The notes under the pieces are model-generated. The model had not been told where the DNA came from. It was given only the letters and a program-made list of their open reading frames with translations, and ran no database searches. 64,000 bases of DNA from a virus: IMG/VR virus record IMGVR_UViG_3300025012_000003. One strand, written 5' to 3'. Made by a program: the position numbers and the translations under genes. Shown piece by piece: positions 1-64,000 of the stretch. How positions within the stretch are numbered: position 1 is the stretch's first letter; the number at the start of each line of letters is the position of its first letter.

Positions 1-1
1 A

Positions 2-367
2 TCTTCTTCCGACAATAAGAGCAGTAGTAGCACTATCACAGTCATATACGACGTACACTACAACTGTCTCATAAACACTGACAGATAACTTTTCCCAAGC
101 TTCTACGAGGTTGGGTTTATTAACATATCCCGTTACATGCTTAGAAGTTTTTACTGAGTTAGCATCTACTTCAACATTAGTCCCTTTAATGGGAATCCAA
201 ACAGGGTCTTTGAAGGCTACTTTTTCTTCTGGCTTCGCTACTATTTGAGATTTAATTACTGAGGGTTTAACGTGTTTTCTAGCATGTAAGTAATCTGTGA
301 TAGCCGAAGCGGTAATAGAAGATATTAAAACACCAACTATATACAATACAATATATTTTTTATTCAT
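2..367 (-). CDS. Hypothetical membrane-anchored/exported protein, runs off the window edge
   Basis: ATG at 367 after GGAG; MNKKYIVVYIVGVLISSITASA hydrophobic N-terminus; frame open to the edge. Confidence 0.7.
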   Translation of the reverse strand, partial: MNKKYIVLYIVGVLISSITASAITDYLHARKHVKPSVIKSQIVAKPEEKVAFKDPVWIPIKGTNVEVDANSVKTSKHVTGYVNKPNLVEAWEKLSVSVYETVVVYVVYDCDSATTALIVGRR

Positions 368-392
368 AACTTCTCCTTTTAATTAGTACTGT

Positions 393-869
393 TTATAGTA
401 TAATAGCTAAAACACTAAATGTCAATACTAAAACCACAAATATTAAGATAAGTGAAGCTATAATTTTAACAGGTTTATTTTCTATCTGATAATCTTCGTC
501 TTCTACCATAATGTGTTTTCTAATCTCCTCAGCATGTTTTCTTTTTTGTTCCAGGATATCTAAGTGTTTTTGTTCTAATTTATAAGTAGTTACAAAATAT
601 CTAGTGTCGCCTTTGCCCTTACAGACAATTACAATATCTTTGTTTCTACATTTAACTTTATAAATTCTTGTAGTTTTTCCAAATCTACTAATGAGTTCCG
701 CTTTCCCCGTATCAATTTGGGAGAACATATCATCTATATCTAACTTAGATAAGTTGATGTCATGCCTTTCTTGAAACCTATTCATAAGATGAAGAAGACG
801 ATTCCTTTGGGGAGTCTTATCTTTATTAGCGAATAGATATTGTGAATTTGTTCTCTTTTTACTAGCCAT
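393..869 (-). CDS. Hypothetical protein with C-terminal TM helix
   Basis: 158 aa; ends IIASLILIFVVLVLTFSVLAIIL. Confidence 0.7.
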   Translation of the reverse strand: MASKKRTNSQYLFANKDKTPQRNRLLHLMNRFQERHDINLSKLDIDDMFSQIDTGKAELISRFGKTTRIYKVKCRNKDIVIVCKGKGDTRYFVTTYKLEQKHLDILEQKRKHAEEIRKHIMVEDEDYQIENKPVKIIASLILIFVVLVLTFSVLAIIL

Positions 870-870
870 A

Positions 871-1227
871 CTAACTTACCAGCTCTTTCATGTATAAAAA
901 TCTATTTATTTCTTCTTGACTTGTTAATTCATAAACTTCTCTTTCTTCATCAAAATGAAGTATTAAATGAGTTAGTACTCTCGACCATATTCTTTCTTTT
1001 TCTTTGAATACTCCGTCAACATATAAATGAAGATGTCTTTTGTGTATCAGCCATTCAACAGTATGACACTGAATATTTTTTCTTCTTATTATATAGAAAG
1101 TTTTATTATCGAGATAATTATTGTATATGTTATCTAACCATTTACTATAAAAGCTATGGAAGAAACACACATCTCTAAACCATTGATGTTTTATATAAAA
1201 TATATCATTAGGTTTTATTTCTTTCAA
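871..1227 (-). CDS. MxEL-tail family protein
   Basis: Tail ELTSQEEINRFLYMKELVS*; likely TTG start at 1227 overlapping the upstream TGA (track start 1275). Confidence 0.75.
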   Translation of the reverse strand: MKEIKPNDIFYIKHQWFRDVCFFHSFYSKWLDNIYNNYLDNKTFYIIRRKNIQCHTVEWLIHKRHLHLYVDGVFKEKERIWSRVLTHLILHFDEEREVYELTSQEEINRFLYMKELVS

Positions 1228-1460
1228 GCTGTTAGCTCCCTTAACATTTTTACAGAGTCTATAAAGCTCAGACATTCTTCTTCTGTTATTTCATTAACAT
1301 ACATATCTGGAATATAATTAGATATGGTCTTTTCAATATTATTTATAAAACACCATTCTTCATATTTAAAGTTGTAAAAATAGAGAAATTTATCATCTCC
1401 ATATAATTTATAGAAGACTTCAGAATTTGCTTTACTTTTAAAATATCTTATATGACTCAA
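1224..1460 (-). CDS. MxEL-tail family protein
   Basis: Tail EITEEECLSFIDSVKMLRELTA*. Confidence 0.8.
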   Translation of the reverse strand: MSHIRYFKSKANSEVFYKLYGDDKFLYFYNFKYEEWCFINNIEKTISNYIPDMYVNEITEEECLSFIDSVKMLRELTA

Positions 1461-1672
1461 CTGATTAATTCCTGTACTGTTTCAAAAGTTTCTATTCGTA
1501 TTAGGCATTCTTCTTGGGTTATTCTCTCTAGGTACCCGTCATATATTTGAAAAGTTTTTGTATCCCCTATTCTCTCCCAACTTTTAAATCTCCAATCATA
1601 CATGAAGAAATAATCATTCACTAATTGATAAAATACTATATTATGTTTATTTATGAAGTATTCCCTAATCAT
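1457..1672 (-). CDS. MxEL-tail family protein
   Basis: Tail RITQEECLIRIETFETVQELIS*. Confidence 0.8.
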   Translation of the reverse strand: MIREYFINKHNIVFYQLVNDYFFMYDWRFKSWERIGDTKTFQIYDGYLERITQEECLIRIETFETVQELIS

Positions 1673-1986
1673 CCTACTAGCTCATTCATTGTTAATAAAC
1701 TGTCTATCTCTTCTTCTGTTATTTCATACATGTCATCGTTGTCTATTAAGCTATTTATAAAACATTTATAGAGGTCTTTGCTGACTGTGTTTTTTCTACC
1801 TTCTTTGTCGTATATCTCAAGACCACATCTCTTATTTCCTACACAATATCCAATACCAACCCACTCATCTTTTTTAGGATTAAAGATTATAGCCACTTTA
1901 ATATCTTTAGCAGGTTCATAATAAAACTTACTATTAAACTCATCTCTTTTGGGAATATGATTAAGTTTTATCATTGCCTTCTCCAA
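1669..1986 (-). CDS. MxEL-tail family protein
   Basis: Tail EITEEEIDSLLTMNELVG*. Confidence 0.8.
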   Translation of the reverse strand: MEKAMIKLNHIPKRDEFNSKFYYEPAKDIKVAIIFNPKKDEWVGIGYCVGNKRCGLEIYDKEGRKNTVSKDLYKCFINSLIDNDDMYEITEEEIDSLLTMNELVG

Positions 1987-2323
1987 ACAAATATCTTATT
2001 GGGATTTTAACAGCGTAGGCTATATCTTCCTGTATTTTATCTATCATACTGAGTTCGTAATAATTTCCCTCTTTAGGTTTAGCTACTAACTCTATCATTA
2101 CCAAAACCGACTCTACTTCTTCTGGAGTTAATTCAAAAACAGTTGATGGATGATGTTCTAAGAAATTTTCAAACTCATAATCCATCCATGCTGACCTATG
2201 CCATTCCCCCTCTCTCAATATATACACAGTGCTAGAAGTACGAAAATTAGCTTCTCGCCTTTTGTAGAAAACAGGATTGTTGTGGTCGTTATCTATATTT
2301 TTATAATATCTACATTTATCCAT
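1961..2323 (-). CDS. MxEL family protein, motif internal with C-terminal extension
   Basis: ELTPEEVESVLVMIELVA followed by ~40 aa. Confidence 0.75.
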   Translation of the reverse strand: MDKCRYYKNIDNDHNNPVFYKRREANFRTSSTVYILREGEWHRSAWMDYEFENFLEHHPSTVFELTPEEVESVLVMIELVAKPKEGNYYELSMIDKIQEDIAYAVKIPIRYLFGEGNDKT

Positions 2324-2702
2324 TAAATTTAGTTCTTATGTTATCTATCTTATTCATTAATCTATTAATAATACTTTTAGTTTTTATAGGGTTTACTTCT
2401 AGGGGTTTCATAGGAATTATAGTTATCCTATTTAACTCTGCCATCATTTCTGATATAGTAAATCCAACTTCATCTTGGTCTACTAGCTCTCTCATAATCA
2501 TAATGGAGTTAGCTTCTTCTTCAGTTATTTCTATAACTTTAGTTGAATCTTGAGATAGATATGTTTCAAATTCCGCTAAACTCCAAATAGAATCTTTCCA
2601 AATATTATCCTTTTGACAAACTACGACTCCTCGTTTATCTACTTTATACAAAGTAGGACAAGATTCAAATTCTATATCTTTGTAATATCTACATTTATTC
2701 AT
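2316..2702 (-). CDS. MxEL family protein, motif internal with C-terminal extension
   Basis: EITEEEANSIMIMRELVD followed by ~53 aa; N-terminus paralogous to 1961..2323 (MxKCRYYK). Confidence 0.75.
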   Translation of the reverse strand: MNKCRYYKDIEFESCPTLYKVDKRGVVVCQKDNIWKDSIWSLAEFETYLSQDSTKVIEITEEEANSIMIMRELVDQDEVGFTISEMMAELNRITIIPMKPLEVNPIKTKSIINRLMNKIDNIRTKFNG

Positions 2703-2832
2703 TGTTAAGCATCTAGTTCTTTTCTTACTTTTTCTACCAAGGGTTTCACTAAATGATACATTCCCATTTTCTTAGCAATTGCTTCTAACTCGTCTACTAA
2801 GACTCTAATAACTCTTTCTAATTTTTCTACGT

Positions 2833-3093
2833 TCATCCTATTAACTCCATCATACTTTGTTGTACCATACATTCTTCTTCCGTTATAAGTTCTGAAGTAT
2901 AACTAGAATGATAATGTTTGTTATACCCAGTTTCTGCTATCAACTCTGATAAATTGTACCATTCAAAACTTATAGCCCACTGCTTACCAGTCCATATATG
3001 AAATATACTTTTATGGATAGTAGGGGTATATTGTATTAACTTAACTTTATTTATTTTATAGTCTAACATGGTAACTTTAAAATATTGACTCAT
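2833..3093 (-). CDS. MxEL-tail family protein
   Basis: Tail LITEEECMVQQSMMELIG*. Confidence 0.8.
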   Translation of the reverse strand: MSQYFKVTMLDYKINKVKLIQYTPTIHKSIFHIWTGKQWAISFEWYNLSELIAETGYNKHYHSSYTSELITEEECMVQQSMMELIG

Positions 3094-3094
3094 A

Positions 3095-3295
3095 TTATCC
3101 TTCAGTAATAAAATCCAAGGCTACTCTAAATACCGTTCCTATGACTATCCCAAAGATTAAATTAGGACAATGAGATGGAGTGAATACACAAATTAAAAAT
3201 ATTATACCTAAAGCTATCGCATACCAAGTATAGATAGCATATTTAGTATTAAAGACTGGAATGGGTTTAGCCAAAAACTCTTTTATTTTATTCAT
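3095..3295 (-). CDS. Small two-TM membrane protein
   Basis: 66 aa, two hydrophobic stretches. Confidence 0.65.
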   Translation of the reverse strand: MNKIKEFLAKPIPVFNTKYAIYTWYAIALGIIFLICVFTPSHCPNLIFGIVIGTVFRVALDFITEG

Positions 3296-3390
3296 TACAT
3301 TTTACCTATTAAATTAATTACAAACAACATGGCTAATATTATTAACATCATACCAAGCATTTGTAATGGTACTAAGATTAATGCTTCCAC
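3295..3390 (-). CDS. Tiny single-TM peptide (31 aa, GTG start), not in ORF track
   Basis: VEALILVPLQMLGMMLIILAMLFVINLIGKM*; fills the gap, TAATG coupling to next gene. Confidence 0.5.
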   Translation of the reverse strand: MEALILVPLQMLGMMLIILAMLFVINLIGKM

Positions 3391-3597
3391 TTATTCTTTC
3401 TCCAATTCTTTTGTTATATTCTCAAAGAGTTCAGAATCTTCTATATTGAATACATTTCTTTTAGGGTCAAGATTAGAAATAATTTGTCCGACTCTAAGAT
3501 AGGGATGCTTACGTTTATACTGTCTCAACTTATTAAACAACTCATCTATCTTTTCTTCGTCAAACCTAAAGTTGTAATCTTCTTGGTGTTTCTTCAT
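3391..3597 (-). CDS. Hypothetical phage protein
   Basis: 68 aa, LRVGQIISN motif, coupled ORF. Confidence 0.65.
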   Translation of the reverse strand: MKKHQEDYNFRFDEEKIDELFNKLRQYKRKHPYLRVGQIISNLDPKRNVFNIEDSELFENITKELEKE

Positions 3598-3914
3598 TCT
3601 TCACAAGCTCCGTTTTCCCAGTCAGCTAATATTAACTTGCTTCCAACTTTATTTTTGACACACGTATTTGTATGAGATTCCGTGTGAACATCCTTATCTG
3701 TCGCTATAACACAGTAATTTCCGTCTAAGAAAGAATGACCATACGTTATAGACTTAACTGTTTCTGGGTAAGTTGCTTCTTTTAACATTAGACATTCTTT
3801 AGGCATGTGTTCTATTCCATAACCTATTAACACAAATATTGATAGAAAAAATACTAATCCTAATATTACACTAGCTCCATTATTATCATTTCCAATATTT
3901 CTTTTTATTCCCAT
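3594..3914 (-). CDS. Membrane-anchored hypothetical protein
   Basis: N-terminal TM, Cys-containing soluble part; GGAGA SD. Confidence 0.7.
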   Translation of the reverse strand: MGIKRNIGNDNNGASVILGLVFFLSIFVLIGYGIEHMPKECLMLKEATYPETVKSITYGHSFLDGNYCVIATDKDVHTESHTNTCVKNKVGSKLILADWENGACEE

Positions 3915-3934
3915 GATATTTCTCCTTTATAATA

Positions 3935-3963
3935 ATCATAGCATATCTTTAACAATAAGTAAA
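3935..3963 (-). promoter_or_regulatory. sigma70-type promoter
   Basis: TTTACT-N17-TATGAT with TG extension. Confidence 0.65.
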
Positions 3964-3976
3964 GTATTTATTAAGA

Positions 3977-4267
3977 TTAATTTACAAGTTCTTCCATACT
4001 ACGGAGAGTAATCATTTCATCATCTGTTAATTCAAATACTTTAAAGTCATTCCAGTACCAATAAAAAGTACTCATAGTTTTACTTTTTTCATAATCATGA
4101 GGTTTATCTAAAGTATCGTTATTATTACAATAGTATCTGAATTCTATACCCGTTATATAAATATCTTTATTAAATCCTCGTTTATGTTGTAATAGATAAA
4201 GTTTATTATCAAGAAAAGAATATTTATTATTCTTTTCTTTACTATCGTCAGGAAATATTCTTATCAT
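3977..4267 (-). CDS. MxEL-tail family protein
   Basis: Tail ELTDDEMITLRSMEELVN*. Confidence 0.8.
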   Translation of the reverse strand: MIRIFPDDSKEKNNKYSFLDNKLYLLQHKRGFNKDIYITGIEFRYYCNNNDTLDKPHDYEKSKTMSTFYWYWNDFKVFELTDDEMITLRSMEELVN

Positions 4268-4494
4268 GATACCAATTCTCCCATAGCTAAATAAGCTAGA
4301 TATTCTTCTTCGGAAGCTTCTCTGTACTGCCTAGAATAATATTTTAATAATTCCTCTAAAGTATAACTATGACTTTTATGTAAGTTACCTATCCCATCAA
4401 TGTAATAAAGTCTTCCTTCTTTCTCAACGTAGAATTCAAAATATCTAGCACCCACTTTATGTGTGAAGTCTTCTCTTATCATAGCATATCTCAT
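4264..4494 (-). CDS. MxEL-tail family protein
   Basis: Tail EASEEEYLAYLAMGELVS*. Confidence 0.8.
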   Translation of the reverse strand: MRYAMIREDFTHKVGARYFEFYVEKEGRLYYIDGIGNLHKSHSYTLEELLKYYSRQYREASEEEYLAYLAMGELVS

Positions 4495-4823
4495 GATATT
4501 AATTCTTTCATCATTAGTAAAGAACGTAATTCTTCTTCTGGATTATCCGTTTCTGGTTCATAAAGGACTCCTTCATATTTTTGACATTCGTGTGGATGAT
4601 TACTGTCATGAAGATAGCACTCCCAATTGTCTTCATTTATAAATTTGAAAGTTCCTGTCTGATGCCAAATACCATTATAGTCTCTCTTAGACTCTATTTG
4701 ATAAGAAACTAATTTGAGTCTTTTTATTAAGATGGCTTTTTCAAACTCTTCATACAAAAGATAATATGTTTTATTATAATCAAAGCTCCAAGCCTTTCTT
4801 AATAAGTCATCTATCTTTTTCAT
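4491..4823 (-). CDS. MxEL-tail family protein
   Basis: Tail PEEELRSLLMMKELIS*. Confidence 0.8.
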   Translation of the reverse strand: MKKIDDLLRKAWSFDYNKTYYLLYEEFEKAILIKRLKLVSYQIESKRDYNGIWHQTGTFKFINEDNWECYLHDSNHPHECQKYEGVLYEPETDNPEEELRSLLMMKELIS

Positions 4824-5053
4824 TTTGTAAGTTCTTTCATATATCTTCCTAAGTCTACTTTAGCATTTATCTCTTCAGAAGTCAATCCTCTATCAATAAG
4901 TTCTTTTTCTATAATCTCATAGTAACATTCTAAATCATAGTACTCTCTATTCATATAAGAACTCATACCAGATAACTCATTATCTATCCAAACTAAATCA
5001 GATAATAAACTATCACTTGTCTGTTCTTCTATGTCTTGTAACATATTAGGCAC
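4820..5053 (-). CDS. MxEL-tail family protein
   Basis: Tail LTSEEINAKVDLGRYMKELTK*. Confidence 0.8.
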   Translation of the reverse strand: MPNMLQDIEEQTSDSLLSDLVWIDNELSGMSSYMNREYYDLECYYEIIEKELIDRGLTSEEINAKVDLGRYMKELTK

Positions 5054-5591
5054 CTATAAGTTCTTCCATAGATTCAAGACTTCTTAAAGCATCTTCAAAC
5101 TTACAATAGATTCTGGGTAGGGTCTTTACAAGATTGAAAACTTCTTTACCTGCTAAATATGGATTTCTAAAAGCATAGTTCCAATAGTTAAAACTTGGAT
5201 TAGGAAATGGAAGACCTACATAATATTCTATATTATTTTTATCGTCAAATCTCATTAAATAATTATTGCCTTTTATGTTAGCTAAAATATACTCTTCTCC
5301 GAGACCTAATTTTCTAGCAATATCATGTTCACATTCTACCCTATAGTATATATTCCAAATGTTATCAATGCCAGATAACCATTCATCTAATTCTTTAGAA
5401 GTCTTGTTAGGTTTATAAATATTATCCATAGTACTGTCCCTATCGATAGAAGTATCAGAGACATTACCCTCTTTATCATATAAATAATGAGATGCAATAG
5501 CAGAGAACTCAAGACCCTCTTCCTTTTTAATTAGGTCATAGTACTCTTTGTCTACTGTATATGTTTTATATAATATATGAGAACTATACAT
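5046..5591 (-). CDS. MxEL-tail family protein (181 aa)
   Basis: Tail FEDALRSLESMEELIGA*. Confidence 0.8.
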   Translation of the reverse strand: MYSSHILYKTYTVDKEYYDLIKKEEGLEFSAIASHYLYDKEGNVSDTSIDRDSTMDNIYKPNKTSKELDEWLSGIDNIWNIYYRVECEHDIARKLGLGEEYILANIKGNNYLMRFDDKNNIEYYVGLPFPNPSFNYWNYAFRNPYLAGKEVFNLVKTLPRIYCKFEDALRSLESMEELIGA

Positions 5592-5691
5592 TAATTTACT
5601 TAATCTCCAAAATCATGTATGTCCGACCAATGTATAGTAGCTTCGATGGGTTCCTCATATTCTTCTTCGTTATTAATCATAGCTTATCTCC

Positions 5692-5940
5692 TTAGCGTAC
5701 TAACTCTGTCATGGTTATTATTTTAGTACAGTCTCCTTCTGTTATTTCTTGTACCTGATTTACTTTTACCAATCTTTTTATTTTATCTGATATCCTATCA
5801 TAAGGAACCGACTCTGCAAGAACTGTCCAATTATTTCTTTTATAATCATACATATAGGTATAGTCATCTTCATCTACTTTATATAAGTAGTATCCAAATT
5901 CTAAATGGAAACTATTTCTTGGTTCTTTATAATATCTCAT
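5692..5940 (-). CDS. MxEL-tail family protein, probably leaderless mRNA
   Basis: Tail EITEGDCTKIITMTELVR*; ATG 6 nt after the -10 box. Confidence 0.8.
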   Translation of the reverse strand: MRYYKEPRNSFHLEFGYYLYKVDEDDYTYMYDYKRNNWTVLAESVPYDRISDKIKRLVKVNQVQEITEGDCTKIITMTELVR

Positions 5941-5946
5941 AATTTT

Positions 5947-5975
5947 AGTATAACAAAAATAGAGAAGGCAGTCAA
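5947..5975 (-). promoter_or_regulatory. sigma70 promoter embedded in an intrinsic terminator
   Basis: TTGACT-N17-TATACT; -35 sits in the hairpin AGAGAAGGTA/TGCCTTCTCT followed by a U tract. Confidence 0.75.
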
Positions 5976-6066
5976 TACCTTCTCTTTAATAATTAATATA
6001 ATGTTACAAACTTTGGAGGAAGCACAATAAGCTAATTTTAGTAAAACACAATAAGCTAATAAAAAA

Positions 6067-6140
6067 TGGAGCGGGTAGGGAGAATCGAACTCCCTTCATC
6101 AGCTTGGAAGGCTGAGGCACAACCTATATACCATACCCGC
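6067..6140 (-). tRNA. tRNA-Gly(TCC)
   Basis: Cloverleaf, loop CTTCCAA, TTCGATT T-loop, CCA encoded. Confidence 0.95.
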
Positions 6141-6147
6141 TTAATAA

Positions 6148-6230
6148 TACAGGTGAGAGGATTTGAACCTCCACGCTTTTTAAGGCACGAGTGTCTAAAA
6201 CTCGCATGTCTACCATTCCAACACACCTGC
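6148..6230 (-). tRNA. tRNA-Leu(TAG)
   Basis: Loop TTTAGAC, long variable arm, no encoded CCA. Confidence 0.9.
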
Positions 6231-6242
6231 ATAGTATATAAA

Positions 6243-6316
6243 TGGCTGAGGAGATAGGAATCGAACCCATATTCACTGAGTCAAAGTCAGGTGTCCTGCC
6301 GTTAGACGACTCCTCA
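6243..6316 (-). tRNA. tRNA-Gln(TTG)
   Basis: Loop CTTTGAC, CCA encoded. Confidence 0.95.
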
Positions 6317-6327
6317 ATAATTAAAAA

Positions 6328-6402
6328 TGGCTCCCTCGGCAGGACTCGAACCTACAGTCATTCGATTAACAGTCGAACGCTCTACCATTGAGCTACGAGG
6401 GA
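6328..6402 (-). tRNA. tRNA-Asn(GTT)
   Basis: TCCCTCGTAGCTCAATGGTAGAGC..., loop CTGTTAA, CCA. Confidence 0.95.
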
Positions 6403-6408
6403 ATAAAA

Positions 6409-6480
6409 AGCCCTTTGTCAGATTTGAACTGACAACCTTCATCTTACAAGGATGTTGCTCTACCATTGAGCTAAAAGGGC
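6409..6480 (-). tRNA. tRNA-Thr(TGT)
   Basis: Loop CTTGTAA, no encoded CCA. Confidence 0.95.
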
Positions 6481-6483
6481 AAG

Positions 6484-6558
6484 TGGGTGGAAGGACGGGA
6501 CTCGAACCCGCTTTGCTTCGTTCACAGCGAAGGATATTACCCATATATGACCGACCAC
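6484..6558 (-). tRNA. tRNA-His(GTG), acceptor stem with two mismatches
   Basis: Loop CTGTGAA, G-1:C73, CCA. Confidence 0.85.
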
Positions 6559-6559
6559 A

Positions 6560-6633
6560 TGGCGGAACTATGGGGATTTGAACCCCAGACTTCTCGCAGA
6601 CAACGAGTAGTTTTACCCCTAAACTATAGTTCC
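6560..6633 (-). tRNA. tRNA-Asp(GTC)
   Basis: Loop TTGTCTG, CCA. Confidence 0.9.
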
Positions 6634-6640
6634 AAATATA

Positions 6641-6713
6641 TAGATACTGAGAGACTCGAACTCCCGACTTCCTCCGTGTAAGAGAGGCACTCTACCGACT
6701 GAGTTAAGTATCC
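6641..6713 (-). tRNA. tRNA-Val(TAC)
   Basis: Loop CTTACAC. Confidence 0.95.
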
Positions 6714-6714
6714 A

Positions 6715-6790
6715 TGGTCTAGGTGGAGGGACTTGAACCCCCGACTCCCTACGTCCAAGGTAGGATTTCTACCAACTGAATTACACCTAG
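6715..6790 (-). tRNA. tRNA-Pro(TGG)
   Basis: Loop CTTGGAC, CCA. Confidence 0.95.
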
Positions 6791-6801
6791 ATTATAATTA
6801 A

Positions 6802-6875
6802 TGGTGTTTCCTAGAAGAGTCGAACTTCTGTCTAACGCTTATGAGGCGACCGCTCTGCCGTTGAGCTAAGGAAAC
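6802..6875 (-). tRNA. tRNA(CAT), elongator Met or Ile2
   Basis: Loop CTCATAA, G1:C72 paired, CCA; isotype not resolvable by eye. Confidence 0.85.
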
Positions 6876-6876
6876 A

Positions 6877-6954
6877 TGGTAGCAGGAGTTGGATTTGAAC
6901 CAACGACCCCCAGCTTATGAGACTGGTGAGCTAACCAGACTGCTCTATCCTGCG
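6877..6954 (-). tRNA. tRNA-fMet-like (CAT)
   Basis: CGCAGGATAGAGCAGTCTGGTTAGCTC start, C1.U72 mismatch, loop CTCATAA, CCA. Confidence 0.85.
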
Positions 6955-6960
6955 ATAATA

Positions 6961-7034
6961 AGTACCTGATTGGATTTGAACCAACGACTACAGAGGTTGC
7001 AACTCTGCCCCTTAGACCACTTGGGTACAGGTAC
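6961..7034 (-). tRNA. tRNA-Cys(GCA)
   Basis: Loop TTGCAAC, U73. Confidence 0.9.
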
Positions 7035-7035
7035 A

Positions 7036-7110
7036 TGGTGGGAGTAGTAGGTACCGAGCCTACCTCTGGTGCTTTTCAGGCACCCGCTAATCCATCTCAG
7101 CTATTCTCCC
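7036..7110 (-). tRNA. tRNA-Phe(GAA), atypical T-loop
   Basis: Loop CTGAAAA; T-loop CTCGGTA; CCA. Confidence 0.85.
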
Positions 7111-7111
7111 A

Positions 7112-7197
7112 TGGTGCGTTGGGAAGGACTCGAACCTCCAAGTGATTATTAGTCGGGTGGGTTACAGCCACCTGCCATACCGTTAGGCGACCAACGC
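7112..7197 (-). tRNA. tRNA-Tyr(GTA)
   Basis: Loop CTGTAAC, long variable arm, CCA. Confidence 0.9.
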
Positions 7198-7202
7198 ATA
7201 TT

Positions 7203-7272
7203 TGGAGACAGTGGGAATTGAACCCGCTACAACGTCTTTGCAAAAGAAGTCCGCTACCTCAGCGTTATCCCC
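7203..7272 (-). tRNA. tRNA-Ala(TGC), short D-arm
   Basis: G3:U70 in GGGGATA/TGTCTCC stem, loop TTTGCAA, A73. Confidence 0.8.
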
Positions 7273-7274
7273 AT

Positions 7275-7545
7275 GACGGGAGGAGTTACCCTCCCCGACT
7301 TCTAGGCTACGAGAGCCATTTTACGTCCGAAATCTAAAGACACTGTGTTGTTTCCGTTTGTTGTTTTTGCTATTTTTAAAGAGAATGCCCTCTTACTTGC
7401 GAGTTTATCCCTACCTACCACGTCTAATCCACGCACCCCCATGGTGGAGGTGAAGGGAGTCGAACCCTTGTCCGCAACAGACATCAATAAACCTTCTACA
7501 AGTTTAGTCCAATTTGAAGAGTAGGACTTCTCACTAAATTTTCAA
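7275..7545 (-). ncRNA. ssrA: Circularly permuted two-piece tmRNA (acceptor piece ~7545-7442, coding piece 7440-~7275)
   Basis: ...GGACAAGGGTTCGACTCCCTTCACCTCCACCA precedes GGGGGTGCGTGGATTAGAC; G3:U70; helix-2 pairings ATAAAC/GTTTAT and GCAAGT/ACTTGT; tag frame AKTTNGNNTVSLDFGRKMALVA* (7370-7302); outer ends approximate. Confidence 0.9.
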
Positions 7546-7552
7546 GGTACAA

Positions 7553-7723
7553 TTACTTTGTTTTGTATTGAGTTCTTCTGTATTTTTTCCAGCTTCTTCT
7601 TACGGTGTGCCTTGCGTTCTCTACTTGATGCCAAGGACAGAAGGAGCAGGAAGCGAATTTTCTTTTATAGTATTTTTTATAAACACTATTATTAGTAGTT
7701 GTTTTAAAGTCTTCGCTTTTCAT
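7553..7723 (-). CDS. Small basic Cys/His protein (56 aa), not in ORF track
   Basis: MKSEDF...CSFCPWHQVEN...RSWKKYRRTQYKTK*; AGGAGA SD. Confidence 0.75.
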   Translation of the reverse strand: MKSEDFKTTTNNSVYKKYYKRKFASCSFCPWHQVENARHTVRRSWKKYRRTQYKTK

Positions 7724-7800
7724 TTCTTGTATCTCCTGAGTTATTATCCTCAGAGATTATTTAATTCTTTTTTCATGATTGTTTCCTCATATTTAATAAC

Positions 7801-7833
7801 AAAAAAGAGAGGTTCTTTTTTTGAGAACCTCTT
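7801..7833 (-). terminator. Intrinsic terminator upstream of the tmRNA/tRNA array
   Basis: AGAGGTTCT-loop-AGAACCTCT followed by a T run. Confidence 0.8.
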
Positions 7834-8181
7834 GAAGAAATCTTTTCTTTTGTATCGTTGGAGATTAGTCATCTCCTCCGTAAGAGGTTTTTGTTCTCAT
7901 GCCTGTGCAATCCACGCTATGTCCTTCAAAATTAATTGACGGATTCGCTATGGTATAATTTTGTTGTAGCATGAGTTCCATTTTATTTTCTTTCTGACCC
8001 GTTAAGGGTATCATCTTTTCTAATTTGAGTCCTAAGTATTTGTTACTCGGTATGAACTTAGGGATAACCGAAGATAGTTTTTAGTTGCGTAGCTATCATA
8101 ACAACAAATATTTGATTTTCTAATTATAATATAAAGTAGTGTTAAAAAAACTATTATATTTTTTCTTTACTCTATATAACC

Positions 8182-8210
8182 ATTATATCATGAGATGAAT
8201 TCTTTGTCAA
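8182..8210 (-). promoter_or_regulatory. Consensus sigma70 promoter for the tRNA-operon leader
   Basis: TTGACA-N17-TATAAT. Confidence 0.85.
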
Positions 8211-8224
8211 GTATTTAATTTAAA

Positions 8225-9265
8225 TTAATCGGTAAATCCTTTTTCCTTTAATTTTTTAATATAAGAAGTGTCCAAGTATTGAATATCTATATTATCTCTT
8301 GTGGCTCCTAACCTTCTAACATTTTGATTTAAAAAATTAAGTAAAAATTCAGTATCATCTAAGTCTCTCGTTGTTTCTGATAAACCTGCGACTTCCCATA
8401 ATTTTGTATAAGAGGAGATAATAATTTGATAATTCCATTTTCTTGGAGTCAACGCTTTCATAGCGACTTCATGAAATAAATCACCTCTGAATAGATAAAC
8501 ATTTCCTTTATCATCCACGAGTCCTCGAACTTCATCAAATTGTTTGAACATTTTATTTAATTCATTTGGGGAAGGATTAACAAAAATATCGGCTTCTCCG
8601 TTACCTCCCCTAGCTGTTGTTACATAGTCTTCATGAGTATCATTAATATTTAATATGACTTTAGGAGTAATAACTACAGCTTCCCAGTCAACTCCAGAAC
8701 GCTTATATAAATCTTTTAGATTGGAGATTGAAACACGTTTCTCTATATACGTTAAAGAAGGATGGTACTCTTCATTATACTTTACCCAACCATCAAGAGG
8801 TACTACTACACCATCTTTTAATTTAAAGAATTTTTGGAAATCCCATTCATATTTCCAATCTGCTATATCTTTAATCAGATATTTTAATCTTTCATTACTT
8901 CTTTTTATGGAAGCATCTCTATTTAAACTATTACTACTATGGTCAAAAAATACTACTTTAGTATCACTTTCTACCAGACCTGCTGTTAATCCTTCAGTAT
9001 TTAAATCTTCTATCTTATTAATCATATCATCGTGAAGAGCTAATCCCCCAACCCACATATATAAGTCATCATTACCATCTATAAAATATCTAAGTCTAAA
9101 TTTTTTATCATATTTGTGTCTACTATTATCATTATAACCTATTTTTACTAATGCCCTAAAATCACTGGAGGTAGGATTTTTAAACACTTCCACTTCTTTA
9201 GAGTAGTTACTTTTAACTACTCCATAAAATTCTTCTGTTATCTTTTTAATTTTCTTTAAACTCAT
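8225..9265 (-). CDS. Putative head-internal protein, two repeats of an FxNP domain
   Basis: N-term MSLKKIKKITEE; repeats VEVFKNPT and ADIFVNPS; function is inference. Confidence 0.6.
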   Translation of the reverse strand: MSLKKIKKITEEFYGVVKSNYSKEVEVFKNPTSSDFRALVKIGYNDNSRHKYDKKFRLRYFIDGNDDLYMWVGGLALHDDMINKIEDLNTEGLTAGLVESDTKVVFFDHSSNSLNRDASIKRSNERLKYLIKDIADWKYEWDFQKFFKLKDGVVVPLDGWVKYNEEYHPSLTYIEKRVSISNLKDLYKRSGVDWEAVVITPKVILNINDTHEDYVTTARGGNGEADIFVNPSPNELNKMFKQFDEVRGLVDDKGNVYLFRGDLFHEVAMKALTPRKWNYQIIISSYTKLWEVAGLSETTRDLDDTEFLLNFLNQNVRRLGATRDNIDIQYLDTSYIKKLKEKGFTD

Positions 9266-9718
9266 TTATCCAATCACCCATTCAACTTGTTCTGGAGAAT
9301 ATCCAAACCTAGACACATCAGGGTCTGATAAGAAATCGTTAGTAAGTTCTTTTACATCTTCCTCATCTTCAAATTCTTCTTCGTCCCTGTATCCAAGTAT
9401 GTTCATGTAAAGTTCTATCTTATCAGGAAACATTTTCCCTTGAAAGGTATCAGCTTCCATTCTTTTATAGTCTTCATCATCCATAACACTTCCGTGTAAG
9501 ATTCTACCATCCCAAACATACAGAGCATCACCTATGGTAAATCTCACGTATCCAAATTCTTTAAAAAGTTTATATAGTTCTTGTTTAGAGGGATTTCTAA
9601 AGATATCTACATTAGTGTCTCCTTTAAGACCACTAACCATAGCAGTCATAGAGTTTCCTTTCACTAAAATAGATTTATAATACTCTTCTGTTATCTTTTT
9701 AATCTTCTTAAGACTCAT
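9266..9718 (-). CDS. Paralog of 8225..9265, one FxNP domain
   Basis: Likely start MSLKKIKKITEE at 9718; VDIFRNPSKQEL. Confidence 0.6.
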   Translation of the reverse strand: MSLKKIKKITEEYYKSILVKGNSMTAMVSGLKGDTNVDIFRNPSKQELYKLFKEFGYVRFTIGDALYVWDGRILHGSVMDDEDYKRMEADTFQGKMFPDKIELYMNILGYRDEEEFEDEEDVKELTNDFLSDPDVSRFGYSPEQVEWVIG

Positions 9719-9760
9719 TAAATATATTTCCAATAGTAATCTATTTAAAATATAAAACTT

Positions 9761-9946
9761 TTACCAATTTATCATATACCCTTCGTAAGACCCTCCCATA
9801 CAAGAAAAGTCATGTTTACTTTCTCTTACCACGGAATATTTCTTTTCAAGAGAAGGAAGTATCTCTGCTATGTTGAATACTAAAGTTCCCTTACATCCTA
9901 ATGCTTTAGCTTGTCTAATCTTCTCTCTCACTTCACCTAGATTCAT
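9761..9946 (-). CDS. Hypothetical protein
   Basis: 61 aa ORF with SD. Confidence 0.55.
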   Translation of the reverse strand: MNLGEVREKIRQAKALGCKGTLVFNIAEILPSLEKKYSVVRESKHDFSCMGGSYEGYMINW

Positions 9947-9950
9947 GAAG

Positions 9951-10166
9951 TTATACCTCTTCTACTTTCTTTATTTCCCAAGATAAAGTTTCCTCTGATT
10001 CTAATTCAAAATCTCCCTTATCTATTTGAATCGGCAATTCGTCATTAGCTACACAACCAGTTAATAATTGTGTTATTACATGTTGAGCTTCGTCAGAATT
10101 ATCTACTCCAGTTACTATATAAGTATACCTGCTAACTTCTTCAGTTATTATTTTAAATTTTCCCAT
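9951..10166 (-). CDS. Hypothetical protein
   Basis: 71 aa acidic ORF. Confidence 0.6.
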   Translation of the reverse strand: MGKFKIITEEVSRYTYIVTGVDNSDEAQHVITQLLTGCVANDELPIQIDKGDFELESEETLSWEIKKVEEV

Positions 10167-10169
10167 TAC

Positions 10170-10604
10170 CTATCCCTCCTTGTACTTCTCATTTAAATCT
10201 TTAAATAGTTCTTCTCCATCTAATAAATCTTTTTCAAGATGAAGTTCATCCTCGGCTTCGTTTAGTTTATTAAATAAATCTTCTATGCTTTCACATCTTG
10301 TAAGATTGATTCCATTCTCAGCTTCAAACATAGCTTCGAGGGTTTCTGCATTAGGAATATGAGAACTATACTCAAGTGTCTTATATCCATCTGGGCTTTC
10401 CCCATCAGTTTCTATATAATAGTTTTCTATATCTTTTGCATCCACTACTATTTCAGAGACGTAATAAAAATCATAATCTCCATACTCATCTGTTTGAGAA
10501 TACATCTCACATAGTCTATCCGCATGTTCTTTGCTACTAAATGCTTCTACTGGATAATCTCCATCCATGCCTAGATTGTGCATTACAACGTATACTGTAT
10601 CCAT
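10170..10604 (-). CDS. Hypothetical acidic phage protein
   Basis: VYVV...VEAFSSKEHA motif typical of small phage proteins. Confidence 0.65.
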   Translation of the reverse strand: MDTVYVVMHNLGMDGDYPVEAFSSKEHADRLCEMYSQTDEYGDYDFYYVSEIVVDAKDIENYYIETDGESPDGYKTLEYSSHIPNAETLEAMFEAENGINLTRCESIEDLFNKLNEAEDELHLEKDLLDGEELFKDLNEKYKEG

Positions 10605-10948
10605 TATTCCTCCAGTAATTTTATTCTACTGGGAGATATGTCGACAAGAGAGGCTAACTGCCAATGCTCTAAAGCACTTAGGCTTAATCCTTTTATATCC
10701 ACCTCAAAAAGAATATCTCCCAGCCAATCCTTTTTATTTGTACTTAGATATACATATTTCCCATCTCTACCATATTCAATTTTTAATCCGTGTTTTAATA
10801 TGCTTTCTAAATTTTTAGAGTCAGTACGATGATAAGCTTTCTCTCTTGATAAGTTAAAAGCACAAATCTCACAGGATGTTAAATTCCTATCTTCTTTCTT
10901 GTACTTGCAAGTGTGGGGTTGTTGTTCTTCATAACATAAGATATTCAT
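10604..10948 (-). CDS. Tpt1/KptA-like NAD-binding (ART-fold) domain protein
   Basis: AYHRTD...SILKHGL...YVYLS...LFEVD motif set. Confidence 0.65.
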   Translation of the reverse strand: MNILCYEEQQPHTCKYKKEDRNLTSCEICAFNLSREKAYHRTDSKNLESILKHGLKIEYGRDGKYVYLSTNKKDWLGDILFEVDIKGLSLSALEHWQLASLVDISPSRIKLLEE

Positions 10949-11267
10949 TACTTACTCGCATACCCTACAGCAAATATTAATAATGCTATACCAGCAAACA
11001 TCCAAAATACTTCCACCTATTTCTCCTTATTGTTCTTACTCTCTTTCAAATATTTAATTATTTCTTTAATATAATACACTGTCAAATGAGTAGCTAACAG
11101 GAGCATTATTAAGGCTAAGGAACCCACCATGACTATTAAAATAATATTTAATATTATTTCCATTACTTCTCCTTGTGATTTATTGTTATAGTCATTCCGC
11201 CATGAATTAAAAATCCAAATGCTAAAACTATTAAGGCTAATCCTGCAAAGGTTCCGAATAAATACAT
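10948..11267 (-). other. Three tiny coupled single-TM ORFs (11163-11267, 11017-11163, 10948-11016)
   Basis: MYLFGTFAGLALIVLAFGF..., MENNIKYYLIVMVGSLALIMLLL..., VEVFWMFAGIALLIFAVGYASK; the lower two follow AAGGAG SDs. Confidence 0.6.
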
Positions 11268-11581
11268 TATGTTTCTACCTCCTGTATATAGAATGCTAAA
11301 GTTCTGTCAGGATGTTTCTCTTCAGAATACTTCTGCATGCAACTAGAACATTCTATGGCTTTCTCTTTGGTATTGAATTCATCCAACTGAATATCTTCTC
11401 CGTCTTCTCGTATCATTCTGACACGATATCTCTTATTAGATGGTTCGATTCCAGATAACTCGGGAAGATTTTCTGCTATCATTCTTTCAGCATCTTCTCT
11501 TAATTCGGGAGGAAGATATTCCTTCAACTCATTTAATTTTGTAAATATATGTATTCTGTAAGCATCGTCTTTAGATTCCAT
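11267..11581 (-). CDS. Hypothetical protein
   Basis: 104 aa ORF. Confidence 0.6.
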   Translation of the reverse strand: MESKDDAYRIHIFTKLNELKEYLPPELREDAERMIAENLPELSGIEPSNKRYRVRMIREDGEDIQLDEFNTKEKAIECSSCMQKYSEEKHPDRTLAFYIQEVET

Positions 11582-11590
11582 GATTATTCC

Positions 11591-12043
11591 TTATACTTCT
11601 ATACAATGTTGTTTAAATACTTTTAAATCAAATAGAAAATTTTTACTATTACTGTTAGCATCTCCACCAACTACTATGGTTTTAAATAATTTATTAACTA
11701 TCATATTCTTAAGTTCTTTTGTAGGAATAAGATAGAGGCTTGCCTTATCTTCCGATTCGTGTATCTTGAAGCAGTACATGTCAGCCTCTGAAGTTTGAAT
11801 GCCTGAAGCCTTACCTCTGCATTCATACTCTACTCCTACGTTTCCTGTTCTTGCACAGGTAAAATCTTGTTTAACTTCTACCTTTAGGTATGTTCCTTTC
11901 TTGGTATAGAATAAGATATCATATTTATTATCGTGATTGTACCTTACAAAATCGCATCCATACTTTTCGCATATAGCACATGCAACTTCATATTCACATT
12001 GTTCCGCTAATTCTTTATCCTTTGTGTAGTTGTAGTGATTCAT
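11591..12043 (-). CDS. PD-(D/E)xK nuclease-like protein
   Basis: YDIL...VEVKQD...TGNVGVEY. Confidence 0.7.
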   Translation of the reverse strand: MNHYNYTKDKELAEQCEYEVACAICEKYGCDFVRYNHDNKYDILFYTKKGTYLKVEVKQDFTCARTGNVGVEYECRGKASGIQTSEADMYCFKIHESEDKASLYLIPTKELKNMIVNKLFKTIVVGGDANSNSKNFLFDLKVFKQHCIEV

Positions 12044-12074
12044 TTACTGTCTCCTACTTTATTTATATATAATT

Positions 12075-12103
12075 ATAATAGCATAAATTAAAATAGAATG
12101 CAA
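12075..12103 (-). promoter_or_regulatory. sigma70-type promoter
   Basis: TTGCAT-N17-TATTAT. Confidence 0.6.
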
Positions 12104-12120
12104 GTATATGTTAAGTTATA

Positions 12121-12384
12121 TTAATTTTCTACGACAAATCTAACTTTACATCCAGTACAGATTGTCATATCTGTAAGAATAGTTAAAGGCTCATAATAAT
12201 AAGTCTCTTTTCCACATTTGGGACAACGACTTAGTTTTTTTAAATTTTTCGGAATAAATTTAGTAATCTTTAATTTTCTTAATAAATTAATGAAAAATAT
12301 TTTCAATCTATGCTTTTTATAATAAGCTAGATAAAACATGTTTAGGTCTAACAAATATTTTCCAAAGGCATCTCTAAAATTCAA
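12121..12384 (-). CDS. Zinc-ribbon hypothetical protein
   Basis: CPKC...CTGC. Confidence 0.5.
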   Translation of the reverse strand: MNFRDAFGKYLLDLNMFYLAYYKKHRLKIFFINLLRKLKITKFIPKNLKKLSRCPKCGKETYYYEPLTILTDMTICTGCKVRFVVEN

Positions 12385-12394
12385 TTCAATCTCC

Positions 12395-13138
12395 TTATAT
12401 TAAACTAAGTCCATAGTTTATCATAGTTATCTTTGCATTAACATAGGCTAAAGCATATTGTTGATTAGCTACAGCATATCCTCCGTTAGTTTGAATAGAG
12501 GTTACATAAGCATTCCAAGCTTGAGAAGTAGCAGAAGAATTATAAACCTCTACGGCATAATTAAAAGTATAATTATCTGGAGCATATCCTCCTAGTATAA
12601 TATCTGACTCTGAATCACAACACATGTTAGCTAGGTTATGGGAACACATAGCAGCGTGAATAGAGGTATTAGCATTAGCAGAATCAACTATACTATTATA
12701 AACATTAACAGCATCTTCTTGCATATTAACCACAGTATGAACATTAGTATCCTCACTATTCACAGCCTTAGCTACAGAAGCAGCCATACTAGCACCTTCT
12801 GAAGCAGTAGAAGCTCTCGAAGAATTTTCCACAGTTTGATTACTGAGATAAGCTACAGCAGAGGCTAAAGCTTCAGAGGGTCTTCCATCATTAGGGTAAT
12901 TTATGATAAAACCATTTATACATTGCTGTGTTGCATAAATTCCATACTGTATCTTTTTAGTGCGGTCTAATAATCTTAGTACTACAAAGTTAGCCCAATC
13001 ATAATGTTCCTCCGTTACTAATTCATTTATTAATACGGTAGAATCTATTTGGACTTGTACTCCGAAGTAAGATACAGCCCAAGTATATAAATCATTGGGA
13101 GCTTTTTCTTCCCTAAGCCATTGTAATGTTATTTGCAT
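12395..13138 (-). CDS. Imm5-like helical domain protein
   Basis: YPNDGRPSEALASAVAY and Ala-rich helices; N-term MQITLQWL. Confidence 0.5.
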   Translation of the reverse strand: MQITLQWLREEKAPNDLYTWAVSYFGVQVQIDSTVLINELVTEEHYDWANFVVLRLLDRTKKIQYGIYATQQCINGFIINYPNDGRPSEALASAVAYLSNQTVENSSRASTASEGASMAASVAKAVNSEDTNVHTVVNMQEDAVNVYNSIVDSANANTSIHAAMCSHNLANMCCDSESDIILGGYAPDNYTFNYAVEVYNSSATSQAWNAYVTSIQTNGGYAVANQQYALAYVNAKITMINYGLSLI

Positions 13139-13148
13139 TTAGTCTCCT

Positions 13149-13427
13149 TTACTTATATTTATCATATTTAAATGTTAAATTTGATTTCGGCTCGTCATCG
13201 ATTATTTCAGTAAGTTCCCTCATCATGAGAGCTTTAGTTTCCCACTCTTTAAATTGTTCCTCGGTCATTATTTCGTAGTCTTGATGCTCAAGATAAAATT
13301 CTATGAAATAAGATTCTTCATTACATCCCGCTAAATCACTACCTGCAAAGCAAGAGAGTACCTCTCCGTCTTCGTATTTCATAAGATAATGTCCACTATC
13401 AGGACTTGTTAAATATACTTTATTCAT
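13149..13427 (-). CDS. MxEL family protein, motif internal
   Basis: IMTEEQFKEWETKALMMRELTE + 16 aa. Confidence 0.75.
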   Translation of the reverse strand: MNKVYLTSPDSGHYLMKYEDGEVLSCFAGSDLAGCNEESYFIEFYLEHQDYEIMTEEQFKEWETKALMMRELTEIIDDEPKSNLTFKYDKYK

Positions 13428-13777
13428 GAAACTAATTCCTGCATCATCTTGTATTTATTTAAAATCTCGAAAGCTTCTTTCTGATAATTTAATTCGTATA
13501 TATCCCAAGCACCTTTACAATCTCGATATCCTAAAATGGAATCTTCATATTCAGAAGCATATCTGTGTTTATCATGAGGGTATTCTTTGTCCACAGAAAA
13601 GTCTTCTGATATCTCCCATTCTAACCAAGGATAGTCTCTAAAGAAAGAATCTTTAGTTCTATTAGGAGCATGTAAGTATCCCATAATAAATTCTCTCCCT
13701 CTATCTCCTTCATTGAATTCAAGAGCGAGATAAACTTTCTTAGGATTTATATTCGTTTTTGGAGTAAATTTATTCAA
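13424..13777 (-). CDS. MxEL-tail family protein
   Basis: Tail EILNKYKMMQELVS*. Confidence 0.8.
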   Translation of the reverse strand: MNKFTPKTNINPKKVYLALEFNEGDRGREFIMGYLHAPNRTKDSFFRDYPWLEWEISEDFSVDKEYPHDKHRYASEYEDSILGYRDCKGAWDIYELNYQKEAFEILNKYKMMQELVS

Positions 13778-14001
13778 CCTACCAACTCTCTTAAGTATCT
13801 TATTCTTTCTACCTCTTCTTTATTTTCTAATAGAGTTACACTATTTACATTAAAGAATTCATTATGGTAATCAGAATCATAAAAGTTATGAACTATTTTA
13901 TAACCACTTCTTATAAATTCTTGTCCCCTTCTATTAGTATATAGATATTTACAATGACGGCTTCTTTTCATAATCTGGTCGATACTTGTAATCTTAATCA
14001 T
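13774..14001 (-). CDS. MxEL-tail family protein
   Basis: Tail ENKEEVERIRYLRELVG*. Confidence 0.8.
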   Translation of the reverse strand: MIKITSIDQIMKRSRHCKYLYTNRRGQEFIRSGYKIVHNFYDSDYHNEFFNVNSVTLLENKEEVERIRYLRELVG

Positions 14002-14298
14002 CTAATCCACCAGTTCCATCATCATTAAAACTCTGGTCATCTCTTCTTTTTCTTCAGGAGAACATTCCCACACATTAGTTATGTATCTGTTATTTATGTG
14101 CATTTTAAGATTAGCTTCGTCCCTTCCTCCTCGACGAGAATGCTCAGAAGGATTCTCAGATACATAAGTAAATTTCCAAATATCAAACAGGGACTTCTCA
14201 GCTTTCTCAAATGTATAATAGCCGATAACTCCATCATCCTCTTTAGAGAAATAAAGCTTATTGTAATCAAATTTATTTATATAATCTATCTTTCTCAT
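14002..14298 (-). CDS. MxEL-tail family protein
   Basis: Tail ECSPEEKEEMTRVLMMMELVD*. Confidence 0.8.
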   Translation of the reverse strand: MRKIDYINKFDYNKLYFSKEDDGVIGYYTFEKAEKSLFDIWKFTYVSENPSEHSRRGGRDEANLKMHINNRYITNVWECSPEEKEEMTRVLMMMELVD

Positions 14299-14302
14299 TT
14301 AA

Positions 14303-14506
14303 TTACTTTAATTCTTCCAATTCCTTTTTGTACTTTGATTTAATTATAAAAGCAGTTATGGCATAGTAAATAATTGATACTATAGCAAGTGAGATTGTAA
14401 TCTCACACACTGGGAAAGGACTTGCTATAAGAAAAAAAGAAATCCCTATAAGAGTAAATGCCAAGATACAAGATAGTCCACAAGAGTATAATAAAAATTT
14501 AAACAT
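14303..14506 (-). CDS. Small two-TM membrane protein
   Basis: Hydrophobic 67 aa. Confidence 0.6.
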   Translation of the reverse strand: MFKFLLYSCGLSCILAFTLIGISFFLIASPFPVCEITISLAIVSIIYYAITAFIIKSKYKKELEELK

Positions 14507-14798
14507 GTTTATCTCCTTTTAATATTTCTAATAATAATAGTTTAGCTCTTTTATTCCATTCGTTAAAGTAGTCATCTCCATAACATTCTATTACAGCTTC
14601 ACAAACTCTTCTATACTCGTTCTCTAAAATCATACCGTCATTAAGAGCAGTTATAAAATACTCTCTCCAATCAATAGAGAAATTATATCTACTTAATTCG
14701 TTCAATGCTAATGACAAGGGAAGACCGTGAGTATGATAAATCTCATACACTTTCCCTCCGCCTATTACAGATTTACCATCTTCTGTTATCTTAATCAT
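14499..14798 (-). CDS. Alanyl-tRNA synthetase-like fragment protein
   Basis: IGGGKVYEIYHTHGLPLSL resembles AlaRS xSGxxAFxLYDTYGFPxDL. Confidence 0.55.
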   Translation of the reverse strand: MIKITEDGKSVIGGGKVYEIYHTHGLPLSLALNELSRYNFSIDWREYFITALNDGMILENEYRRVCEAVIECYGDDYFNEWNKRAKLLLLEILKGDKHV

Positions 14799-15056
14799 TT
14801 AATTTATCAACTCCATCATTACTAATTTTCTATCTATTTCTTCTTGGTCTAGTATGTAATTTTTAACATGTCCAGACTTACATAACTGATTATAAATGTC
14901 TTCCATGCTATAAAATCCAGTGCCTATTTCATGCAGTCCTTTAGGGGTTACAGCATAATGCCTGACTCTACTTCCTTCTTTAACGTAGAGTGAATCAGCC
15001 TCTATTCCTTCCATGTATATTTTTGTTATATCATTCCAACTGTAGAATTTAGCCAC
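14799..15056 (-). CDS. MxEL-tail family protein
   Basis: Tail LDQEEIDRKLVMMELIN*. Confidence 0.8.
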   Translation of the reverse strand: MAKFYSWNDITKIYMEGIEADSLYVKEGSRVRHYAVTPKGLHEIGTGFYSMEDIYNQLCKSGHVKNYILDQEEIDRKLVMMELIN

Positions 15057-15349
15057 TATTCTTCTATTCCTTGGAACAAGTCCATTATCTGTATTTTGTA
15101 ATCTCCCATAGCTTCTATAAGCTTAGGGTCTAAAGTACTTGGAGTATTCTCGTCTATGATGGCATAGAGTTTTACCCAATCCACTCTTAGGTTAGTAGAG
15201 ATGGCTGTTTGTAAAAACACTATAGTAGCTTGAGAGGCTGCTCTGAGATAGTTAAATTCAGTTCCGTTCTCGCATCCCATCATCATATCATAAGACAGGG
15301 CTTTAATTAGGTCTATTACTCCTGCGTAAACTTCTTGTTTATCTGTCAT
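15056..15349 (-). CDS. Hypothetical protein
   Basis: 97 aa ORF. Confidence 0.6.
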   Translation of the reverse strand: MTDKQEVYAGVIDLIKALSYDMMMGCENGTEFNYLRAASQATIVFLQTAISTNLRVDWVKLYAIIDENTPSTLDPKLIEAMGDYKIQIMDLFQGIEE

Positions 15350-15399
15350 GGTTTTTCTCCATTATCATATTTATGAAATCATAAGGTTTATATAATTTC

Positions 15400-15427
15400 A
15401 TTATATCAAATGTTCTTTCTTTGTCAA
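15400..15427 (-). promoter_or_regulatory. sigma70 promoter
   Basis: TTGACA-N16-TATAAT. Confidence 0.65.
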
Positions 15428-15475
15428 GACTAACTTGTTCTCTTTCTTGTATTGGTCTTGGTTCTATTAATACTT

Positions 15476-15553
15476 TCATTCAATCAGCTCCTTCATTATC
15501 AGCTCTTTTTCAAATTCTTCTTTTGTTAAGATATCTAAACTAAAATATGTTAT
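15476..15553 (-). pseudogene. Relic MxEL cassette consisting almost only of the tail
   Basis: ATA-TYFSLDILTKEEFEKELIMKELIE*; expected TCATGA junction reads TCATAA. Confidence 0.6.
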
Positions 15554-15843
15554 GATATTAATTCCTGAATTAAAAGATGTCTATTGACTTCTTCCATCAT
15601 TTCTTCGTAGGAACTAAATTGTTTAACTACCTTATATTTACATACTGTATTTATATGTACATTTTCTGAAATAAGATAACCATCTCTTACTCTTTCTTCA
15701 CTCTGAGTTCTTTCAAATTCATTAGCTTTACCAAATCTAAAAGCATAGGATTTATATGTTTCTTTATACGAGAAAGAACCTCCGACAGGGGATACAAATT
15801 CATCGTTTAGGAAAGGTTGAACTTGTACATAAAAATTAGTCAT
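15550..15843 (-). CDS. MxEL-tail family protein
   Basis: Tail EEVNRHLLIQELIS*. Confidence 0.8.
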   Translation of the reverse strand: MTNFYVQVQPFLNDEFVSPVGGSFSYKETYKSYAFRFGKANEFERTQSEERVRDGYLISENVHINTVCKYKVVKQFSSYEEMMEEVNRHLLIQELIS

Positions 15844-16273
15844 TGATTAACTCTTCCATAACGTACTTGGATAAAAATATATCTTCTCCTTTACTTAACA
15901 TAGGTTGAAAACGCTCTTTGCAATCTTCGAAAGAATCAAATAAGAGTTTTATAACAGGTTTTGAATTTGTATATAATCTTATCAAATCGTAAAATAAATC
16001 TGACCTGTTAGTATTTATACGCTCCCATCTTTGAGATTTCAAAGTATGAATGTATCGGGGATAAAATCCTATCATACTAAAATCTTCTCTACAAGAATAT
16101 CTTATAGGCATTAGTCCCGTAAACTTCTTATTAAATACTTCTACGAAATAGCTCATGCTAGAATAGAAGATACTGTTATCTAAGCGTTCTTTTTCTATCA
16201 TAGGTTTTATAGTGAGTTCGTACCAAACATCTTGGAACTTTAACTTCTGTACAAGTAGCTCATGTCTATTCAC
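15836..16273 (-). CDS. MxEL-tail family protein
   Basis: Tail FLSKYVMEELIND*. Confidence 0.8.
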   Translation of the reverse strand: MNRHELLVQKLKFQDVWYELTIKPMIEKERLDNSIFYSSMSYFVEVFNKKFTGLMPIRYSCREDFSMIGFYPRYIHTLKSQRWERINTNRSDLFYDLIRLYTNSKPVIKLLFDSFEDCKERFQPMLSKGEDIFLSKYVMEELIND

Positions 16274-16566
16274 GATACAAGTTCCTTCATCGATATCAAT
16301 AATAACATTTCTTCTTTTGTAAAATCTTCTGTCTCATCAGTTTCATAATAAACAATAGTAAAATTAATAAACCTGTCTCCTAAGCGTTCCGCTGATGTTA
16401 GAGCCTCTTTCATAAAGTTTTCATTTATTACAAACTGTTCTCCGAAATGGAAAGGTTGGTAAGTTAGTACTTTGTAGCTAAAACCCATATAGGAAGTATC
16501 TCTATTCTCTGGGAAATAGTGAGAACTATAGTAATTAACTTTTATAATTTTAGGTTGTCCAATCAT
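16270..16566 (-). CDS. MxEL-tail family protein
   Basis: Tail FTKEEMLLLISMKELVS*. Confidence 0.8.
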   Translation of the reverse strand: MIGQPKIIKVNYYSSHYFPENRDTSYMGFSYKVLTYQPFHFGEQFVINENFMKEALTSAERLGDRFINFTIVYYETDETEDFTKEEMLLLISMKELVS

Positions 16567-16766
16567 GATACTAATTCCTTCATACAGAAATAAGCAGATA
16601 CCTGTTCTTTAGTAACTTCCATACCTCTTTCTCTTTCATCTAAGGGAAACATGTTCTGAGTAGCAACCCATCTCTTTGTATGATGAGAATACCAGTAAGT
16701 ATTCTTGGTTCCTACTTTATATATCAAAGGTTTATATCCATCTAAATTAGGAGAGTAGTACTTCAT
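16563..16766 (-). CDS. MxEL-tail family protein
   Basis: Tail EVTKEQVSAYFCMKELVS*. Confidence 0.8.
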   Translation of the reverse strand: MKYYSPNLDGYKPLIYKVGTKNTYWYSHHTKRWVATQNMFPLDERERGMEVTKEQVSAYFCMKELVS

Positions 16767-16996
16767 ACCAACAGTTCCTTAAGCATACAGGGAGCTAAAG
16801 CTTTACCTTCCGATATCTCATTAACAATATAACCTTGTTCTTCCCAATATAATAGAAACTCTTCAGCAGGGTACCAAGATTTCATCCACAAGGGGTTATC
16901 ACAATTATCGTAGAAATGGATAGAACCGTCTTCCGAAATCCTATAGACTTTCAAAAGTTCTTTACTTCTCTTACTAATTACTTCGTAATACTTCAC
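16763..16996 (-). CDS. MxEL-tail family protein
   Basis: Tail EISEGKALAPCMLKELLV*. Confidence 0.8.
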   Translation of the reverse strand: MKYYEVISKRSKELLKVYRISEDGSIHFYDNCDNPLWMKSWYPAEEFLLYWEEQGYIVNEISEGKALAPCMLKELLV

Positions 16997-17196
16997 GATA
17001 CTACCTCATAGTTTCTTACAGGTTGCATATCCTTAGCTCTGAATAAAGCCTTATGTCCGTTCTTATATTCAATCAATTTGTATAATCCGCCTTTAGTACC
17101 TTCACAGTAGTAATAGTATTTAGATTCTCCTTGTCTGAAAACATTAGGATATTCTTGTTGAACATCTACTACATGTGTTACTTTTACTTTAAGCAT
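16993..17196 (-). CDS. Hypothetical protein, first gene after an early-type promoter
   Basis: 67 aa, AAGGAGA SD. Confidence 0.65.
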   Translation of the reverse strand: MLKVKVTHVVDVQQEYPNVFRQGESKYYYYCEGTKGGLYKLIEYKNGHKALFRAKDMQPVRNYEVVS

Positions 17197-17224
17197 TAAT
17201 ATCTCCTTGATTAACTATATAATT

Positions 17225-17276
17225 AGATTATCATAGCCAAAACAAGAAGTCAATGGTATGTAAAGAAATTGTTACA
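17225..17276 (-). promoter_or_regulatory. Promoter plus upstream TGTAA-N8-TTACA box
   Basis: TTGACT-N17-TAATCT; box at 17259-17276. Confidence 0.7.
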
Positions 17277-17589
17277 CTGTAGGTACTTCTATTATAATAG
17301 AGAACACACCCTCATCTACCGAGACGTTTTCTCTGGAGGTCAATTCTTTTATGAGTGCTTCTTTAGAAAATAGTTTAAGTATCTCTATTTTATCTTCTTT
17401 AATCATTCTTATCAACTATTCCCAGTATCTTAACCTTCTTATTTCTATCGGCTATGAGTGCAATACTTCTAACATAGTCAAATTGCTCAGGAGGTATTTT
17501 ATATTTCATTGTTTCTTCCTTAATGTTTTTCGATACGAGTTATAATTTATTAACAGTTCTCGACTTAGTTTAATCTTTTTCGACTTTAT

Positions 17590-17820
17590 TTATCTTAACA
17601 AGAAGCTATGTTTAAGAAGTCTTTTTAATTCCAAACAGTGGTACTTAAGGTAGACAAGTTCTGTTTCTCTGTCAATATCTTTATAGGTTTTGATAAAGTA
17701 ACTTCTTGTTTTTATTGCATATAAGAAAGATGCTACTAATGCACAGTGGTTTTGTTTATTCTTACTTATCTCTCTTAATTCTACACTACTTCCAGACTTA
17801 GTTCCATTTTGAGTACCCAT
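17590..17820 (-). CDS. Hypothetical protein
   Basis: 76 aa ORF. Confidence 0.5.
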   Translation of the reverse strand: MGTQNGTKSGSSVELREISKNKQNHCALVASFLYAIKTRSYFIKTYKDIDRETELVYLKYHCLELKRLLKHSFLLR

Positions 17821-18047
17821 TATTTCTTTCCTTGTGTTAAATTAAAACAGTAATCCAATATTCTTTCATTAGTGTCGTTGATTCTGTATCCCATTACAAC
17901 ACCACTATCACTTATAAAGAAATCCGTAGGATATTTTATTTCTTCATTTAAGAATATCGTTACTTCTTTCTTAACAACTATATTTCCGTGTCTGGGTTTA
18001 GCAACATATTCAAACATTTTTAGTTTCTTCCTTTTCTTTATTCTCAT
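17820..18047 (-). CDS. Hypothetical protein
   Basis: 75 aa ORF. Confidence 0.5.
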   Translation of the reverse strand: MRIKKRKKLKMFEYVAKPRHGNIVVKKEVTIFLNEEIKYPTDFFISDSGVVMGYRINDTNERILDYCFNLTQGKK

Positions 18048-18204
18048 GATGTCTTACATAAGCATCATAGAACATTCTTAAGAAATAAAATCCACACATA
18101 ATACAAAGGATGCCCCAGAAATATTCACCTGATTTTAAATCGTTGAACCCAATATATAAATCCATGAAAGATAAAAATAAAAGAAAAACTTGTACTCCAG
18201 TCAT
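18010..18204 (-). CDS. Small two-TM membrane protein
   Basis: Hydrophobic 64 aa. Confidence 0.6.
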   Translation of the reverse strand: MTGVQVFLLFLSFMDLYIGFNDLKSGEYFWGILCIMCGFYFLRMFYDAYVRHHENKEKEETKNV

Positions 18205-18432
18205 TTAATTATTCACATACCTTTCCCTATCGGATTGTATCTGTCTTCTTACAATCTTAAGGTCTTCTTCATCACCTGTTATTCTAATACGATAATCTTC
18301 AAAGAATAAACCAGAGTCTTTCTCATATTCTACCCTTACATTATCATATTTAAAATCTAAAGCTCTTAAGTAACTTCCAAAGTTAGCAAGCTTAGTACAT
18401 TCAACAGTAAATTTTAATACAGCCTCTGCCAT
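18205..18432 (-). CDS. Hypothetical protein
   Basis: 75 aa, AAGGAGA SD, own promoter. Confidence 0.7.
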   Translation of the reverse strand: MAEAVLKFTVECTKLANFGSYLRALDFKYDNVRVEYEKDSGLFFEDYRIRITGDEEDLKIVRRQIQSDRERYVNN

Positions 18433-18452
18433 TAATTTCTCCTTGTATATTC

Positions 18453-18504
18453 ATCATATACTATATTGAATTATACTACAAGTGTTTGTAACTAAACTGT
18501 TACT
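18453..18504 (-). promoter_or_regulatory. Promoter plus GTAAC-N6-GTTACA box
   Basis: TTGTAG-N17-TATGAT; box at 18487-18504. Confidence 0.7.
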
Positions 18505-18821
18505 AATTCTTTTCTTCTGAGTCGAGAAACAATTCCTAAAAGTCCTTGATGTAGTAAAACATGTTCGTCATGAGACATTATTTGTAAGTTAGAAATATGA
18601 TTATTAGACTTATTTAAATCTCTATGATGTACCTCATATCCATCGGGAATTTCAATATCCATTGCTAAGAAGAGTAATCTGTGTTCTAGGATTAAGAAAC
18701 TTCCTTCGTCTCCTTTGTACCTAACTAACACATACCCGTTATGAGTAATTTTTCTTTCTCCTTCTCTAAATACTTTCTTAACTAGCTCTTTGTCTCTAGT
18801 AAGTCTTTTAATACTTGCCAT
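18492..18821 (-). CDS. HNH endonuclease (HNH_3-type)
   Basis: GYVLV...EHRL...VHHRDLNKSNNHISNL...H. Confidence 0.85.
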   Translation of the reverse strand: MASIKRLTRDKELVKKVFREGERKITHNGYVLVRYKGDEGSFLILEHRLLFLAMDIEIPDGYEVHHRDLNKSNNHISNLQIMSHDEHVLLHQGLLGIVSRLRRKELVTV

Positions 18822-18852
18822 TAAAATCTCCTTGTCTTAATCTTATATATTT

Positions 18853-18889
18853 AGCATAACAAAAAGAAGACTATATTTCAAGTCTTCTT
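18853..18889 (-). promoter_or_regulatory. Promoter embedded in a terminator hairpin
   Basis: TTGAAA-N17-TATGCT; hairpin AAGAAGAC/GTCTTCTT + T run. Confidence 0.7.
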
Positions 18890-18917
18890 ATATAAGTTTG
18901 TTACAATTATTTACAGA

Positions 18918-20234
18918 CTAAACTATGCTTGTAATTTGTCCGTCTACTACTGTTATTGTTTTACCGTCTACTGTTGTGAAGCTACCATTAATGGCATTCT
19001 TTGTTACACAACTATTAAGAGCATCCTTAACCGAGGCTCCAGAAACTGAAGAGTCGTTTGCTAATGCTGAAGCATGACTCATCAAGTCTACATTACCAGA
19101 GTTAAGAACTATCACGTTAGCTGGATTCTCTGGAGCAGATACTACATCGTAGTTAAGATAAGCTGTAGCTCCGTCAGAAGTTAAGCTTCCCCAAGTATGA
19201 CAAGTATGTATCTCTAACCAACAGTTGTTTATAACTGAGACATTGTTTAAACCAGAGTTAGCAATATTTCTTGTACCAGAATCTCCGTAAACTGGGTCAG
19301 GAACTTCTAATCCTACATCGTCTATTACAACATTTCCGTATACCATAGAGTCTCTTACTATCATGTGTGAAGAGTGTTGGGTAAGATTTCCACTGATTAA
19401 ACAATCGTTAGTAATTTGTAAATAGTCAACGGTTCCTCTGAAATTAGATACTATACTATCAGCCCACATGTCTGCTAACCAAACTGAAACTCCGTTCACT
19501 ACTCCAGTAGGTTTATCAAAAGTAATTGTTCCTCTGATAGTAATATCTCTTATTTCTAATCTACCACCAGTACTAAATGTACATAGATGAGTTCCCGTTA
19601 CTTTAGTAGTTTCTTTTGATTCACCTTTTAAACACACATAAGGTTTAAATGCTAAGTTTTCTGTGTAAGCTCCTGCTTTTATTTCTAACATATATTTCTT
19701 AGAATTACTTGCATCGGAGATAGAATCGATAGCAGATTGAATTGTCTTAAAGGGCTTCATCTGAGAACCATCTTCCGTATAAGAATCGGTTCTTGTGTTG
19801 TCTACGAATTTAACTTCTGTAACTGGAATTGCTATTAAAGCATCGAGTACAGCACGATTAGTATGAGCTATAGCCGTATGGTCATAAGTTGTTTCATGTG
19901 TAGTCATGACCCCATTAACAAAGGTAGCATCTACAGAAGAGCCTTGGAGACTTACTACTTCGGTTTGAATAGCCTGAACTGCCTCGTTCATTTCTGCTAT
20001 AGTATCTTTAAAGGCTTGAGGGGTTAATTGCTCTGCATCACGAGGAACTGGAATTGATAAATCTACTGTGGCTCCTAATAAAACTAAAGTATCAAAAGGT
20101 GCAATAGCAGATACTATCTGTACTTCTGTATAACCTATTGGAGCATTTACTGTTGTTAAGGGTGCTACTGTAAAGTTAGCAAGCTCGGATATAATAACTT
20201 GGGAGCTTCCTGTATTTTGAATTTGAAGTGCCAT
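18918..20234 (-). CDS. Putative virion fibre/appendage protein with beta-helix-like domain
   Basis: DGSQMKPFKTIQSAID motif, G/N/T/S/V-rich, C-term GSFTTVDGKTITVVDGQITSI. Confidence 0.65.
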   Translation of the reverse strand: MALQIQNTGSSQVIISELANFTVAPLTTVNAPIGYTEVQIVSAIAPFDTLVLLGATVDLSIPVPRDAEQLTPQAFKDTIAEMNEAVQAIQTEVVSLQGSSVDATFVNGVMTTHETTYDHTAIAHTNRAVLDALIAIPVTEVKFVDNTRTDSYTEDGSQMKPFKTIQSAIDSISDASNSKKYMLEIKAGAYTENLAFKPYVCLKGESKETTKVTGTHLCTFSTGGRLEIRDITIRGTITFDKPTGVVNGVSVWLADMWADSIVSNFRGTVDYLQITNDCLISGNLTQHSSHMIVRDSMVYGNVVIDDVGLEVPDPVYGDSGTRNIANSGLNNVSVINNCWLEIHTCHTWGSLTSDGATAYLNYDVVSAPENPANVIVLNSGNVDLMSHASALANDSSVSGASVKDALNSCVTKNAINGSFTTVDGKTITVVDGQITSIV

Positions 20235-20295
20235 TTTTTAATTCCTTATATTTTACTACTCATTTAAAATATAAAAGAATTGTATAGTAGACAAT

Positions 20296-20628
20296 TTAAT
20301 CCGTTAATTCCCTAAGCACCTTATACTTATTAAGATGTCTATTTAACCCCTTCATGGTTCTAAACTCATAGATATTCCAGACGGAGCCATCTAAGCTATC
20401 TGCTATATCTTCTATCCAATCCCATAGACTATCATGACTTGTATAATCAGAACCTTTTATAATTAAATCATCCCCTAAGTTATATCTAGTATAGTTACCC
20501 CAACCGTCTGGGTCTGGCTCTCCTACTTCATAAACAAAGAACCTATTATCGTCTTCTGGATTAACAGGAACAGCTAAGTAGAATCTGTCAGGTCTTATAT
20601 TACATACGAGTTTCTTTATTTGTTTCAT
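20296..20628 (-). CDS. MxEL-tail family protein
   Basis: Tail LNRHLNKYKVLRELTD*. Confidence 0.75.
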   Translation of the reverse strand: MKQIKKLVCNIRPDRFYLAVPVNPEDDNRFFVYEVGEPDPDGWGNYTRYNLGDDLIIKGSDYTSHDSLWDWIEDIADSLDGSVWNIYEFRTMKGLNRHLNKYKVLRELTD

Positions 20629-20921
20629 TCTGTCAACTCATTTATAAATCTATCTACTATGTCTCTTTTTCTTTGTTTACATACGGCTATCATATATCTA
20701 TATATAAACCAAGGAAATATTACAAATACTATTAAAAGAATGTATCTTTCATTCTCATAAATATCAAAGACATCTCTAAATATTAGATAGTCCCAAAGCT
20801 CATTACAAAAAGAAGGAGGAGAGTATATTCTTATAAAAATTATAAATGCTATGAAATTAAAAGTACAATATAATACAAAGATAAGTAGCATTATAAGTAA
20901 TATAGCAAATACTTCTTTCAT
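20625..20921 (-). CDS. Membrane protein with MxEL-like tail
   Basis: Two TM segments; tail DRFINELTE*. Confidence 0.7.
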   Translation of the reverse strand: MKEVFAILLIMLLIFVLYCTFNFIAFIIFIRIYSPPSFCNELWDYLIFRDVFDIYENERYILLIVFVIFPWFIYRYMIAVCKQRKRDIVDRFINELTE

Positions 20922-21181
20922 TAGTTAGTAAGCTCTTTCATTAAATCAGCAGTTATAAACTTAATATTAAATTGTTCTAGGTCTTTAGAACAAGTTATCT
21001 TACCTTCCATAATAGCTTTCTGTATCTTACGTGTATATATTTCAAGATGCACTGGACATAAATCTATGTGTTCCCAGTCTGAAGTATACCTATCATAGTC
21101 CAAAGATTCTCCATGATAAAGTTGTATCTTTCTTACATATTCTATTTCATTACATTTATCACATCGTCTTATACTAACCAT
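20921..21181 (-). CDS. Zinc-binding protein with MxEL tail
   Basis: CDKC...LCPVH; tail ADLMKELTN*. Confidence 0.75.
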   Translation of the reverse strand: MVSIRRCDKCNEIEYVRKIQLYHGESLDYDRYTSDWEHIDLCPVHLEIYTRKIQKAIMEGKITCSKDLEQFNIKFITADLMKELTN

Positions 21182-21182
21182 A

Positions 21183-21467
21183 TCAGTCTCCTGTTAATTC
21201 TTGAATAAATACCATGTGCTCTACGTCCTCTTTATTCATCATTATTATTTTTATCTCTGTAGACATTTTTCTCTCTTTATCTTTTCCTGCTTTAAAGGCA
21301 TGATGCTTTTTGGAATATATTCTAGTTGTAAGAGGATAGAGAAGGGGTATATCTTTAAAATTAATCTGTTGCCATTTCCATCCCCACGCTCTGTCGACAA
21401 TCCTAGCCAATCTCATATAATAATCATTACCTTGATAACTTGTGTATTTTAAAACAAATACAGCCAT
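21183..21467 (-). CDS. MxEL-tail family protein
   Basis: Tail KEDVEHMVFIQELTGD*. Confidence 0.75.
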   Translation of the reverse strand: MAVFVLKYTSYQGNDYYMRLARIVDRAWGWKWQQINFKDIPLLYPLTTRIYSKKHHAFKAGKDKERKMSTEIKIIMMNKEDVEHMVFIQELTGD

Positions 21468-21468
21468 A

Positions 21469-21720
21469 TCAATCTCCTGTTAATTCTTTCATAGATAACA
21501 TTGCTCTATATTCTTCCATAGTCATTTTCTCTACCCTATGTGTTACATAGAACCTTATAAAACTATCCCCCAACTTCTCTGCGAAAGATAATGCCTCAGC
21601 CATAAATTCATCATCAGTGCTACCTCCTAGAACAGAATAATGTTCAAATTCTTTCTGAGTAGTAACTCCTCCTATATGATTTAACCAATAGAAGACAGTA
21701 ATTTTGAGAGGTATCTTCAT
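21469..21720 (-). CDS. MxEL-tail family protein
   Basis: Tail MTMEEYRAMLSMKELTGD*; start reset to the ATGA overlap at 21720. Confidence 0.8.
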   Translation of the reverse strand: MKIPLKITVFYWLNHIGGVTTQKEFEHYSVLGGSTDDEFMAEALSFAEKLGDSFIRFYVTHRVEKMTMEEYRAMLSMKELTGD

Positions 21721-22049
21721 GCTACTAATTCCCACATTGTTCTTACGGTATCTATATCTTCTGTTATTCTAGTTACTATCAGATGAGGATAAACTTCGTT
21801 GTTAAATATTGTAGGTTCGTCTAATTCAAAATCATGAGAGACTCTTCCATCTATCCACAATCCTTTTTCTATATCTCTAGCTAAGACTTCGAGTACGTTA
21901 GGAACTCCTCTGCCTAGCATACCTTTTGTTTGTAAATATCCAGAAGAAGTTTTAATTATGAAAAAGTAAACAGGGTCAGTCTCCGTGTAACTATCAAAAG
22001 CACAAGGGTTCTTAACCATCCATACATCTTCTATTTTAATTACTGTCAT
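21717..22049 (-). CDS. MxEL-tail family protein
   Basis: Tail ITEDIDTVRTMWELVA*. Confidence 0.8.
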   Translation of the reverse strand: MTVIKIEDVWMVKNPCAFDSYTETDPVYFFIIKTSSGYLQTKGMLGRGVPNVLEVLARDIEKGLWIDGRVSHDFELDEPTIFNNEVYPHLIVTRITEDIDTVRTMWELVA

Positions 22050-22567
22050 GTAGTTAATTCTCTCATCATTAGAAACTTATCAACATTATCTACTATCTCA
22101 ATTACTTTAAGTAGGTCTCTAGCTTTTATATAGGATTCATCCCCCTCTACAGATAGTACCATTCTACCATTCTTCATAACCTTTTTAACTTCAAGTTCTG
22201 TTTTGTTATCGAAGTTACCGTCAGTGTATATACACAAGGACACTATAAAGATATCTCCATGCCAGACATTATCACACATCCAGATACTGGGATGGAAGCC
22301 AGTGTTAGCCTCGATAAGATTCTCTATCTCATGAATATGTTTATATCTCTTATTAGTATTTGCTTTCCCAAAATCTTTATAGGTATCTAAAAGCTTACTG
22401 TGTAGTTGTCTTAACTTCTTGTCATACCAAGGATGTAAGTTTCCTTTCCTATCTGTTACGTAGGTAGGTAACTCTTCTTCTTTCTCTTCGGTTACACTTT
22501 CTCCTATAAATAGATTCTTAATATATTCTATTAAAGAAAAGTGTTCATTACAACAAGGACATTTCAA
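22046..22567 (-). CDS. MxEL-tail family protein (173 aa, N-term CPCC)
   Basis: Tail VDKFLMMRELTT*. Confidence 0.8.
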   Translation of the reverse strand: MKCPCCNEHFSLIEYIKNLFIGESVTEEKEEELPTYVTDRKGNLHPWYDKKLRQLHSKLLDTYKDFGKANTNKRYKHIHEIENLIEANTGFHPSIWMCDNVWHGDIFIVSLCIYTDGNFDNKTELEVKKVMKNGRMVLSVEGDESYIKARDLLKVIEIVDNVDKFLMMRELTT

Positions 22568-22872
22568 CTTACAAGCTCCCTCATCATTATATACCTATCT
22601 ATCTCTGCTAAGTATTGTTCTTTAGTTCTGTACTCTTTTATTATATCATTATAGAATTTCTCGTGATTAGTTGTATAAGAAGATTGTAATCTATTACCAA
22701 CTACAGTAAGAATCTTTCCTCTCTGTAAATCGTGAGAGTCGTATACAAAAGAATAAGCGAAGGCTCCTTGAATAAATCCCTCAGCTTCCCAATAAATAAA
22801 GGAACACTCGGGGGAATTATAATCAGTGTTAAGACACCGTGATATTTTAAAGTACCTAGTCTTACTCATCAT
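22564..22872 (-). CDS. MxEL-tail family protein
   Basis: Tail TKEQYLAEIDRYIMMRELVS*. Confidence 0.8.
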   Translation of the reverse strand: MMSKTRYFKISRCLNTDYNSPECSFIYWEAEGFIQGAFAYSFVYDSHDLQRGKILTVVGNRLQSSYTTNHEKFYNDIIKEYRTKEQYLAEIDRYIMMRELVS

Positions 22873-23153
22873 AAGATTAATTCTCTCATTATTTTTCTTT
22901 TATCGGTTTCTTCTTTCATTTGTTCCCAAGTTATCTGTTCTATGATAACTCCTTCTACTCTTTCCCACCAATCTATATCCATGTATCTCCAACAAGAGTC
23001 GTCCCATTTTAAATCTGTAGGATGAAAATCTCTAGGATTAATATGGTTCTCTGTGTATATCTCATCCATGTGTAGGAGACAATCTTTTATATCACCATAC
23101 TCCTTTGGAATATTATAAATTTTATAGTATCTGCTTTCTATAAAAGTTGGCAT
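22869..23153 (-). CDS. MxEL-tail family protein
   Basis: Tail QITWEQMKEETDKRKIMRELIL*. Confidence 0.8.
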   Translation of the reverse strand: MPTFIESRYYKIYNIPKEYGDIKDCLLHMDEIYTENHINPRDFHPTDLKWDDSCWRYMDIDWWERVEGVIIEQITWEQMKEETDKRKIMRELIL

Positions 23154-23455
23154 TATCCTACTAACTCTTTCATCATAACATACTTTTCTATTTCTTGCAA
23201 GTACTCTTCTTCAGATTTATATTCTTCTAAATAACTATGAACTGTAGTAGTTGTTCCGTAAGCTCCCCGTTCCACGAACTGTACTGCATCTACTGTCTCA
23301 CATCTTTTAGCTATAGTGTTCGTACATTTACAATGAACTCGTCTTTCGAAATCATATACATAAAGTATATCACCAATTATATAAATCATAGAGATACCAC
23401 CAGAACAATGTTTATCTCTCCAAGACATCAGAGGTAATTTGTAATACTGAATCAT
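23153..23455 (-). CDS. MxEL-tail family protein
   Basis: Tail SEEEYLQEIEKYVMMKELVG*. Confidence 0.8.
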   Translation of the reverse strand: MIQYYKLPLMSWRDKHCSGGISMIYIIGDILYVYDFERRVHCKCTNTIAKRCETVDAVQFVERGAYGTTTTVHSYLEEYKSEEEYLQEIEKYVMMKELVG

Positions 23456-23709
23456 GATACGAGTTCCTGCATCATTAAATAATTATCAACTTCATAATCT
23501 TCTATCTCGTAGAAAGCATCTGGAAAAAACATAACATCCTTATCTGTAACAAGGTCATGAAATATTAACAGATTCTTATGTACTTCTGCTGAGGAAGCTA
23601 CTCCCCATCTTAAAAACTTTAACACTGTATATTTCTGTATACTGGGGTTGGTGTAATACAGGTAATGTTTTCCTGTTATGCACTTATCAGTTCTCTTTAG
23701 TTGTCTCAT
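23452..23709 (-). CDS. MxEL-tail family protein
   Basis: Tail EIEDYEVDNYLMMQELVS*. Confidence 0.8.
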   Translation of the reverse strand: MRQLKRTDKCITGKHYLYYTNPSIQKYTVLKFLRWGVASSAEVHKNLLIFHDLVTDKDVMFFPDAFYEIEDYEVDNYLMMQELVS

Positions 23710-23987
23710 CCAACTAGTTCCTCTATCATTAATCTATTTTGGAATTCACCCCAAGTTATTTCTTCAGGTATCAGTTCTTTCTTATCTAACCAATTAGTAA
23801 ACTCAAGCACGGTGTAGAACCTAGTTCTCTGCCATTCTTTATGTTCTACATCCCATACTTGTATCATAGTATCGTTTGGTTTCTTTGTATAATAAATAGT
23901 ATAAAATCTATAATAGATAGTACGGATACTTCCATAGCTATGCAATGAATTAAAATGAACTCTAAAGTATCTAGCAATATTTACCAA
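23706..23987 (-). CDS. MxEL-tail family protein
   Basis: Tail EITWGEFQNRLMIEELVG*. Confidence 0.8.
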   Translation of the reverse strand: MVNIARYFRVHFNSLHSYGSIRTIYYRFYTIYYTKKPNDTMIQVWDVEHKEWQRTRFYTVLEFTNWLDKKELIPEEITWGEFQNRLMIEELVG

Positions 23988-24217
23988 GCTAACTCCTTCA
24001 TCATCAATACAGCTTCAAATTCTTCTGTGGGAATTTGTTCTATCTTATATTGAAAAGCTTCAGCTACTCTTATCATCTCCGCTTCATCTACAAAAGAAAC
24101 AGTAGACCAACAATCTTTATAGTTACCATCATAAAAGCTAATAAGATTATTGTCTCTTACTCTGTAGATGTCATCCGTATTATTATCTGTATTTGTAACT
24201 CTGAAATACTTAGTCAT
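23981..24217 (-). CDS. MxEL-tail family protein
   Basis: Tail QIPTEEFEAVLMMKELAW*. Confidence 0.8.
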   Translation of the reverse strand: MTKYFRVTNTDNNTDDIYRVRDNNLISFYDGNYKDCWSTVSFVDEAEMIRVAEAFQYKIEQIPTEEFEAVLMMKELAW

Positions 24218-24453
24218 GAAATAAGTTCTTCCATTATTAAAGTTGATTTGAATTCATCAGGGGTGATTTCGGTTAGGATATAATTCTCAGGATATCTACG
24301 AGCACAACCTACCACAGCCTCTGCGTTGGGAATTATAGTAGTATCCCACCAGCCTCTCTTCTTATTATATATCTGTGCTTTATCATTGTCAACACATTTA
24401 TAGTAATCTGTTACATTTGTATACTTCTTATAAACTTTAAAGTATCTTGTCAT
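24214..24453 (-). CDS. MxEL-tail family protein
   Basis: Tail EITPDEFKSTLIMEELIS*. Confidence 0.8.
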   Translation of the reverse strand: MTRYFKVYKKYTNVTDYYKCVDNDKAQIYNKKRGWWDTTIIPNAEAVVGCARRYPENYILTEITPDEFKSTLIMEELIS

Positions 24454-24803
24454 GATACAAGTTCCTTTATCATTCTCTCTGAGAGATATTCCTTCTCGTC
24501 TAAGAGATATATTTTTCTGAACATATACTCATGAAACCTATTAGATATTCTTAGGTCAGCGTTTATTAGATTAGATATATTTGAATGGAAGTTGACATTA
24601 TATAGTAGCTCTAAGAATTGGTCTATCTCTTTCGCACTGGAAGTTCTAAAGTCTATATATACTTTCTTCTGTATGTTGAAAGAACTCGTTATAACCCAGT
24701 ATCTTTTTATACTCCAAAAGAACCATCTTATTATAAAATGATTATGCTTTTTAAATACCGAAAAGATATTAAAGATACTTGATTTATTGTCTACTTCAAT
24801 CAT
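24450..24803 (-). CDS. MxEL-tail family protein
   Basis: Tail LDEKEYLSERMIKELVS*. Confidence 0.8.
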   Translation of the reverse strand: MIEVDNKSSIFNIFSVFKKHNHFIIRWFFWSIKRYWVITSSFNIQKKVYIDFRTSSAKEIDQFLELLYNVNFHSNISNLINADLRISNRFHEYMFRKIYLLDEKEYLSERMIKELVS

Positions 24804-25105
24804 AATACAAGTTCCCTCATAATAGAATATTTATCTATTTCTTGTAAATACTCTTCTTGGGTTTCATACATTTCAACAATAGGAAATTTGAACTCCCTAT
24901 TCAAATTAAGAATATATACATGAAAATTATTATCTTTTATATAAGCCCGAGACTTTCTAGCTTCCCTACGTTGCCCAGGATATCTATGTTCTTTCATTTT
25001 AAAATTGTAACCCGAGTCTCGGTCTCCTTCAAGAGTCATGAAAGAAACTCCACAAGTATTAAATTGTTCATTAGGAAGTCCTTTTATTTTTAAGTATTGT
25101 ATCAC
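24800..25105 (-). CDS. MxEL-tail family protein
   Basis: Tail TQEEYLQEIDKYSIMRELVL*. Confidence 0.8.
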   Translation of the reverse strand: MIQYLKIKGLPNEQFNTCGVSFMTLEGDRDSGYNFKMKEHRYPGQRREARKSRAYIKDNNFHVYILNLNREFKFPIVEMYETQEEYLQEIDKYSIMRELVL

Positions 25106-25338
25106 GATATTAGTTCCTCCATAGCCAACATTGCCCTATACTCTTCTTCTGTATACCATTTTAATTCAAAGACACTCTTAGGATAATCATCTAATATTTT
25201 ATCTAAAGTACTACCAGTTTTAAACCAAGAGTTCCTATCATAATAAAGATTGCATTCCCAATAATCTTTATTAGTATGGCGGAAAACCATACCTATCTCT
25301 TTCTCATGATAGTTTCTTATTGTTAGATAAGTGTTCAC
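25102..25338 (-). CDS. MxEL-tail family protein
   Basis: Tail YTEEEYRAMLAMEELIS*. Confidence 0.8.
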   Translation of the reverse strand: MNTYLTIRNYHEKEIGMVFRHTNKDYWECNLYYDRNSWFKTGSTLDKILDDYPKSVFELKWYTEEEYRAMLAMEELIS

Positions 25339-25652
25339 TTAGTTAGTTCCTCCATGAATAAGAACTTATCCAATTCCTCTTCGGAGTCTAATTCCCAGAG
25401 AGACATATCGTGAGACAGGTAATTCCATTTGACAAACCACTTATGTAAATTCATTCGAAGAGTAGAATCCGTAGCTTCAGAAGTATGCCATGTCTTTCTA
25501 TTCCTAGTACTGGTAAGATGCTTGTAGTAGAAGTTACCTATAGGAATAAACACATGTAAGTTCTCCGTAATAAAAGTTTCTCCCAGACATACTAAATATA
25601 TCTTTCCGTACTCAATATTAAATGTATGATGTATGTTACCTAAGTTTCTCAA
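25335..25652 (-). CDS. MxEL-tail family protein
   Basis: Tail ELDSEEELDKFLFMEELTK*. Confidence 0.8.
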   Translation of the reverse strand: MRNLGNIHHTFNIEYGKIYLVCLGETFITENLHVFIPIGNFYYKHLTSTRNRKTWHTSEATDSTLRMNLHKWFVKWNYLSHDMSLWELDSEEELDKFLFMEELTK

Positions 25653-25894
25653 GTGGTCAACTCCTGCATGAATAAAAAGTTATCGAGTTCTTCTTTAGTT
25701 ACTTCTCTTATACTTAAGAATCTTTTATCGTGTTGAGCATTTCCAAGATACCAATCCGACATTACCCATTCATTAGATTTAATCATTAGCTCTCTCCATC
25801 TATAGTATCTCTTATGAACTCCTATCCTAAAGAATCTATATCTAGGAGTCTTCCTATACCCATCAAATAATGTTATGAAATATTTATATTTCAT
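25649..25894 (-). CDS. MxEL-tail family protein
   Basis: Tail EVTKEELDNFLFMQELTT*. Confidence 0.8.
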   Translation of the reverse strand: MKYKYFITLFDGYRKTPRYRFFRIGVHKRYYRWRELMIKSNEWVMSDWYLGNAQHDKRFLSIREVTKEELDNFLFMQELTT

Positions 25895-26244
25895 GAAACT
25901 AATTCCCTCATAGTTTCATATACTGGAATCAATGAAAGGTCTTTCCTGAATCCTCTTCTTAGTAGATTCATTATGAATCTACTAGGATTTTCTAATCTAA
26001 CTTTTATCTTGTCTACTCCTCCAAATGGGTCTGGTATCAAGAAATCATTATCATCATCGAACCAGTCCTCTACCATCCAAGCAGGGGCTACCACATATAA
26101 CCTATCTACTAAGAAGTATTCAATGGGCTTTAGGGGTAGGGGATTCTCAGGGTTAATACAATTTAATAATTCCATATTAAGATAGGGTTCATTGTAGAAT
26201 AGAACACGAGTATCTTCTTTTGTATATACAATTGATAACTTCAT
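25891..26244 (-). CDS. MxEL-tail family protein
   Basis: Tail LIPVYETMRELVS*. Confidence 0.8.
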   Translation of the reverse strand: MKLSIVYTKEDTRVLFYNEPYLNMELLNCINPENPLPLKPIEYFLVDRLYVVAPAWMVEDWFDDDNDFLIPDPFGGVDKIKVRLENPSRFIMNLLRRGFRKDLSLIPVYETMRELVS

Positions 26245-26432
26245 TCAACAAGTTCCTGTAGCATTATAGTTTTCATGGCTTTCTCTTCTGTAATTTTATG
26301 ACCAGCCACTCCGCCTACGGATAAGTTCCACTCTCCATTATACCAGTACTCTAATCTTTTTTCAATACAATCATACCGATATATTAAGGGATTGTAAAAT
26401 TCTTGTGTTGTATAGAAATACCTAAAGGTCAT
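26241..26432 (-). CDS. MxEL-tail family protein
   Basis: Tail KITEEKAMKTIMLQELVE*; start reset to the ATGA overlap. Confidence 0.8.
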   Translation of the reverse strand: MTFRYFYTTQEFYNPLIYRYDCIEKRLEYWYNGEWNLSVGGVAGHKITEEKAMKTIMLQELVE

Positions 26433-26671
26433 GATACTAGTTCCCTCATGCACCTTAATTTATCATACTCTTCTTTTGTTTCTATTTGATAAACATCATA
26501 TTTATCAAATATACATTTACCATTTTTCTTGAGATAGTAAAGAAGTTCTTTTACCATTTGCCTACCCATTATTCTATAGTATGTTCTTTTCTTATTAAAT
26601 AGATAGAAAACAGGAGGATGGGGAGGAGTTAAACGATTAGATAAATCTTCTTCTTCAATTATTGGTATCAT
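26429..26671 (-). CDS. MxEL-tail family protein
   Basis: Tail IETKEEYDKLRCMRELVS*. Confidence 0.8.
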   Translation of the reverse strand: MIPIIEEEDLSNRLTPPHPPVFYLFNKKRTYYRIMGRQMVKELLYYLKKNGKCIFDKYDVYQIETKEEYDKLRCMRELVS

Positions 26672-26991
26672 ACTATCAACTCCATCATGTATTCCAAGGT
26701 CTCATAATCTTCAGCCTCTGCCAGTACTTCATAACCATATTCAAGAAAATAGTGTTCTGGTTTAAGTTCTAGTCTTCTAGGTAACGTAAGCCAACCATAT
26801 TCTTTCCTGTGGATGTCGTAGTAATAGTTATAGGTACCGTCTCCATTTAGTCCTAGGGTTAATCTACATATAGATATATCTAAGTTATTTTTAACATACT
26901 TATAACTATCCTTAACAAGATAGAATCTCTTTCCAGATTCTTCATAAGCTTTGAGGTTTCCAAAAGAATCTTCTCCTATAAAATGTTTCAT
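26668..26991 (-). CDS. MxEL-tail family protein
   Basis: Tail AEDYETLEYMMELIV*. Confidence 0.8.
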   Translation of the reverse strand: MKHFIGEDSFGNLKAYEESGKRFYLVKDSYKYVKNNLDISICRLTLGLNGDGTYNYYYDIHRKEYGWLTLPRRLELKPEHYFLEYGYEVLAEAEDYETLEYMMELIV

Positions 26992-27236
26992 GAGATGAGT
27001 TCCTTCATATACTTAAGCTTTGTCTTCTCTTCTTCAGACTCTATCTCGTAGATATCATACAAATCAAAGAACCCAGAATACCCTTTAAGAAACGAGCCGT
27101 CATCATAAGTCAACCTATAGGAAGTCCATTTCATTATCCTCTTCTTATTAGTTATACTTATATAACCATCTTTCTTTCGGATAGTATAATATTGTTTCTT
27201 ATATTTGATATCAGCCTTATTAAATATTTGTATCAT
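26988..27236 (-). CDS. MxEL-tail family protein
   Basis: Tail IESEEEKTKLKYMKELIS*. Confidence 0.8.
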   Translation of the reverse strand: MIQIFNKADIKYKKQYYTIRKKDGYISITNKKRIMKWTSYRLTYDDGSFLKGYSGFFDLYDIYEIESEEEKTKLKYMKELIS

Positions 27237-27426
27237 ACTTCTTTACCTTTTCTATGAAATCTTCTCTCCCGTCCACATCATCTAGCATGAGAGAAGAAAG
27301 TTGATTCCTCTGTTCGGGTGTCATCTTATTGTAGTTGCTCAAACATTGCATTTCAATATCTTTAATCTGTTTTTCAATCTCTAAGATATCGTCTATTAAT
27401 TTGTTAGCTTCATTTTCAAAATTCAT
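27220..27426 (-). CDS. Coiled-coil hypothetical protein
   Basis: Likely start MNFENE at the ATGA overlap. Confidence 0.6.
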   Translation of the reverse strand: MNFENEANKLIDDILEIEKQIKDIEMQCLSNYNKMTPEQRNQLSSLMLDDVDGREDFIEKVKKYDTNI

Positions 27427-27647
27427 GATGTCAACTCCTTCATAGTTAAATAAGTTAAAGTTTCTTCTTCTGTTATAGTTGTTATGATACCTCCGAAAGT
27501 TCCAAAACATCTTATTAAATCTTCTTCATCTACATAGTGAGTACTGAGCCACTTCCCTATTTCAGGAACATAAGCTTCTACTGTTTTAATACCTTCTGGG
27601 TCATATCTAAAATACCTATTTCTACTGGAACTAAAATATTTTATCAT
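27423..27647 (-). CDS. MxEL-tail family protein
   Basis: Tail TITEEETLTYLTMKELTS*. Confidence 0.8.
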   Translation of the reverse strand: MIKYFSSSRNRYFRYDPEGIKTVEAYVPEIGKWLSTHYVDEEDLIRCFGTFGGIITTITEEETLTYLTMKELTS

Positions 27648-27919
27648 GATACTAATTCTACCATAAACATTAACTTTTGGAGATGCTCTAAATTCTTGGC
27701 TCCCGTTATATCATAAATTATTATATTATTTTCTTCATGATATCTTCTTAAGGGAGGTTGACTATGGCTGGAATGTTCTCCACCTTTTAAATAGTTATCG
27801 TAGGCTTTCTTAATACTTTTATCCTCGGGGTATTCAAGATATTTATTCCGCTTATAAGATACTATTTTATACCTGCTAGATTTTGCAAACCTATGTTCAT
27901 ATAAGTATAATTTTTTCAT
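27644..27919 (-). CDS. MxEL-tail family protein
   Basis: Tail LQKLMFMVELVS*. Confidence 0.8.
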   Translation of the reverse strand: MKKLYLYEHRFAKSSRYKIVSYKRNKYLEYPEDKSIKKAYDNYLKGGEHSSHSQPPLRRYHEENNIIIYDITGAKNLEHLQKLMFMVELVS

Positions 27920-28227
27920 GATACTAATTCTACCATAAATATTTTAGTTTGTCTAGCTACAGTTTCTTTTTCTATTACATCAGCTATAGCCCTAGTGATA
28001 ACTTTGGGAAGACTATCTCTGTGGCTCTGTTCCATTCTCGGACTATAGTATAATCTATCCCAACTACGGACTTCATTGAACAAGTACTCCATAGTATAAG
28101 TACCTTTTCTTCTATCAACAAGTCTTAAGTTACGTACTGCGAGTTCATTACCTTTATTAAATAGATAGTATCTACTTGTCTCAGCTATAAGATTATATTC
28201 GTTTATAACAGTATATTCGTTTGACAT
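27916..28227 (-). CDS. MxEL-tail family protein
   Basis: Tail RQTKIFMVELVS*; last 24 nt identical to those of 27644..27919. Confidence 0.8.
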   Translation of the reverse strand: MSNEYTVINEYNLIAETSRYYLFNKGNELAVRNLRLVDRRKGTYTMEYLFNEVRSWDRLYYSPRMEQSHRDSLPKVITRAIADVIEKETVARQTKIFMVELVS

Positions 28228-28229
28228 AG

Positions 28230-28562
28230 TTAATACCTTTTCCAATAATCATAAAGTAATATAAACATTCCACATAGTTTACAAAAGAATCTGTAGCTTA
28301 TAGTTATCTCATATATTCTTTTGTTGAATAAAATAAACACCTGTACTATTTGAAAGCAACTAGCATTACTAATTTTAAAATCATATCCTCGGGCATACTT
28401 TATTTTATAATCTTTTAAAGTCATTCTCTGTATGAATTCAGCAGACTCAGATTGCCCTTCTGGAAATAATTTCCCTGTATGGAAATTAATGAATCCTAAT
28501 TTAATAAAGAAAATATCTTTATATGTATAGTATTCCAATATGTTTTTAATTAATACTTTCAT
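28230..28562 (-). CDS. Hypothetical protein
   Basis: 110 aa ORF. Confidence 0.5.
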   Translation of the reverse strand: MKVLIKNILEYYTYKDIFFIKLGFINFHTGKLFPEGQSESAEFIQRMTLKDYKIKYARGYDFKISNASCFQIVQVFILFNKRIYEITISYRFFCKLCGMFILLYDYWKRY

Positions 28563-28569
28563 ATCATTC

Positions 28570-29205
28570 CTAACTAACTTTAGATAAGTATCTTATATGG
28601 AACTTCTGGATGTTATATCCTCCAGCATAGATAGCTTGAGTTACCAGAGTTCTTTCTAATCCAAAAGGTTTCTTAATCTTAAATGTTCCTACCAAGTTTC
28701 CTTTACTTAATGCTATGTCAACGGTTTGTACTTCGTTTATTTCTACACCATCGAAATGTTTAAGAGTGGACTGGAGTAACTTGTATCTTGAATTAAGTAT
28801 TGATTCGGTAACAGTCATGTCAATGAATCTATCAAGTTGTTTTCTGTTATGTGCTTCTATTAATTCTTTGTTAGGTTCTCCGTAGTAACCATGAGTTCTT
28901 TTTCCGTCATGCTTCTTTATACCTAATTGTTGTAAAGTATACCAACATGATTTATAGAACTCTTTATTAAAATGACTTACTTTTAATTGTAGCAATTGAA
29001 AATCATGTGGGGAATAATACTCAGAAGTATTTAAGAACTCTCTGTACTTTAATTCCCAATAAGCTTTTATGTCTTGAGCCATCTCATCTTCTTTAACTTT
29101 AAAAGAAGAAGTCATCTTTTCGATAAGCTCTTCGTTCAATTGTTTCTTAGTCTTATCTATTTTATTAGAAAGCTTTTCGTTATTTCTTCTTATATCATCT
29201 AACAT
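28570..29205 (-). CDS. Conserved phage hypothetical protein (AGGYNIQxxH motif)
   Basis: TQAIYAGGYNIQKFHIRYL at the C-terminus. Confidence 0.7.
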   Translation of the reverse strand: MLDDIRRNNEKLSNKIDKTKKQLNEELIEKMTSSFKVKEDEMAQDIKAYWELKYREFLNTSEYYSPHDFQLLQLKVSHFNKEFYKSCWYTLQQLGIKKHDGKRTHGYYGEPNKELIEAHNRKQLDRFIDMTVTESILNSRYKLLQSTLKHFDGVEINEVQTVDIALSKGNLVGTFKIKKPFGLERTLVTQAIYAGGYNIQKFHIRYLSKVS

Positions 29206-29237
29206 AATAAACTCCTATTGCTTAACCTCATAATATA

Positions 29238-29290
29238 AATATATCATGAATGCAGTAAGAGTTCAAGTGTGTTAAACAATCTTTGTTACA
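29238..29290 (-). promoter_or_regulatory. Promoter with TGTAAC half-box
   Basis: TTGAAC-N17-TATATT; leader AGGTTAAGCAATAGGAG. Confidence 0.65.
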
Positions 29291-29533
29291 TTAGTTTACA
29301 AGTTCGTGCATAGTAAGTATTCTAGTAACTTCATCCTCGTCTGTTATTATTTTAAGACCTACAGGAAATTCATCTATTATATTTTCTAATGTCTTTCCCA
29401 TAGTATGTATGGGACATAAGTATTCTTTACTATCCCCCGTCAAATATCTATAATGGATATTATCTTCTCCATAAAAATACACACGGGAAAGAGCGGGGTT
29501 ATAAGGAATATCTACTATAAGTCTCTTTAGCAT
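29291..29533 (-). CDS. MxEL-tail family protein
   Basis: Tail ITDEDEVTRILTMHELVN*. Confidence 0.8.
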   Translation of the reverse strand: MLKRLIVDIPYNPALSRVYFYGEDNIHYRYLTGDSKEYLCPIHTMGKTLENIIDEFPVGLKIITDEDEVTRILTMHELVN

Positions 29534-29791
29534 TTAACTTACTAACTCCTTAAGAACAAGAGCACTATTAAATTCTTCTTCTGATAATTCTTGTACTATG
29601 TTTAACTTTTTATACAAATCCTGTATGTCATCACAGAAAGCTCCAATGTGCCTATCATAGTATTGAAATAAAACATATCCTCTAGGAACAGCTAACTGAT
29701 GAGGACAGAACTTAACATACTCAAAAAGATTAGAGGGTGTTACAACCTTAAAGTATCTGGGTTTAGTGTATTCAAGATACAAATTCCTCAT
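29534..29791 (-). CDS. MxEL-tail family protein
   Basis: Tail ELSEEEFNSALVLKELVS*. Confidence 0.8.
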   Translation of the reverse strand: MRNLYLEYTKPRYFKVVTPSNLFEYVKFCPHQLAVPRGYVLFQYYDRHIGAFCDDIQDLYKKLNIVQELSEEEFNSALVLKELVS

Positions 29792-30018
29792 CCTTTTATT
29801 CTTTCCGCCAGTTCTATTATCTCTTTGTTGAATTCATTCTTACATTCTCCAGAACAGATGTGGAGTTTAGCTTTACTTATCCGAAAAGTTATCCAGTCGT
29901 TATCTCTAATAGCATCTATTATATCTTGAGGGCATGGCTCATGAGGAGTCTCTATATGTTTACCGCACTGGTCGCAATAGATTCTGTATAGGTATTCATC
30001 GTCGTCAAAAACTATCAT
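29788..30018 (-). CDS. Zinc-finger hypothetical protein
   Basis: CDQC...W...HICSGEC. Confidence 0.65.
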   Translation of the reverse strand: MIVFDDDEYLYRIYCDQCGKHIETPHEPCPQDIIDAIRDNDWITFRISKAKLHICSGECKNEFNKEIIELAERIKG

Positions 30019-30247
30019 AAGTAATAACCTCCTTAGTCTCTAAATCAAAAACAAAGTATTCCAACGAGAATAAAGTAAAATCAGAAACTGGAGATTTATC
30101 TATAAATCTTATAGCGTAAGATACTTGCCTAATAAATCTTTTTAATGATTTCCCTGTATGAACATGATTCCTAGATGTTGGAAATATAGTTCCAACATAG
30201 TATAAATTATCTTCCACTATATCTTCATCATAATAAAGCCTGTTCAT
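30005..30247 (-). CDS. Hypothetical protein
   Basis: 80 aa ORF. Confidence 0.55.
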   Translation of the reverse strand: MNRLYYDEDIVEDNLYYVGTIFPTSRNHVHTGKSLKRFIRQVSYAIRFIDKSPVSDFTLFSLEYFVFDLETKEVITYDSF

Positions 30248-30390
30248 TTATATCTGCTCCATCTTCTTCAGGTTCTCGTCAGACTGTCTCTTGTCTTTAA
30301 GTCCAGTTCCTATAAACACTTGTGCTCCGTAGGTTTCATCGTAACCTATGAATAGTAATTCTCTTTTCTTTAAGTCTTCTTGTTTTGACA

Positions 30391-30660
30391 TTAGTTTATT
30401 AACTCCTTCATGCACTTGTATATTTCTGCTTCTTCCTGCGTAGCCTTCTGGAATTCCTTTCCATTCTTTTGGATACCGTAATCTAACAGGTCTCTTAGTC
30501 CCGCTTCTGATACATCACTCCACATAGTAACAGAGAATCCATTGAAGTAAAATTGTTTCTTAGTAGCTACATCTCTTATAGTCCATGCTCCTCTTCGACA
30601 TTCGTGGAATGTCTCGTCATAATAAACTTCTACTATACTATCGTTAATCTTATAGTACAT
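30391..30660 (-). CDS. MxEL-tail family protein
   Basis: Tail ATQEEAEIYKCMKELIN*. Confidence 0.8.
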   Translation of the reverse strand: MYYKINDSIVEVYYDETFHECRRGAWTIRDVATKKQFYFNGFSVTMWSDVSEAGLRDLLDYGIQKNGKEFQKATQEEAEIYKCMKELIN

Positions 30661-31193
30661 TAGTTTAATAGCTCCTGTAGCATTAGGATTGAATCTATCT
30701 TATCTTCTGAGTTCAACATTCCTCTTACTTCCTCAGTAATATTTTCGTCCTTTAGAAACTTCTCCAGTGTATCATAGTAATAGAATTGTAATTCTTTAAA
30801 AAGACTGCTTCTTATCCTAGAGATTATGAACGGATGATTCTTTGTATCAGTTTCCGAATAGCCGTAGTAATCAGAATCATATTCATCTACTATATCAAAG
30901 CTTCCTCTACTAAATTTTATTTTCCATTTATTCTTACCTCTCCAGTAAGGGTCATGATACTTAGATACTACAAACTCTTCATTAGTATCATGTAGTTCTT
31001 TAATCTTATTGTAGCATATTATTACTAAAGCATCAAGTAGTTTGTAACTAAATCTTATCTTATCGGCTTCTTCTTTTATTAACTCAGGATTATCAATTGC
31101 ATCTTTAAGCATACCTCGTAGAGAACTGTGGCTCCTACAGTTCTCTTCTATTAAAAGTATGTCGGCTATTACTTCTGAGTTAGTGTAATCCAT
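30660..31193 (-). CDS. MxEL-tail family protein (177 aa)
   Basis: Tail SEDKIDSILMLQELLN*. Confidence 0.8.
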   Translation of the reverse strand: MDYTNSEVIADILLIEENCRSHSSLRGMLKDAIDNPELIKEEADKIRFSYKLLDALVIICYNKIKELHDTNEEFVVSKYHDPYWRGKNKWKIKFSRGSFDIVDEYDSDYYGYSETDTKNHPFIISRIRSSLFKELQFYYYDTLEKFLKDENITEEVRGMLNSEDKIDSILMLQELLN

Positions 31194-31597
31194 TAGTTTA
31201 CAAGTTCTTCCATAACTTTAGGTGCGTTCATTATACTATCAACTTCTTCTCTTCTACGAGAACAATCAAAACATCCTACGTAAGTTATTCTACAGTAGAC
31301 TTTAACTATAGCTGTAACAACTCCGTCTATGTTTTCGTATGTTAGTACATTGCTTGTACTAGCTTGGTCGTATTCTATATTAACACAAGCATAACCAGCA
31401 CTGAAATCTTTAACGTGGTTTCTTAACTCTTCATTCTGTAAACTGGAATGGTAGTAAACATTCTCCACTACTAAATCTCTAAAGGTAATTTCATTATCTG
31501 TCTTAGCAATACATTGTACTGAAGTTCCTCTTGCGGGAATGCGTTCTCTCTTTTTTCTAGTCGTCATACTTTTACCAGAACCTTTTATAGCAATCAT
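31193..31597 (-). CDS. MxEL-tail family protein
   Basis: Tail IMNAPKVMEELVN*. Confidence 0.8.
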   Translation of the reverse strand: MIAIKGSGKSMTTRKKRERIPARGTSVQCIAKTDNEITFRDLVVENVYYHSSLQNEELRNHVKDFSAGYACVNIEYDQASTSNVLTYENIDGVVTAIVKVYCRITYVGCFDCSRRREEVDSIMNAPKVMEELVN

Positions 31598-31602
31598 AGA
31601 TG

Positions 31603-31667
31603 TCTCCTTGTCTTAACCTTATATATTTAGTATAACAAAAGAGGCACCATAAGTCTAGTGTCTCTTT
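31603..31667 (-). promoter_or_regulatory. Promoter embedded in a terminator, plus conserved 23-nt leader
   Basis: TAGACT-N17-TATACT; hairpin AAGAGACAC/GTGCCTCTT; leader TATATAAGGTTAAGACAAGGAGA. Confidence 0.7.
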
Positions 31668-31694
31668 AGTATTTATTAAGTTATTGTTACAATG

Positions 31695-31982
31695 TTATCT
31701 ACAAGTATATCCTATAACTCTTCCGAGCTGGTCGGTGATTGGAACATAACCTCCTTGTTCTAAGATGTAAGTTGTTCCATAGAGATGGGGTACTACACAT
31801 CCTGTCGGTTGATATACTTGAACTGGGACAGGGTAATAATTGGTCTGGGGATAATAAGCTTGAGGTTGGGATGCACCTATGATTGTAGTAGGAGCATAGT
31901 TAAGTGATAAGGAATTCCCTCTGGCATAAGAAGCCTGAGTAAATCCTAACACGATAAGTAAACTAAGTAATATTCTTTTCAT
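31695..31982 (-). CDS. Exported protein with signal peptide
   Basis: MKRILLSLLIVLGFTQASYA; Y/P/Q-rich. Confidence 0.65.
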   Translation of the reverse strand: MKRILLSLLIVLGFTQASYARGNSLSLNYAPTTIIGASQPQAYYPQTNYYPVPVQVYQPTGCVVPHLYGTTYILEQGGYVPITDQLGRVIGYTCR

Positions 31983-32456
31983 CTATGTCTCCTTATATAA
32001 TTCTTTGAAGTTACTTGTATAATTCTTTTGTTTGTTGTCCTCTTCATTTAATTTTATTTTATGTTCCTCGTAGATAGGGGATAAAGTATCTTGTATAGTT
32101 TTTAGAAGAGTGTATAGTTCTGAGGCATCTAGTTTAGTATCTTTAATAGATATATAATTTTTATTAGCATAGATATTGAATATCTTTTTATTGTCTTTAT
32201 AAACTGTTAGCTCCTCGTATATGTCTTCCCTACTAAAAGGATTCCCTCTTTGAGCATGTACCCTGATTTTATCATAGCCTTCTATATTTAAATCTACATA
32301 ATAGTTATTCTTACCATCCCAATAGCCATTTACATTTATATACTTATTAGCACATAAGCAATATACCATGTAGTTGATATCATTTAGCTGTTCATATACT
32401 TTCTCTTCAATAGTAACTTCAAGTTGAGTTTCTTTTTTCTTAAATATATTAAACAT
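31983..32456 (-). CDS. Hypothetical protein
   Basis: 157 aa ORF. Confidence 0.65.
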   Translation of the reverse strand: MFNIFKKKETQLEVTIEEKVYEQLNDINYMVYCLCANKYINVNGYWDGKNNYYVDLNIEGYDKIRVHAQRGNPFSREDIYEELTVYKDNKKIFNIYANKNYISIKDTKLDASELYTLLKTIQDTLSPIYEEHKIKLNEEDNKQKNYTSNFKELYKET

Positions 32457-32780
32457 TTAATGACTCCTATCTATATCTTCTGTAACTCTATTGGTTACAG
32501 TTTTATATCCAGTAACTATTCCTAAGAAAGTACAAGGTATCTTACTTTCTTCTAGCTTTAGGAAACCTTTACAGTTGTTATTCTTATTTATATGTATGCA
32601 AGTTGTATCCCTTTCAATATCTCTTACAGGTCTTTCTAGGGGACTACCATTTTTAAGATACTCGTTTATCATGATTGCATCAGAGTTAATACAATGATAG
32701 TCATCGTTGTTCATGTGGATATAGTTATCGTGTATCCTATAACAGTATGCACACTCTTTACAATAAACTTTATCCACCAT
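32457..32780 (-). CDS. Cys-rich hypothetical protein
   Basis: CKECAYC...C...CIHINKNNNC. Confidence 0.65.
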   Translation of the reverse strand: MVDKVYCKECAYCYRIHDNYIHMNNDDYHCINSDAIMINEYLKNGSPLERPVRDIERDTTCIHINKNNNCKGFLKLEESKIPCTFLGIVTGYKTVTNRVTEDIDRSH

Positions 32781-33043
32781 TAGATACCTGCTTCCCTAAC
32801 TATGTAGTAAATACTTCTTACTATTCCAGACTTGTGAGTTCTTAGAACTCTGTCCTTGAAATGGAACCAAGTAGTGTCAAAATCCTGACACTTATCAGCT
32901 AAGTATAACATTATCTTTTCGTCTTGGGTAAGATTAGGATACTCATTACCCCAAGAAGAACGTCTCTTCTTCTCGTGTAAATCTTTTCTTATTCTTCTGT
33001 ATCCCCTGTCATTTAACAGTTCATAGATATTGTAGTCTGACAT
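32780..33043 (-). CDS. Hypothetical protein
   Basis: 87 aa ORF. Confidence 0.6.
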   Translation of the reverse strand: MSDYNIYELLNDRGYRRIRKDLHEKKRRSSWGNEYPNLTQDEKIMLYLADKCQDFDTTWFHFKDRVLRTHKSGIVRSIYYIVREAGI

Positions 33044-33229
33044 GTTACCTCTTCTTCCTGTACTCGTCGGGGTAACACACTCCAGCTAAGTAATCGCACT
33101 TAGAACCATATCTTTCAAAATGATAACAGGTTAAACAATCGTGTGAAGTATAATGCTCTACTCTTATTTCTATAGAACTATCCGAGATTTTGTTTACTAT
33201 TATATCCGACTTGTCTCTTGACATGTTAC

Positions 33230-33439
33230 TTATCCAATCGTACTTAGTTGTGAAATTGATAATACTCTTTTGTTATTTAAAGTATACAGATGATAATCGT
33301 TAGTATACTTAGAGTGTAGTAAATAGAATCTTTCTCCTTTACTATTCTCGATTATCTTTTTGAAGATAACAAACTCATGGTCGACAACTTCACATTCTTC
33401 TATGAATTTATATATCTTTCCTTTTATCTTATACTTCAT
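33230..33439 (-). CDS. Hypothetical protein
   Basis: 69 aa ORF. Confidence 0.55.
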   Translation of the reverse strand: MKYKIKGKIYKFIEECEVVDHEFVIFKKIIENSKGERFYLLHSKYTNDYHLYTLNNKRVLSISQLSTIG

Positions 33440-33621
33440 TATATTCTCACTTCGTCATAGACATGAGGATTGTTTCTTAAGGTTTCAAGTTCATAGTGAT
33501 AGCTGTGGTATCTTAACCAATCTTTGAAATCCTCTACTGAAGAAGGTTTGTTTTCATTCTTAGCATAGTACTTGAATTGTTCTACTGCTTGGATTAAGTT
33601 TTCGATAACGTATGATTTCAT
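33439..33621 (-). CDS. Hypothetical protein
   Basis: 60 aa coupled ORF. Confidence 0.55.
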   Translation of the reverse strand: MKSYVIENLIQAVEQFKYYAKNENKPSSVEDFKDWLRYHSYHYELETLRNNPHVYDEVRI

Positions 33622-33917
33622 AAGCTACCCATCCTTCTAGCTTTAATGGAAGCTACCTGTTCTACTACTTTCTTTTCTACTCTTTCTATGATGAGGTCTA
33701 GTCCTTCACTAGCCATCAGGATAGCTTCTTCAGATTTAACTTCAAGATTTCTTCCGTTGTTAAGTTTAAGAATAGATAATACCAGAAGTCCGTTATCTTT
33801 TATATCCACTACTTTAGATATAATTCTATCTATCTTAGGAGTGGCTGTTCTTATTATATTGAAAACTAAAACGGTATCATTAAGTTTAATTTCTCTTCCG
33901 TATAAATCGTGAGCCAT
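33618..33917 (-). CDS. YopX/SH3-like small beta-barrel hypothetical protein
   Basis: DLYGREIKLNDTV motif. Confidence 0.5.
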   Translation of the reverse strand: MAHDLYGREIKLNDTVLVFNIIRTATPKIDRIISKVVDIKDNGLLVLSILKLNNGRNLEVKSEEAILMASEGLDLIIERVEKKVVEQVASIKARRMGSL

Positions 33918-33922
33918 ATTCG

Positions 33923-34001
33923 TCTCCTTGTCTTAACCTTATATAATTATATTACCATACATGGTTAGACAATACAAGTGTTATGTAACTAAACTGTTAC
34001 A
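33923..34001 (-). promoter_or_regulatory. Promoter, perfect TGTAAC-N6-GTTACA box and conserved leader
   Basis: TTGTAT-N17-TAATAT; box 33984-34001; leader identical to 31603-31625. Confidence 0.75.
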
Positions 34002-34449
34002 AACTTATCCTATATATAATACCGTTGGGTATTACTTCATGCACCAGAAGTTCTATCTTGTATCCTAAGAGCTTAATACAATTCAGACTTTCTTTATCGA
34101 GAGGGAAGTCTAACTTTATTTCAAAGTCGTACTTACCAGACTGGGTAGCTTTGTCTATCTCCCATAGCATGTATCTGAGTTCATTCCTATATAGGTTTGC
34201 ATCTACTACATTCTTAACAGCATCTTGTCTGAATAGTATAGGAGGCATCTTAGCATAACCACTCTCATAGAATTCTTTTCCGTATATACTTTTTAATTCT
34301 TTGGTACACTCGTGGTCTGCGTATAAAGTATTCCATCCATATAGTTCGGGATGTTCATTCATATAGAAGTAAAAACCGTTTCTATATAACTTAGCCATTG
34401 TTATCTCCTTGTTTGTGAGTATCGTCATCGTAATGAAAAGACAATTCAT
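33997..34449 (-). CDS. Hypothetical protein
   Basis: Likely start MAKLY after AAGGAGA. Confidence 0.6.
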   Translation of the reverse strand: MNCLFITMTILTNKEITMAKLYRNGFYFYMNEHPELYGWNTLYADHECTKELKSIYGKEFYESGYAKMPPILFRQDAVKNVVDANLYRNELRYMLWEIDKATQSGKYDFEIKLDFPLDKESLNCIKLLGYKIELLVHEVIPNGIIYRISL

Positions 34450-34633
34450 CTATATCTGTAAGTTCGAACTTAGCTAAAAATTCTTCTTTCTCCCTAACAA
34501 ATACATAATTAAAATCCCTGTTCTTATAAGCAACCATCACTTGGTCTTCCTGAGCGTTGGTACAATTAACAACACCCATGTTAAGAACTATATAAAGTTT
34601 ACCCGTCTTAATATGTCTATATATTTCCGACAT
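34391..34633 (-). CDS. DUF1653-like protein
   Basis: YRHIKTGKLYIV...MVAY...VFVREKEEFLAKF. Confidence 0.75.
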   Translation of the reverse strand: MSEIYRHIKTGKLYIVLNMGVVNCTNAQEDQVMVAYKNRDFNYVFVREKEEFLAKFELTDIDELSFHYDDDTHKQGDNNG

Positions 34634-34729
34634 GTTTTTCCTTTCGGTTTCTTTAACTCGATTACTTTTCCACATGCTTCACAATGGAAACAATCTTTTA
34701 TTATAGTTGTTCTAGCAACATTACCACAC

Positions 34730-34906
34730 TTACAATTCATCAGTACATTCTCCTGAAGCTATCAAGTCAGTAGCTACTCTTCCGTAATGTCCTTGTAACT
34801 GCCATACTAATTTACTGTCTATTAAATCTTGGAATAGTTCTACTATCTCTTCGTTATCAAGTTCGCCTTGTTCATAAGCCATGATTCTATCTACATAATC
34901 TGCCAT
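34730..34906 (-). CDS. Small conserved phage protein (58 aa), not in ORF track
   Basis: MADYVDRIMAYEQGEL...LFQDLIDSKLVWQLQGHYGR. Confidence 0.7.
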   Translation of the reverse strand: MADYVDRIMAYEQGELDNEEIVELFQDLIDSKLVWQLQGHYGRVATDLIASGECTDEL

Positions 34907-34920
34907 TATTTACTTAGCTC

Positions 34921-35199
34921 CTATCTATTTCTTTTACTGTGTATATCTAATCTTCTTCCGTCTTCCATACAAGTAGTTCCTTTAAAGGTAGCCCAAGTTC
35001 TTGTTAGTATCTCTGCCATGTAATTATCTATAACTGATTCTTCCACTATGTCCCCTTCATTTACTTCTAAGTAGCTCCAAGAATTATCAGCCTGTCTAAT
35101 CATCTCTTTATATGTTGCACTCTTATTTCTATTTATATAACTTATTCTAACATAGTCAGAAGCTTTGATACTCTTCTTTACTTTTACTAAGTTAGCCAT
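34921..35199 (-). CDS. Hypothetical protein
   Basis: 92 aa, own promoter. Confidence 0.65.
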   Translation of the reverse strand: MANLVKVKKSIKASDYVRISYINRNKSATYKEMIRQADNSWSYLEVNEGDIVEESVIDNYMAEILTRTWATFKGTTCMEDGRRLDIHSKRNR

Positions 35200-35232
35200 A
35201 ATGTATCTCCTATTGCTTAACCTTATATACTT

Positions 35233-35284
35233 AGGTTATCATATATAAGATATGAATACAAGTGTTTGTAAAGTTATTGTTACA
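35233..35284 (-). promoter_or_regulatory. Promoter plus TGTAA-N8-TTACA box
   Basis: TTGTAT-N17-TAACCT; box 35267-35284. Confidence 0.7.
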
Positions 35285-35824
35285 ATACTACTCGAGTTCT
35301 ATGTAGAAAGATATCCTATCTATAACTTTCTTGATTGCTCTTCTCATATCGTCGTCTTGTCTGTATCCGTATTCATTACTGAACTGAGTCAGGTCTTTCT
35401 TCAAAGCAGTTAAATCTTTATCTAACACAACTATCTCCTTATTAATTTACTTTCTTGATTTGTTCTTTTAACTTATTGAAACAGGATTTACATAAGTTGA
35501 AAGTATATTCACCAGTAGGATTAATACTTATAGAATAAGATATAGTGTTCTCACATTCATAAACATTACAGATACATCTAGGATAATCATTACGAGTTAC
35601 TTTCATAATCTTATATCAATCCTTGCATCTTTAAAATTAACGGAACCAAACTTGTTGTATCTAATATAATCATTCCAAGTAATACATATAACAAAGAATT
35701 GTCCTGTAGATTCTTAAAAGCAGGAATAGCTATAAACAAATTTGCTAATATCAATAATGCTATTTCGAAATACATAATTATCTCCTTTTAAAGTTCGTCA
35801 TTTTTCTTAAGAGCCACAAGGTTC

Positions 35825-36070
35825 TTAACCGAATATTCTCAAAGTTCTGTAATCATTATAGTTATACTTAATATCTTGATAAATAGGTTTACCCTCAGAA
35901 GTTTTTGATTTATGGGTAATAGTTTTAATAGTATCTTCTTTAAGATATATAGCTTCTACTGAAGGACTGACAATTATATTAACTTCTTTATTCTTAAGTT
36001 TAGGAACTATGCCTTCTTGTTTTTCTATTAGGCTTACTACTTGTCTTAATTCTGTTAAACTCAGATACAT
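35825..36070 (-). CDS. Hypothetical protein
   Basis: 81 aa ORF. Confidence 0.6.
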   Translation of the reverse strand: MYLSLTELRQVVSLIEKQEGIVPKLKNKEVNIIVSPSVEAIYLKEDTIKTITHKSKTSEGKPIYQDIKYNYNDYRTLRIFG

Positions 36071-36080
36071 AATTGTCTCC

Positions 36081-36425
36081 TTAATCTACATTTAATACCT
36101 GTAATATTCTGTTGAGTTCTGCTTCAACTCTCTCTTTGAATTCGTTAGCTACTTCAGCACAATCATAATCAAAAGCAGGAATCCAACCTTCTCTTCCATT
36201 TTTCATTCCACGTTTAGTACCTCTATAATCACTTGTAAAACAAGGTAGAGGTTTTATTGGTGATAGTTTATTAACTACTATATTCTGATTACCTATTAAA
36301 GTAACTACAATATTAACACAAGATATTAAATTATAATCCCCATCCTTATAAGTTTCTTTTTCAGTTGTAACAGAAATTACTGCTACTTTATTTATTATAT
36401 TATTAAATATCTTTTCATAATTCAT
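36081..36425 (-). CDS. Hypothetical protein, putative target of the adjacent ncRNA
   Basis: 114 aa, GGAGA SD. Confidence 0.7.
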   Translation of the reverse strand: MNYEKIFNNIINKVAVISVTTEKETYKDGDYNLISCVNIVVTLIGNQNIVVNKLSPIKPLPCFTSDYRGTKRGMKNGREGWIPAFDYDCAEVANEFKERVEAELNRILQVLNVD

Positions 36426-36461
36426 ATTGTGTCTCCATAATCTATTTCGGTACTAATAATT

Positions 36462-36490
36462 AATATAGCATGTATGAAATAAGAAGTCAA
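36462..36490 (-). promoter_or_regulatory. sigma70 promoter
   Basis: TTGACT-N17-TATATT. Confidence 0.7.
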
Positions 36491-36542
36491 CATATTGTTA
36501 AAATTTATTAAGCTAAAGGTTTACTAGCGAATTAAACATATT

Positions 36543-36820
36543 GAATATAAAGAAAAAGCTTGATACCTTGACTATTAGTCAGCGGGTGGCAAGCTTACAA
36601 GAAATAGATTATGGAGATAATTGTAATAAAATGTGGGATTTTGTATCAACACGTCCCTGAAACCCCACGAAAATCGAGCCGTGGAATAGAAAGCTACAAT
36701 CTACCACGCACTGATTCAATCCTTGAACCAGTGGCTAACCTGTTGGTAGTACTCTAAAGTTTTAAGTACCCGCTACCTCGGAGCACTGTACACATATAAT
36801 AGTCAAGCTTTCTTATATTC
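36543..36820 (+). ncRNA. Candidate structured ncRNA of unknown class
   Basis: ORF-free, nested inverted repeats and hairpins, plus-strand TTGAAT-N17-TACCTT promoter; strand inferred from G.U pairs. Confidence 0.5.
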
Positions 36821-36921
36821 TATTACATGCCGTTATACTATTACTATTGTTTTAAAGAAACTAATAGAACCGATAAACTATTAGAATGAGTGTATAGCAA
36901 TATAGAAGTTGTTATCGGTTT

Positions 36922-37191
36922 TTATTCTTGAGTTATTACTATCTCTTTAGTTATGATACCATCGTTTGACATTACCAGAATAGAATCAATGTCATCTATT
37001 AGTTTATCATTACTTATAGGTATTGCTATCAGTTGTGGCATAGGAGGAATCTGTCTCAACATAGTATGTGTTTTAATTCCTCTAGGTATGAGTTCTTTTA
37101 TCTCCCCTGCTTTTACTAATGTGTTTGCAAGTTTTATTAACTTCATTACTTCTGGTTCATTGTTATTTAAAGTGAGTACTATTCTTTCCAT
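36922..37191 (-). CDS. Hypothetical protein
   Basis: 89 aa ORF. Confidence 0.6.
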   Translation of the reverse strand: MERIVLTLNNNEPEVMKLIKLANTLVKAGEIKELIPRGIKTHTMLRQIPPMPQLIAIPISNDKLIDDIDSILVMSNDGIITKEIVITQE

Positions 37192-37208
37192 CTATTTCTC
37201 CTTATGAT

Positions 37209-37523
37209 TTAATAGGGTTGTCCGTCTGATATATTATCAAACTCTCCGTTGATATCGTATCTTCTTTTCTGATAGTTATCTGAGAGCATCATAGCAAAGT
37301 TAGCTATGTCGGCACACTTTTCTGATAGTTCATCTACTGAGGTATCCCCCATCGGATATATTTGTTTTAATAGTATAAGTCTTTTATCTAACTCATCCAG
37401 TAGGAACTTACGATTGCAGGGTTCCTCTGACCAATGGGTTTTATGCACGTTATCCATTAGTCTTTTAAACATTATGTTAGAGAAGTTATGTATTGATTTA
37501 ATTAAGTTGAGTGGTGTGTTCAT
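37209..37523 (-). CDS. MazG-like all-alpha nucleotide pyrophosphohydrolase-like protein
   Basis: KCADIANFAMM motif. Confidence 0.55.
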   Translation of the reverse strand: MNTPLNLIKSIHNFSNIMFKRLMDNVHKTHWSEEPCNRKFLLDELDKRLILLKQIYPMGDTSVDELSEKCADIANFAMMLSDNYQKRRYDINGEFDNISDGQPY

Positions 37524-37704
37524 CGTTTATCTCTCCTTATATTTCTTGACATCTATTACTATAACATTCTTCACATAGAGTTACTTCTATTTGTTCATCG
37601 TTTATCTCTTTGGCATAAGGGCAGTGAGTCTCTATCACAGTCTTGTCTTGGGTACCACAGTCTTGGCATGTTAAATATTCTTCTGGGATATTAATCTCTA
37701 CCAT

Positions 37705-38010
37705 TTATTCTTCCTCTAGTCTTATTGATATGTTACAGATGTCAGGTTCCCAATCTACTGAATGTAATTCACATCCATCATCCCATAGGTCTCCTACATG
37801 TTGTTTACATACGTGAGAGTATCTATCATAGATAGCTTTCACTCCGTCGGGAGGATAGACTATAGTATAGTCAGCATCTTTCTTACAGGGAATAAAGCAA
37901 CAATATTTAGTACCAGAAGGATTGTAGCAGATAGACCTATTTCCTGTTAGCCTATCTACCAGTCCACTCCAATAGAAACTTATGTAGGCAAATATATTAT
38001 TTATTTTCAT
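37705..38010 (-). CDS. Cys-rich hypothetical protein
   Basis: 101 aa ORF. Confidence 0.55.
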   Translation of the reverse strand: MKINNIFAYISFYWSGLVDRLTGNRSICYNPSGTKYCCFIPCKKDADYTIVYPPDGVKAIYDRYSHVCKQHVGDLWDDGCELHSVDWEPDICNISIRLEEE

Positions 38011-38520
38011 TTAGATTATATTAAATTTCTTAAGTATGTTATATAAATTATGAGGATTTACTACACTTGAGTTAGTATCAAATAATACTTTACAATGGAA
38101 TAAAGCATCTGTTACTAACTCAGAACAGAAGAACTTCTTCTCCGATTCTTTTGTTTTAATCTTTGAATTAATTCCATGAAGTCCAGACATCAAAGCTTGG
38201 TAGAAATCGTAAGGTCTACCATTCACATCATTGACAAAAGTTCTCAGGGCATTAGCATCAAACCTTTCTCTAGCACTTAGAGTTAGAGGGAAACATTCTT
38301 TACCTTGAGTTCTGTTTAATGCTTCGGATAGAGGAACTATCCTCACTCCCGCAGTTTGAGCTTCCAACATATTTTCAGAGTCAACTGCTATTCCCGCATG
38401 GGAATACTTAGACCAAGTAAATATACGAATAACTTGTCCCATTAAGTCAGCAGGTTCAAAGAAGATTACATCTCCCGCTTGTAATTTTGGATATTGTTTT
38501 TGTTTCTTACTGAATAACAT
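38011..38520 (-). CDS. Permuted papain-like (YiiX/YaeF, C92) cysteine hydrolase
   Basis: AGDVIFF...YSHAGI...YD...FFCSELV. Confidence 0.85.
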   Translation of the reverse strand: MLFSKKQKQYPKLQAGDVIFFEPADLMGQVIRIFTWSKYSHAGIAVDSENMLEAQTAGVRIVPLSEALNRTQGKECFPLTLSARERFDANALRTFVNDVNGRPYDFYQALMSGLHGINSKIKTKESEKKFFCSELVTDALFHCKVLFDTNSSVVNPHNLYNILKKFNII

Positions 38521-38549
38521 TTCTATTCTCCTATTGTTTATATGATTTA

Positions 38550-38771
38550 TTATGTAGCATTGACAATAGTTTCATAAGACAACTGAACTTTAGTTGGGTC
38601 TAATGCTTGATAGTTTCCTTTGTCCTCGAAAGCAAATTCAACATTGTTTACTGTATATGTATTCTTTACTCCATGTATATCTGTTATAGATATTAAATCT
38701 CCCGCTCTTGGTAATAGTACTATGGTTAGATTATCAGCTACTACAGTTCCACCTACCACTAATTTCATCAT
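38550..38771 (-). CDS. Hypothetical protein
   Basis: 73 aa ORF. Confidence 0.55.
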   Translation of the reverse strand: MMKLVVGGTVVADNLTIVLLPRAGDLISITDIHGVKNTYTVNNVEFAFEDKGNYQALDPTKVQLSYETIVNAT

Positions 38772-38795
38772 ATATCTTTCTCCTTTATTATTGTA

Positions 38796-39029
38796 TTATA
38801 TATCCCAGCTCACTTCTAATACTCTATCCGTCTCTGTTGTTTTTTGTATGGTTACTTTGTATCCTTGCTCTTGATAATGGGATACTATTTCATCAGATAA
38901 TGAAATAGGAATCTCATCTACTTTGATACTAAGTTTACCATAATGTACTCTACCTTCTATCTTATTATCAATGATAGCTATATTAGATTCTAATGTTTCT
39001 TTACGAACTCCTTCAGCAGATTTTGTCAT
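38796..39029 (-). CDS. Hypothetical protein
   Basis: 77 aa ORF. Confidence 0.6.
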   Translation of the reverse strand: MTKSAEGVRKETLESNIAIIDNKIEGRVHYGKLSIKVDEIPISLSDEIVSHYQEQGYKVTIQKTTETDRVLEVSWDI

Positions 39030-39236
39030 CTAATCCTCCTTATAGTTTGATAGCATTACGTCATAGTCGCTGAAAGCGTATGAGAGTTTCACTATCAAAT
39101 CCCACGCTTCGTCAGAAGGAGCTACATCTTTTGACTCAAAGAAGTCTAGTATCTTTAATAGAGCCACTGCTTCTGTATTTGTTTCCAATGTTATGGTTAT
39201 GGGCTGAAATGATAATTCGTCTTGAGTTATTTTCAT
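39030..39236 (-). CDS. Hypothetical protein
   Basis: FQPITITLET motif common in small phage proteins. Confidence 0.6.
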   Translation of the reverse strand: MKITQDELSFQPITITLETNTEAVALLKILDFFESKDVAPSDEAWDLIVKLSYAFSDYDVMLSNYKED

Positions 39237-39571
39237 CTTACCAGTTCCTCCAATACTTCAACAGAAACTTGAGGTAGCTTATAATTGGGGTCTTCCAACT
39301 CCCTAACCATTCTTCCAAAATTAATTATCTCTTTGATTGAATTTCTTATAGAAGATTTTATACTTGTATAAGCGATAGTAAACTCTGGATATAAATCTTG
39401 ATACCCAGTGCAATCGCTGTAAGTAATTCCCCACAAAAAATTAGATATGTCTATGGGTAACTTAGTATTAAGTAAAGTATTTTTAATGACTCTCTGATAC
39501 AGTCTTGGAAAATCATTAGACTTCTTTGAGTCTATTATCTTTTGGAAATCTCTAAGTGTGTAAATTTTCAT
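39233..39571 (-). CDS. Protein with weak MxEL-like tail
   Basis: Tail VEVLEELVR*. Confidence 0.6.
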   Translation of the reverse strand: MKIYTLRDFQKIIDSKKSNDFPRLYQRVIKNTLLNTKLPIDISNFLWGITYSDCTGYQDLYPEFTIAYTSIKSSIRNSIKEIINFGRMVRELEDPNYKLPQVSVEVLEELVR

Positions 39572-39861
39572 ACTGGTTTATACTCCTCCACATCTTTATA
39601 AATTACATGTTTAAATCTATCGTATATAATTCTAGGATTGCTTGGTAATTGTTTTAATACCTCTACAGCATCTGGAAAGATACAGGTAGTAGGCATTGCA
39701 ATATTAGTCCCATTTACTATCTGATAACAGTTATCGTCTATTGTTATATGTGAATACCCATTATTAAATTGCACATAAGAGATAGTTTCATAAGAAGCTT
39801 TGTCTTTATGTCTAGCACTTAATGACATAACTTTTATTATAATTGGATTAAAATCTACCAT
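39568..39861 (-). CDS. Hypothetical protein
   Basis: 97 aa ORF. Confidence 0.6.
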   Translation of the reverse strand: MVDFNPIIIKVMSLSARHKDKASYETISYVQFNNGYSHITIDDNCYQIVNGTNIAMPTTCIFPDAVEVLKQLPSNPRIIYDRFKHVIYKDVEEYKPV

Positions 39862-40213
39862 TTATTTATCTTTCTTAAAGTATTTTAAATATATTCTTAA
39901 TAATTCTTTTTGGTCATCTTCCATCATATCTCTACTACAACGAGAACAAACCTTATGATGTTTCTCATAAAGTTCAACAACTCTTTTACAATCTATATAG
40001 AAAGAATATAATTTACCTATATCCATTATTTTTATTTCCTATAGTACTTTGAATTTCCCGAACCACCTTTAGGAGGAATTGGATTATCCGTAGTTCTCCT
40101 ACCTCCCGTATATCCTCTTGGACGGTCTTCCGCAAATAATAAATAGAAGGCTGAGGTACAACTCAATATGAATATAAAAGGATATATACTAATTAATAAA
40201 TTGGCATCCATAA

Positions 40214-40570
40214 TTATCTTGTCCTAGGAGGTTTTGTATCAGCAGGTATTTCTCCTCTGCCTTCATGACATCTACTTCTTATTAAAGGTTGAACATCTTT
40301 AGAAGGGTCATACTCTTCCTTAACCTTAACAGGCTTCTTAAGCTTATCTGCTAATAAAGCATCAACACATTCAGTAAGAGTTCTAACAGTATTCTCTAAC
40401 TGGGTTATCCTATTTAGCATACCAGTATCTTTATTATCTTTTAAGGGAGAACCTTTACCCATAGTTAAACCCGTAAAAGGTTTAAAATCAGTTACATCTG
40501 GATAAGGACAAGTTCCTAATAGTTGACACCGTACTCCGTTAAAGTTACCACAACCATCACATTTACTCAT
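40214..40570 (-). CDS. Cys-cluster hypothetical protein
   Basis: CDGC...C...C N-terminus. Confidence 0.6.
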   Translation of the reverse strand: MSKCDGCGNFNGVRCQLLGTCPYPDVTDFKPFTGLTMGKGSPLKDNKDTGMLNRITQLENTVRTLTECVDALLADKLKKPVKVKEEYDPSKDVQPLIRSRCHEGRGEIPADTKPPRTR

Positions 40571-40572
40571 TA

Positions 40573-40818
40573 TTAAATTCCTTTTTGTTTCTTCTCCAAC
40601 TTCTTAAGTCTTCTCTCTGCTTTTCTTCTCTCCGTTCTAAATCCTCTGGGGTCTGACTTTCTCCAGCTCTCCATGAAAGCAAAAGTATCTTGAGACATAG
40701 ACTCCTCTTGATTATCCCCAGAGTATTTATTCAACAGAGTATCAAGAACTTGCTCCGCTGTATCTTTATTAATACTTTCCATATTTACTATTATAACCCC
40801 TTCCGTTGGATTTGTCAA
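40573..40818 (-). CDS. Hypothetical protein
   Basis: 81 aa ORF. Confidence 0.5.
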   Translation of the reverse strand: MTNPTEGVIIVNMESINKDTAEQVLDTLLNKYSGDNQEESMSQDTFAFMESWRKSDPRGFRTERRKAERRLKKLEKKQKGI

Positions 40819-40928
40819 CTGCTGTAATAAACATTTCTTTTAACTTAGGGTTATTTGTTTTTCTTATTAAAAGTTCTTTAAAACATACTTCCAATATACT
40901 TCTTCTGCTTTGTTCAAAATTATTCATA

Positions 40929-41240
40929 TTAGTTTCCTTTAATTGTTTTAATAACATCAAGCCTTTGTTGATAAGCTTTAATCATAGTTTCAATTAGTTC
41001 AATACCTGTATCAAGGTTCTGCTCATCTAAGGTAAGTTGTTTTAACTCATCGGTAGCTACCTTACCAGCTACAGATGTTTTAACCTTAATAGATAGCTCT
41101 TGTAAAGAGTCCATTACATCATCATTACTCTTAGCAGCTTTATTATATAAGTTAATTTTATTTTTAGGAACCTTCCTATCTAATAAATATTTTATCACAG
41201 GAGCTAACAATACAATTATCTTTACTACATCTACTTTCAT
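40929..41240 (-). CDS. Membrane-anchored coiled-coil protein
   Basis: Hydrophobic N-term then coiled coil; directly downstream of the patatin. Confidence 0.6.
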   Translation of the reverse strand: MKVDVVKIIVLLAPVIKYLLDRKVPKNKINLYNKAAKSNDDVMDSLQELSIKVKTSVAGKVATDELKQLTLDEQNLDTGIELIETMIKAYQQRLDVIKTIKGN

Positions 41241-41249
41241 ACTATCTCC

Positions 41250-42152
41250 TTAACTATTTAATATCTTAGCTAAATCATCTAGCTCATCGTACCACTCATT
41301 GTTTATATAATTCTTAGTTAAATTTTCTAAGTCTCTTAGATTCAAATAAGATACATTATCCATATCAGAATTACTTTTAGATAGTCTTACTTGAAATCTC
41401 CAATAATCTTTTATGGGTAGCATTTTTCTTAATATATATTCTGTAGTATCTGACTGACCGTCCGATACTAAGTCAAACAAATTAGTAGCCCAGTCTAACA
41501 TATTATACTTCTTAATCTTGTTAGGGTCTACATACTCATACAGTGAACCAGTGCCTAAAGATATTAATACTATCTCTTCATTGGGGTACATCTTCTGTGC
41601 TTCTACGTACGCACATAGAGCGGGATTGTTTGCGAATATTCCTCCGTCCACACATAGCATCTCATTCAATACATAAGATTCAAAGAACGTAGGAGCTGCT
41701 GAAGTAGCTCTAGCTATCTGGGATAATAAGATGTTAGAATATCTTTTATCTTCTTTAGTAAAGAAGACAGCTTGCTTAGAAAGTATGTCGTATGTTGTTA
41801 CTAATAATCCTTTATCTGGTCTGACATCCCCTAGCTTAACCCCTTTAAAAATATCATTAAGCACTCCATCTATATCTGATGAGGGATACTTTACAGCATC
41901 GAGGGGATTAAGTTTTAACTTACCCTTGAATATTTTATGTATGGGTTCTTTGGTATAAAAATTATATATATCATTCATATTCATACCAGTAGATAGAAGT
42001 AAAGAGATAATACCCCCTGTAGACGTTCCAGCAAAGAAATCAAAGCTCTGCTGTATTGGTTTATCTAAAAGATTATTCTCTAAGTATCTTAGCAATACAA
42101 TAGGAATTAGTCCTCTACATCCCCCACCATCTATGGATAATATTTTCTTCAT
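41250..42152 (-). CDS. Patatin-like phospholipase
   Basis: ILSIDGGGCRG, GTSTG, DGG motifs. Confidence 0.92.
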   Translation of the reverse strand: MKKILSIDGGGCRGLIPIVLLRYLENNLLDKPIQQSFDFFAGTSTGGIISLLLSTGMNMNDIYNFYTKEPIHKIFKGKLKLNPLDAVKYPSSDIDGVLNDIFKGVKLGDVRPDKGLLVTTYDILSKQAVFFTKEDKRYSNILLSQIARATSAAPTFFESYVLNEMLCVDGGIFANNPALCAYVEAQKMYPNEEIVLISLGTGSLYEYVDPNKIKKYNMLDWATNLFDLVSDGQSDTTEYILRKMLPIKDYWRFQVRLSKSNSDMDNVSYLNLRDLENLTKNYINNEWYDELDDLAKILNS

Positions 42153-42162
42153 TACATAACTC

Positions 42163-42465
42163 CTAAGTTAATTTAACTACTGATAAGATATCTTTCCATA
42201 TCACATTTAAAACTATATTCTCGTTGGGAGGAGCAACATACACATAATTAAATTCTGCTTCTGTTTTAATAACATAAGTTCCCGCTGTCTCTGAAAAATC
42301 TCCTAATAAAACTCTTCCCCCGCCTAATACATAATCAAACACTTCTTGCTTCATATCTAATAAAGTTTGAATATCCATAGGAACTTCAGTAACAAAATTA
42401 GTTCCCACAAATTCAAAAGTTTTATCGATATCATCATGTATCATTACATTAAAATTAAATATCAT
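42163..42465 (-). CDS. Hypothetical (possible tail-associated) protein
   Basis: 100 aa in the fibre module. Confidence 0.55.
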   Translation of the reverse strand: MIFNFNVMIHDDIDKTFEFVGTNFVTEVPMDIQTLLDMKQEVFDYVLGGGRVLLGDFSETAGTYVIKTEAEFNYVYVAPPNENIVLNVIWKDILSVVKLT

Positions 42466-42474
42466 ATTATATTC

Positions 42475-43158
42475 CTATGCTGGTTTCTGTAATACAATCC
42501 AACCACTACCGTCTGGATTTGCAAATAGTTCACAAGCTCTTCCTCCCGATACTGAGAGGAGACTAGAATCGTCTATCTTTTGTCCTAAAGTTGGATAAAA
42601 ATAAACTGTCCTACTTCCAATATTTTTAATATAATAAACTCTTTCTGGACAATTACTTGAGTTGGGTAGATAAGCATTAATAGTGTGGTCAACATCAAAA
42701 AGCCAAACAGTAGCGGAAGCATCCATAGTTATATTATCATGACCCGTTACTTTTTTAGATTTAATAGAACCTGTCCCATCTTGACCTATTACTGGTAAAG
42801 AGTTCATTAGCTCATCTAGCCTAGTTGGGGATTGACTGAGAGATGTTATATATGTTTTCCAGTTCTCCCACTCATTGGAAGTTATATCAACAGTATCTGG
42901 GTACCCTATTACTATATCATTAGCCCCATCTATCCTCAATACCTTAAAGTAAGGAGTTACTTTTAACTTAGCATCTATCTCCATAGATGTCTTATTAATA
43001 TTATAGATATCAGTAAGGTCTTGAACAGTAGGTTCTGTTTCTGTTAAATTCCATTCATGTATATAAGTATTACCGTTAGAATCCACTTTAAGAATAACAT
43101 CCTTCTTAAAGTCTAGCTTCCTGCCTAATTTCTTTTCTATACTTGAAGCGAAGTCCAT
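42475..43158 (-). CDS. Tail-fibre-associated protein, XkdW-like N-terminus
   Basis: DVILKVDSNGNTYIHEWNLTETEPT. Confidence 0.6.
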   Translation of the reverse strand: MDFASSIEKKLGRKLDFKKDVILKVDSNGNTYIHEWNLTETEPTVQDLTDIYNINKTSMEIDAKLKVTPYFKVLRIDGANDIVIGYPDTVDITSNEWENWKTYITSLSQSPTRLDELMNSLPVIGQDGTGSIKSKKVTGHDNITMDASATVWLFDVDHTINAYLPNSSNCPERVYYIKNIGSRTVYFYPTLGQKIDDSSLLSVSGGRACELFANPDGSGWIVLQKPA

Positions 43159-43784
43159 TATAAACCTCTTCCTTCCACAGTTAATATTTCTAGTCTGTAG
43201 TCTGTTAAGTTAAGAGTACTAAGACTACTGTTATAAACCTCTGCTGTAAGAGTATCTCCCTTACTTAACCTTGTTATAACATTACAAGAAGTAAGTAAAT
43301 CCTCAGTAGACAATAATCCAGCCATTGATACGTTACTATCGAAGTCTATTATATTCCCATTCTTTTTAATTGTTACTTCAAACTTATAATTACTTGGAAC
43401 ATTGTTCAAGGTTCCCACAAAATTTACTGCCACAGATTGAATTTTCTTAGACGTAAAAGTATTAGTTACAAATTCCACATCCTTATCTTCTGACTCTGTA
43501 AAATTAACAGAAGTAAAAACTCTGGACTGAATGCTCTGGGAACTTCCCAGAGCAGACACATAAGAGTCTGGGTAGTTAGACCATAAAGTATGGTCAAGGG
43601 TATTCCACAAATCAAGTAATTGTTGATAGGTCGGCTTAGTGGGAGAAACGATATTCCACGCATCTATACATATCCCATCAGGGTCTGCATCTTCACCCCA
43701 ATCTTGACAAAGTATTACTTCCGACGTATAATCTACTTCTCTTCCTACATAAGCTTCTATAGCTTCTTTATAATTAAAGCTCAT
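43158..43784 (-). CDS. Tail-fibre-associated protein, XkdW-like plus C1q/TNF-like domain
   Basis: ICIDAWNIVSPTKPTYQQL; C-term beta-sandwich LSKGDTLTAEVY. Confidence 0.6.
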   Translation of the reverse strand: MSFNYKEAIEAYVGREVDYTSEVILCQDWGEDADPDGICIDAWNIVSPTKPTYQQLLDLWNTLDHTLWSNYPDSYVSALGSSQSIQSRVFTSVNFTESEDKDVEFVTNTFTSKKIQSVAVNFVGTLNNVPSNYKFEVTIKKNGNIIDFDSNVSMAGLLSTEDLLTSCNVITRLSKGDTLTAEVYNSSLSTLNLTDYRLEILTVEGRGL

Positions 43785-43794
43785 TTATATTTTC

Positions 43795-44481
43795 CTATCT
43801 TAATTTAATAATACTAAGTATCTGATTTCCATTTAAATTTCTATTGTTACTACCATCTGTATGATAAGCATATATCTCCAAAGTATCATTTATATTAACA
43901 TCTATTGGAAAAGATAGTTGTACACAAATAAATCCTCCAGTAGCTCCTCCCCCACTATTTTCTATGGAGTGCATAAGCATACTTCCATTTTTATAAATAA
44001 TTAAATAAAGAAGTCTATCGTTACCAAATCCAGTACCTATAAAATTAGAAGATACTAACACAGTTTGATTAGATAAACTTGTAAATGTGCTATTTGAAAA
44101 TTCAGATAAAGTATCTGAAACTTCTGTCGGAAATAGAACTTTAGTATATACTCCTCCTTGGATACTTTGAGTAGCTGTGTTCTTAGATAATATTTTAGTA
44201 GCAGGTAAAGAATCTATACTAGACCAACTAGTGTTAGTCCCATCAGTTGCTAATAATTTTCCAGTTTGACCAGTTTGAGAAGGTAGCACATTGTTCAAAG
44301 AAGTATTTTTATCAGATACATCACTGAGATTGTTACCCCCAAGAAGTATCTTAGAAAAGATACCACCGAAATTCTTACCCTCTAAGATTCCACTATTACT
44401 TTGAAGAGTTACTTTATTACTGGATTTACCCAACGAAAATATACTTCTAAGAGTGCCTTCTATATTTAGAAAGTCGCTCAT
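43795..44481 (-). CDS. Tail fibre protein with C1q-like head
   Basis: NNLSDV and LPSQTGQTGKLLATDGTNTSW fibre motifs; VNINDTLEIYAYH. Confidence 0.7.
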   Translation of the reverse strand: MSDFLNIEGTLRSIFSLGKSSNKVTLQSNSGILEGKNFGGIFSKILLGGNNLSDVSDKNTSLNNVLPSQTGQTGKLLATDGTNTSWSSIDSLPATKILSKNTATQSIQGGVYTKVLFPTEVSDTLSEFSNSTFTSLSNQTVLVSSNFIGTGFGNDRLLYLIIYKNGSMLMHSIENSGGGATGGFICVQLSFPIDVNINDTLEIYAYHTDGSNNRNLNGNQILSIIKLR

Positions 44482-44538
44482 GTAATCTCCTTTATATATA
44501 CGTTTATGTCAAAATACTATTTTACTCTTAATGATACC

Positions 44539-44567
44539 ATTGTACCATAAGCAAAAGTATTTGTCAA
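44539..44567 (-). promoter_or_regulatory. sigma70 promoter
   Basis: TTGACA-N17-TACAAT. Confidence 0.75.
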
Positions 44568-44571
44568 TACT

Positions 44572-44769
44572 CTAATTAAAAATATCTGTATCATTAATCA
44601 TAGTGTCTATCTCATTGCATAAGTTAAGACCTTCTTCATAGGATTGAGTATCTAATAATCCAACAGTAAACCTAGAAGTATCTTTAAATAATAATTTATA
44701 TCTCCCTGAAAGTTTTGAAGCAATCTTATAAAGTCTTTTTAATTCTAACTCTCTTTTATCCTTTGACAT
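44572..44769 (-). CDS. Hypothetical protein
   Basis: 65 aa ORF. Confidence 0.55.
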   Translation of the reverse strand: MSKDKRELELKRLYKIASKLSGRYKLLFKDTSRFTVGLLDTQSYEEGLNLCNEIDTMINDTDIFN

Positions 44770-44792
44770 ATAATTTCCTTTTAGTTATAAAT

Positions 44793-45488
44793 TTAGTATT
44801 CTATTCCTTTTCTTATAGGTACCGTAGCTAAAGTAGCCCCACAATTAGGGCAATAGTTAGACCTGAACTCAAAACTTCTCTTACAAGTTGAGCAAGTCTT
44901 CTCGAAGTAATGCTTAACACATCTTAAATCAGTCATTAGGTCTGCTATATCTTTTATTTTGTCATAGAGAGGTTCACTCCAAATACGTCCCGTTAGAACT
45001 ATCTCTAGGTCAGGTCTCTCTTCTTTCATAGTTCTTATGAATTCAAAGAATGTTCTTTGGGATATAAGAGATAGATTCAAAGCTCCCAGTATCTCGTCTA
45101 GTACTAACATATTATAAGGTTGAACATACTCTTCTATATGGTCTTGTGCTATTACATTCTTCTTAGTCTTCCCAGCATTGATATCGTCTATCATAGAAAG
45201 CCAAGCTTCCCTTACCAATACTTTATCTTCGTCGTCTTTATTATGTTCTAGTATTACTTTATATGGAACAGTATCATGAGATTGTATTATGGTTATATTA
45301 TTCTTAAACATCCTACAGGATTTTAGTTCCCCATAAACTCTATCTACCGAAGAGTCTCCCTTCATGAACTGAGCTATCAATACATTCCAGTCTTGTCCCA
45401 TAGCTCTCATTACTAAACCAAATGCACTTGTAGTTTTTCCTTTACCACTTCCTGTATATACTTGAATCAATCCTGATTTATTTATCAT
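44793..45488 (-). CDS. btuR: ATP:cob(I)alamin adenosyltransferase (BtuR/CobO/CobA) with zinc-ribbon insertion
   Basis: GLIQVYTGSGKGKTTSAFG, QFMKG, LVLDEI, LTGR, KHYF...RKGIEY. Confidence 0.88.
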   Translation of the reverse strand: MINKSGLIQVYTGSGKGKTTSAFGLVMRAMGQDWNVLIAQFMKGDSSVDRVYGELKSCRMFKNNITIIQSHDTVPYKVILEHNKDDEDKVLVREAWLSMIDDINAGKTKKNVIAQDHIEEYVQPYNMLVLDEILGALNLSLISQRTFFEFIRTMKEERPDLEIVLTGRIWSEPLYDKIKDIADLMTDLRCVKHYFEKTCSTCKRSFEFRSNYCPNCGATLATVPIRKGIEY

Positions 45489-45730
45489 TAATCTTTCGAC
45501 TTCTTTCTTTTCTCTAAACTTTTCTGCATGCTTTTAATTCTAGGATTAGCTTCAAACAACTCACAGAAATCCTGAGTTGGAATCTTTTCCCTAATAGGAA
45601 TACAGTACTCTCCCAGTTGGAGTGCGGATATCAAAGGACACTTAGCTAAGTGTTTACAGAATCTACACTTATCTTCCTCTTCAAAGAATACTATATGACC
45701 TCCGTTACCTTCATCGTAGCTTAGGTACAT
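45488..45730 (-). CDS. Cys-rich hypothetical protein
   Basis: CRFC...CP...C. Confidence 0.6.
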   Translation of the reverse strand: MYLSYDEGNGGHIVFFEEEDKCRFCKHLAKCPLISALQLGEYCIPIREKIPTQDFCELFEANPRIKSMQKSLEKRKKSKD

Positions 45731-45759
45731 AGAACCTCCTTTAATATAAAAGGTAAAAT

Positions 45760-45960
45760 TTAAATCTGAAAATCATTCATATCCACGATGACGACCCCGT
45801 GATATACAATCAAAGACTTAGGATTATCTCCTAGAATACCAGCGTAATCCTGTAATCTATCTGTACTAACTTTTCTTAATAACCATATATAAAAACATAA
45901 AGGCATACATAATAGTATGAATGTCTTTAGCTTTAATAAAAAACTCTTTAACCTATTCAT
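45760..45960 (-). CDS. Small membrane protein
   Basis: 66 aa with TM segment. Confidence 0.5.
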   Translation of the reverse strand: MNRLKSFLLKLKTFILLCMPLCFYIWLLRKVSTDRLQDYAGILGDNPKSLIVYHGVVIVDMNDFQI

Positions 45961-46264
45961 ATCTAGTTCTAATCTCCTCTATTAGTTTCTCCAACTTCAC
46001 TCTTGTTAGAGATTCTTTCTTTAACCTTTTAGCTATTCCTTCTATATTTTTAACTATGCTTATAAATAACAACATATTATTATTTATTGGTTTTTTGTTA
46101 CATAGCACATCTAGGAAAGCATCCGTTAAATAATAATGCTTCTTTCCTCCCCTACTTATGAATACCTTATCATAGTCATCTAACTTTAACATATACCCAT
46201 CTGGTAACATTATGTGAGGTATCTCTCCTCGTCTTAAAGCTTTTAAGTCTTTACGATTTATCAC
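45953..46264 (-). CDS. Hypothetical protein
   Basis: 103 aa ORF. Confidence 0.6.
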   Translation of the reverse strand: MINRKDLKALRRGEIPHIMLPDGYMLKLDDYDKVFISRGGKKHYYLTDAFLDVLCNKKPINNNMLLFISIVKNIEGIAKRLKKESLTRVKLEKLIEEIRTRYE

Positions 46265-46527
46265 TACTCTTCATCCTGCTCTAATTTTAATCTAATAAGA
46301 ATTAATGCTTCTTCTTCATCCACATCCTCGAATGAATTAGCCTTCTTCCAATTGGATTTAAAATAGCAGAGCCAATCTACCTGATGTCTACAAAATATAT
46401 TCCTCTTAGGAATATAGAATAAATGTTCCTCGTAATCCGTTTCTCCCAACAGATTAACATCTTCGTCCAGCAAGTATGATTTACCCGCTTTAATTTCCTC
46501 TAGGATTTCTTCAGGATTTAAAACCAT
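46264..46527 (-). CDS. Hypothetical protein
   Basis: 87 aa ORF. Confidence 0.6.
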   Translation of the reverse strand: MVLNPEEILEEIKAGKSYLLDEDVNLLGETDYEEHLFYIPKRNIFCRHQVDWLCYFKSNWKKANSFEDVDEEEALILIRLKLEQDEE

Positions 46528-46560
46528 TCATCTCTCCCACTTAACAAGATATCTTAAAAC

Positions 46561-46875
46561 TTAGTGTTCGCTATATAGCATTTCAAAAAGGTCGTCTACT
46601 TCCTTATCAGATTCTAAACATTTATTAAATAGATTTACGTTATCCATTCTATTTGTCAACAAGTGCATTAAGAAACCTAACCTAGATTCATCTCCAGAAA
46701 AAATTGTTTCCATCTTAAAATTTTCTAAGCTACTGGGTTCTTTTCTAGTAACATGAACCGATGTCCTACTGTGCCATCTTAGCACCTCAAAGTTAATATC
46801 TAACTCCTTACAAAGTTCAATAGCATAATAGTATTCATATTCATCATCTAAACATAAAACTGTTTCTTTTATCAT
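46561..46875 (-). CDS. Hypothetical protein
   Basis: 104 aa, own promoter. Confidence 0.6.
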   Translation of the reverse strand: MIKETVLCLDDEYEYYYAIELCKELDINFEVLRWHSRTSVHVTRKEPSSLENFKMETIFSGDESRLGFLMHLLTNRMDNVNLFNKCLESDKEVDDLFEMLYSEH

Positions 46876-46904
46876 AGTATCCCTTCAGACAACTTAGTAC
46901 TCTG

Positions 46905-46933
46905 ATTATACCATTTCTCAATATAAATGTCAA
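46905..46933 (-). promoter_or_regulatory. Consensus sigma70 promoter
   Basis: TTGACA-N17-TATAAT. Confidence 0.8.
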
Positions 46934-46941
46934 TATACTTT

Positions 46942-47823
46942 TTAAAAACGTAGTCCTAATTGTTCATGTATAAGTTTTAAATATTCCATGGAAGCTTCTG
47001 GAGTTTCTAACTCTTGAAGAATCTTAAGAGTACTTATACTTTCAGAAGGATTCCTTTTCTTAAAGTTAGATATTAGATTGTCCAAGTTAGACAAATCACA
47101 AATCTTATTGATAACTCTGTCCATATTATTATAGGCTTCTGGAATGAATACTTCTTTAGCTGGGACTACCTTCAACTGATTTAAAGATACAACTCCTTTA
47201 TCGATAATGGCATAGGTTATGATATCCCTTACTAGATTATAACCATCTGCTGTATTCCTCATGAAAGAACCCATACGATACACATTAGTAGTTTCCGTTA
47301 CTATGGTTGAGTATGGGGAGTGGTCGTGCCCTAAGAAAACATATTGATAGCTTTTTAAATCAGACATAGATAAACTTTCTTTAGGAGCTAAGTTATTATC
47401 CAAATAGAAATGTCCTAATAATATATTTGATTTTTTCTCGGGTAGTTTTAATTCTGGAACTACTGAAGCAACATCGTAAGATACCCCCTCTAGTTCAAAA
47501 GATTCTAAATGTAAATCTATCACATCCGAATTCATAAGAGTTCCCATGTCAGTCTTATCTAGGTTAAGGGTTCTATAGGAAGCATCATGGTTTCCTAATA
47601 TAGAGTGTAGTCTTCCCTTATAGGGTTTAAGTCTTTTAATTAACTTATTACAGTACTCAGTAGACACAGAAGAACTATGAAACAAGTCTCCGAGTATTAT
47701 TACATATTTATATAATTTTAATACAGATTCCAACTTATCTATACAAGTAGTAGGATAATCATCCATTCTACTTTTAGGTTTAGTGTCGGAGGCATGAAGG
47801 TCTCCTATTATAGCTGTTACCAT
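46942..47823 (-). CDS. sbcD: SbcD/Mre11-like nuclease
   Basis: GDLH, GDLF, GNHD, GHF, LGHDH metallophosphoesterase motifs. Confidence 0.85.
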   Translation of the reverse strand: MVTAIIGDLHASDTKPKSRMDDYPTTCIDKLESVLKLYKYVIILGDLFHSSSVSTEYCNKLIKRLKPYKGRLHSILGNHDASYRTLNLDKTDMGTLMNSDVIDLHLESFELEGVSYDVASVVPELKLPEKKSNILLGHFYLDNNLAPKESLSMSDLKSYQYVFLGHDHSPYSTIVTETTNVYRMGSFMRNTADGYNLVRDIITYAIIDKGVVSLNQLKVVPAKEVFIPEAYNNMDRVINKICDLSNLDNLISNFKKRNPSESISTLKILQELETPEASMEYLKLIHEQLGLRF

Positions 47824-48182
47824 TATTCCTCCATTAAATCTTTTACGCTGTTAGTTATGTCTGTTATCGTTGCTCTAAATAAATATCTTCTCTTCTTATT
47901 CACTTTGTTATAACTGTGTAAGTAATTAAGTTCTATCCATAAAGAGTCTAACAATTCTAAGTTACTTGGGTTAAACAGAAACTTATTACAATATTCAGCT
48001 ATCTCTATTAACTGTTGTTTATCTGCTAAACATAATTCTTCAAAGTATGTTTCATTTAAACTGGATAACTTTTCTTTAATACAAACTATCTTATGTCTGT
48101 AATCAAGCATTAGAAACCTCTTCAACTCGACCATCACTAATTCTATAAATCTTATTTGCGTATTGAAGAAAACGAACATCAT
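47823..48182 (-). CDS. Hypothetical protein
   Basis: Fills the gap between the sbcC C-half and sbcD; start uncertain. Confidence 0.5.
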   Translation of the reverse strand: MMFVFFNTQIRFIELVMVELKRFLMLDYRHKIVCIKEKLSSLNETYFEELCLADKQQLIEIAEYCNKFLFNPSNLELLDSLWIELNYLHSYNKVNKKRRYLFRATITDITNSVKDLMEE

Positions 48183-48726
48183 GGGTTACTATGGATATTC
48201 TTAATCCTTTCTCCTGACATATCCTATTCAGAAAAGTAAAGAAGTTAGGGAGATACTCTGTAGATATATAAGAGTATTTCTCGTCTACCTCTAAGAACTC
48301 TTTACCTTTATTTACTAAAGCAAAAATATTAAGTATGGCGGAGATAACAGACCTAACACCATTACCGCATCCATTCTTAAGAGATACTTCAAAATCATTA
48401 TCTAAATCTTTAAGTTTAAAAGATAATCCCTTTGTCCCTCTTTTATCTTCTAGTTCTATTGCTATCTCATAGTTCTTATCATAAAATATAAATCTAAGAG
48501 CAGAATTAATAAGTTCCTTCAAGAACCCTATGCTTTTATCATATAAGATATCTTGACTCTTCTTATAATAAATAGCAGATTCTTTAATTGTTTCTAAGTC
48601 TCGAGTCTCTTCTTCTATTTCCTTATTAACCGATAAAATAATATTCTCTATATTACTTACTCTGGCTTTAATAGATTCGTACCTACGAATCCTATAGTCA
48701 AGAGACAAAGATATATTATTATCCAT
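48103..48726 (-). CDS. sbcC: SbcC/Rad50 C-terminal half
   Basis: Coiled coil, signature-like GCGNG, Walker B EVDE, VTHD. Confidence 0.8.
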   Translation of the reverse strand: MDNNISLSLDYRIRRYESIKARVSNIENIILSVNKEIEEETRDLETIKESAIYYKKSQDILYDKSIGFLKELINSALRFIFYDKNYEIAIELEDKRGTKGLSFKLKDLDNDFEVSLKNGCGNGVRSVISAILNIFALVNKGKEFLEVDEKYSYISTEYLPNFFTFLNRICQEKGLRISIVTHDVRFLQYANKIYRISDGRVEEVSNA

Positions 48727-48727
48727 A

Positions 48728-48994
48728 TTAAATATTGTCCTCTATCTCTTTAAGTTGAGGTTCCGAGGAAGCCAGATATTCTTGAACTTGGTCTAAGAAA
48801 GATTCCACCTCTGGTTTTTTACTATCCCTAAGAGCTACTACTTTCTTCCAATCTTTTAAATCATCAAAGTTATATTTCTTTACAAGACTACTTGCTTCTT
48901 TAACTTTCATATTCTTTACAGCTTCTACTTTTGATTGTCTCAATTGAAAAGCTTCATAGTTCTTTTTAATTTCTTCTGCTTGTCTGATATCCAT
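48728..48994 (-). CDS. Small coiled-coil protein within the sbcCD operon
   Basis: 88 aa helical. Confidence 0.65.
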   Translation of the reverse strand: MDIRQAEEIKKNYEAFQLRQSKVEAVKNMKVKEASSLVKKYNFDDLKDWKKVVALRDSKKPEVESFLDQVQEYLASSEPQLKEIEDNI

Positions 48995-50110
48995 TTATAT
49001 TTTCTCCTTTATTGTTTGTCCACATAGAGGACAGGTCTCCATTGAATCCAGTTGTTCTTTTAATTCTATTAGGTTCTTTTGAATCTCTTTCTCCTCTTCA
49101 GACATATCTCTTACTTCTTTTAAAATACTTATTAGGTTTTCACAATCCTTATCAAGTTCTTGATATTGTCTAATGATATTGAAATCAAACTTAGGGTCTT
49201 CTGGAATATCTATAGATAAAGATTTAAATAAATCTACTAACTTATTAGTATCTTTATCCAACTCAGTATATTCGCTGACAATACTAAAATCAAATTCTTT
49301 ATAAAGTACTTCTCTATTCACTATCAATATACAATCTTCTAAGAGACTAACATCCTTATCCAATTCAGTATACTTATTGATAATACTAAAATCAAATTCC
49401 TCTCTTTTAATCTTAGATATATCTGATATGATTCTAAGACATGCTAGAATATTATTACAATCATTATCTAGTCCCTGATATTCTTGAAGCATAAATTGTA
49501 GTTTATCTCTCATAGCCGATAAATCCTTTTCACTATAAGAGTTTATGAAAGAGTTTATTTTACTAAGTCTATCTTCGTTTATAATAAGCTTACTATTCAT
49601 GTCGGCTATCTTACGTTTAGTTTCTGACTCATCTTCTTTTATTTTTTTCATTACAGCCGTGGAGTCGTTTTCATTCATAGCAAAAATGTCTTCAAACAAT
49701 TTATATACTTGAGAGTCCGTTCTATCAAAAGGAAATAAAGAAGACCACTCATCTTGTATATTCACTATACTTCCATCCTCATCAAGATAGAAATCATTGT
49801 CTGGGACTAATTCAAATAAATCTGTCCTTCCTACTTTTTGATGAGCTACCCCATCTATTTCATAAGTAGATTCTTTAGGAGTTCTAGTCCACTTAACTTT
49901 CATTCTGTCTGTCTCTATCTCCACCTCAGCTTTATCTTTCCCATGTTTAATAAAAGATTTAGCTTCGGGAGGATTCTTTAGTAAAGAATAGATAGCTCTT
50001 ATAGTAGATGTCTTTCCAGAGTTAGAAGGTCCTATGATAGCAGTGATGCCAATAGGAAATTCTAATTCCGCTTCAGAAATAAGCTGAAAGTTTTTTATTT
50101 TTAATTTCAT
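48995..50110 (-). CDS. sbcC: SbcC/Rad50 N-terminal half
   Basis: KIKNFQ, Walker A GPSNSGKT, coiled coil, terminal CPLC hook. Confidence 0.85.
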   Translation of the reverse strand: MKLKIKNFQLISEAELEFPIGITAIIGPSNSGKTSTIRAIYSLLKNPPEAKSFIKHGKDKAEVEIETDRMKVKWTRTPKESTYEIDGVAHQKVGRTDLFELVPDNDFYLDEDGSIVNIQDEWSSLFPFDRTDSQVYKLFEDIFAMNENDSTAVMKKIKEDESETKRKIADMNSKLIINEDRLSKINSFINSYSEKDLSAMRDKLQFMLQEYQGLDNDCNNILACLRIISDISKIKREEFDFSIINKYTELDKDVSLLEDCILIVNREVLYKEFDFSIVSEYTELDKDTNKLVDLFKSLSIDIPEDPKFDFNIIRQYQELDKDCENLISILKEVRDMSEEEKEIQKNLIELKEQLDSMETCPLCGQTIKEKI

Positions 50111-50160
50111 ATATCTTTCCTAATTACAATAGTATAATTAATATTATATCACATCTTAAT

Positions 50161-50190
50161 AAAAAAAGCTAGAGGTTTTCTCTAGCTTCT
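50161..50190 (-). terminator. Intrinsic terminator
   Basis: AAGCTAGAG/CTCTAGCTT + T7. Confidence 0.75.
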
Positions 50191-50207
50191 AAAAATTTTA
50201 ATATAAA

Positions 50208-50432
50208 TTATTCTTCGGGTATCTTTATAAATGGAGTTTCTTTAGCAACCTTAAGAATGTAATCCTTAAGTTCCTGTTCGTCTATTCCTCCATTTAAAGC
50301 TTTCTCTATCATGTAAGATACCAGTAAAGCATCGGCTTGGTCATATACCTCAGCTACTATTTCGTCCACTCCGTCTTTTGTTACAACTAATTTGTAGTTC
50401 TTTTTGAATTGTATTATCCTTACTTTACTCAT
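50208..50432 (-). CDS. Hypothetical protein
   Basis: 74 aa coupled to recA. Confidence 0.6.
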   Translation of the reverse strand: MSKVRIIQFKKNYKLVVTKDGVDEIVAEVYDQADALLVSYMIEKALNGGIDEQELKDYILKVAKETPFIKIPEE

Positions 50433-51546
50433 CTTCTTCTATTATATCCTCCTCTGTTTTCTCATGTACTAATGTATAAGCTCCGTCATTCTTCAGGAAC
50501 TCATCCAACTCTGCAAAATTATCTTTAACCCATTTGTATAAAGACTTTATACCACAGAGACTCCACTCTCCTCCTGCTGGATTAGGTATAATTTCAGTTT
50601 TCCAATAAGACCCTGCTGACTTAATATACCCCTTACTCTTTAATAAATCAACTAAGAAGTATATATTAGATACTCCCTTAGTAAAAATAAGAGGGAATAC
50701 TATTGGAATCTTAGAAAATCCCTTTCTATTCTTATCTGCCTTAGCAGAGATATAACATCCTACAGGAACATCCTTCTCTCCCTCTAGGGTTACTCTCTTC
50801 TCTAGCATGTCAGCTCCGCCATTCCTACCGCTATCCTTCTTTAAAGATATAATAACGTCTGGCTGATAATGTAAAGCTTTACATCCTGCCGATTTAGTTT
50901 TCTTATCATAAGGACCTTTAGCTTCTATGTTAGCTCTCTCTTGGTTTACTAATAAGGTTGTGATACCCGCTTTCCTTAGTAGCACTCTAAACTTCTGTAA
51001 AAAAGATGTCATAGCCTTAGCTTGTCCACACATCATGGGGTCTATTACTGACCTAGTTAATACAGAATCATCTAACACATTAGTAATACTATCTATAATA
51101 ACTACATCGTAAGCAGGGACATCTTGTTTAACTAATCCCTCTAATATCTTCTCGAGATGCCCCACCGTTTGTAACTCGTCCACAAAATTGAATAGTCCTT
51201 TATCTATAAAGGGTAACATGCCCTGAGACTCAATCATGTTAGCTAAACCAGCTTCAACATCTATGAATAAAACTTTTTTACCATATTGTTCCATGAGTCT
51301 TCTAGCCATGTGTAAGACTAAAGTAGTCTTACCTAATCCTTCTGGGGAATATATCATAATCATATCCCCTTCTCTAATGCCCCCAGATAATAATATATCC
51401 ATTGGTATAATACCTGTAGGAATTACTTCATCCTCTCTAGCTTCAGCATTAACGTATTTCTTTAAGAAGTCATCAAAAGATAACTTCATATTTATTCCTG
51501 CTAAGTCAGTGTCTTCTTTTTTCTTGGCTGGTTTCTTTGGTGCCAT
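50425..51546 (-). CDS. recA: RecA/UvsX-like recombinase
   Basis: IPTG..DILLSGG, Walker A SPEGLGKT, IIDSI, VNQER, G.KAL. Confidence 0.9.
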   Translation of the reverse strand: MAPKKPAKKKEDTDLAGINMKLSFDDFLKKYVNAEAREDEVIPTGIIPMDILLSGGIREGDMIMIYSPEGLGKTTLVLHMARRLMEQYGKKVLFIDVEAGLANMIESQGMLPFIDKGLFNFVDELQTVGHLEKILEGLVKQDVPAYDVVIIDSITNVLDDSVLTRSVIDPMMCGQAKAMTSFLQKFRVLLRKAGITTLLVNQERANIEAKGPYDKKTKSAGCKALHYQPDVIISLKKDSGRNGGADMLEKRVTLEGEKDVPVGCYISAKADKNRKGFSKIPIVFPLIFTKGVSNIYFLVDLLKSKGYIKSAGSYWKTEIIPNPAGGEWSLCGIKSLYKWVKDNFAELDEFLKNDGAYTLVHEKTEEDIIEEDE

Positions 51547-51566
51547 CTTATATATCCTCCCGTTAG

Positions 51567-52118
51567 TTACGATACACTTGTTGCGAAGTCTATAGCCATC
51601 TGCTTACAATCTTCTAATGTGTTGGCTATCCATTCCCCTCTTCCTCTTTTATAACAAGGACAATTATCTTCATTACATTCTATTCTAGTATCTCTACACA
51701 ATAATCTACTTGTTCCATCATCTATACCATAATCTTCTACTAAATCAGAACAAGCTCCCCAAACACTTCCGTATCTATAATCTTCAAAATTATCTGGTAC
51801 GTAGTGAGCATCACCTTTCTTACAAGTGGAACCTATCCCAAATCCAAAGATAGCCCGATGACTCCAACCGTACCACTTTTGTTCTTTAGTAGAGAAACCA
51901 ATACTACAAACTTTGTTCTCTGGCTTAGATGTTTGAAATTCAGAATCTATAGAATACTTTTCCATCCTAATAGATAACTCTACAGCATCATCTATGTACT
52001 TACCTTCTTTGTTGTAAGCCCATACCATTATAATATCCTTGCATCCTTCTACGGAACATTTAACTAATCGGATATCAAAGTTATCAAATTCTATTATTCT
52101 TATTAATTCTTCTTCCAT
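51567..52118 (-). CDS. Conserved large-phage hypothetical protein
   Basis: SIGFS..EQKWYGWSHRAIFGFGIG. Confidence 0.7.
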   Translation of the reverse strand: MEEELIRIIEFDNFDIRLVKCSVEGCKDIIMVWAYNKEGKYIDDAVELSIRMEKYSIDSEFQTSKPENKVCSIGFSTKEQKWYGWSHRAIFGFGIGSTCKKGDAHYVPDNFEDYRYGSVWGACSDLVEDYGIDDGTSRLLCRDTRIECNEDNCPCYKRGRGEWIANTLEDCKQMAIDFATSVS

Positions 52119-52618
52119 ACATATTGTTCCCCATAATGAGCCAGAAGCAATGCTTCTGCCTTACCATCATCTTTTCTAAGTTTAATATACTTGGATGATT
52201 CAGGATATAATTTTAATACGGTATCTATTGATTTATATTTATCGTGGTCTAACACCATCTTTGCTTTCCACACGGAAGAACGAACTTCGTGGTACTCTAT
52301 GTTCAAACTAGAAAGTACCCCTAGGTATGCTCCATAACCTTCTGCATATACGAAGACCGAAGATACCCCCTGTTTTGGCATTGCTTGACTATGCTCTATA
52401 ACACACTTAGCCTTACCACGATACTTCTCAAGAGCCAAGTAGATACCTCTAGGGTCTACTCTAGTCTTTGTCTCTGGAACTCTTTTCATATTAACCACTT
52501 TAGTTTTACCAGTTTTAATCTCCAACAAAGGGCAACTGATAATCTCTACCAGTTTCCCTTTATTAGTGATAGCCATACTTCCAGTAAAGCCTGGGTCGAT
52601 ACCAATAAGATAAGTCAT
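52103..52618 (-). CDS. RuvC-like Holliday junction resolvase
   Basis: IGIDPG, VIE, DGKAEALLLA. Confidence 0.85.
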   Translation of the reverse strand: MTYLIGIDPGFTGSMAITNKGKLVEIISCPLLEIKTGKTKVVNMKRVPETKTRVDPRGIYLALEKYRGKAKCVIEHSQAMPKQGVSSVFVYAEGYGAYLGVLSSLNIEYHEVRSSVWKAKMVLDHDKYKSIDTVLKLYPESSKYIKLRKDDGKAEALLLAHYGEQYVWKKN

Positions 52619-52624
52619 ATAATC

Positions 52625-53563
52625 CTATTCAGTATAAAAATCATCTACGTCTTGAATAATCTCAGACAAGTCAAGACCCTCTAGCTCAGTAGAGCTAGGT
52701 AATTGTATTGTTTGTACGGGTGCCTGTACTGGAGTAACCACTGGGGCTGGTTGTGGTAGTGGGGCTAGACTTACAGGAGGAACTACTACCTGTTGTGGAG
52801 GTAGGGATAATCCTACAACTCCAGCTACCGTTTGTTGTTGCTGTACTTGAGGTTGAGCCACTGGTTGGGGTAATGCTTCTAGCTGAGGAGATGCTAAAGT
52901 CTCCTGAGACTTAGAAACATTTTGTAAGATAGCATTTTTTAATTTGTCCCCATTTAAATCTTTACCTAAAGAAGGTCTAATTAATTCTCTATAACTAATC
53001 AAAAAGTTCTTAGCCTGTTCTACTAATTGAGGATTCTTTGTTATATCAAATCCTCCTTTAACTTTAATCTTAGGAGAAACTCTTTTAAACCTACCTTCTC
53101 CTTCCGAAGTTCCTTTAATACGAAGTATTTTAGAAGGAATAGTAATTGGGTCTACTTCACTATCTTCAAATTCATCGAGTAATGCTTTGTAATCTTTTTC
53201 TGTTAATTCTAATCTTACAAAAGATACAGGTAACTGAAAGTTATTTTTATCTACTGTGGTAAAAACCATTGCAGGTAACACATACTTACTAGACGGATAA
53301 GACTTTGTGGTTTCTTCACTTAATACTTCTTGACTTATCAAGTCTTCTAACACTTTGCAACAATCTCCCTTGATACGTATTCCATCATCATCGGTTGATG
53401 AAGTACAATGAATAGAGCCAACTCCCTTTACAAAGTGTGTCTTAGGATTCAAAAAGAAATCTTCGTCTACACTAAGTATGTTCACAAATTTAATTTCATC
53501 GTCCACCAAAGTCATCTTCTTAATAATGTTAGATTGTTTTGGTGCTTCTCCAAATTTTACCAT
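52625..53563 (-). CDS. Putative single-stranded DNA-binding protein
   Basis: Position in the recombination module, H..C Zn-like motif, Q/P-rich linker, acidic tail DVDDFYTE. Confidence 0.55.
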   Translation of the reverse strand: MVKFGEAPKQSNIIKKMTLVDDEIKFVNILSVDEDFFLNPKTHFVKGVGSIHCTSSTDDDGIRIKGDCCKVLEDLISQEVLSEETTKSYPSSKYVLPAMVFTTVDKNNFQLPVSFVRLELTEKDYKALLDEFEDSEVDPITIPSKILRIKGTSEGEGRFKRVSPKIKVKGGFDITKNPQLVEQAKNFLISYRELIRPSLGKDLNGDKLKNAILQNVSKSQETLASPQLEALPQPVAQPQVQQQQTVAGVVGLSLPPQQVVVPPVSLAPLPQPAPVVTPVQAPVQTIQLPSSTELEGLDLSEIIQDVDDFYTE

Positions 53564-53568
53564 TCTGT

Positions 53569-53892
53569 TTAATCCTCCTCAGAATTTAATAACTCTACTA
53601 TGCTCGGTAAAAATATATCGTTAAATATTTTATTACTGGCTTTGTCTGTCATCCGTAATGATTTACTTTTAGGTATATAGTCATCACAGATATTTATTTC
53701 TATGTTTCCTTTAACTAAAGAAGCACTTATCTTCTTATACTTAGATAAATATAATCTATCTGTACCCTTACAAGCCTTCTTCATATTCTTCAAAATTATG
53801 TACAATAATAAGTGAACGTCTCTTTGATTTAAGTATATTCCTAATTCTGACAAATCTTTACATATACTTTCATGTAAATCTTTAGCTTTCAA
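53569..53892 (-). CDS. Hypothetical protein, possibly HU-like DNA-binding
   Basis: Weak resemblance to the HU helical N-term. Confidence 0.35.
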   Translation of the reverse strand: MKAKDLHESICKDLSELGIYLNQRDVHLLLYIILKNMKKACKGTDRLYLSKYKKISASLVKGNIEINICDDYIPKSKSLRMTDKASNKIFNDIFLPSIVELLNSEED

Positions 53893-53910
53893 GATTAAAA
53901 CCTCTTTTAA

Positions 53911-54312
53911 CTAATGGGGTCTAAAACAATCAGGATTTGCCATTTGTTTTATTTTAAGTAAATCTGCTAAGGTTCTAGCTCTCTGAGAAAAAGTATATAC
54001 ATGATTCTTATATTCCTCTAACATGGAATTAACTTCCTCATAGGCTTTCTTAGATTGAAGTTGTTCAGATACTGTACCTCCCTTTTTTACTTTATCCTTA
54101 ATGAGACTAGATAAGTTATATAGAATAGAAACAATATAACTAGCATTATATTGTAATTCTAAACTAACATTTATCCTACCCTCGTACTCCTTTATGGATA
54201 GATTCAAATTTTCTAAATCCTCTATGTTATCTGCTAACATAGTTTTAAATACATTTATACTATTACCTAGGTCTGTTCTTAACCTAGATATACCTTCCCA
54301 GCTCATTCGCAA
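53911..54312 (-). CDS. Coiled-coil hypothetical protein
   Basis: 133 aa helical. Confidence 0.6.
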   Translation of the reverse strand: MRMSWEGISRLRTDLGNSINVFKTMLADNIEDLENLNLSIKEYEGRINVSLELQYNASYIVSILYNLSSLIKDKVKKGGTVSEQLQSKKAYEEVNSMLEEYKNHVYTFSQRARTLADLLKIKQMANPDCFRPH

Positions 54313-54743
54313 ATCTCCTTCAAAAATTTAACCCTGCTTAAATCTTCTTCTCCTAAACCTTGGTAAGCAAGTATCAAGGAATAATATCTGTTCTTTAACT
54401 CTTTACTTCTAGTAGAAGATATTATAGATAATATAATTCCCACATCCAACTTAGATACGATAAGTAAATTATTTAGATTAAGACACTCCAAGTTATTCAT
54501 TATAAATTCTTTACTAAGACTGCCGTTGGTTGATACCCCATCCCAAGATATCTTATCTCTAAAACAATCTATAAACTTCTCAGGTAAGTTAGGTAAATAA
54601 GATATTTCTAACCAAGAGTGTTCCCCAAATTTATGCTCAACTTCTAGCAAAACATCTTCTTTGGATTGAATACCCAACATATAATTATTTATTAATGAAC
54701 TATACTTATTAGAAATATTTACTATGTTCACAATAAAACCCAT
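54303..54743 (-). CDS. Tryptophan-repeat-like protein
   Basis: WLEISYLPNLPEKFI / WDGVSTNGSLSKEFI repeats. Confidence 0.55.
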   Translation of the reverse strand: MGFIVNIVNISNKYSSLINNYMLGIQSKEDVLLEVEHKFGEHSWLEISYLPNLPEKFIDCFRDKISWDGVSTNGSLSKEFIMNNLECLNLNNLLIVSKLDVGIILSIISSTRSKELKNRYYSLILAYQGLGEEDLSRVKFLKEICE

Positions 54744-54754
54744 CCTTATAATAC

Positions 54755-54783
54755 ATTATATCATTAGTGTAAAGAAATGTCAA
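54755..54783 (-). promoter_or_regulatory. Consensus sigma70 promoter
   Basis: TTGACA-N17-TATAAT. Confidence 0.8.
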
Positions 54784-54790
54784 GTGTCCT

Positions 54791-56050
54791 CTAAAGTATC
54801 TGGGAATCAATAAATTCTCGAGTAATTATACAGTCGTCAGGTTTCTTGTCAATGCGGAAATTCCAATCAATAGCTCTACAGTGGGACATTCTATTATTCT
54901 TTGAGCTAAAGTCCTGACCCTCACAAGCTAATACTAATCCTAAGTATTCAGGATTTAGTGTGGGATTTCCATCATTATCTAATATTGTCATCTTTCTTCT
55001 TAAAGAATCTGTTATACCAGATATAGTTCCAATCCATTGTTCAGTTAATAATTCATCTTCTTCCTCAACATAACAAGAAACTTTAATGCCCCCTATTAGA
55101 TTCTGTACTGCTAATGCTGAATTCTTTTTAGGAAAGATAGAACCAGAAATAAAACAATCTATATCTTCATTTTTACTTCCTGTTAGGGTTCTCTTCATCT
55201 TAACTTGAACATGTCTCTTACGTGAAGTAGTAGCATAGTATTGTTCATTTAAATTCTTTAATACTAATCCTTCTCCGCCATTAGCTACTATCCTATCAAA
55301 GAACTCTTGTTTATTTATTATAGTACTTTCGGGTAATTCAAAAGGAGTTATCCCGTCAATTTTTTTCATAAAGCTAGTTAATAGTTGTCTGCGTTGTCTG
55401 AGTGTTTTAATCTTTAAGTCTTGATTATCAAACTCCAACATATCAAATACACAAAACTTTAAAGGATTACCATCCATCTGAATTTCTACTGCTCTCTCCG
55501 CATGGGAACCCAATATAGAAACAGTAGCATTAAGCTCTGTAGCAGAGAATGTTCCTCCCCTAGAAGTAGTATCAAGGGTTTTATTAAATACAAGAACTTC
55601 TGCATCCAGTATAAAAGATTGTTTGAACATTCCCCTATAACTCTGGGGAGTTCTAACTCTTCCATCTTTAGTTATTAATAATATCTTTTCCGTATAACAA
55701 TTAGGCAGGAAAGTTATATCTGATATATCCCTAGAGAAAAATTCAAATCCCCAATCTGGATGATAAGTTATGATACATCTTAATCCATCAATCTTGACTT
55801 CTCCTAACCAATCCTCGGATGTCAAGATATTTTTTTGTTCTTCTGGTTTAAGTTCCTTAAAAGAAAAACATAATTGAGGAGTATGTAATTCAAACAATCT
55901 TTTATACATACCCCATGTTTGAACTTTAGGATATTTATTATAATAATCTATTCCCAATATACGTTCTAATTCTTTATTAGTAGTCTTAGGATTAGATGGT
56001 ACGGGTATCCCCCGTACCTTGAAGTGCTGTAGTATTTCCTCCTTTTTCAT
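54791..56050 (-). CDS. ATP-dependent DNA ligase
   Basis: EVKIDG (motif I), LDAEV, FCVFDML, EGLVLK, VKMK. Confidence 0.9.
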   Translation of the reverse strand: MKKEEILQHFKVRGIPVPSNPKTTNKELERILGIDYYNKYPKVQTWGMYKRLFELHTPQLCFSFKELKPEEQKNILTSEDWLGEVKIDGLRCIITYHPDWGFEFFSRDISDITFLPNCYTEKILLITKDGRVRTPQSYRGMFKQSFILDAEVLVFNKTLDTTSRGGTFSATELNATVSILGSHAERAVEIQMDGNPLKFCVFDMLEFDNQDLKIKTLRQRRQLLTSFMKKIDGITPFELPESTIINKQEFFDRIVANGGEGLVLKNLNEQYYATTSRKRHVQVKMKRTLTGSKNEDIDCFISGSIFPKKNSALAVQNLIGGIKVSCYVEEEDELLTEQWIGTISGITDSLRRKMTILDNDGNPTLNPEYLGLVLACEGQDFSSKNNRMSHCRAIDWNFRIDKKPDDCIITREFIDSQIL

Positions 56051-56062
56051 AATCCCTCTCCG

Positions 56063-56872
56063 TTAATCTGGAGTATCTTCTTGTGAACTCTCTTCTGGAT
56101 TTATTAACTTATCGAGTTTCTTTTTAATACGTTTGTCTCGCTTAAGTTCTTTCTTTTCTTCTAGTTCCCTTTTTGTTTGTTCTTCTAAAGCTATTCTAGC
56201 TTCTTCTACTAAAGCTTCTTGTTCTCTTTGTTTCTTACTCTTTCTTTTCTTTTTTGGTTTATCTTCTTCTATCTCTTCGTCTTCTAAATCTTTTAAAGAA
56301 TCTGCCGTAACAGCATCCTCGTCGTTGGTCATGATATAAACATCTTCATTTACGGATACAACATATTTACTTGTTTTCTGAATAGCTTTAAGTATCTTTT
56401 CAGCGGGCGATAGTTTAGTATCTTGTAGAGATTCTAGGATAGCTTGAGAATGGTATTCCCCAGAACCTATGCAAACAAAATTATCAGCGGGTTCTAATAT
56501 AGATAGGTCTGCTTGAACCACAAATAACTTATTCTCTATGCCTACAATGAGTTCACTTCCCCCACCCATTACTTCTACACCATTCACATCTATAAGAAAC
56601 TTTTCTTGTCTTAGACAATTAAGAAGAGAATCGTAAAAAGAATTATAAACATACTCATAAATATCTTGGTCAACAAATCTGGGGACTACGGCTAACTTAT
56701 GAGTCAGTATCTGTATCATCCTAAAACTTCCACAGACTCCTATAATGAAATCTCCTACTTGAAAAACCTTTCTTGGATAGTTTATCTTAGTACCAGTAAA
56801 ACTATTAGAACCAAAACTATCAGTTCCTAAATAAACATATTCCTCAGTTTTTATCCCAACTATACAAGTCAT
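56063..56872 (-). CDS. HslV/proteasome-type Ntn threonine protease
   Basis: N-terminal (M)TCIVG...LGTDS, IGSG; charged C-terminal extension. Confidence 0.8.
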   Translation of the reverse strand: MTCIVGIKTEEYVYLGTDSFGSNSFTGTKINYPRKVFQVGDFIIGVCGSFRMIQILTHKLAVVPRFVDQDIYEYVYNSFYDSLLNCLRQEKFLIDVNGVEVMGGGSELIVGIENKLFVVQADLSILEPADNFVCIGSGEYHSQAILESLQDTKLSPAEKILKAIQKTSKYVVSVNEDVYIMTNDEDAVTADSLKDLEDEEIEEDKPKKKRKSKKQREQEALVEEARIALEEQTKRELEEKKELKRDKRIKKKLDKLINPEESSQEDTPD

Positions 56873-57456
56873 GAAAAATCCCCCACTGAACTATTATAAC
56901 CTACAATCTTATTGAAAACATCAAATAGATTTTTAATATTCTCTGTCTTAGATTCTATATCTTTTGAATCATAGTATAACGAAAACTTTTTACATAGGGT
57001 AGCAAACTTATAATCTACATAAGAATCCCTAGTAGAATTCTCTATCAAAGGAGCTATATAAAGTAAATCATACCCTCCAAATTTAATATAGTTATATAAA
57101 TTATACTCTGTATATAGTTTTATAAAATTATTAATAAACTCTAAATCAAATTTAATATTATGTCCCACTACGGTCAATTTATCTTTTCCCTTATTAGTAA
57201 CTTCTTTAAGAGTTGAGATAAAATTATAGCAAGCCTCCTCTGGATTTCCATAACCCCTAAGAGTATCTATGTCTAACCCATTAAAATCTAAAGCTTCCTT
57301 AGCTATAGTGGAAGGAAGTCTTCCCCGTCTAGGTTTAACATGAAATGTATTCTGGTCTACTATAGCATTATTATGTTCTATTCTATAAGATAATTTTATT
57401 ATATCATCATATTCAGGATTTAACCCAGTAGTAGCCGTGGATAAAAACAGATACAT
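56869..57456 (-). CDS. DEDD (DnaQ-like) exonuclease fold, catalytic residues degenerate
   Basis: LSTATTGL replaces LDTETTGL; VGHNIKFD retained. Confidence 0.75.
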   Translation of the reverse strand: MYLFLSTATTGLNPEYDDIIKLSYRIEHNNAIVDQNTFHVKPRRGRLPSTIAKEALDFNGLDIDTLRGYGNPEEACYNFISTLKEVTNKGKDKLTVVGHNIKFDLEFINNFIKLYTEYNLYNYIKFGGYDLLYIAPLIENSTRDSYVDYKFATLCKKFSLYYDSKDIESKTENIKNLFDVFNKIVGYNSSVGDFS

Positions 57457-57484
57457 CCCTTCTCCTTTATATCATTCTTAATCC

Positions 57485-57513
57485 ATTATATCACAACATA
57501 GGTGATATGTCAA
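57485..57513 (-). promoter_or_regulatory. Consensus sigma70 promoter
   Basis: TTGACA-N17-TATAAT. Confidence 0.8.
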
Positions 57514-57519
57514 TCTAAA

Positions 57520-58857
57520 TTATACAACAATTTTAATTATGGTCTTATTAGAACAAAGTTTATCATGGCTCTTAGCATTATAAGCTTCTATCTCTGTAGT
57601 AACATCATAGCCTACAACATCTTCGTAATTTTGCAAGTCCACCTTAATTATATCTCTATTCTTATTCTTATAAAAGATTCCTATATTCTGAGAAGCTCTT
57701 CCCGATAATTGTAACCCCCTGTCAGAATAAGCGTTTTGACCACACATACTAGCTGACCTACTATAATTATCGGATACACAAGCTTCGTGTAAATGTCCAC
57801 TAAGTACATAGTCTATAAAAATTCCATCGTAAGCATACTTGGCTACAGCCTTCTTAATTCCATTAGCTAAGTCTGATTTAAATTGGTGCCCGTGAATTAA
57901 TAGAACGTTATTTCCAGCAACATCTATAACTTGTTCTAGGGGGTCTTCTAAATGGAAAGACACTGAAGAAGAACCCATGAATCTAGCATTTAACATATTG
58001 TACAACATTAAGTCATAGTTGTCTGAAGCTATAATATCTGTCCATGCAATATCTTTAGCCATACGAGTTTCATTACCTGTTACTCCACAAAAAGTAATCT
58101 TAAAATCCTTATTCAAGTCAAGTATGAACTGTGATAATAAACTTGTAGCAAGTAAGCAAGCTTTCATTCTATTAGTAGCATTGTTCAATAGTTTATCAAG
58201 AATATCATCTTTGTTAAGTAAATCCCCAGTAGAACAGATAGCAACACTCTTAATACCGTTTAATTTAAAATAACTAACTGCTCTTTCTGCTAACAACTTC
58301 AATCTCTTAGAAGCAATATGAAAGTCATATTTGTTATTTTTTAAATTAATTAACTCGTTGAAATGCAAATCAGATAGTTGAATGATACCCATACAATCAG
58401 AACTTACATTGGTATGTTTAATAGTTTTCTCAGATAACTTAATACTTTTTAATAACTGTATTAATTCTAAGTTAGATTCCTCTAACGCATTAGTTAATCT
58501 ATCCTCGTGTCTAATCCCCTTACGTTCTATTCTATTAATGTCTTGAAGTTTTTGAACCTTACGTCTTAATTGTATATTAGCAATTAAAACATCTTCATCT
58601 ACTTCCTTCTCTATGTCTTCTTTTAATTCTTGTTGTTTTTTCTTAGATAAATCAGAGGGGTATATTCCAGACTTAGATAATTCTAAAACTAACTTATCTC
58701 TGTATTCAGAACTAAAGAACATGTTAATATCATTAGTCGTATACTCATTAGATATCTCTCTTATCCTTTTTCTCCAGTAACTTCTTCCCCTGTATTTACC
58801 TTCTGAGATACACCCTTGATACAATAACTCAAAAAGATTTTCAAATTTTTCCATCAT
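57520..58857 (-). CDS. Calcineurin-like metallophosphoesterase with N-terminal helical region
   Basis: SDLH, TGD, GNE, IHGH, SGHLH. Confidence 0.8.
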   Translation of the reverse strand: MMEKFENLFELLYQGCISEGKYRGRSYWRKRIREISNEYTTNDINMFFSSEYRDKLVLELSKSGIYPSDLSKKKQQELKEDIEKEVDEDVLIANIQLRRKVQKLQDINRIERKGIRHEDRLTNALEESNLELIQLLKSIKLSEKTIKHTNVSSDCMGIIQLSDLHFNELINLKNNKYDFHIASKRLKLLAERAVSYFKLNGIKSVAICSTGDLLNKDDILDKLLNNATNRMKACLLATSLLSQFILDLNKDFKITFCGVTGNETRMAKDIAWTDIIASDNYDLMLYNMLNARFMGSSSVSFHLEDPLEQVIDVAGNNVLLIHGHQFKSDLANGIKKAVAKYAYDGIFIDYVLSGHLHEACVSDNYSRSASMCGQNAYSDRGLQLSGRASQNIGIFYKNKNRDIIKVDLQNYEDVVGYDVTTEIEAYNAKSHDKLCSNKTIIKIVV

Positions 58858-58898
58858 CTTCCCTCTTCTATTTTATCTATATATAATATAACTTAAGA

Positions 58899-61403
58899 TT
58901 AAGAATGTCGTTTAGGAATTAGTCTAGTTCTATTCTCGTCTTCCCATTTAAAAGCAAATAGATGTCCCAGACTATCCCCCACCTCTATAGAACAATCTAT
59001 AGGTATCGGGAAGTTAGGAGGATTGAATATCATTAAATCTTCAATCACTTTAGCCCACTGTGTAAATCTTTTCTTATTAATTCTGTAATTACATTCATCA
59101 TGCACTGAAGATACGTAAGCTACTTCACTTGAGTATTTAGGATTAAGGAATATCTTATTAGCTAAATTTACTAACAACTGTCTCATGATGGAGCTACCAG
59201 AGCCTTGAATCTTGTGAGAAGCTATTGTCCTAACCCCAAAATTATAAGTCCCTCTATCATCAGAAGTTAGATAGTGCTTAACTCTTCTAGGTCTTCCAAA
59301 CATATCAACTACCGTAAAGTTAGTTTCTTTCTCAGCTTTGTTTAGTTCTAAATCTTTCCATATCTTTAAAGTTATGTTAGCATTCCACCATTTGTTATAT
59401 AGTTCTTGAGATTCCTCTTCCGTCATGGGGACTCCCATCTGTTCAGCTACTGCCTTCAGTACTGGGGGAGACCCTCCATACAATAAACCAAAGTTAGCTA
59501 CCTTAGCTGCTTTTCTTTTCTCCTTATCATAGTTTTCTTCCCCAAACAGTTTCTTAGCCATCTCTGTATGAACATCTCTACCTTCTTTGAAGGGTTCCAC
59601 AAAGTTAGGCTCCCCACTGATAACACCAGCTAATTTAAGTTCCTGTGCTGAATAATCCACCGACAGTATCAGTTCTTCGTCGTTCTTGACTCTAATAGCT
59701 TTTCTCACATTTAAGTCTGGGCTTAACCCCTCCACAAAATATTTATTAGGATTCTGGGATACATATTCTTTAACATCGTCTGGTTTACCAACTAACTTAA
59801 ACTCGTATCCTAATATGCCTTGATAATCATTATCTAACTTAATAGCTTCATATATAGCTGGTTTAGGTTTAGTTAGGTTCTGTATATTTAAATTTATAAA
59901 ATAATCGTTATCTTCAGCTTTAGATTTTCCTCCCGTTCCAGAAGCCAATCTCCCAGAAGCAGTATCAAATAACTTATAATTAATTCTGCATATCCCTATA
60001 TTAGGATTATCTGGAAGTGAATCACATTTAGACAACTTATCTATATAGGAATTCAACTGCTTCTCCAAAGAACTCAGTTCTATTAATTCCTTAACTATAG
60101 GATGCTGACTAGCTACCTGTAACAGGGCATCCTTGGCTGTACTCATACAACCAGTTTCAGTCCTAACTCCTGTATCTATCCCCAGAGACATTAAGGCTGC
60201 TGGTAATTCCTTAGTCCTAGAACGAATGTTAAAAGGATACCCCACTGTCTGAAAGATACTCATCTCTAATTCTTCTATCCTTTTTAAGATAGTATCTTTA
60301 TATTCACTCATAACAAGTTTATCTATATACAAAGGATTTTCTACATAGTAATCAGCAAATGCCTTGACAAGTTTATTATCTAAGGATAATATTTTCTCAC
60401 AACCTTCTCTCTTTAAGGTTGGATAGAGAACCTGAAATAACCCAAAGGTATTTCCCGTGTCAGCAGAAGCATAAAAAGCACAAGAAGAGGGGTCAACATC
60501 TTTAAGAGTTTTATTAGTGCCTAATACTTCTTTAAACTTGGTAGCTCGTCTTCCTAAGAAATGTTCAGTTGCTGGTTTCAACCCCATCATGCCTTTAGCA
60601 TTAGTATCAGAATTATAAGTCAATACCATAGTATCGAATATATTTATCTTTGAGGTCTCATAACCTTCTTTCTTCAGCATCGTCATATCAAACGTAGCGT
60701 TGTGGCATAATGTTAATTTAGATTTACACAGGGCATCATAGATTATATCTAAACAATTCTTAGGATTTAGGTTCTTTTCGCTCTCCTGATATTTCTTAAC
60801 TTTAATCTTTTTCATGGAAGGTTCTAATGTATAAAAATTCTCTTGAATAATCTTAAGAGACTCTGGGAAGTGTTCTTCTAAGTCAAGAGGATAGATACAA
60901 GTAGCTTCCTCTATCTTCTCCTTTATTATTTCTATATAGTCTTTGTCAAAAGACTTAGCTTCCATTAAGGATTCTAAAAATATATTAGGATAATCTATTA
61001 CACTATCATCGTCTGGAGAAAATCCTTCAATGCTTTCATTAGCCTTGATTAATTTTTTAAGAATCTTATCCTGAGTAGGTTTCTTAAAATGAATTAATCC
61101 AGTATCTTCATACCTCTTCTCTTCTTTACCTTCTTCGTCCCACGAAAGAACATGTCTAATAGGAATATAATATCCAGACCAAGCATCAAAACTAAAGGAG
61201 AATCCTATCATCTCATTTCTTCTATAGTCTAATCCATCCGTTTCACAGTCATAAGCCATCACTCTTCCAGTACAATCTCCCAACAAATCTTTTAGTTCTT
61301 GTTCTGATTCTATTAACTTATATTTAAATTTGTCTTCCCAATTAAAATCTAATGGCACTGGGTCAAAATAATGTTTATAATCTATCTTATTACTTATTGA
61401 CAT
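58899..61403 (-). CDS. polA: Family A DNA polymerase with 3'-5' exonuclease
   Basis: DCETDG, HNATFD, TASGRLAS, NIQNL, DYSAQEL, KAAKVANFGLLYG, VHDE. Confidence 0.95.
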   Translation of the reverse strand: MSISNKIDYKHYFDPVPLDFNWEDKFKYKLIESEQELKDLLGDCTGRVMAYDCETDGLDYRRNEMIGFSFSFDAWSGYYIPIRHVLSWDEEGKEEKRYEDTGLIHFKKPTQDKILKKLIKANESIEGFSPDDDSVIDYPNIFLESLMEAKSFDKDYIEIIKEKIEEATCIYPLDLEEHFPESLKIIQENFYTLEPSMKKIKVKKYQESEKNLNPKNCLDIIYDALCKSKLTLCHNATFDMTMLKKEGYETSKINIFDTMVLTYNSDTNAKGMMGLKPATEHFLGRRATKFKEVLGTNKTLKDVDPSSCAFYASADTGNTFGLFQVLYPTLKREGCEKILSLDNKLVKAFADYYVENPLYIDKLVMSEYKDTILKRIEELEMSIFQTVGYPFNIRSRTKELPAALMSLGIDTGVRTETGCMSTAKDALLQVASQHPIVKELIELSSLEKQLNSYIDKLSKCDSLPDNPNIGICRINYKLFDTASGRLASGTGGKSKAEDNDYFINLNIQNLTKPKPAIYEAIKLDNDYQGILGYEFKLVGKPDDVKEYVSQNPNKYFVEGLSPDLNVRKAIRVKNDEELILSVDYSAQELKLAGVISGEPNFVEPFKEGRDVHTEMAKKLFGEENYDKEKRKAAKVANFGLLYGGSPPVLKAVAEQMGVPMTEEESQELYNKWWNANITLKIWKDLELNKAEKETNFTVVDMFGRPRRVKHYLTSDDRGTYNFGVRTIASHKIQGSGSSIMRQLLVNLANKIFLNPKYSSEVAYVSSVHDECNYRINKKRFTQWAKVIEDLMIFNPPNFPIPIDCSIEVGDSLGHLFAFKWEDENRTRLIPKRHS

Positions 61404-61418
61404 GAATTATATTCCTCC

Positions 61419-61868
61419 TCAATTAACTTCATCTAATTTATAACCATGATATAAATTATCTAAAAATACATCTATCCGTTCAAAACTATCTACCCAAGTA
61501 TTATTTACTTTTAAGACTATCTCCTCATCTCGTAGTCCATTATTTTTTAACAGTCCTAAGTCCTTTATAAGTTTACTATAATCTTTTATCTCCTTATCCG
61601 AAAAATTATCTTTCAAGTATTTACAAGGATTTATATTTAATTTTAACTTTAGATAATCATAGGAAGTAAAAAATCTATGTTCCCCCCAACAATGTAATCT
61701 TATTATACCGTCATCATCAAAATAAAATCTAGCAGATTTAGATTTACTGTATCTAGGGTCTTCGTGAAAAGGACAAAAAACATTTCCATATCCCACATCT
61801 ACCAAAGAATCAAAAGGAACCAACTTCTCTATGAGTACCCTAACCTCTCTCTCACTTAGATTCGTCAT
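61419..61868 (-). CDS. Stand-alone CHC2 zinc finger (primase Zn-binding-like) protein
   Basis: CPFHED...S...HCWG. Confidence 0.7.
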   Translation of the reverse strand: MTNLSEREVRVLIEKLVPFDSLVDVGYGNVFCPFHEDPRYSKSKSARFYFDDDGIIRLHCWGEHRFFTSYDYLKLKLNINPCKYLKDNFSDKEIKDYSKLIKDLGLLKNNGLRDEEIVLKVNNTWVDSFERIDVFLDNLYHGYKLDEVN

Positions 61869-63444
61869 TAGATTCTCCCATTAAATCATCTAATGTTATA
61901 ATGTCTTCTATGTTTGGAAGAACTACATCCTCAGTCTTAGAGGATTCTTCAGTCTGGGTAACATCTAAAGTAGTATTATCCATATCTATGGCAATATCCT
62001 CTATATCTCCAATAACAAAGTCATCCGCTAAAGAACCTATATCTTGGGTTGAAGTTATAACATTGTTATTGAACGAGGGAGATAGAACAGAACAAGTACT
62101 AAAGTTACTCCCCTGAGTACCAAAGACAAAGAACTCTGGCATAATAGGAGAAGGTATGGGCTTGTCGGGAGATTCAAAATCCCTATTTTTTACTATATGT
62201 ATATTTACTATCTTGGCATTTCTCATGGCGGTGGTACAATGAAATATCATAGCAGTCATCGCAGTTCTTCCTAAAGCGTTGGCTTCAGCAAAGTAGGTAG
62301 AAGATGCTAGTTTAGTGTTAGAGGAAGGAGTTCCACTCTTCTCCGCTTTCTCTACGATAGCCTCCAACTTATCTATAGCCTCTGTTTTTAGCTGGGCTAA
62401 CAGTACTACTATCAAATTATGCTTTACTGCTATCTCTTGTAGAGTATCCACATAATAATTTAAAGCTTGGTACTGGTCTAATTTTAATTTCGGAGGTATC
62501 TTATTCTTAAAAAGATTTAAATAATCTACATAGACTAAATCTAAACCACCCATCTCGTCTCTCATTCTAAGTATGAAAGCTTCTATGTATTCCATAGAGT
62601 ATTCTTCTAAGTCATTAACCCCAGCTATCCTCAAATCCCCTTTACAAGTTTGAAGAAAATTATCTTTTACTTCTTTAAACTTTTCCTTGGAGTCTTCTAA
62701 CAGTAAAGTCTTTTTCAAATCTACTGCTGGTATAGCTCCTTGTTTCCCATACATCTCGTATGAATGTCTTGACACAATATTATATAAAACATTTCTAGGA
62801 ACAACCTCTAGGGTTATAAATAAAACTTTCTTACCTTCTCTATAAGCAGCGGTGTAGGCTGTGGATATAGCAAACGTAGTTTTAAAAGATTGGGGAGGAG
62901 CACCTATTACATTAAGAGTGCCGTAGTCCAGCCCTTTTAAGTAATGGTCCACTTCGGGGATACCTATCATAACTCCTCTTGGCATTAACTCTTGACGTTC
63001 ATATACGTCAAAGATGTCCTCCATACCAAGAAGTTTTGGTTTAGTTACATCCACATCCTGTCTAAGTATATCTCTTACTTTAGATATATCATTCTTATCG
63101 ATAGCGTTTTTTACTTCGCTAATCTGTTTATGTCTTATTAGCTCCTTCTTAAGTTTTATAACAATGTCTAAGCTAAAAGGACAATCCTTCTTATGAACTA
63201 ATATATTATGTAAAGATATGATATAATTTATATCAGGAAATCTTTTATTGTCCGCATAAAACTTTTTACAATCCTGAAGTACCTTAGAGTATAATTTAAT
63301 CCCGTCTGGGCTAAATTCTATTAATTCTATCAATTCATCTATAGATGAGATATCTGTTATCTTATCTAAATGATTTAATAGTATAATAATATAATCGCTT
63401 AGTTCTTCCGAATCCATTGGATTTACTAATTCATTATTAGCCAA
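61852..63444 (-). CDS. dnaB: DnaB-like replicative helicase
   Basis: IGAPPQSFKTT Walker A variant, FITLEV, VYVDYL, LLAQL. Confidence 0.85.
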   Translation of the reverse strand: MANNELVNPMDSEELSDYIIILLNHLDKITDISSIDELIELIEFSPDGIKLYSKVLQDCKKFYADNKRFPDINYIISLHNILVHKKDCPFSLDIVIKLKKELIRHKQISEVKNAIDKNDISKVRDILRQDVDVTKPKLLGMEDIFDVYERQELMPRGVMIGIPEVDHYLKGLDYGTLNVIGAPPQSFKTTFAISTAYTAAYREGKKVLFITLEVVPRNVLYNIVSRHSYEMYGKQGAIPAVDLKKTLLLEDSKEKFKEVKDNFLQTCKGDLRIAGVNDLEEYSMEYIEAFILRMRDEMGGLDLVYVDYLNLFKNKIPPKLKLDQYQALNYYVDTLQEIAVKHNLIVVLLAQLKTEAIDKLEAIVEKAEKSGTPSSNTKLASSTYFAEANALGRTAMTAMIFHCTTAMRNAKIVNIHIVKNRDFESPDKPIPSPIMPEFFVFGTQGSNFSTCSVLSPSFNNNVITSTQDIGSLADDFVIGDIEDIAIDMDNTTLDVTQTEESSKTEDVVLPNIEDIITLDDLMGESNDESK

Positions 63445-63456
63445 AACTTTTCCCCT

Positions 63457-63999
63457 TTAAAAATTTTCAGATGTTCCTTTAGATTTAGTTTTAGTGCTAT
63501 CTGACACTTTAACAGTCTTGTCCTGTAATAAGTTGATATCCTTATATATTAAACTTCTATCAGAAGTCATATCAGATATTTTAAGATGTTCTTTTAAATT
63601 TGGATTAGTAGTCAATATTAAATTGATATATCCCTCACTATCCCTAGCTGAAATTATAGGAGATAGGCACTGTACTATCTTATCAAAGCTATACATGTCC
63701 CGTGGAAAATACAACATTAAGATATCATTTTCTTTAGCATTTTCATATTCATAATTCTTTGACATCATATCATCCATAAGCTTTTTATAATGCCTAAAAG
63801 AAAATCCTTTAAAATTGGGATATCCAGTATTCCCGATATAATAAACATTCTTATGTACAATAAAAGAAGCAACTTGCATGAGGGTATCTGTACTGTTAGA
63901 TTTTATGAAATAGTTATTTCCTTTAGATATTAAGCTATCAAGAGTCTCAAACTTTTTAGGATTGGAAGTAACTTTCAAGAAATGCTTCATCAAAAATCC
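63457..63999 (-). CDS. Hypothetical replication-module protein, possibly 5'-truncated by the window
   Basis: Frame open to the window edge; directly upstream of the helicase. Confidence 0.55.
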   Translation of the reverse strand, partial: GFLMKHFLKVTSNPKKFETLDSLISKGNNYFIKSNSTDTLMQVASFIVHKNVYYIGNTGYPNFKGFSFRHYKKLMDDMMSKNYEYENAKENDILMLYFPRDMYSFDKIVQCLSPIISARDSEGYINLILTTNPNLKEHLKISDMTSDRSLIYKDINLLQDKTVKVSDSTKTKSKGTSENF

Positions 64000-64000
64000 C

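Follow-up and report, generated by a model that had tools for sequence, protein, structure and literature searches.

vWA-MoxR systems are accompanied by zincin peptidases that pair with small, fast-diverging proteins whose C-terminal peptide stays conserved, and the MIDAS site binds an extended peptide (PMC7159879). The passage of that paper on zincin metallopeptidases with 'FxSxx-COOH'-type small proteins cites Haft & Basu 2011. In CbbO, the MIDAS site engages an acidic residue of the substrate (PMC4660213).

The DNA considered here (the window) is a stretch of 64,000 nucleotides (G000:C1:63994-127993) from the complete 190,151-bp genome of an uncultured phage (G000). All genes of the window lie on the minus strand, and many encode small proteins that end in one shared tail (Table 1). 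Family and literature searches found no described family and no published account of this tail, in agreement with an earlier note on this DNA, whose author knew of no described phage system of such scale.

Occurrence of the C-terminal tail

The strict pattern [MLI]-x-E-L-[VIT]-[SGNTD]-stop is present in 34 ORFs of the window, and the looser pattern [MLIV]-x-E-L-[VITLA]-x(1-3)-stop in 53 minus-strand ORFs, the number counted by hand in the earlier note. The blocks described there (0.9-5.9, 13.1-17.0, 20.3-28.2 and 29.3-31.6 kb) were recovered together with a copy at 39.2 kb, and there are zero pattern matches at 40-64 kb, where the tag had been said to be absent. In the whole genome, the looser pattern occurs in 95 minus-strand ORFs and one plus-strand ORF (about 0.3 expected). 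The 5-mer [MLI]xEL[VIT] was seen genome-wide 90 times within three residues of the C-terminus, against 0.29 expected from composition, and 35 times internally, against 15.4 expected. The shared C-terminal tag is real and more extensive than first reported. About one quarter of the phage genes are tagged, corresponding to about 100 small, otherwise unlike early proteins; 91 of 254 genes below 104 kb carry the tag and 1 of 106 above (Fisher p = 2e-15).

The spacing from the motif to the C-terminus is two residues in 88% of the copies in G000. About 10% of the tail copies are not at the extreme C-terminus, and in about 10 further proteins the motif is internal and followed by an extension, which is often acidic. 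The upstream cap given in the earlier note as E-[IL]-T-x-E-E exists (as 'T/S-E-E/D-E'), but it is less regular than stated there; a weakly conserved strand precedes the tail in many proteins. The tail is portable and is predicted to form an amphipathic helix of 12-20 residues at the C-terminus, with an acidic N-cap followed by hydrophobic-x-x-hydrophobic-[L/K]-x-[M/L]-x-E-L-x-x-end.

The tail is selected at the amino-acid level. The Leu codons TTA, CTT, CTA, TTG, CTG and CTC account for 39, 22, 16, 14, 7 and 2% at the motif and for 53, 17, 12, 12, 4 and 3% genome-wide, respectively, and both GAA and GAG are used for Glu. The motif is carried by 62 of the 113 start/stop-coupled genes in the small-ORF half and by 0 of 19 in the replication/structural half. 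Because the six Leu codons occur in genome-like proportions and coupled genes elsewhere lack the motif, the tail is a peptide signal and not the by-product of an in-frame ribosome-binding site. It is also kept when 40-480 nt separate the gene from the next one, and at least 14 tails that stop at TAA and are followed by a gap of at least 40 nt retain the motif.

The tail is confined to a non-late gene class, small proteins from host-type promoters. Sigma70-like promoters head tagged operons, whereas the 21 operons that begin with the late-type motif contain no tagged genes.

Table 1. ORFs of the window with the C-terminal motif (run A, unbroken run of seven at 22046-24217; run B, run of ten at 24450-27236)
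Position	Strand	Length (aa)	Feature
871-1275	-	134	tagged, ends in motif
1224-1460	-	78	tagged, YFKV subfamily
1457-1672	-	71	tagged, YFKV subfamily
1669-1986	-	105	tagged
1961-2323	-		motif internal + 40 residues
2316-2702	-		motif internal + 54 residues
2833-3093	-	86	tagged, YFKV subfamily
3977-4267	-	96	tagged; TAA stop, gap to next gene 62 nt
4264-4494	-	76	tagged
4491-4823	-	110	tagged
4820-5053	-	77	tagged
5046-5591	-	181	tagged, three residues beyond E-L, no Pfam domain
5692-5940	-	82	tagged, YFKV subfamily; own sigma70-like promoter within hairpin at 5947-5985
13149-13427	-	92	motif internal + 19-residue extension; identical layout in L005 orthologue
13424-13777	-		tagged
13774-14001	-		tagged
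14002-14298	-		tagged
14799-15056	-	85	tagged
15550-15843	-		tagged
15836-16273	-		tagged
16270-16566	-		tagged
16563-16766	-		tagged
16763-16996	-		tagged
20296-20628	-	110	tagged
20625-20921	-	98	tagged, two-TM protein
20921-21181	-		tagged, Cys/His zinc-ribbon-like
21183-21467	-		tagged
21469-21735	-		tagged
21717-22049	-		tagged
22046-22567	-		tagged, run A
22564-22872	-		tagged, run A
22869-23153	-		tagged, run A
23153-23455	-		tagged, run A
23452-23709	-		tagged, run A
23706-23987	-		tagged, run A
23981-24217	-		tagged, run A
24214-24453	-	79	tagged, YFKV subfamily, AlphaFold2-modelled
24450-24803	-		tagged, run B
24800-25105	-		tagged, run B
25102-25338	-		tagged, run B
25335-25652	-		tagged, run B
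25649-25894	-		tagged, run B
25891-26244	-		tagged, run B
26241-26453	-		tagged, run B
26429-26671	-		tagged, run B
26668-26991	-		tagged, run B
26988-27236	-		tagged, run B
27423-27647	-		tagged
27644-27919	-		tagged
27916-28245	-		tagged
29291-29533	-		tagged
29534-29791	-		tagged
30391-30660	-		tagged
30660-31193	-		tagged
31193-31597	-		tagged
31598-31694			promoter + conserved leader upstream of ORFs 30391-31597
39233-39571	-	112	tagged, borderline copy

Proteins that carry the tail

The bodies had been taken to be all different. BLAST relations among them are indeed nearly nil, but 12-20 share a 'YFKV ... W' pattern and form one small alpha+beta fold family. A profile of these YFKV bodies found 35 metagenomic relatives, all of which keep the tail, and weak profile matches are enriched in tagged ORFs. 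In the AlphaFold2 model of ORF 24214-24453 (pLDDT 92.7, pTM 0.78), four strands are followed by a helix, a strand (residues 58-63) and the tail helix (residues 65-78), which is an integral helix of the fold, one of two packed on the sheet, and not a free appendage; weak fold matches cover residues 1-79. Many tagged bodies are diverged paralogues of one small alpha+beta domain in which, on the modelled fold, the tail is integral. These observations, together with the equal divergence of tail and body between close orthologues (80 and 78.5% conservation, respectively; the tail is no better kept), would suit a single, vastly expanded and hyper-diverged paralogue family, in which the C-terminal strand and helix are the most constrained element, as folding core or self-association helix of the domain, and no common reader exists.

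Other carriers argue against such a family. The protein encoded at G000 57948-58184 contains a complete Fer4_13 ferredoxin domain (residues 7-61; 28.9 bits, cut-off 24.5), and whereas solved 64-residue ferredoxins stop at the position of its residue 65, it continues for 13 more residues, which are the tail. In the two-TM protein (20625-20921), the second hydrophobic segment is followed directly by a basic stretch and then by the tail, which is also found on Cys-rich proteins. The tail is portable and occurs on unrelated bodies of independent origin, as the earlier note had held. An iterative profile search did not extend past the seed set, and the invariance of Met, Glu and Leu in the tail goes far beyond what a buried helix face requires. 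With the fixed spacing to the end and the genome-wide dialects, seen in orthologues too (below), these points make a lone paralogue family a serious but rather unlikely explanation.

Dialects of the tail in related phages

The same tail recurs in related metagenomic phages, in dialects that run through each genome (ELVS, ELNK, EMSR and KLA-). The endings are E-L-[VIT]-[SGN] in G000, L009 and L010, E-M-[SL]-[RK] in L120 and mostly K-L-A-x in L121. In L007, 34 of 34 tagged ORFs end in E-L-[SEN]-[KR] with Met shifted by one position, and the distance from motif to end is constant in all 34. An untagged protein is 58% identical between L007 and G000, but BLAST finds no relation between the tagged bodies of the two. 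The orthologues A5 (30-36% identical) and A6 each end in the dialect of their own genome. The last tail residues change between related phages genome-wide and in concert. The YFKV bodies gave a tree without resolution, and each dialect may therefore have arisen only once, through expansion within its lineage.

A MoxR AAA+ ATPase and zincin peptidase-vWA pair

Two genes in the late half of the genome, outside the window, encode a MoxR AAA+ ATPase and a peptidase-vWA protein. The ATPase gene matches AAA_3 at 29.4 bits and has a Walker A motif. The second gene matches DUF2201_N (131 bits), a zincin peptidase domain with HExxH, and the DUF2201 vWA domain (49 bits) with an intact MIDAS (D-x-S-x-S, GGGT and LTDG). 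Immediately upstream of this pair stand two tail-bearing ORFs, the only ones above 104 kb, an adjacency with a chance of about 1e-3 as estimated by hand and not computed by a tool. The same adjacency was found in four further metagenomic lineages (L117, L118, L120 and L121), in which the peptidase is 57-38% identical. In Bacillus phage G, the MoxR-like ATPase (gp566) and the peptidase-vWA protein (gp576) are ten genes apart, and the homologous repeat proteins gp559-563, a few genes upstream, match A5 by BLAST at 1e-6 to 1e-10; a low-power search of phage G with the tail profile gave no matches. Against a link between tail and machine, contig L119 (machine at 40% identity) has no tails nearby. 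The machine is also common among cultured large phages, none of which is known to have such a tag. Alternatively, its tagged neighbours may be dedicated subunits of the machine, without bearing on the other 90.

Proposed function of the tail

The tail is probably a shared recognition handle. The MoxR/vWA-peptidase pair is tentatively put forward as the best candidate for its reader. Our best reading, which we consider evenly balanced, is a shared docking handle possibly read by this machine. The tail would mark small proteins that the phage clade expresses from host-type (non-late) promoters, and one reader, perhaps the phage's own MoxR-type ATPase with its HExxH zincin peptidase/vWA protein, would engage all of them through the common handle. 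MIDAS sites bind extended peptides through an acidic side chain, so that their ligand in the tail may be the invariant Glu; in L121 this position is mostly Lys, which argues against that role. Docked proteins would be remodelled, clipped or cleared. If so, the phage would possess one switch over its entire early accessory proteome.

A handle of this kind could also have the phage's HslV-like peptidase or a host machine as its reader. It would then serve as a degron, or as an adaptor-docking motif, for an AAA+ protease that limits how long early proteins last or that delivers their targets. Among the phage proteins is an HslV-family peptidase (phrog_1040, 5e-22) whose N-terminal residue is Thr, but no HslU, ClpX or ClpP was found; the tag of its permuted tmRNA ends in M-A-L-V-A, loosely like M-x-E-L-V-S, and the tagged genes are of the non-late class. 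However, known C-terminal degrons have non-polar endings, whereas the tails end in polar residues (S, G or N; K or R in other lineages), and about 10% of them carry extensions. The HslV-like gene, a candidate partner in the earlier note, has no tagged neighbours and lacks the genomic tie that the MoxR pair has, and we consider a proteolytic signal of this type quite improbable.

Far less probable is a C-terminal capsid-targeting or processing signal on proteins that are packed and injected, with [M/L/I]-x-E and the cap I-T-E as cleavage sites of a T4 gp21-type prohead protease. The T4 enzyme cleaves after [LI]-x-E, and this phage encodes a Peptidase_S77 (T4 gp21 family) protease (32.8 bits, cut-off 27) and a separate set of proteins with T4-like N-terminal leaders. 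One N-leader gene does lie in a late-type operon, but no tagged gene lies in any, which makes the packaging role raised in the earlier note unlikely; moreover, about 100 cargo species would be without precedent, and P3 is mostly Met instead of Leu or Ile.

An origin of the motif as a by-product of translational coupling, from an in-frame Shine-Dalgarno sequence (G-GAR) at a fixed distance from an overlapping ATGA start/stop, which the earlier note had named as the finding that would undo its proposal, is already refuted: of the 67 coupled tails, 35 do have a codon ending in G before Glu, which places GGA 8-9 nt upstream of the following ATG, and TGA is the stop in 54 of 95 tagged ORFs, but the G is missing in about half of the coupled tails, the uncoupled TAA-stop tails, the free Leu and Glu codons and the motif-free coupled genes elsewhere oppose it, and Met, Leu and the acidic cap are left unexplained.

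Comparison with known systems

In T4, the capsid-targeting sequence stands at the N-terminus of a few late-expressed internal proteins. Like the tail, it is a short terminal address on unrelated phage proteins that ends in hydrophobic-x-Glu, and the matching protease family is present in this phage. In contrast, the tail is C-terminal, non-late and found on about 100 proteins, and the separate N-terminal leader class of this phage fits the T4 model better.

Legionella Dot/Icm effectors have a C-terminal translocation signal with a Glu-rich 'E-block' and a hydrophobic residue near the end. In this system, and with encapsulin and microcompartment cargo peptides, hundreds of unrelated bodies share a short acidic C-terminal signal for one receptor, as the tail may do. 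These systems belong to another type of organism and machinery and have no sequence relation to the tail; a secretion system or shell receptor is not evident in this phage.

In CbbQ-CbbO, RavA-ViaA and Rea1/midasin-Rsa4, the vWA MIDAS holds the client by an acidic side chain, with force supplied by the AAA+ ring (PMC4660213); the counterpart here would be the invariant Glu at the centre of the tail. Unlike the phage pair, none of them has a peptidase domain. Each is dedicated to one or a few clients, which it engages through folded surfaces, and not to a library of proteins with a portable terminal helix.

The peptide-processing systems of Kaur et al. 2020 (PMC7159879) likewise combine a MoxR AAA+ ATPase, a MIDAS vWA protein and a zincin peptidase beside small proteins, which there as here diverge rapidly and have a C-terminal peptide as their conserved part. 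In the phage, however, a single polypeptide combines the peptidase with the vWA domain (DUF2201_N + DUF2201), cleavage is putative, and the tail motif belongs to none of the four types described. Those systems have one or a few such neighbours, whereas here about 100 carriers are spread over half a phage genome.

Tail motif and its frequency

The C-terminal helix [MLIV]-x-E-L-x-x, termed here the tail or tag, is shared by many small proteins of this phage. A strict pattern detected it in 34 ORFs of the window, and a looser pattern in 53 ORFs of the window and 95 ORFs genome-wide, versus one on the other strand. These counts bear out an earlier note that had credited about 55 small proteins with a common C-terminal helix. 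In the whole genome the 5-mer [MLI]xEL[VIT] lies at most three residues from the C-terminus 90 times, compared with 0.29 expected. Tagged genes make up 92 of 360 in the complete genome (G000), a count that rests on greedy gene calling, and 193 of 544 ORFs when four related loci are included.

The tail profile reads T/S, E, E/D, E, hydrophobic, x, x, hydrophobic, L/K, x, M (76%), x, E, L, V/I/T, S/G/N, which is predicted to form an N-capped amphipathic helix with a mean charge of -2.2. Exactly two residues follow E-L in 88% of the copies, and the last residue is S/G/N/E/D in G000 and K/R in other lineages. The motif is internal in about 10 proteins (about 10% of tails), where it is followed by an extension that is often acidic, so a free carboxylate beside the motif is not obligatory.

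Genome organization

G000 (190,151 bp, 31% G+C) has direct terminal repeats and is rated complete by CheckV; the window corresponds to G000:C1:63994-127993. All genes of the window lie on the minus strand. The family-A DNA polymerase shows about 25% identity to the enzymes of T5-like phages. A DNA-level search of cultured phages gave no match, the relatives detected in IMG/VR were only those with 96-100% identity, and an IMG/VR pattern scan for the tail recovered near relatives alone. The main features are listed in the table. The absence of tails from 40-64 kb of the window, as first noted, extends to the entire 86-kb late/replication half, except for two tail-bearing ORFs directly upstream of a MoxR / peptidase-vWA gene pair.

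The tag of the permuted tmRNA was read by ARAGORN as 17 residues ending in M-A-L-V-A; a tmRNA was also sought in the related locus L005, for co-variation of its tag with the tail, and none was found. In comparisons of G000 with L085, L047, L072 and L080, adjacent small orthologues are 30%-99% identical, a patchwork in which some genes are frozen and others move very fast. Among their tagged genes, the related contigs L009 and L010 have genes for a GmrSD_N-domain protein, an ART-PolyVal-like protein, a Cpn10 co-chaperonin and an AdoMet decarboxylase.

Features of the phage genome and of related loci (minus strand marked where recorded)
Feature	Coordinates	Strand	Details
Structural genes	G000 190-128 kb		
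Replication genes	G000 128-104 kb = window 40-64 kb		
Small ORFs	~100 kb below replication genes		interrupted by 15 tRNA genes and permuted tmRNA
15-tRNA block	window 6067-7273	-	adjoins permuted tmRNA
Permuted (two-piece) tmRNA	window 7302-7503	-	Rfam tmRNA_permuted 98 bits vs threshold 47
MoxR-type AAA+	G000 181804-182961		AAA_3 29.4 bits vs cut-off 27; Walker A present
Zincin peptidase + vWA fusion	G000 183084-184481		DUF2201_N 131 bits (HExxH), DUF2201 49 bits, Peptidase_M48 24.4 bits, VWA_CoxE 21.5 bits
Tail-bearing ORFs upstream of the pair	G000 184572-184928, 185006-185395		
HslV-family peptidase	window 56063-56872	-	Thr at position 2; highly charged C-terminal extension of ~90 residues
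Modelled YFKV protein	window 24214-24453		
Ferredoxin with tail	G000 57948-58184		Fer4_13 28.9 bits vs curated cut-off 24.5; model positions 4-57 of 58, residues 7-61
Two-TM protein with tail	window 20625-20921		
T4 gp21-family (S77) prohead protease	G000 161498-161899		
Basic N-leader family	window 8225-9265, 9266-9733	-	M-S/F-x-K-K-I-x-K-I-x-E-E; paralogues G000 40815-41231, 156840-157286
Late-motif site	window 9734-9760	-	one of 21 genome-wide
Hairpins with -35 box in loop	window 5947-5985, 18853-18889	-	sigma70-like; TTGACT / TTGAAA; extended -10 just downstream
Further hairpin-promoter copies	G000 95590-95687, 45976-46072, 35919-36061		before tagged operons
Conserved 5' leader	window 31598-31694, 18822-18917, 29206-29290	-	~22 nt; promoter to first ATG of several tagged operons
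Genes with recognized products among the tagged genes	L009 7253-7792, 19967-20252; L010 13904-14209, 15909-16310		

Proteins that carry the tail

The bodies to which the tail is attached were linked by all-against-all BLAST in two pairs only. The earlier view that all bodies differ holds at this level and fails for 12-20 proteins that share the pattern M-x-K-Y-F-K-V ... Y-x-R ... F-Y-D ... W, recognized by eye and by profile (YFKV subfamily). A 14-member YFKV profile searched against 1.84 billion representatives retrieved 35 proteins of 64-97 residues, all metagenomic and all with the tail, and an iterative profile search for a single body family stalled at its 12 seeds. The AlphaFold2 model of one YFKV protein, built with 40 sequences (pLDDT 92.7, pTM 0.78), contains four strands, then a helix and another strand, with the tail as a second helix (residues 65-78); in this subfamily the tail is thus predicted to be part of the fold. 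Among solved and viral structures the model matches nothing more specific than a generic alpha+beta sandwich (VIA-align, best Z 5.7): Foldseek found nothing in the PDB at E <= 0.001, BFVD gave weak uncharacterized matches only, and the ESM Atlas gave unnamed clusters.

Other carriers are of different kinds. One body contains the ligands CxxCxxCxxxCP ... CP and is, by its sequence, a complete single-cluster ferredoxin domain; PDB ferredoxins reach no further than its residue 65, after which come the 13 residues of the tail. A model of this ferredoxin with its tail, built from an alignment of two rows only, was uninformative (pLDDT 40). In the two-TM protein the tail begins directly after the second hydrophobic segment, and several further carriers are Cys-rich. 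A Pfam search of twenty larger carriers detected no domain, and Pfam and PHROGs searches of 14 YFKV members and 28 other carriers gave no family except the one ferredoxin. The integral helix of the one good model favours a tail that is no more than a structural family signature. Its portability to a ferredoxin, a two-TM protein and Cys-rich bodies speaks against this explanation, which is possible but doubtful. Even if the tail is structural only, the clade would still stand out for the extreme divergence of its bodies around one unchanging helix.

A candidate reader of the tail

The MoxR-type AAA+ gene and the gene for the zincin peptidase-vWA fusion were found by searching G000 for MoxR and vWA families. 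The MIDAS residues of the fusion (D-x-S-x-S, GGGT and LTDG) are intact and are kept in four lineages, and its HExxH motif is conserved. Peptidase-vWA proteins encoded on the related contigs L117, L120, L118 and L121 are 57%, 50%, 49% and 38% identical to that of G000, respectively. Tail-bearing ORFs occur immediately before the pair on all four contigs, and often also after it; L121 has eight in a row. These pair-adjacent tails are in the dialect of each contig, that is, its own variant of the last tail residues (E-L-N-K, E-M-S-R or K-L-A-x), and in L121 the Glu is mostly Lys. The upstream tail-bearing proteins A5 (30-36% identical across lineages) and A6 are orthologous, and their tails follow the local dialect. 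No tails were seen on contig L119, which encodes a 40% identical peptidase-vWA protein.

The repeat proteins gp559, gp560, gp562 and gp563 of Bacillus phage G are homologous to A5 (BLAST 1e-6 to 1e-10), with alignments that reach the C-terminus, and three of the four end in recognizably similar tails. They are encoded upstream of the MoxR-like ATPase gene gp566, a few genes away from it, and the peptidase-vWA gene gp576 is about 4 kb beyond gp566. A low-power search of the phage G genome with the tail profile found nothing. Homologues of the DUF2201_N + DUF2201 protein were detected in 475 cultured phage records, among them Bacillus phage G, PA5oct-like, Atu_ph07, GAP32 and N4-like phages, often under the labels 'HNH endonuclease' or 'hypothetical'. 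In the contexts inspected, the peptidase-vWA gene is accompanied by a MoxR AAA+ gene on five of six metagenomic contigs (L120 gave no AAA_3 match) and in Bacillus phage G. The pair is a candidate reader of the tail, with a reproducible genomic tie.

Searches of G000 for other reader candidates (HslU/ClpX-type AAA_2, ClpP, TPR and PDZ) gave no match, a generic AAA search returned only the MoxR ORF and a RecA-like gene, both below threshold, and neither HslU, ClpX nor ClpP was found. The HslV-family peptidase encoded by G000 (phrog_1040, 5e-22) would favour reading of the tail by that enzyme or by a host protease. The ssrA-like C-terminal degrons recognized by ClpX have non-polar last residues and a free carboxylate (-LAA-like). 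The tail differs from them in its polar or charged last residue and in the extensions of about 10% of its copies, and such a reader is unlikely.

Expression class of the tagged genes

Two promoter types were identified in the intergenic regions. A T4-late-like motif (TATATTATAAATAG and variants; TATAT[TA][AT]TA..T[AG]G) heads 21 operons, which include all structural ones and a few scattered among early genes in the small-ORF half. Tagged operons have sigma70-like promoters at their head. In many cases a terminator-like hairpin carries the -35 box in its loop, and a conserved leader (ATATAAGGTTAAGACAAGGAGA and variants) comes after the promoter. These hairpin-loop promoters resemble the promoter-early stem-loops of T4-type phages. 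None of the genes in the 21 late-motif operons is tagged, and because of this and the sigma70-like heads the tag is taken to mark a non-late gene class.

This class argues against capsid packaging; sorting/packaging was one of several candidate roles of the tail in the earlier note. The T4-type capsid-targeting sequence is an N-terminal leader of about 10 residues that ends in [LI]-x-E, is associated with a gp21-family protease and is expressed with the late genes. The tail does carry [M>L>I]-x-E, and an S77 protease gene is present in the same genome. It is C-terminal, however, its genes are absent from the late-motif operons, and one gene of the N-leader family sits behind the late motif; a capsid-targeting tail is very improbable. 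The N-leader family has a common 'F-x-N-P-S ... Y-V-W ... H' domain and is kept in L005, L007 and L009 (58% identical in L007).

Peptide signal and translational coupling

Many junctions of tagged genes are ATGA overlaps, and the codon before the tail Glu ends in G in half of them, which places GGA 8-9 nt ahead of the next start; a ribosome-binding site is thus overlaid on the tail. The tail Leu is nevertheless encoded by all six codons in near-genomic proportions and the Glu by both, the motif persists in at least 14 tails that end in TAA and lie 40-480 nt from the next gene, and none of 19 coupled genes of the other genome half has it, their in-frame sites yielding assorted K-E or G-G endings. 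The tail is a peptide signal, and its origin as a by-product of coupling, which had been named as the finding that would overturn the earlier reading, is hardly conceivable. A recombination junction at the DNA level was also rejected, because synonymous sites in the tail vary freely.

Relatives and tail dialects

The related loci L005/L009, L010 and L007, all of which encode distant YFKV relatives, are phage fragments of 31-33% G+C with the tail on most small ORFs. All 34 tails of L007 end in [M/L]-[L/I/V]-x-E-L-[S/E/N]-[K/R]. Compared with the G000 tail, the Met is shifted by one position, Leu is no longer followed by a hydrophobic residue, and the tail ends in a basic one. The bodies of L007 and G000 show no BLAST relation, whereas one untagged protein reaches 58% identity. 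When G000 is compared with a close relative, orthologous tails are 80% and bodies 78.5% identical, and the identities of neighbouring orthologues span 30-99%. The K dialect is that of L007, L117 and L118. A tree built from the bodies gave no branching order that distinguishes single from multiple origins of the dialects or of the K-dialect members.

Proposed function and comparison with known systems

It is tentatively proposed that the phage encodes an address system, in which a MIDAS-docking helix, carried by one gene product in four (about 100 early accessory proteins), lets a MoxR AAA+ / vWA-zincin-peptidase machine treat the whole early proteome as a single group, to be processed, activated or cleared. 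Tag and reader would co-evolve into lineage dialects, and the Bacillus phage G module with its tail-bearing repeat protein and the related modules of many jumbo phages would represent the ancestral state of a general, undescribed kind of phage protein control. The whole proposal is possible, with the odds against it. The invariant tail Glu, flanked by Met and Leu, would dock on the MIDAS site of the phage vWA, which would expose the docked protein to clipping, activation, remodelling or clearance by the fused peptidase and the ATPase. The ancestral copy may have been the tail of the module's own repeat-protein partner, from which it may have spread to about 100 early genes of the clade; this spread would be eased because a replaced gene that keeps its 3' end leaves the ribosome site and the start of its downstream neighbour intact. 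Docking has two weak points, the Lys that mostly replaces Glu in L121 and the integral tail of the YFKV model. The earlier docking or targeting reading is partly supported: the peptide-level signal and its portability over bodies stand.

The genes of large phages are mostly small orphans that offer no handle for study. In this phage one gene in four has the same peptide, as does the corresponding gene class throughout the clade, and the peptide presumably has a meaning for a common partner. If the pair is the reader, this would give a function to a module that occurs widely among cultured jumbo and N4-like phages, and phages could control a whole temporal class at the protein level. A simple sequence rule would then identify early accessory (host-takeover/counter-defence) proteins in metagenomic phages, and the portable tag and its reader could serve as a tool.

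Literature searches and curated families gave nothing that describes the tail. The nearest described kind of system is vWA-MoxR-linked peptide processing. In vWA proteins an acidic side chain of the client supplies the sixth ligand of the MIDAS ion, and the MoxR ring provides force (PMC4660213). The zincin peptidase of bacterial vWA-MoxR systems acts on small, fast-diverging proteins, which it cleaves and in which a C-terminal peptide is the part that is conserved (PMC7159879). A MoxR AAA+, a vWA with an intact MIDAS and a zincin (HExxH) peptidase are common to these systems and G000, and adjacent small diverging proteins with a conserved C-terminus also occur in G000/L116, L117, L118, L120 and L121, and in Bacillus phage G as the tail-like gp559-563. 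None of the described motif types (PMC7159879) equals the G000 tail, [ML]-x-E-L-x-x, whose acidic cap spans about three residues. The phage case thus differs from the described systems in its motif, its domain fusion, its phage setting and, above all, its scale.

Follow-up and report, generated by a model that had tools for sequence, protein, structure and literature searches.

The 64-kb stretch of DNA analysed here (the window) is part of a 190,151-bp IMG/VR phage record and carries an RNA gene in which the 3' end of a tmRNA precedes its 5' end by a single nucleotide. Two questions are raised by this locus: whether it is a working two-piece, circularly permuted tmRNA gene, and whether the near absence of a spacer between the two pieces signals a permutation event of its own, as the original prediction had proposed. 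To the first question the answer is probably yes. The gene looks functional, and its 1-nt spacer most likely represents the short end of a continuum of spacer lengths without requiring a separate invention.

Structure of the permuted tmRNA gene

The prediction of a phage-encoded permuted tmRNA with a 1-nt spacer was borne out by the sequence, by ARAGORN and by the Rfam family tmRNA_permuted (RF04321). The Rfam model aligned from position 1 to 213 of 213 with 7503-7302 on the minus strand (98.2 bits, gathering score 47, E 7e-18) and scored 93.8 bits on the related locus L272. ARAGORN reported a 'tmRNA*', its permuted form, with the tag GNNTVSLDFGRKMALVA. The parts of the gene are:

7442..7548, minus strand: acceptor piece (Rfam RF04321 alignment and motif coordinates; 5' end approximate, conservation in L272/L274/L276 starting at about 7548)
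7532-7519, minus strand: small 5' hairpin of the acceptor piece (motif coordinates)
7509-7504, minus strand: GACUAA of the acceptor piece (motif coordinates)
7503-7498/7400-7395, minus strand: inter-piece helix ACUUGU/GCAAGU (coordinates)
7493-7487/7408-7402, minus strand: inter-piece helix GGUUUAU/AUAAACU (coordinates)
7479-7473/7422-7416, minus strand: third inter-piece helix (coordinates)
7469-7453, minus strand: T arm (sequence)
7452-7446, minus strand: acceptor 3' strand CACCUCC (sequence)
7445, minus strand: discriminator A73 (sequence)
7444-7442, minus strand: encoded CCA (sequence)
7441, minus strand: intervening segment, a single U that would lie at -1 relative to an RNase P cut (sequence; no change in any related contig or in the metagenome contigs from a diverged strain)
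7274..7440, minus strand: coding piece (Rfam alignment, ARAGORN, coordinates)
7440-7434, minus strand: acceptor 5' strand GGGGGUG (sequence)
7433-7423, minus strand: D-loop analogue with an unusual UUAGAC (Rfam alignment, coordinates)
7393-7380, minus strand: hairpin in the place of PK1; a second stem may extend to 7374-7369 (Rfam alignment)
7302..7355, minus strand: tag frame with resume codon GGA (7355-7353), 17 codons and stop codon UAG (7304-7302) (ARAGORN and translation; GGA is also where Rfam aligns its consensus resume codon)
7278..7295, minus strand: 3' hairpin of the coding piece, GGGAGG/CCUCCC, ending 4 nt before tRNA-Ala; stem invariant in L272 (sequence, fold)

The tRNA-like domain, composed of acceptor stem and T arm, is held by three helices between the pieces, including the two claimed beforehand (AUAAAC/GUUUAU and GCAAGU/ACUUGU). 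Its 7-bp acceptor stem is formed in trans and is of the alanine type. The expected G3:U70 pair was located at G7438 and U7448 and, together with A73 (7445), makes up an alanine identity that was invariant in all variants compared.

The motif GGGGGTG occurs just once in the window, counting both strands, and this is at the junction. This confirms the claim that no 5' end lies upstream; the reason originally given, an ORF ending at 7553, is incidental, as this ORF was inserted in the source genome and related contigs lack it. The possibility of a mis-called one-piece tmRNA was considered and rejected, given that there is no second GGGGGTG and that the one-piece model RF00023 produced only truncated half-matches in permuted order (56.8 and 22.7 bits). 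A truncated match of RF00023 in the window, 61.2 bits and cut at the 5' side, outranks the betaproteobacterial model RF01850 (beta_tmRNA) there.

Only 28 nt with a single hairpin separate the stop codon from the tRNA-Ala gene starting at 7273, which leaves no room for PK2-4 and agrees with the expectation of few pseudoknots. Any pseudoknot where PK1 would lie is weak: the first hairpin has 4-5 bp, and the second stem, GCAUU/AAU(A)GC, was drawn by eye, is bulged, comprises 5 bp and displays no covariation. Single-strand minimum free energy (MFE) folding gave z = 0.32, an uninformative value of the kind expected for a two-piece RNA with pseudoknots.

The tag frame reads as originally claimed. 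Of the two resume codons suggested for it, GGA at 7355 is favoured by ARAGORN and Rfam, and the in-frame GCA at 7370-7368 is less likely. The tag begins with a glycine resume codon and ends in ...KMALVA, a hydrophobic, ssrA-like end, whereas the usual end is ...ALAA and most permuted genes encode ANDxxxALAA.

Genomic context

The source record is complete with terminal repeats, and the phage recurs across groundwater metagenomes of several studies; none of the sequencing runs found to contain the stretch is recorded as RNA. Its GC content of about 32%, noted as low in the original prediction, says little about the host. A search of a phage isolate collection with the tmRNA DNA returned no match, and a 7-kb megablast against phage isolates matched nothing except a tRNA-Asn. 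The PolA of the phage reaches no more than about 25% identity with any isolate, indicating a phage without a cultured relative. A protein-atlas search for clues to the host yielded 'Viruses' only, and neither GC content nor the tag was decisive. Around the tmRNA gene the following features were recognized:

6067..7273, minus strand: 15 tRNA genes in an array that follows the tmRNA directly, the first being tRNA-Ala at 7273-7202 (ARAGORN, Rfam tRNA matches)
7553..7723, minus strand: basic 56-codon ORF, an insertion specific to the source genome, just upstream of the tmRNA and not part of it
7808..7832, minus strand: hairpin resembling an intrinsic terminator, ahead of the RNA operon (consensus scan)
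8182..8210, minus strand: nearest consensus sigma-70-type promoter with 12/12 matches, a candidate only for the tmRNA/tRNA operon (consensus scan)

The tmRNA is the first gene of an operon that continues with the 15 tRNA genes on the minus strand. According to the junction table, the array contains the sequence CCA-U-G at its Tyr>Phe, Phe>Cys and Met>Met junctions, identical to the internal junction of the tmRNA. A complement of 16 tRNAs would suit a phage that differs from its host in composition. The array is modular, as seen when 7112-7273 is compared with L274:1497-1649. Here the tmRNA is followed by tRNA-Tyr and a tRNA-Ala lacking an encoded CCA; the relatives have another tRNA-Ala, with CCA, and no tRNA-Tyr.

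Upstream of the tmRNA, contigs of three runs and the loci L272/L273/L276 join about position 7551 to about 7800 and so miss some 250 bp including the ORF 7553-7723. The product of this ORF is very basic and has a C-x2-C...H motif; a Pfam search with it gave no match. The ORF is flanked by the terminator-like hairpin on one side and the tmRNA on the other; in the alignment of the relatives, some 15 nt separate this hairpin from the point where conservation of the tmRNA region begins. A promoter scan of the interval between the hairpin (7832-7808) and the tmRNA gene found none. A 38-nt stretch at 7760-7797 matched, with 7 mismatches, very deep contigs (147-232x) that belong to other organisms of these groundwater runs, probably by chance or low complexity.

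Searches of the phage for SmpB and for a CCA-adding enzyme revealed neither, which fits a reliance on host factors. A suspected 'AlaRS-like fragment' at 14499-14798 was discarded, as a Pfam match was absent at E <= 0.01. The phage also encodes a patatin-like phospholipase (41250-42152, minus strand, PF01734, 86 bits).

Conservation and covariation among related contigs

A search by junction pattern identified as relatives the locus L272, the locus L273, which is on the same 158.5-kb contig as L274, and the partial locus L276. The CCA-U-G junction was exact in all of them and in metagenome contigs from runs of three studies. A metagenome scan, confined to spacers of 0-8 nt, added just L274, L276 and three chance matches, and a scan of the viral contigs for kin with the UUAGAC D-loop and a spacer of 9-38 nt found none.

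The relatives differ from the source phage in both arms of the tRNA-like domain. Their acceptor stem is GGGGUCG/CGAUUCC in place of GGGGGUG/CACCUCC, and their T stem is GUGGG/CCCAC in place of AAGGG/CCCUU. Covariation was assessed on a hand-drawn structure of 48 pairs and an alignment of three sequences, with partners slid by 1-3 columns as the control. All 48 proposed pairs were 100% paired in every sequence of this alignment. Five pairs had changed on both sides (two in the acceptor stem, two in the T stem and one in the 5' hairpin), and the acceptor stem showed one further, one-sided change. With slid partners, pairing dropped to 45-56% and no compensatory pair was left. The tag frame of the relatives deviates by a single synonymous substitution, GAU>GAC at 7332.

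The substitutions are strongly clustered: the 42 nt of 7428-7469 contain 13, and the remaining 193 nt of mature RNA contain 3 (Fisher p = 1.3e-8). Inside this patch G3:U70, A73 and the CCA remained unchanged. Covariation around an intact G3:U70, A73 and CCA points to selection for a tRNA-like domain that may be both charged and cleaved; with only three distinct sequences, it counts as good but not deep comparative evidence. The clustering looks as if either the entire tRNA-like core had been exchanged in one block or compensatory changes had evolved in a burst. As the changes flank the junction on both sides, the donor in a block exchange would need the same 1-nt layout.

Spacer length among permuted tmRNAs

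Short spacers were collected from IMG/VR with a loose junction pattern and an ARAGORN filter, and their length was recounted by acceptor pairing. By pattern and ARAGORN, a spacer of 0 nt was found once, 1 nt in the source lineage, 3 nt three times, 4 nt in 11 and 5 nt in 10 cases. When the whole viral collection was scanned for spacers of 0-1 nt, two further, unrelated lineages with 1 nt emerged. One of them (L292/L307/L308) has a U as spacer and the tag DNFVGGFALAA. The other (L310/L291/L306 and relatives) has an A, and two of its members pass the cyanobacterial model cyano_tmRNA (L310 with 98 bits, L291 with 81 bits). The 0-nt gene (L072/L302; IMGVR_UViG_3300035183_000669 and 3300036768_001282) passes beta_tmRNA at 108 bits. 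In this gene the CCA is directly followed by G1 of the same acceptor stem, an arrangement in which one cut would mature both ends.

Among bacteria, the acceptor-pairing count gave spacers of 3-4 nt in metagenome-assembled genomes of Rhodocyclaceae and other Proteobacteria. The Rhodocyclaceae genome G006 has a 4-nt spacer in a gene scoring 263 bits on RF01850, the only tmRNA found there; the RF01850 consensus spacer is about 28 nt. Permuted tmRNAs of phages form a continuum from 0 to more than 600 nt. In the papers searched no discussion of near-zero spacers was found.

Short spacers thus arise within recognised lineages, and a near-absent spacer is not special. Together with the 0-nt and the other 1-nt examples, the gene described here defines the lower limit of spacer length.

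Proposed maturation and function

In the precursor, the acceptor stem would be closed by a loop of five nucleotides, A-CCA-U. Host RNase P is predicted to cut between U7441 and G7440, and this single cut would give the coding piece its mature 5' end. The acceptor piece would be left one U too long, to be trimmed by a host 3' exonuclease that exposes the encoded CCA. A further RNase P cut at the tRNA-Ala (7273) would release the coding piece at its 3' side. The host must resolve such junctions in any case, given the three CCA-U-G junctions between tRNAs of the same operon. The junction within the tmRNA is tighter than those between tRNAs: its 5' leader is its own CCA tail, held in a closed 5-nt loop, and RNase P would have to accept it in this form. 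The gene would offer a natural substrate in which one predicted RNase P cut falls inside A-CCA-U and the leader is the CCA tail of the substrate itself.

The assembled RNA would be charged by the host alanyl-tRNA synthetase, as suggested by G3:U70 and A73, and delivered to stalled ribosomes by host SmpB. Translation would resume at GGA 7355 and append (A)GNNTVSLDFGRKMALVA, so that tagged peptides would end in AGNNTVSLDFGRKMALVA (...KMALVA).

Three other readings of the locus were weighed against this working two-piece tmRNA. Decay to a functionless relic, or a mere chance match, could appeal to the lack of a promoter directly upstream. It is extremely improbable in view of an E-value of 7e-18 across the full-length model and of a gene kept in several contigs from different studies, with all helices intact and compensatory changes between strains; the covariation effectively refutes it already. 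Another reading retains a function and dispenses with cleavage: the 5-nt loop would stay closed, and the RNA would act as a decoy whose mimicry of the tRNA-like domain titrates host SmpB and inhibits trans-translation of the host. The precursor junction is indeed a hairpin loop of 5 nt, closed also in the MFE fold; the phage has no SmpB, and an RNA of mycobacteriophage DS6A that comprises the tRNA-like domain only has been reported to inhibit tmRNA (PMC4131195, PMC11915505). A decoy of this kind is nonetheless very improbable here. The CCA, A73 and G3:U70 were kept across a heavily substituted patch and are of importance only if the 3' end is free and chargeable; the tag frame is intact, with a proper stop codon and solely a synonymous difference, and the bacterial and phage relatives with spacers of 0-5 nt include the only tmRNA of a cell.

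The third reading accepts a functional gene and concerns its ancestry, making its permutation from a one-piece tmRNA an event separate from the two-piece lineages of alpha, beta and cyano type. The phage gene passes no lineage-specific model. The best fit is the beta model, which is the best clan member on L272 and remains below threshold there (56.3 bits, gathering score 84). BLAST comparisons with other viral permuted tmRNAs matched the tRNA-like domain only, the acceptor piece retains GACUAA-N-CUUGUAG, aligned to the one-piece RF00023 at high posterior probability, and the tag with its glycine resume codon and ...ALVA end is unlike ANDxxxALAA. On the other hand, the gene shares its plan, namely a break in the PK2-4 region, a coding piece with PK1 only and a very short spacer, with dozens of viral genes and with bacterial genes of the beta type. 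Many viral genes are likewise sub-threshold on the beta model, within a continuum of 53-141 bits, and the roughly 100 alignable nucleotides are too few to resolve the matter. The argument from the near-absent spacer to an independent permutation does not hold, as spacers of 0-1 nt occur inside the recognised beta and cyano types and carry no signal of origin. An independent origin is considered unlikely.

Further observations concern proteins of the phage. A crude ORF scan revealed about 50 small ORFs on the minus strand (67-190 aa) whose products share a near-identical C-terminal tail, M-x-E-L-[V/I]-[S/G/N/A], for example those at 4264-4494, 4491-4823, 13424-13777 and 21717-22049. The tail often follows an acidic EE-h-x-x-h stretch. 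A 269-aa protein encoded at 56063-56872 (minus strand) has a weak N-terminal match to PF00227 (Proteasome subunit; 22.0 bits, cut-off 22.4) and may be an HslV-like protease.

It is conceivable, and in our judgement rather improbable, that the phage has a specific reader to which the tag is adapted, with one factor recognizing both the KMALVA of the tmRNA tag and the M-x-ELV[SGNA] tails. If true, the phage tmRNA would route the products of stalled ribosomes into phage-controlled proteolysis or sorting. Better supported than such a reader is the view that the 1-nt spacer turns the tRNA-like core of the two-piece tmRNA into a contiguous cassette of about 45 nt, which differs block-wise between strains.

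Comparison with known permuted tmRNAs

The original prediction regarded a permuted tmRNA in a phage as unusual. Two-piece forms have, however, already been published for the OM43 phage Melnitz, pelagimyophages and cyanophages, and an ARAGORN count over 18,146 phage genomes arrived at 53 two-piece calls, most of them aquatic (PMC9004378). The tmRNA database of 2025, from which RF04321 derives, holds 79 phage sequences (PMC11915505). The known distribution of permuted tmRNAs is left unchanged by the present finding; what is new is a clean and complete example from a groundwater phage for use in annotation.

With Melnitz, the pelagimyophages and the cyanophages (PMC9004378) the gene has in common a permuted ssrA carried by a large phage of lytic type, an acceptor piece located upstream, reduced pseudoknots and the absence of a phage SmpB. 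Their genes are of the alpha or cyano type and reside in T4-like phages of marine or freshwater origin, whereas the gene of the groundwater phage passes no lineage model, heads an array of 15 tRNA genes and encodes a long and atypical tag.

Among phage isolates, a short spacer is known from Synechococcus phage S-SSM7, whose permuted tmRNA has 5 nt between the discriminator and G1; S-SSM6a and S-CAM1 were grouped with it. Unlike the groundwater phage gene, that of S-SSM7 is of the cyano type (RF01851, 109 bits) and does not encode the CCA. The S-SSM7 locus, called tmRNA* by ARAGORN (NC_015287.1 20967-21318), is overlapped in RefSeq by two CDS for a 'hypothetical protein' and has no tmRNA annotation.

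The betaproteobacterial RF01850 genes, represented by G006, resemble the phage gene in an identical acceptor stem, GGGGGUG/CACCUCC, and in the possibility of a short spacer, 4 nt in G006. They differ in their tag, ANDERFALAA, and in coding pieces with a longer 3' tail and extra hairpins. Similar in the layout of the junction are the viral genes L072/L302, L310/L291 and L292/L307/L308, in which G1 of the same acceptor stem also follows the CCA with 0-1 base between. These genes belong to other phages, carry other tags and are unrelated to the present gene outside the tRNA-like domain.

Follow-up and report, generated by a model that had tools for sequence, protein, structure and literature searches.

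In a large uncultivated phage, we identified a conserved structured noncoding RNA of ~290 nt, encoded on the minus strand at positions 36545..36836 of the window (the whole 64,000-nucleotide stretch analyzed here), which is set apart by a GC island, its conservation, its indels, and a consensus fold. Its expression and function are predicted only, and we consider it a likely new regulatory RNA of phages. It carries a 17-nt segment perfectly complementary to the leader of the next gene, a gene coding for a 114-aa protein, over the SD sequence. We tentatively propose, at rather less than an even chance, a 3'-UTR-type base-pairing RNA that would block the ribosome site of this gene and would resemble the phage c4 RNA in its action.

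We infer the ends of the RNA from the onset of conservation (~36836) for the 5' limit and from the end of the terminator U-tract for the 3' limit. A previous description of the region, made from the letters alone (the sequence-only reading), had presented it as GC rich, free of ORFs, and bracketed by inverted repeats, and these features held. The GC content is 0.44 to 0.49 within the element (positions 36650-36800) versus 0.21 to 0.30 in the flanks outside it, and the element is one of nine such GC islands in the genome, the tRNA bank being another. Three mechanical ORFs of 36 to 48 aa are present, but none is conserved, because the relatives carry 1-nt indels that break the plus-strand frame; in substance, the region is thus ORF free. 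The bracketing inverted repeats CTTGACTATTA / TAATAGTCAAG (36567-77 / 36797-807) and GAATATAA / TTATATTC are both present as described, as are all the inner pairings.

Relatives of the element were gathered by pattern scans together with look-ups of the neighboring proteins, which recovered it from about six contigs only, all of them metagenomic and from near-related phages. The identity of the RNA to that of the window is 96% in L002/L017/L023, 95% in L016 and L015/L021, and 91% in L030/L031, L030 being the most distant; the RNA is partial in L025, and the sequence of L028 begins at the U-tract. The RNA is 91 to 96% identical among relatives compared to 78 to 88% for the neighboring genes, and toward L030 the conserved block is 92.7% identical compared to 78 to 82% for the adjacent genes. 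This block runs through the RNA, the terminator, and the early promoter, with positions 36576 to 36449 identical in the window, L016, and L017, whereas the flanking gene cassettes vary. Upstream, the genes of 89, 104, and 55 aa are missing from L016 and L015, and L030 has instead a 56-aa ORF whose stop codon falls within the first bases of the conserved block. As these upstream surroundings differ, ~36836 is where conservation sets in across three distinct contexts. A further hairpin following the 89-aa gene (36868..36920, minus strand) lies outside the conserved block; it is variable, and the 56-aa ORF takes its place in L030.

The element matched none of the 4,227 Rfam families over positions 36545-36836, either at the gathering score or at an E value of ≤10, and its BLAST search against 50,697 phage records returned no match. 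Exact and degenerate pattern scans of viral contigs, metagenome contigs, and prokaryote genomes yielded only the same narrow clade or chance matches, and an nhmmer search of the genome found no paralogue, the element being single copy. No known aptamer family was matched in Rfam at an E value of ≤10, which speaks against a riboswitch, a T-box, or another cis-regulatory leader; the "riboswitch-like" label of the sequence-only reading was dropped on the same result, no riboswitch family being matched. Tandem direct repeats were not found in 36545-36836, and their lack rules against a type III toxin-antitoxin system (ToxIN-like).

The consensus fold of the four variants comprises 80 pairs, in which 99.7% of cells are paired, and the RNA is predicted to run from a closed multihelix 5' domain to two hairpins, then to an AU-rich unpaired stretch, and finally to the terminator. 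The 5' domain would be closed on the minus strand by the helix AGAAAGCU / AGCUUUCU (36806..36813 as the 5' strand, with 36688..36695 as the 3' strand), which holds the sole compensatory change, 36811 A->G with 36690 U->C, seen in L016, L015, and L030. Also predicted on this strand are an 11-bp hairpin at 36709..36733 and a 9-bp hairpin, AUUCCACGG...CCGUGGGGU, at 36662..36687, the latter invariant in all relatives. Substitutions concentrate in two predicted linkers, 36764-36757 and 36627-36621, a pattern expected for a structured RNA. Covariation is not significant, as 83 of 500 shuffles reach the observed score with 3 to 4 distinct sequences, owing to the small divergence among the variants, and it is too thin for a proof of the fold.

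The 3' end of the element is an intrinsic terminator (36545..36596, minus strand) made of a hairpin, 36596->36556, followed by UUUUUCUUUAUAU. The hairpin has a folding energy of -15 kcal/mol (z = -3.25), none of 200 shuffles folds as well, and a U5CU3 tract comes after it; as in Rho-independent terminators, a GC-containing hairpin is thus followed by a U-tract on the transcribed strand. A simple terminator scanner missed this hairpin because its stem has internal loops. The AAGCTT motif occurs at window positions 36556, 36591, and 36805, with an AGCTT at 36690-36694, i.e., three exact copies and one partial copy within 260 nt. This cluster is the densest of the genome (which has 90 copies in total versus 61 expected) and creates competing pairings inside the RNA. 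Two near-isoenergetic global folds are predicted, one with the terminator and one end-paired, in which the RNA ends pair together and the 5' arm of the terminator pairs with 36737-36690. The 17-nt segment is unpaired in both global folds, yet helix 1 lets the 5' end of the RNA cover its 3' half.

Just as the sequence-only reading had claimed, 36432-36448 and 36601-36617 form two 17-nt arms of 100% complementarity; a gap of 152 nt separates them, and no further zero-mismatch copies of the 17-mer occur in the window. It is the third longest exact inverted repeat in the 190-kb genome at gaps of ≤400 nt, and the longest arms in 20 second-order Markov simulations were of 12 to 16 nt. The 17-mer is beyond chance, by a narrow margin on length alone; its position adds weight, since it spans the next gene's SD and falls within an unpaired part of the conserved RNA. 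Two assemblies end inside the 152-bp spacer, L015 at window position 36495 and L028 at 36553, each ~105 nt past the nearer arm; these breaks could reflect coincidence, hairpin-induced graph tangles, or population heterogeneity.

On the RNA side, the anti-SD seed UCUCCAUAAUCUAUUUC (36601..36617, read 36617->36601 on the minus strand) is invariant in all relatives and is predicted to be mostly unpaired, with a mean unpaired probability of 0.79; it sits beside the variable linker 36621-36627. On the target side, the leader of the 114-aa gene, GAAAUAGAUUAUGGAGA (36432..36448, minus strand), has its SD, GGAGA, at 36436->36432 and its AUG at 36425, and the seed is complementary to positions -25 to -9 of this ~29-nt leader, GGAGA included. 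The 17-bp seed/leader duplex has a predicted energy of -23.2 kcal/mol, and the leader ranks first among the 339 initiation regions of the genome (-25.3 versus a mean of -11.8, standard deviation of 3.6). The runner-up predicted target is close (-24.7), since any anti-SD pairs with many ribosome sites. A read-through transcript is predicted to form the 17-bp helix in cis (z = -5.3). Between the arms lies an early sigma-70-type promoter (36462..36490, read 36490->36462 on the minus strand), with TTGACT, a 17-nt spacing, and TGcTATATT, of the phage class TTGACA...TGnTATAAT, and it is 100% identical in the window, L016, and L017. Such host-type early promoters, TTGACA...TGnTATAAT, are numerous in the phage genome.

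Covariation of the 17-mer with the adjacent UTR, to which the sequence-only reading had looked as a check of the pairing, was not seen: the RNA side is invariant, whereas the complementarity of the leader falls from 17/17 to 9+5 and then to 6+4 nt. The 17/17 match is confined to sequences that carry the 114-aa gene. The leader of an 81-aa gene keeps 9+5 nt (-14.5 kcal/mol) in L016 and L017, and in L030, a 10-nt insertion leaves 6+4 nt of complementarity. In G001, the record with L017, no other target with ≤1 mismatch was found, the best other site having 2 mismatches. Since relatives keep the seed and lose the complementarity, and since G001 has no near-perfect target, pairing with the neighbor cannot be the conserved function; judging from these comparisons, the conserved function of the RNA must extend beyond this single leader contact. 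The comparison among relatives speaks for a recent origin of the perfect match. As the match is limited to the cassette-carrying lineage, either the new gene came under the control of a preexisting RNA, or exchange at a leader motif that recurs produced the match incidentally.

The 114-aa gene (36081..36425, minus strand) is an accessory cassette absent from L002/L017, L016, and L030. Where it is missing (L017, L016, and L030), the promoter and the leader are joined directly to the 81-aa gene (35825..36070, minus strand), the conserved downstream neighbor, which in relatives stands directly behind them. A leader motif, ..AAAU(G)UAGAUUAWGGAGACA..AUG, recurs between accessory genes (window 36065-36094 and 36419-36452; L016:4931-4960). 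The 114-aa cassette is bounded by two similar copies of such leader motifs, and relatives without the gene carry a hybrid leader, which suggests that the cassette may be gained and lost via recombination at the motif. The 114-aa protein belongs to no Pfam or PHROG family and has no Atlas match, and its only two homologues are 98% and 54% identical. Its AlphaFold2 (AF2) model, of low confidence (pLDDT of 63), predicts a beta-sheet and a C-terminal helix and has no fold match in PDB or BFVD; the protein is polar and is not a small hydrophobic peptide. The 54%-identity homologue (L029:62-1082) overlaps the end of an HNH endonuclease gene on an unrelated contig without such an RNA, and this location is consistent with a mobile accessory cassette.

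In the base-pairing model that we tentatively prefer, the RNA would most likely be the 3' end of the upstream transcription unit, which would stop at its own intrinsic terminator, given that no phage-consensus-type promoter precedes the RNA. The next gene would be transcribed from its own early promoter, and the seed would pair with the resulting leader, including the SD. The RNA would hence block 30S binding and silence the 114-aa gene, either in trans on the promoter-derived mRNA or in cis on a terminator read-through transcript. The sequence features, including the complementarity, can be read directly from the analysis, as can their conservation, the evidence for the strand, and how accessible the seed is predicted to be; transcription, the RNA ends, and repression are what we infer.

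Several features of the element recall 3'-UTR-derived small RNAs of the CpxQ, DapZ, and SroC type, namely its place at the end of a unit, a shared terminator, a seed that is single stranded just upstream of the hairpin, and the lack of a dedicated consensus promoter; unlike them, it is much longer, more structured, and phage encoded, with no phage Hfq. In T4-type phages, PeSL cassettes consist of a terminator stem-loop and an early promoter and flank shuffled ORFan genes. The element similarly has an invariant terminator and early promoter block between cassettes that vary among close relatives, but it is single copy, with ~230 nt of extra conserved structured RNA ahead of this block, a part absent from PeSLs. 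The c4 RNA of P1/P7, encoded by the phage on the strand of its target, blocks translation through pairing of exposed segments with the ribosome-binding region of the downstream antirepressor (ant) mRNA (PMC12197685). Like c4, the element lies on the same strand as its putative target and upstream of it, and an exposed segment is complementary to the ribosome-binding region (17/17 over the SD). However, it is no match to the Rfam C4 covariance model (P1/P7 c4 and P4 CI), even at an E value of ≤10; it is ~290 nt long versus ~77 nt for c4 and offers one 17-nt contact instead of two short loop contacts. Moreover, c4 shares the transcript of its target and is processed from it by RNase P, whereas a terminator and a separate promoter lie here between the RNA and the target, and there is no immunity context in this virulent-looking phage without a detected integrase. 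The element thus appears closest to c4 in mechanism and is not a member of the C4 family.

The virus record is complete, has direct terminal repeats, and measures 190,151 bp, of which the window covers bases 63994-127993. The record has a GC content of 31% and a cumulative GC skew that drops steadily over its full length. The phage has T4-like replication genes, and the minus strand carries all genes near the RNA element. Serine/tyrosine recombinase, resolvase, and integrase families had no match in the complete phage genome; with no integrase found there, the phage looks virulent. Hfq was not found among the phage-encoded proteins. The reverse transcriptase family RVT_1 was not matched in the genome, and TnpB had no confident match, a lone weak subthreshold zinc-ribbon match lying ~76 kb away. 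A retron msr-msd and a TnpB-IscB guide RNA were both set aside, as no adjacent reverse transcriptase or nuclease accompanies the element. At window 6067-7534, the minus strand carries a bank of 15 tRNA genes and, right behind it, a two-piece, permuted tmRNA (98 bits with Rfam tmRNA_permuted), whose ARAGORN-predicted tag ends in ...MALVA. Other minus-strand ORF-free gaps of 200 to 860 nt occur several times genome-wide, e.g., at 110545-111357 and 121818-122675 (window numbering, past the window end). The longest exact inverted repeat of the genome at gaps of ≤400 nt is of 19 nt with a 261-nt gap (window 55609-55627 / 55889-55907) and sits within a predicted ATP-dependent DNA ligase gene (54791-56050). 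Two identical 18-bp palindromes, TGTAACCTATAGGTTACA, lie 15 nt apart at genome positions 57483-57533, ~6.5 kb before the window start.

A serious alternative, possible and in our view somewhat unlikely, is that the minus-strand RNA is real and has its conserved job elsewhere, as a bistable terminator/antiterminator, as a protein-binding RNA, or as a trans-acting RNA with other (possibly host) targets, the 17-nt match being a by-product of cassette exchange at ..UAGAUUAWGGAGACA... The invariance of the seed while the neighboring leader decays fits such a role, as do the two similar leader motifs that flank the 114-aa gene and the hybrid leader of the relatives, which is what recombination predicts. 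The two near-isoenergetic folds, only one of them with the terminator, and the AAGCTT cluster (three copies plus one AGCTT within 260 nt, the densest of the genome) point in the same direction. However, a 17/17 match falling exactly on the SD, in an unpaired part of the RNA, is unlikely to be a pure by-product, and 9+5 nt of complementarity to the adjacent leader remain in relatives. No riboswitch or antiterminator family was matched, and control by read-through seems unnecessary, because the downstream gene has its own strong promoter.

A specific switch can be imagined in which the AAGCUU-type palindromes would toggle the RNA between a terminated form, i.e., a free anti-SD RNA, and an antiterminated form silencing the next ribosome site in cis, thus coupling transcription of the upstream operon to translation of the captured accessory cassette. 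We regard this as improbable. A comparison of the mutually exclusive terminator and antiterminator structures gave two near-isoenergetic folds, with no covariation separating them, and the downstream gene has a promoter of its own.

That the element acts at the level of DNA seems very unlikely. The 17-bp arms would then be recombination sites around an invertible promoter (36449-36600), or the whole would be a miniature mobile element or a recombination hot spot. Perfect 17-bp inverted repeats do flank a strong promoter, 152 bp apart, long inverted repeats mark the ends of the element, the flanking cassettes vary, and two assemblies end inside the spacer. Against an invertible promoter, the complete genome holds no serine/tyrosine recombinase, and all the spacer-spanning assemblies found share a single orientation. 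Moreover, the repeat is imperfect or nearly absent where relatives keep the promoter block, the element is single copy in the genome, and an inversion would part the conserved RNA from its terminator.

The sequence-only reading had offered two options, a plus-strand guide or decoy, which it preferred, and a minus-strand anti-SD; our analysis favored the second. The evidence favors the minus (gene-sense) strand, the same as that of all the genes, because of the terminator at the 3' end, the lower folding energy, and the loss of the plus-strand promoter in L030. Only the minus strand has the terminator hairpin with its U-tract; the plus-strand counterpart of this hairpin would be 5'-terminal, and no local terminator was found on that strand. 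The consensus fold reaches -68.9 kcal/mol on the minus strand versus -61.0 on the plus strand, and all four variants fold better on the minus strand, by 2 to 11 kcal/mol. The window-specific changes at 36714 and 36712 bring a full pairing gain only on the minus strand, and the outer repeat GAATATAA/TTATATTC is broken in L030. G.U pairs had been taken as a sign of the plus strand; in the hairpin 36709-36733, the reverse applies, as the minus strand forms a G.U where the plus strand has an A-C mismatch.

A plus-strand RNA, antisense in orientation and copying the leader so as to act as a decoy or to target the template DNA as a guide, is very doubtful, slightly more so than an element acting as DNA. 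Its proposed promoter, a weak TTGAAT-17-TACCTT match at 36541-36569, reads GTGAGC at the -35 box in the most distant relative, L030, and has a poor -10 box beside the phage consensus promoters. Compared with shuffled controls, the plus strand, too, has a lower folding energy (z = -2.2), yet its fold is the weaker one in 4/4 variants, and the small plus-strand ORFs are not conserved. A contrary sign comes from the L030 substitutions at 36768 and 36583, which, provided that the helix AGCGGGUG/UACCCGCU exists, would remain paired as G.U on the plus strand alone; as for 36768, a G.U->G-C change in a minus-strand hairpin (helix 4) accounts for it equally well.

The least credible reading, to which hardly any weight can be given, is a type I toxin-antitoxin system in which the RNA would counteract a toxic 114-aa protein. 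In tisB/istR-1, zor/orz, and shoB/ohsC, a nearby nonoverlapping RNA has short perfect complementarity to the ribosome site of the toxin, and the element shares both this placement and the ~17 to 21 nt of perfect complementarity to the 5' UTR or ribosome site, but its tandem same-strand order differs, most relatives (L016, L017, and L030) keep the RNA but lack the gene, the 114-aa product, with its predicted beta-sheet and C-terminal helix, is not a small (<60 aa) hydrophobic membrane peptide as type I toxins are, and the distant homologue in L029 stands beside an HNH gene without the RNA.

To our knowledge, hardly any regulatory RNAs have been described from large virulent phages. If the base-pairing model is true, a lytic phage would use a sense-strand, terminator-bounded RNA to silence an accessory early gene by acting on the ribosome site of this gene, and the block formed by the RNA, the terminator, and the promoter would be a fixed docking point for the exchange of gene cassettes. 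Should the match be incidental, a conserved new structured phage RNA would remain. If the model holds, the element would provide a testable example of newly acquired phage genes coming under existing posttranscriptional control.
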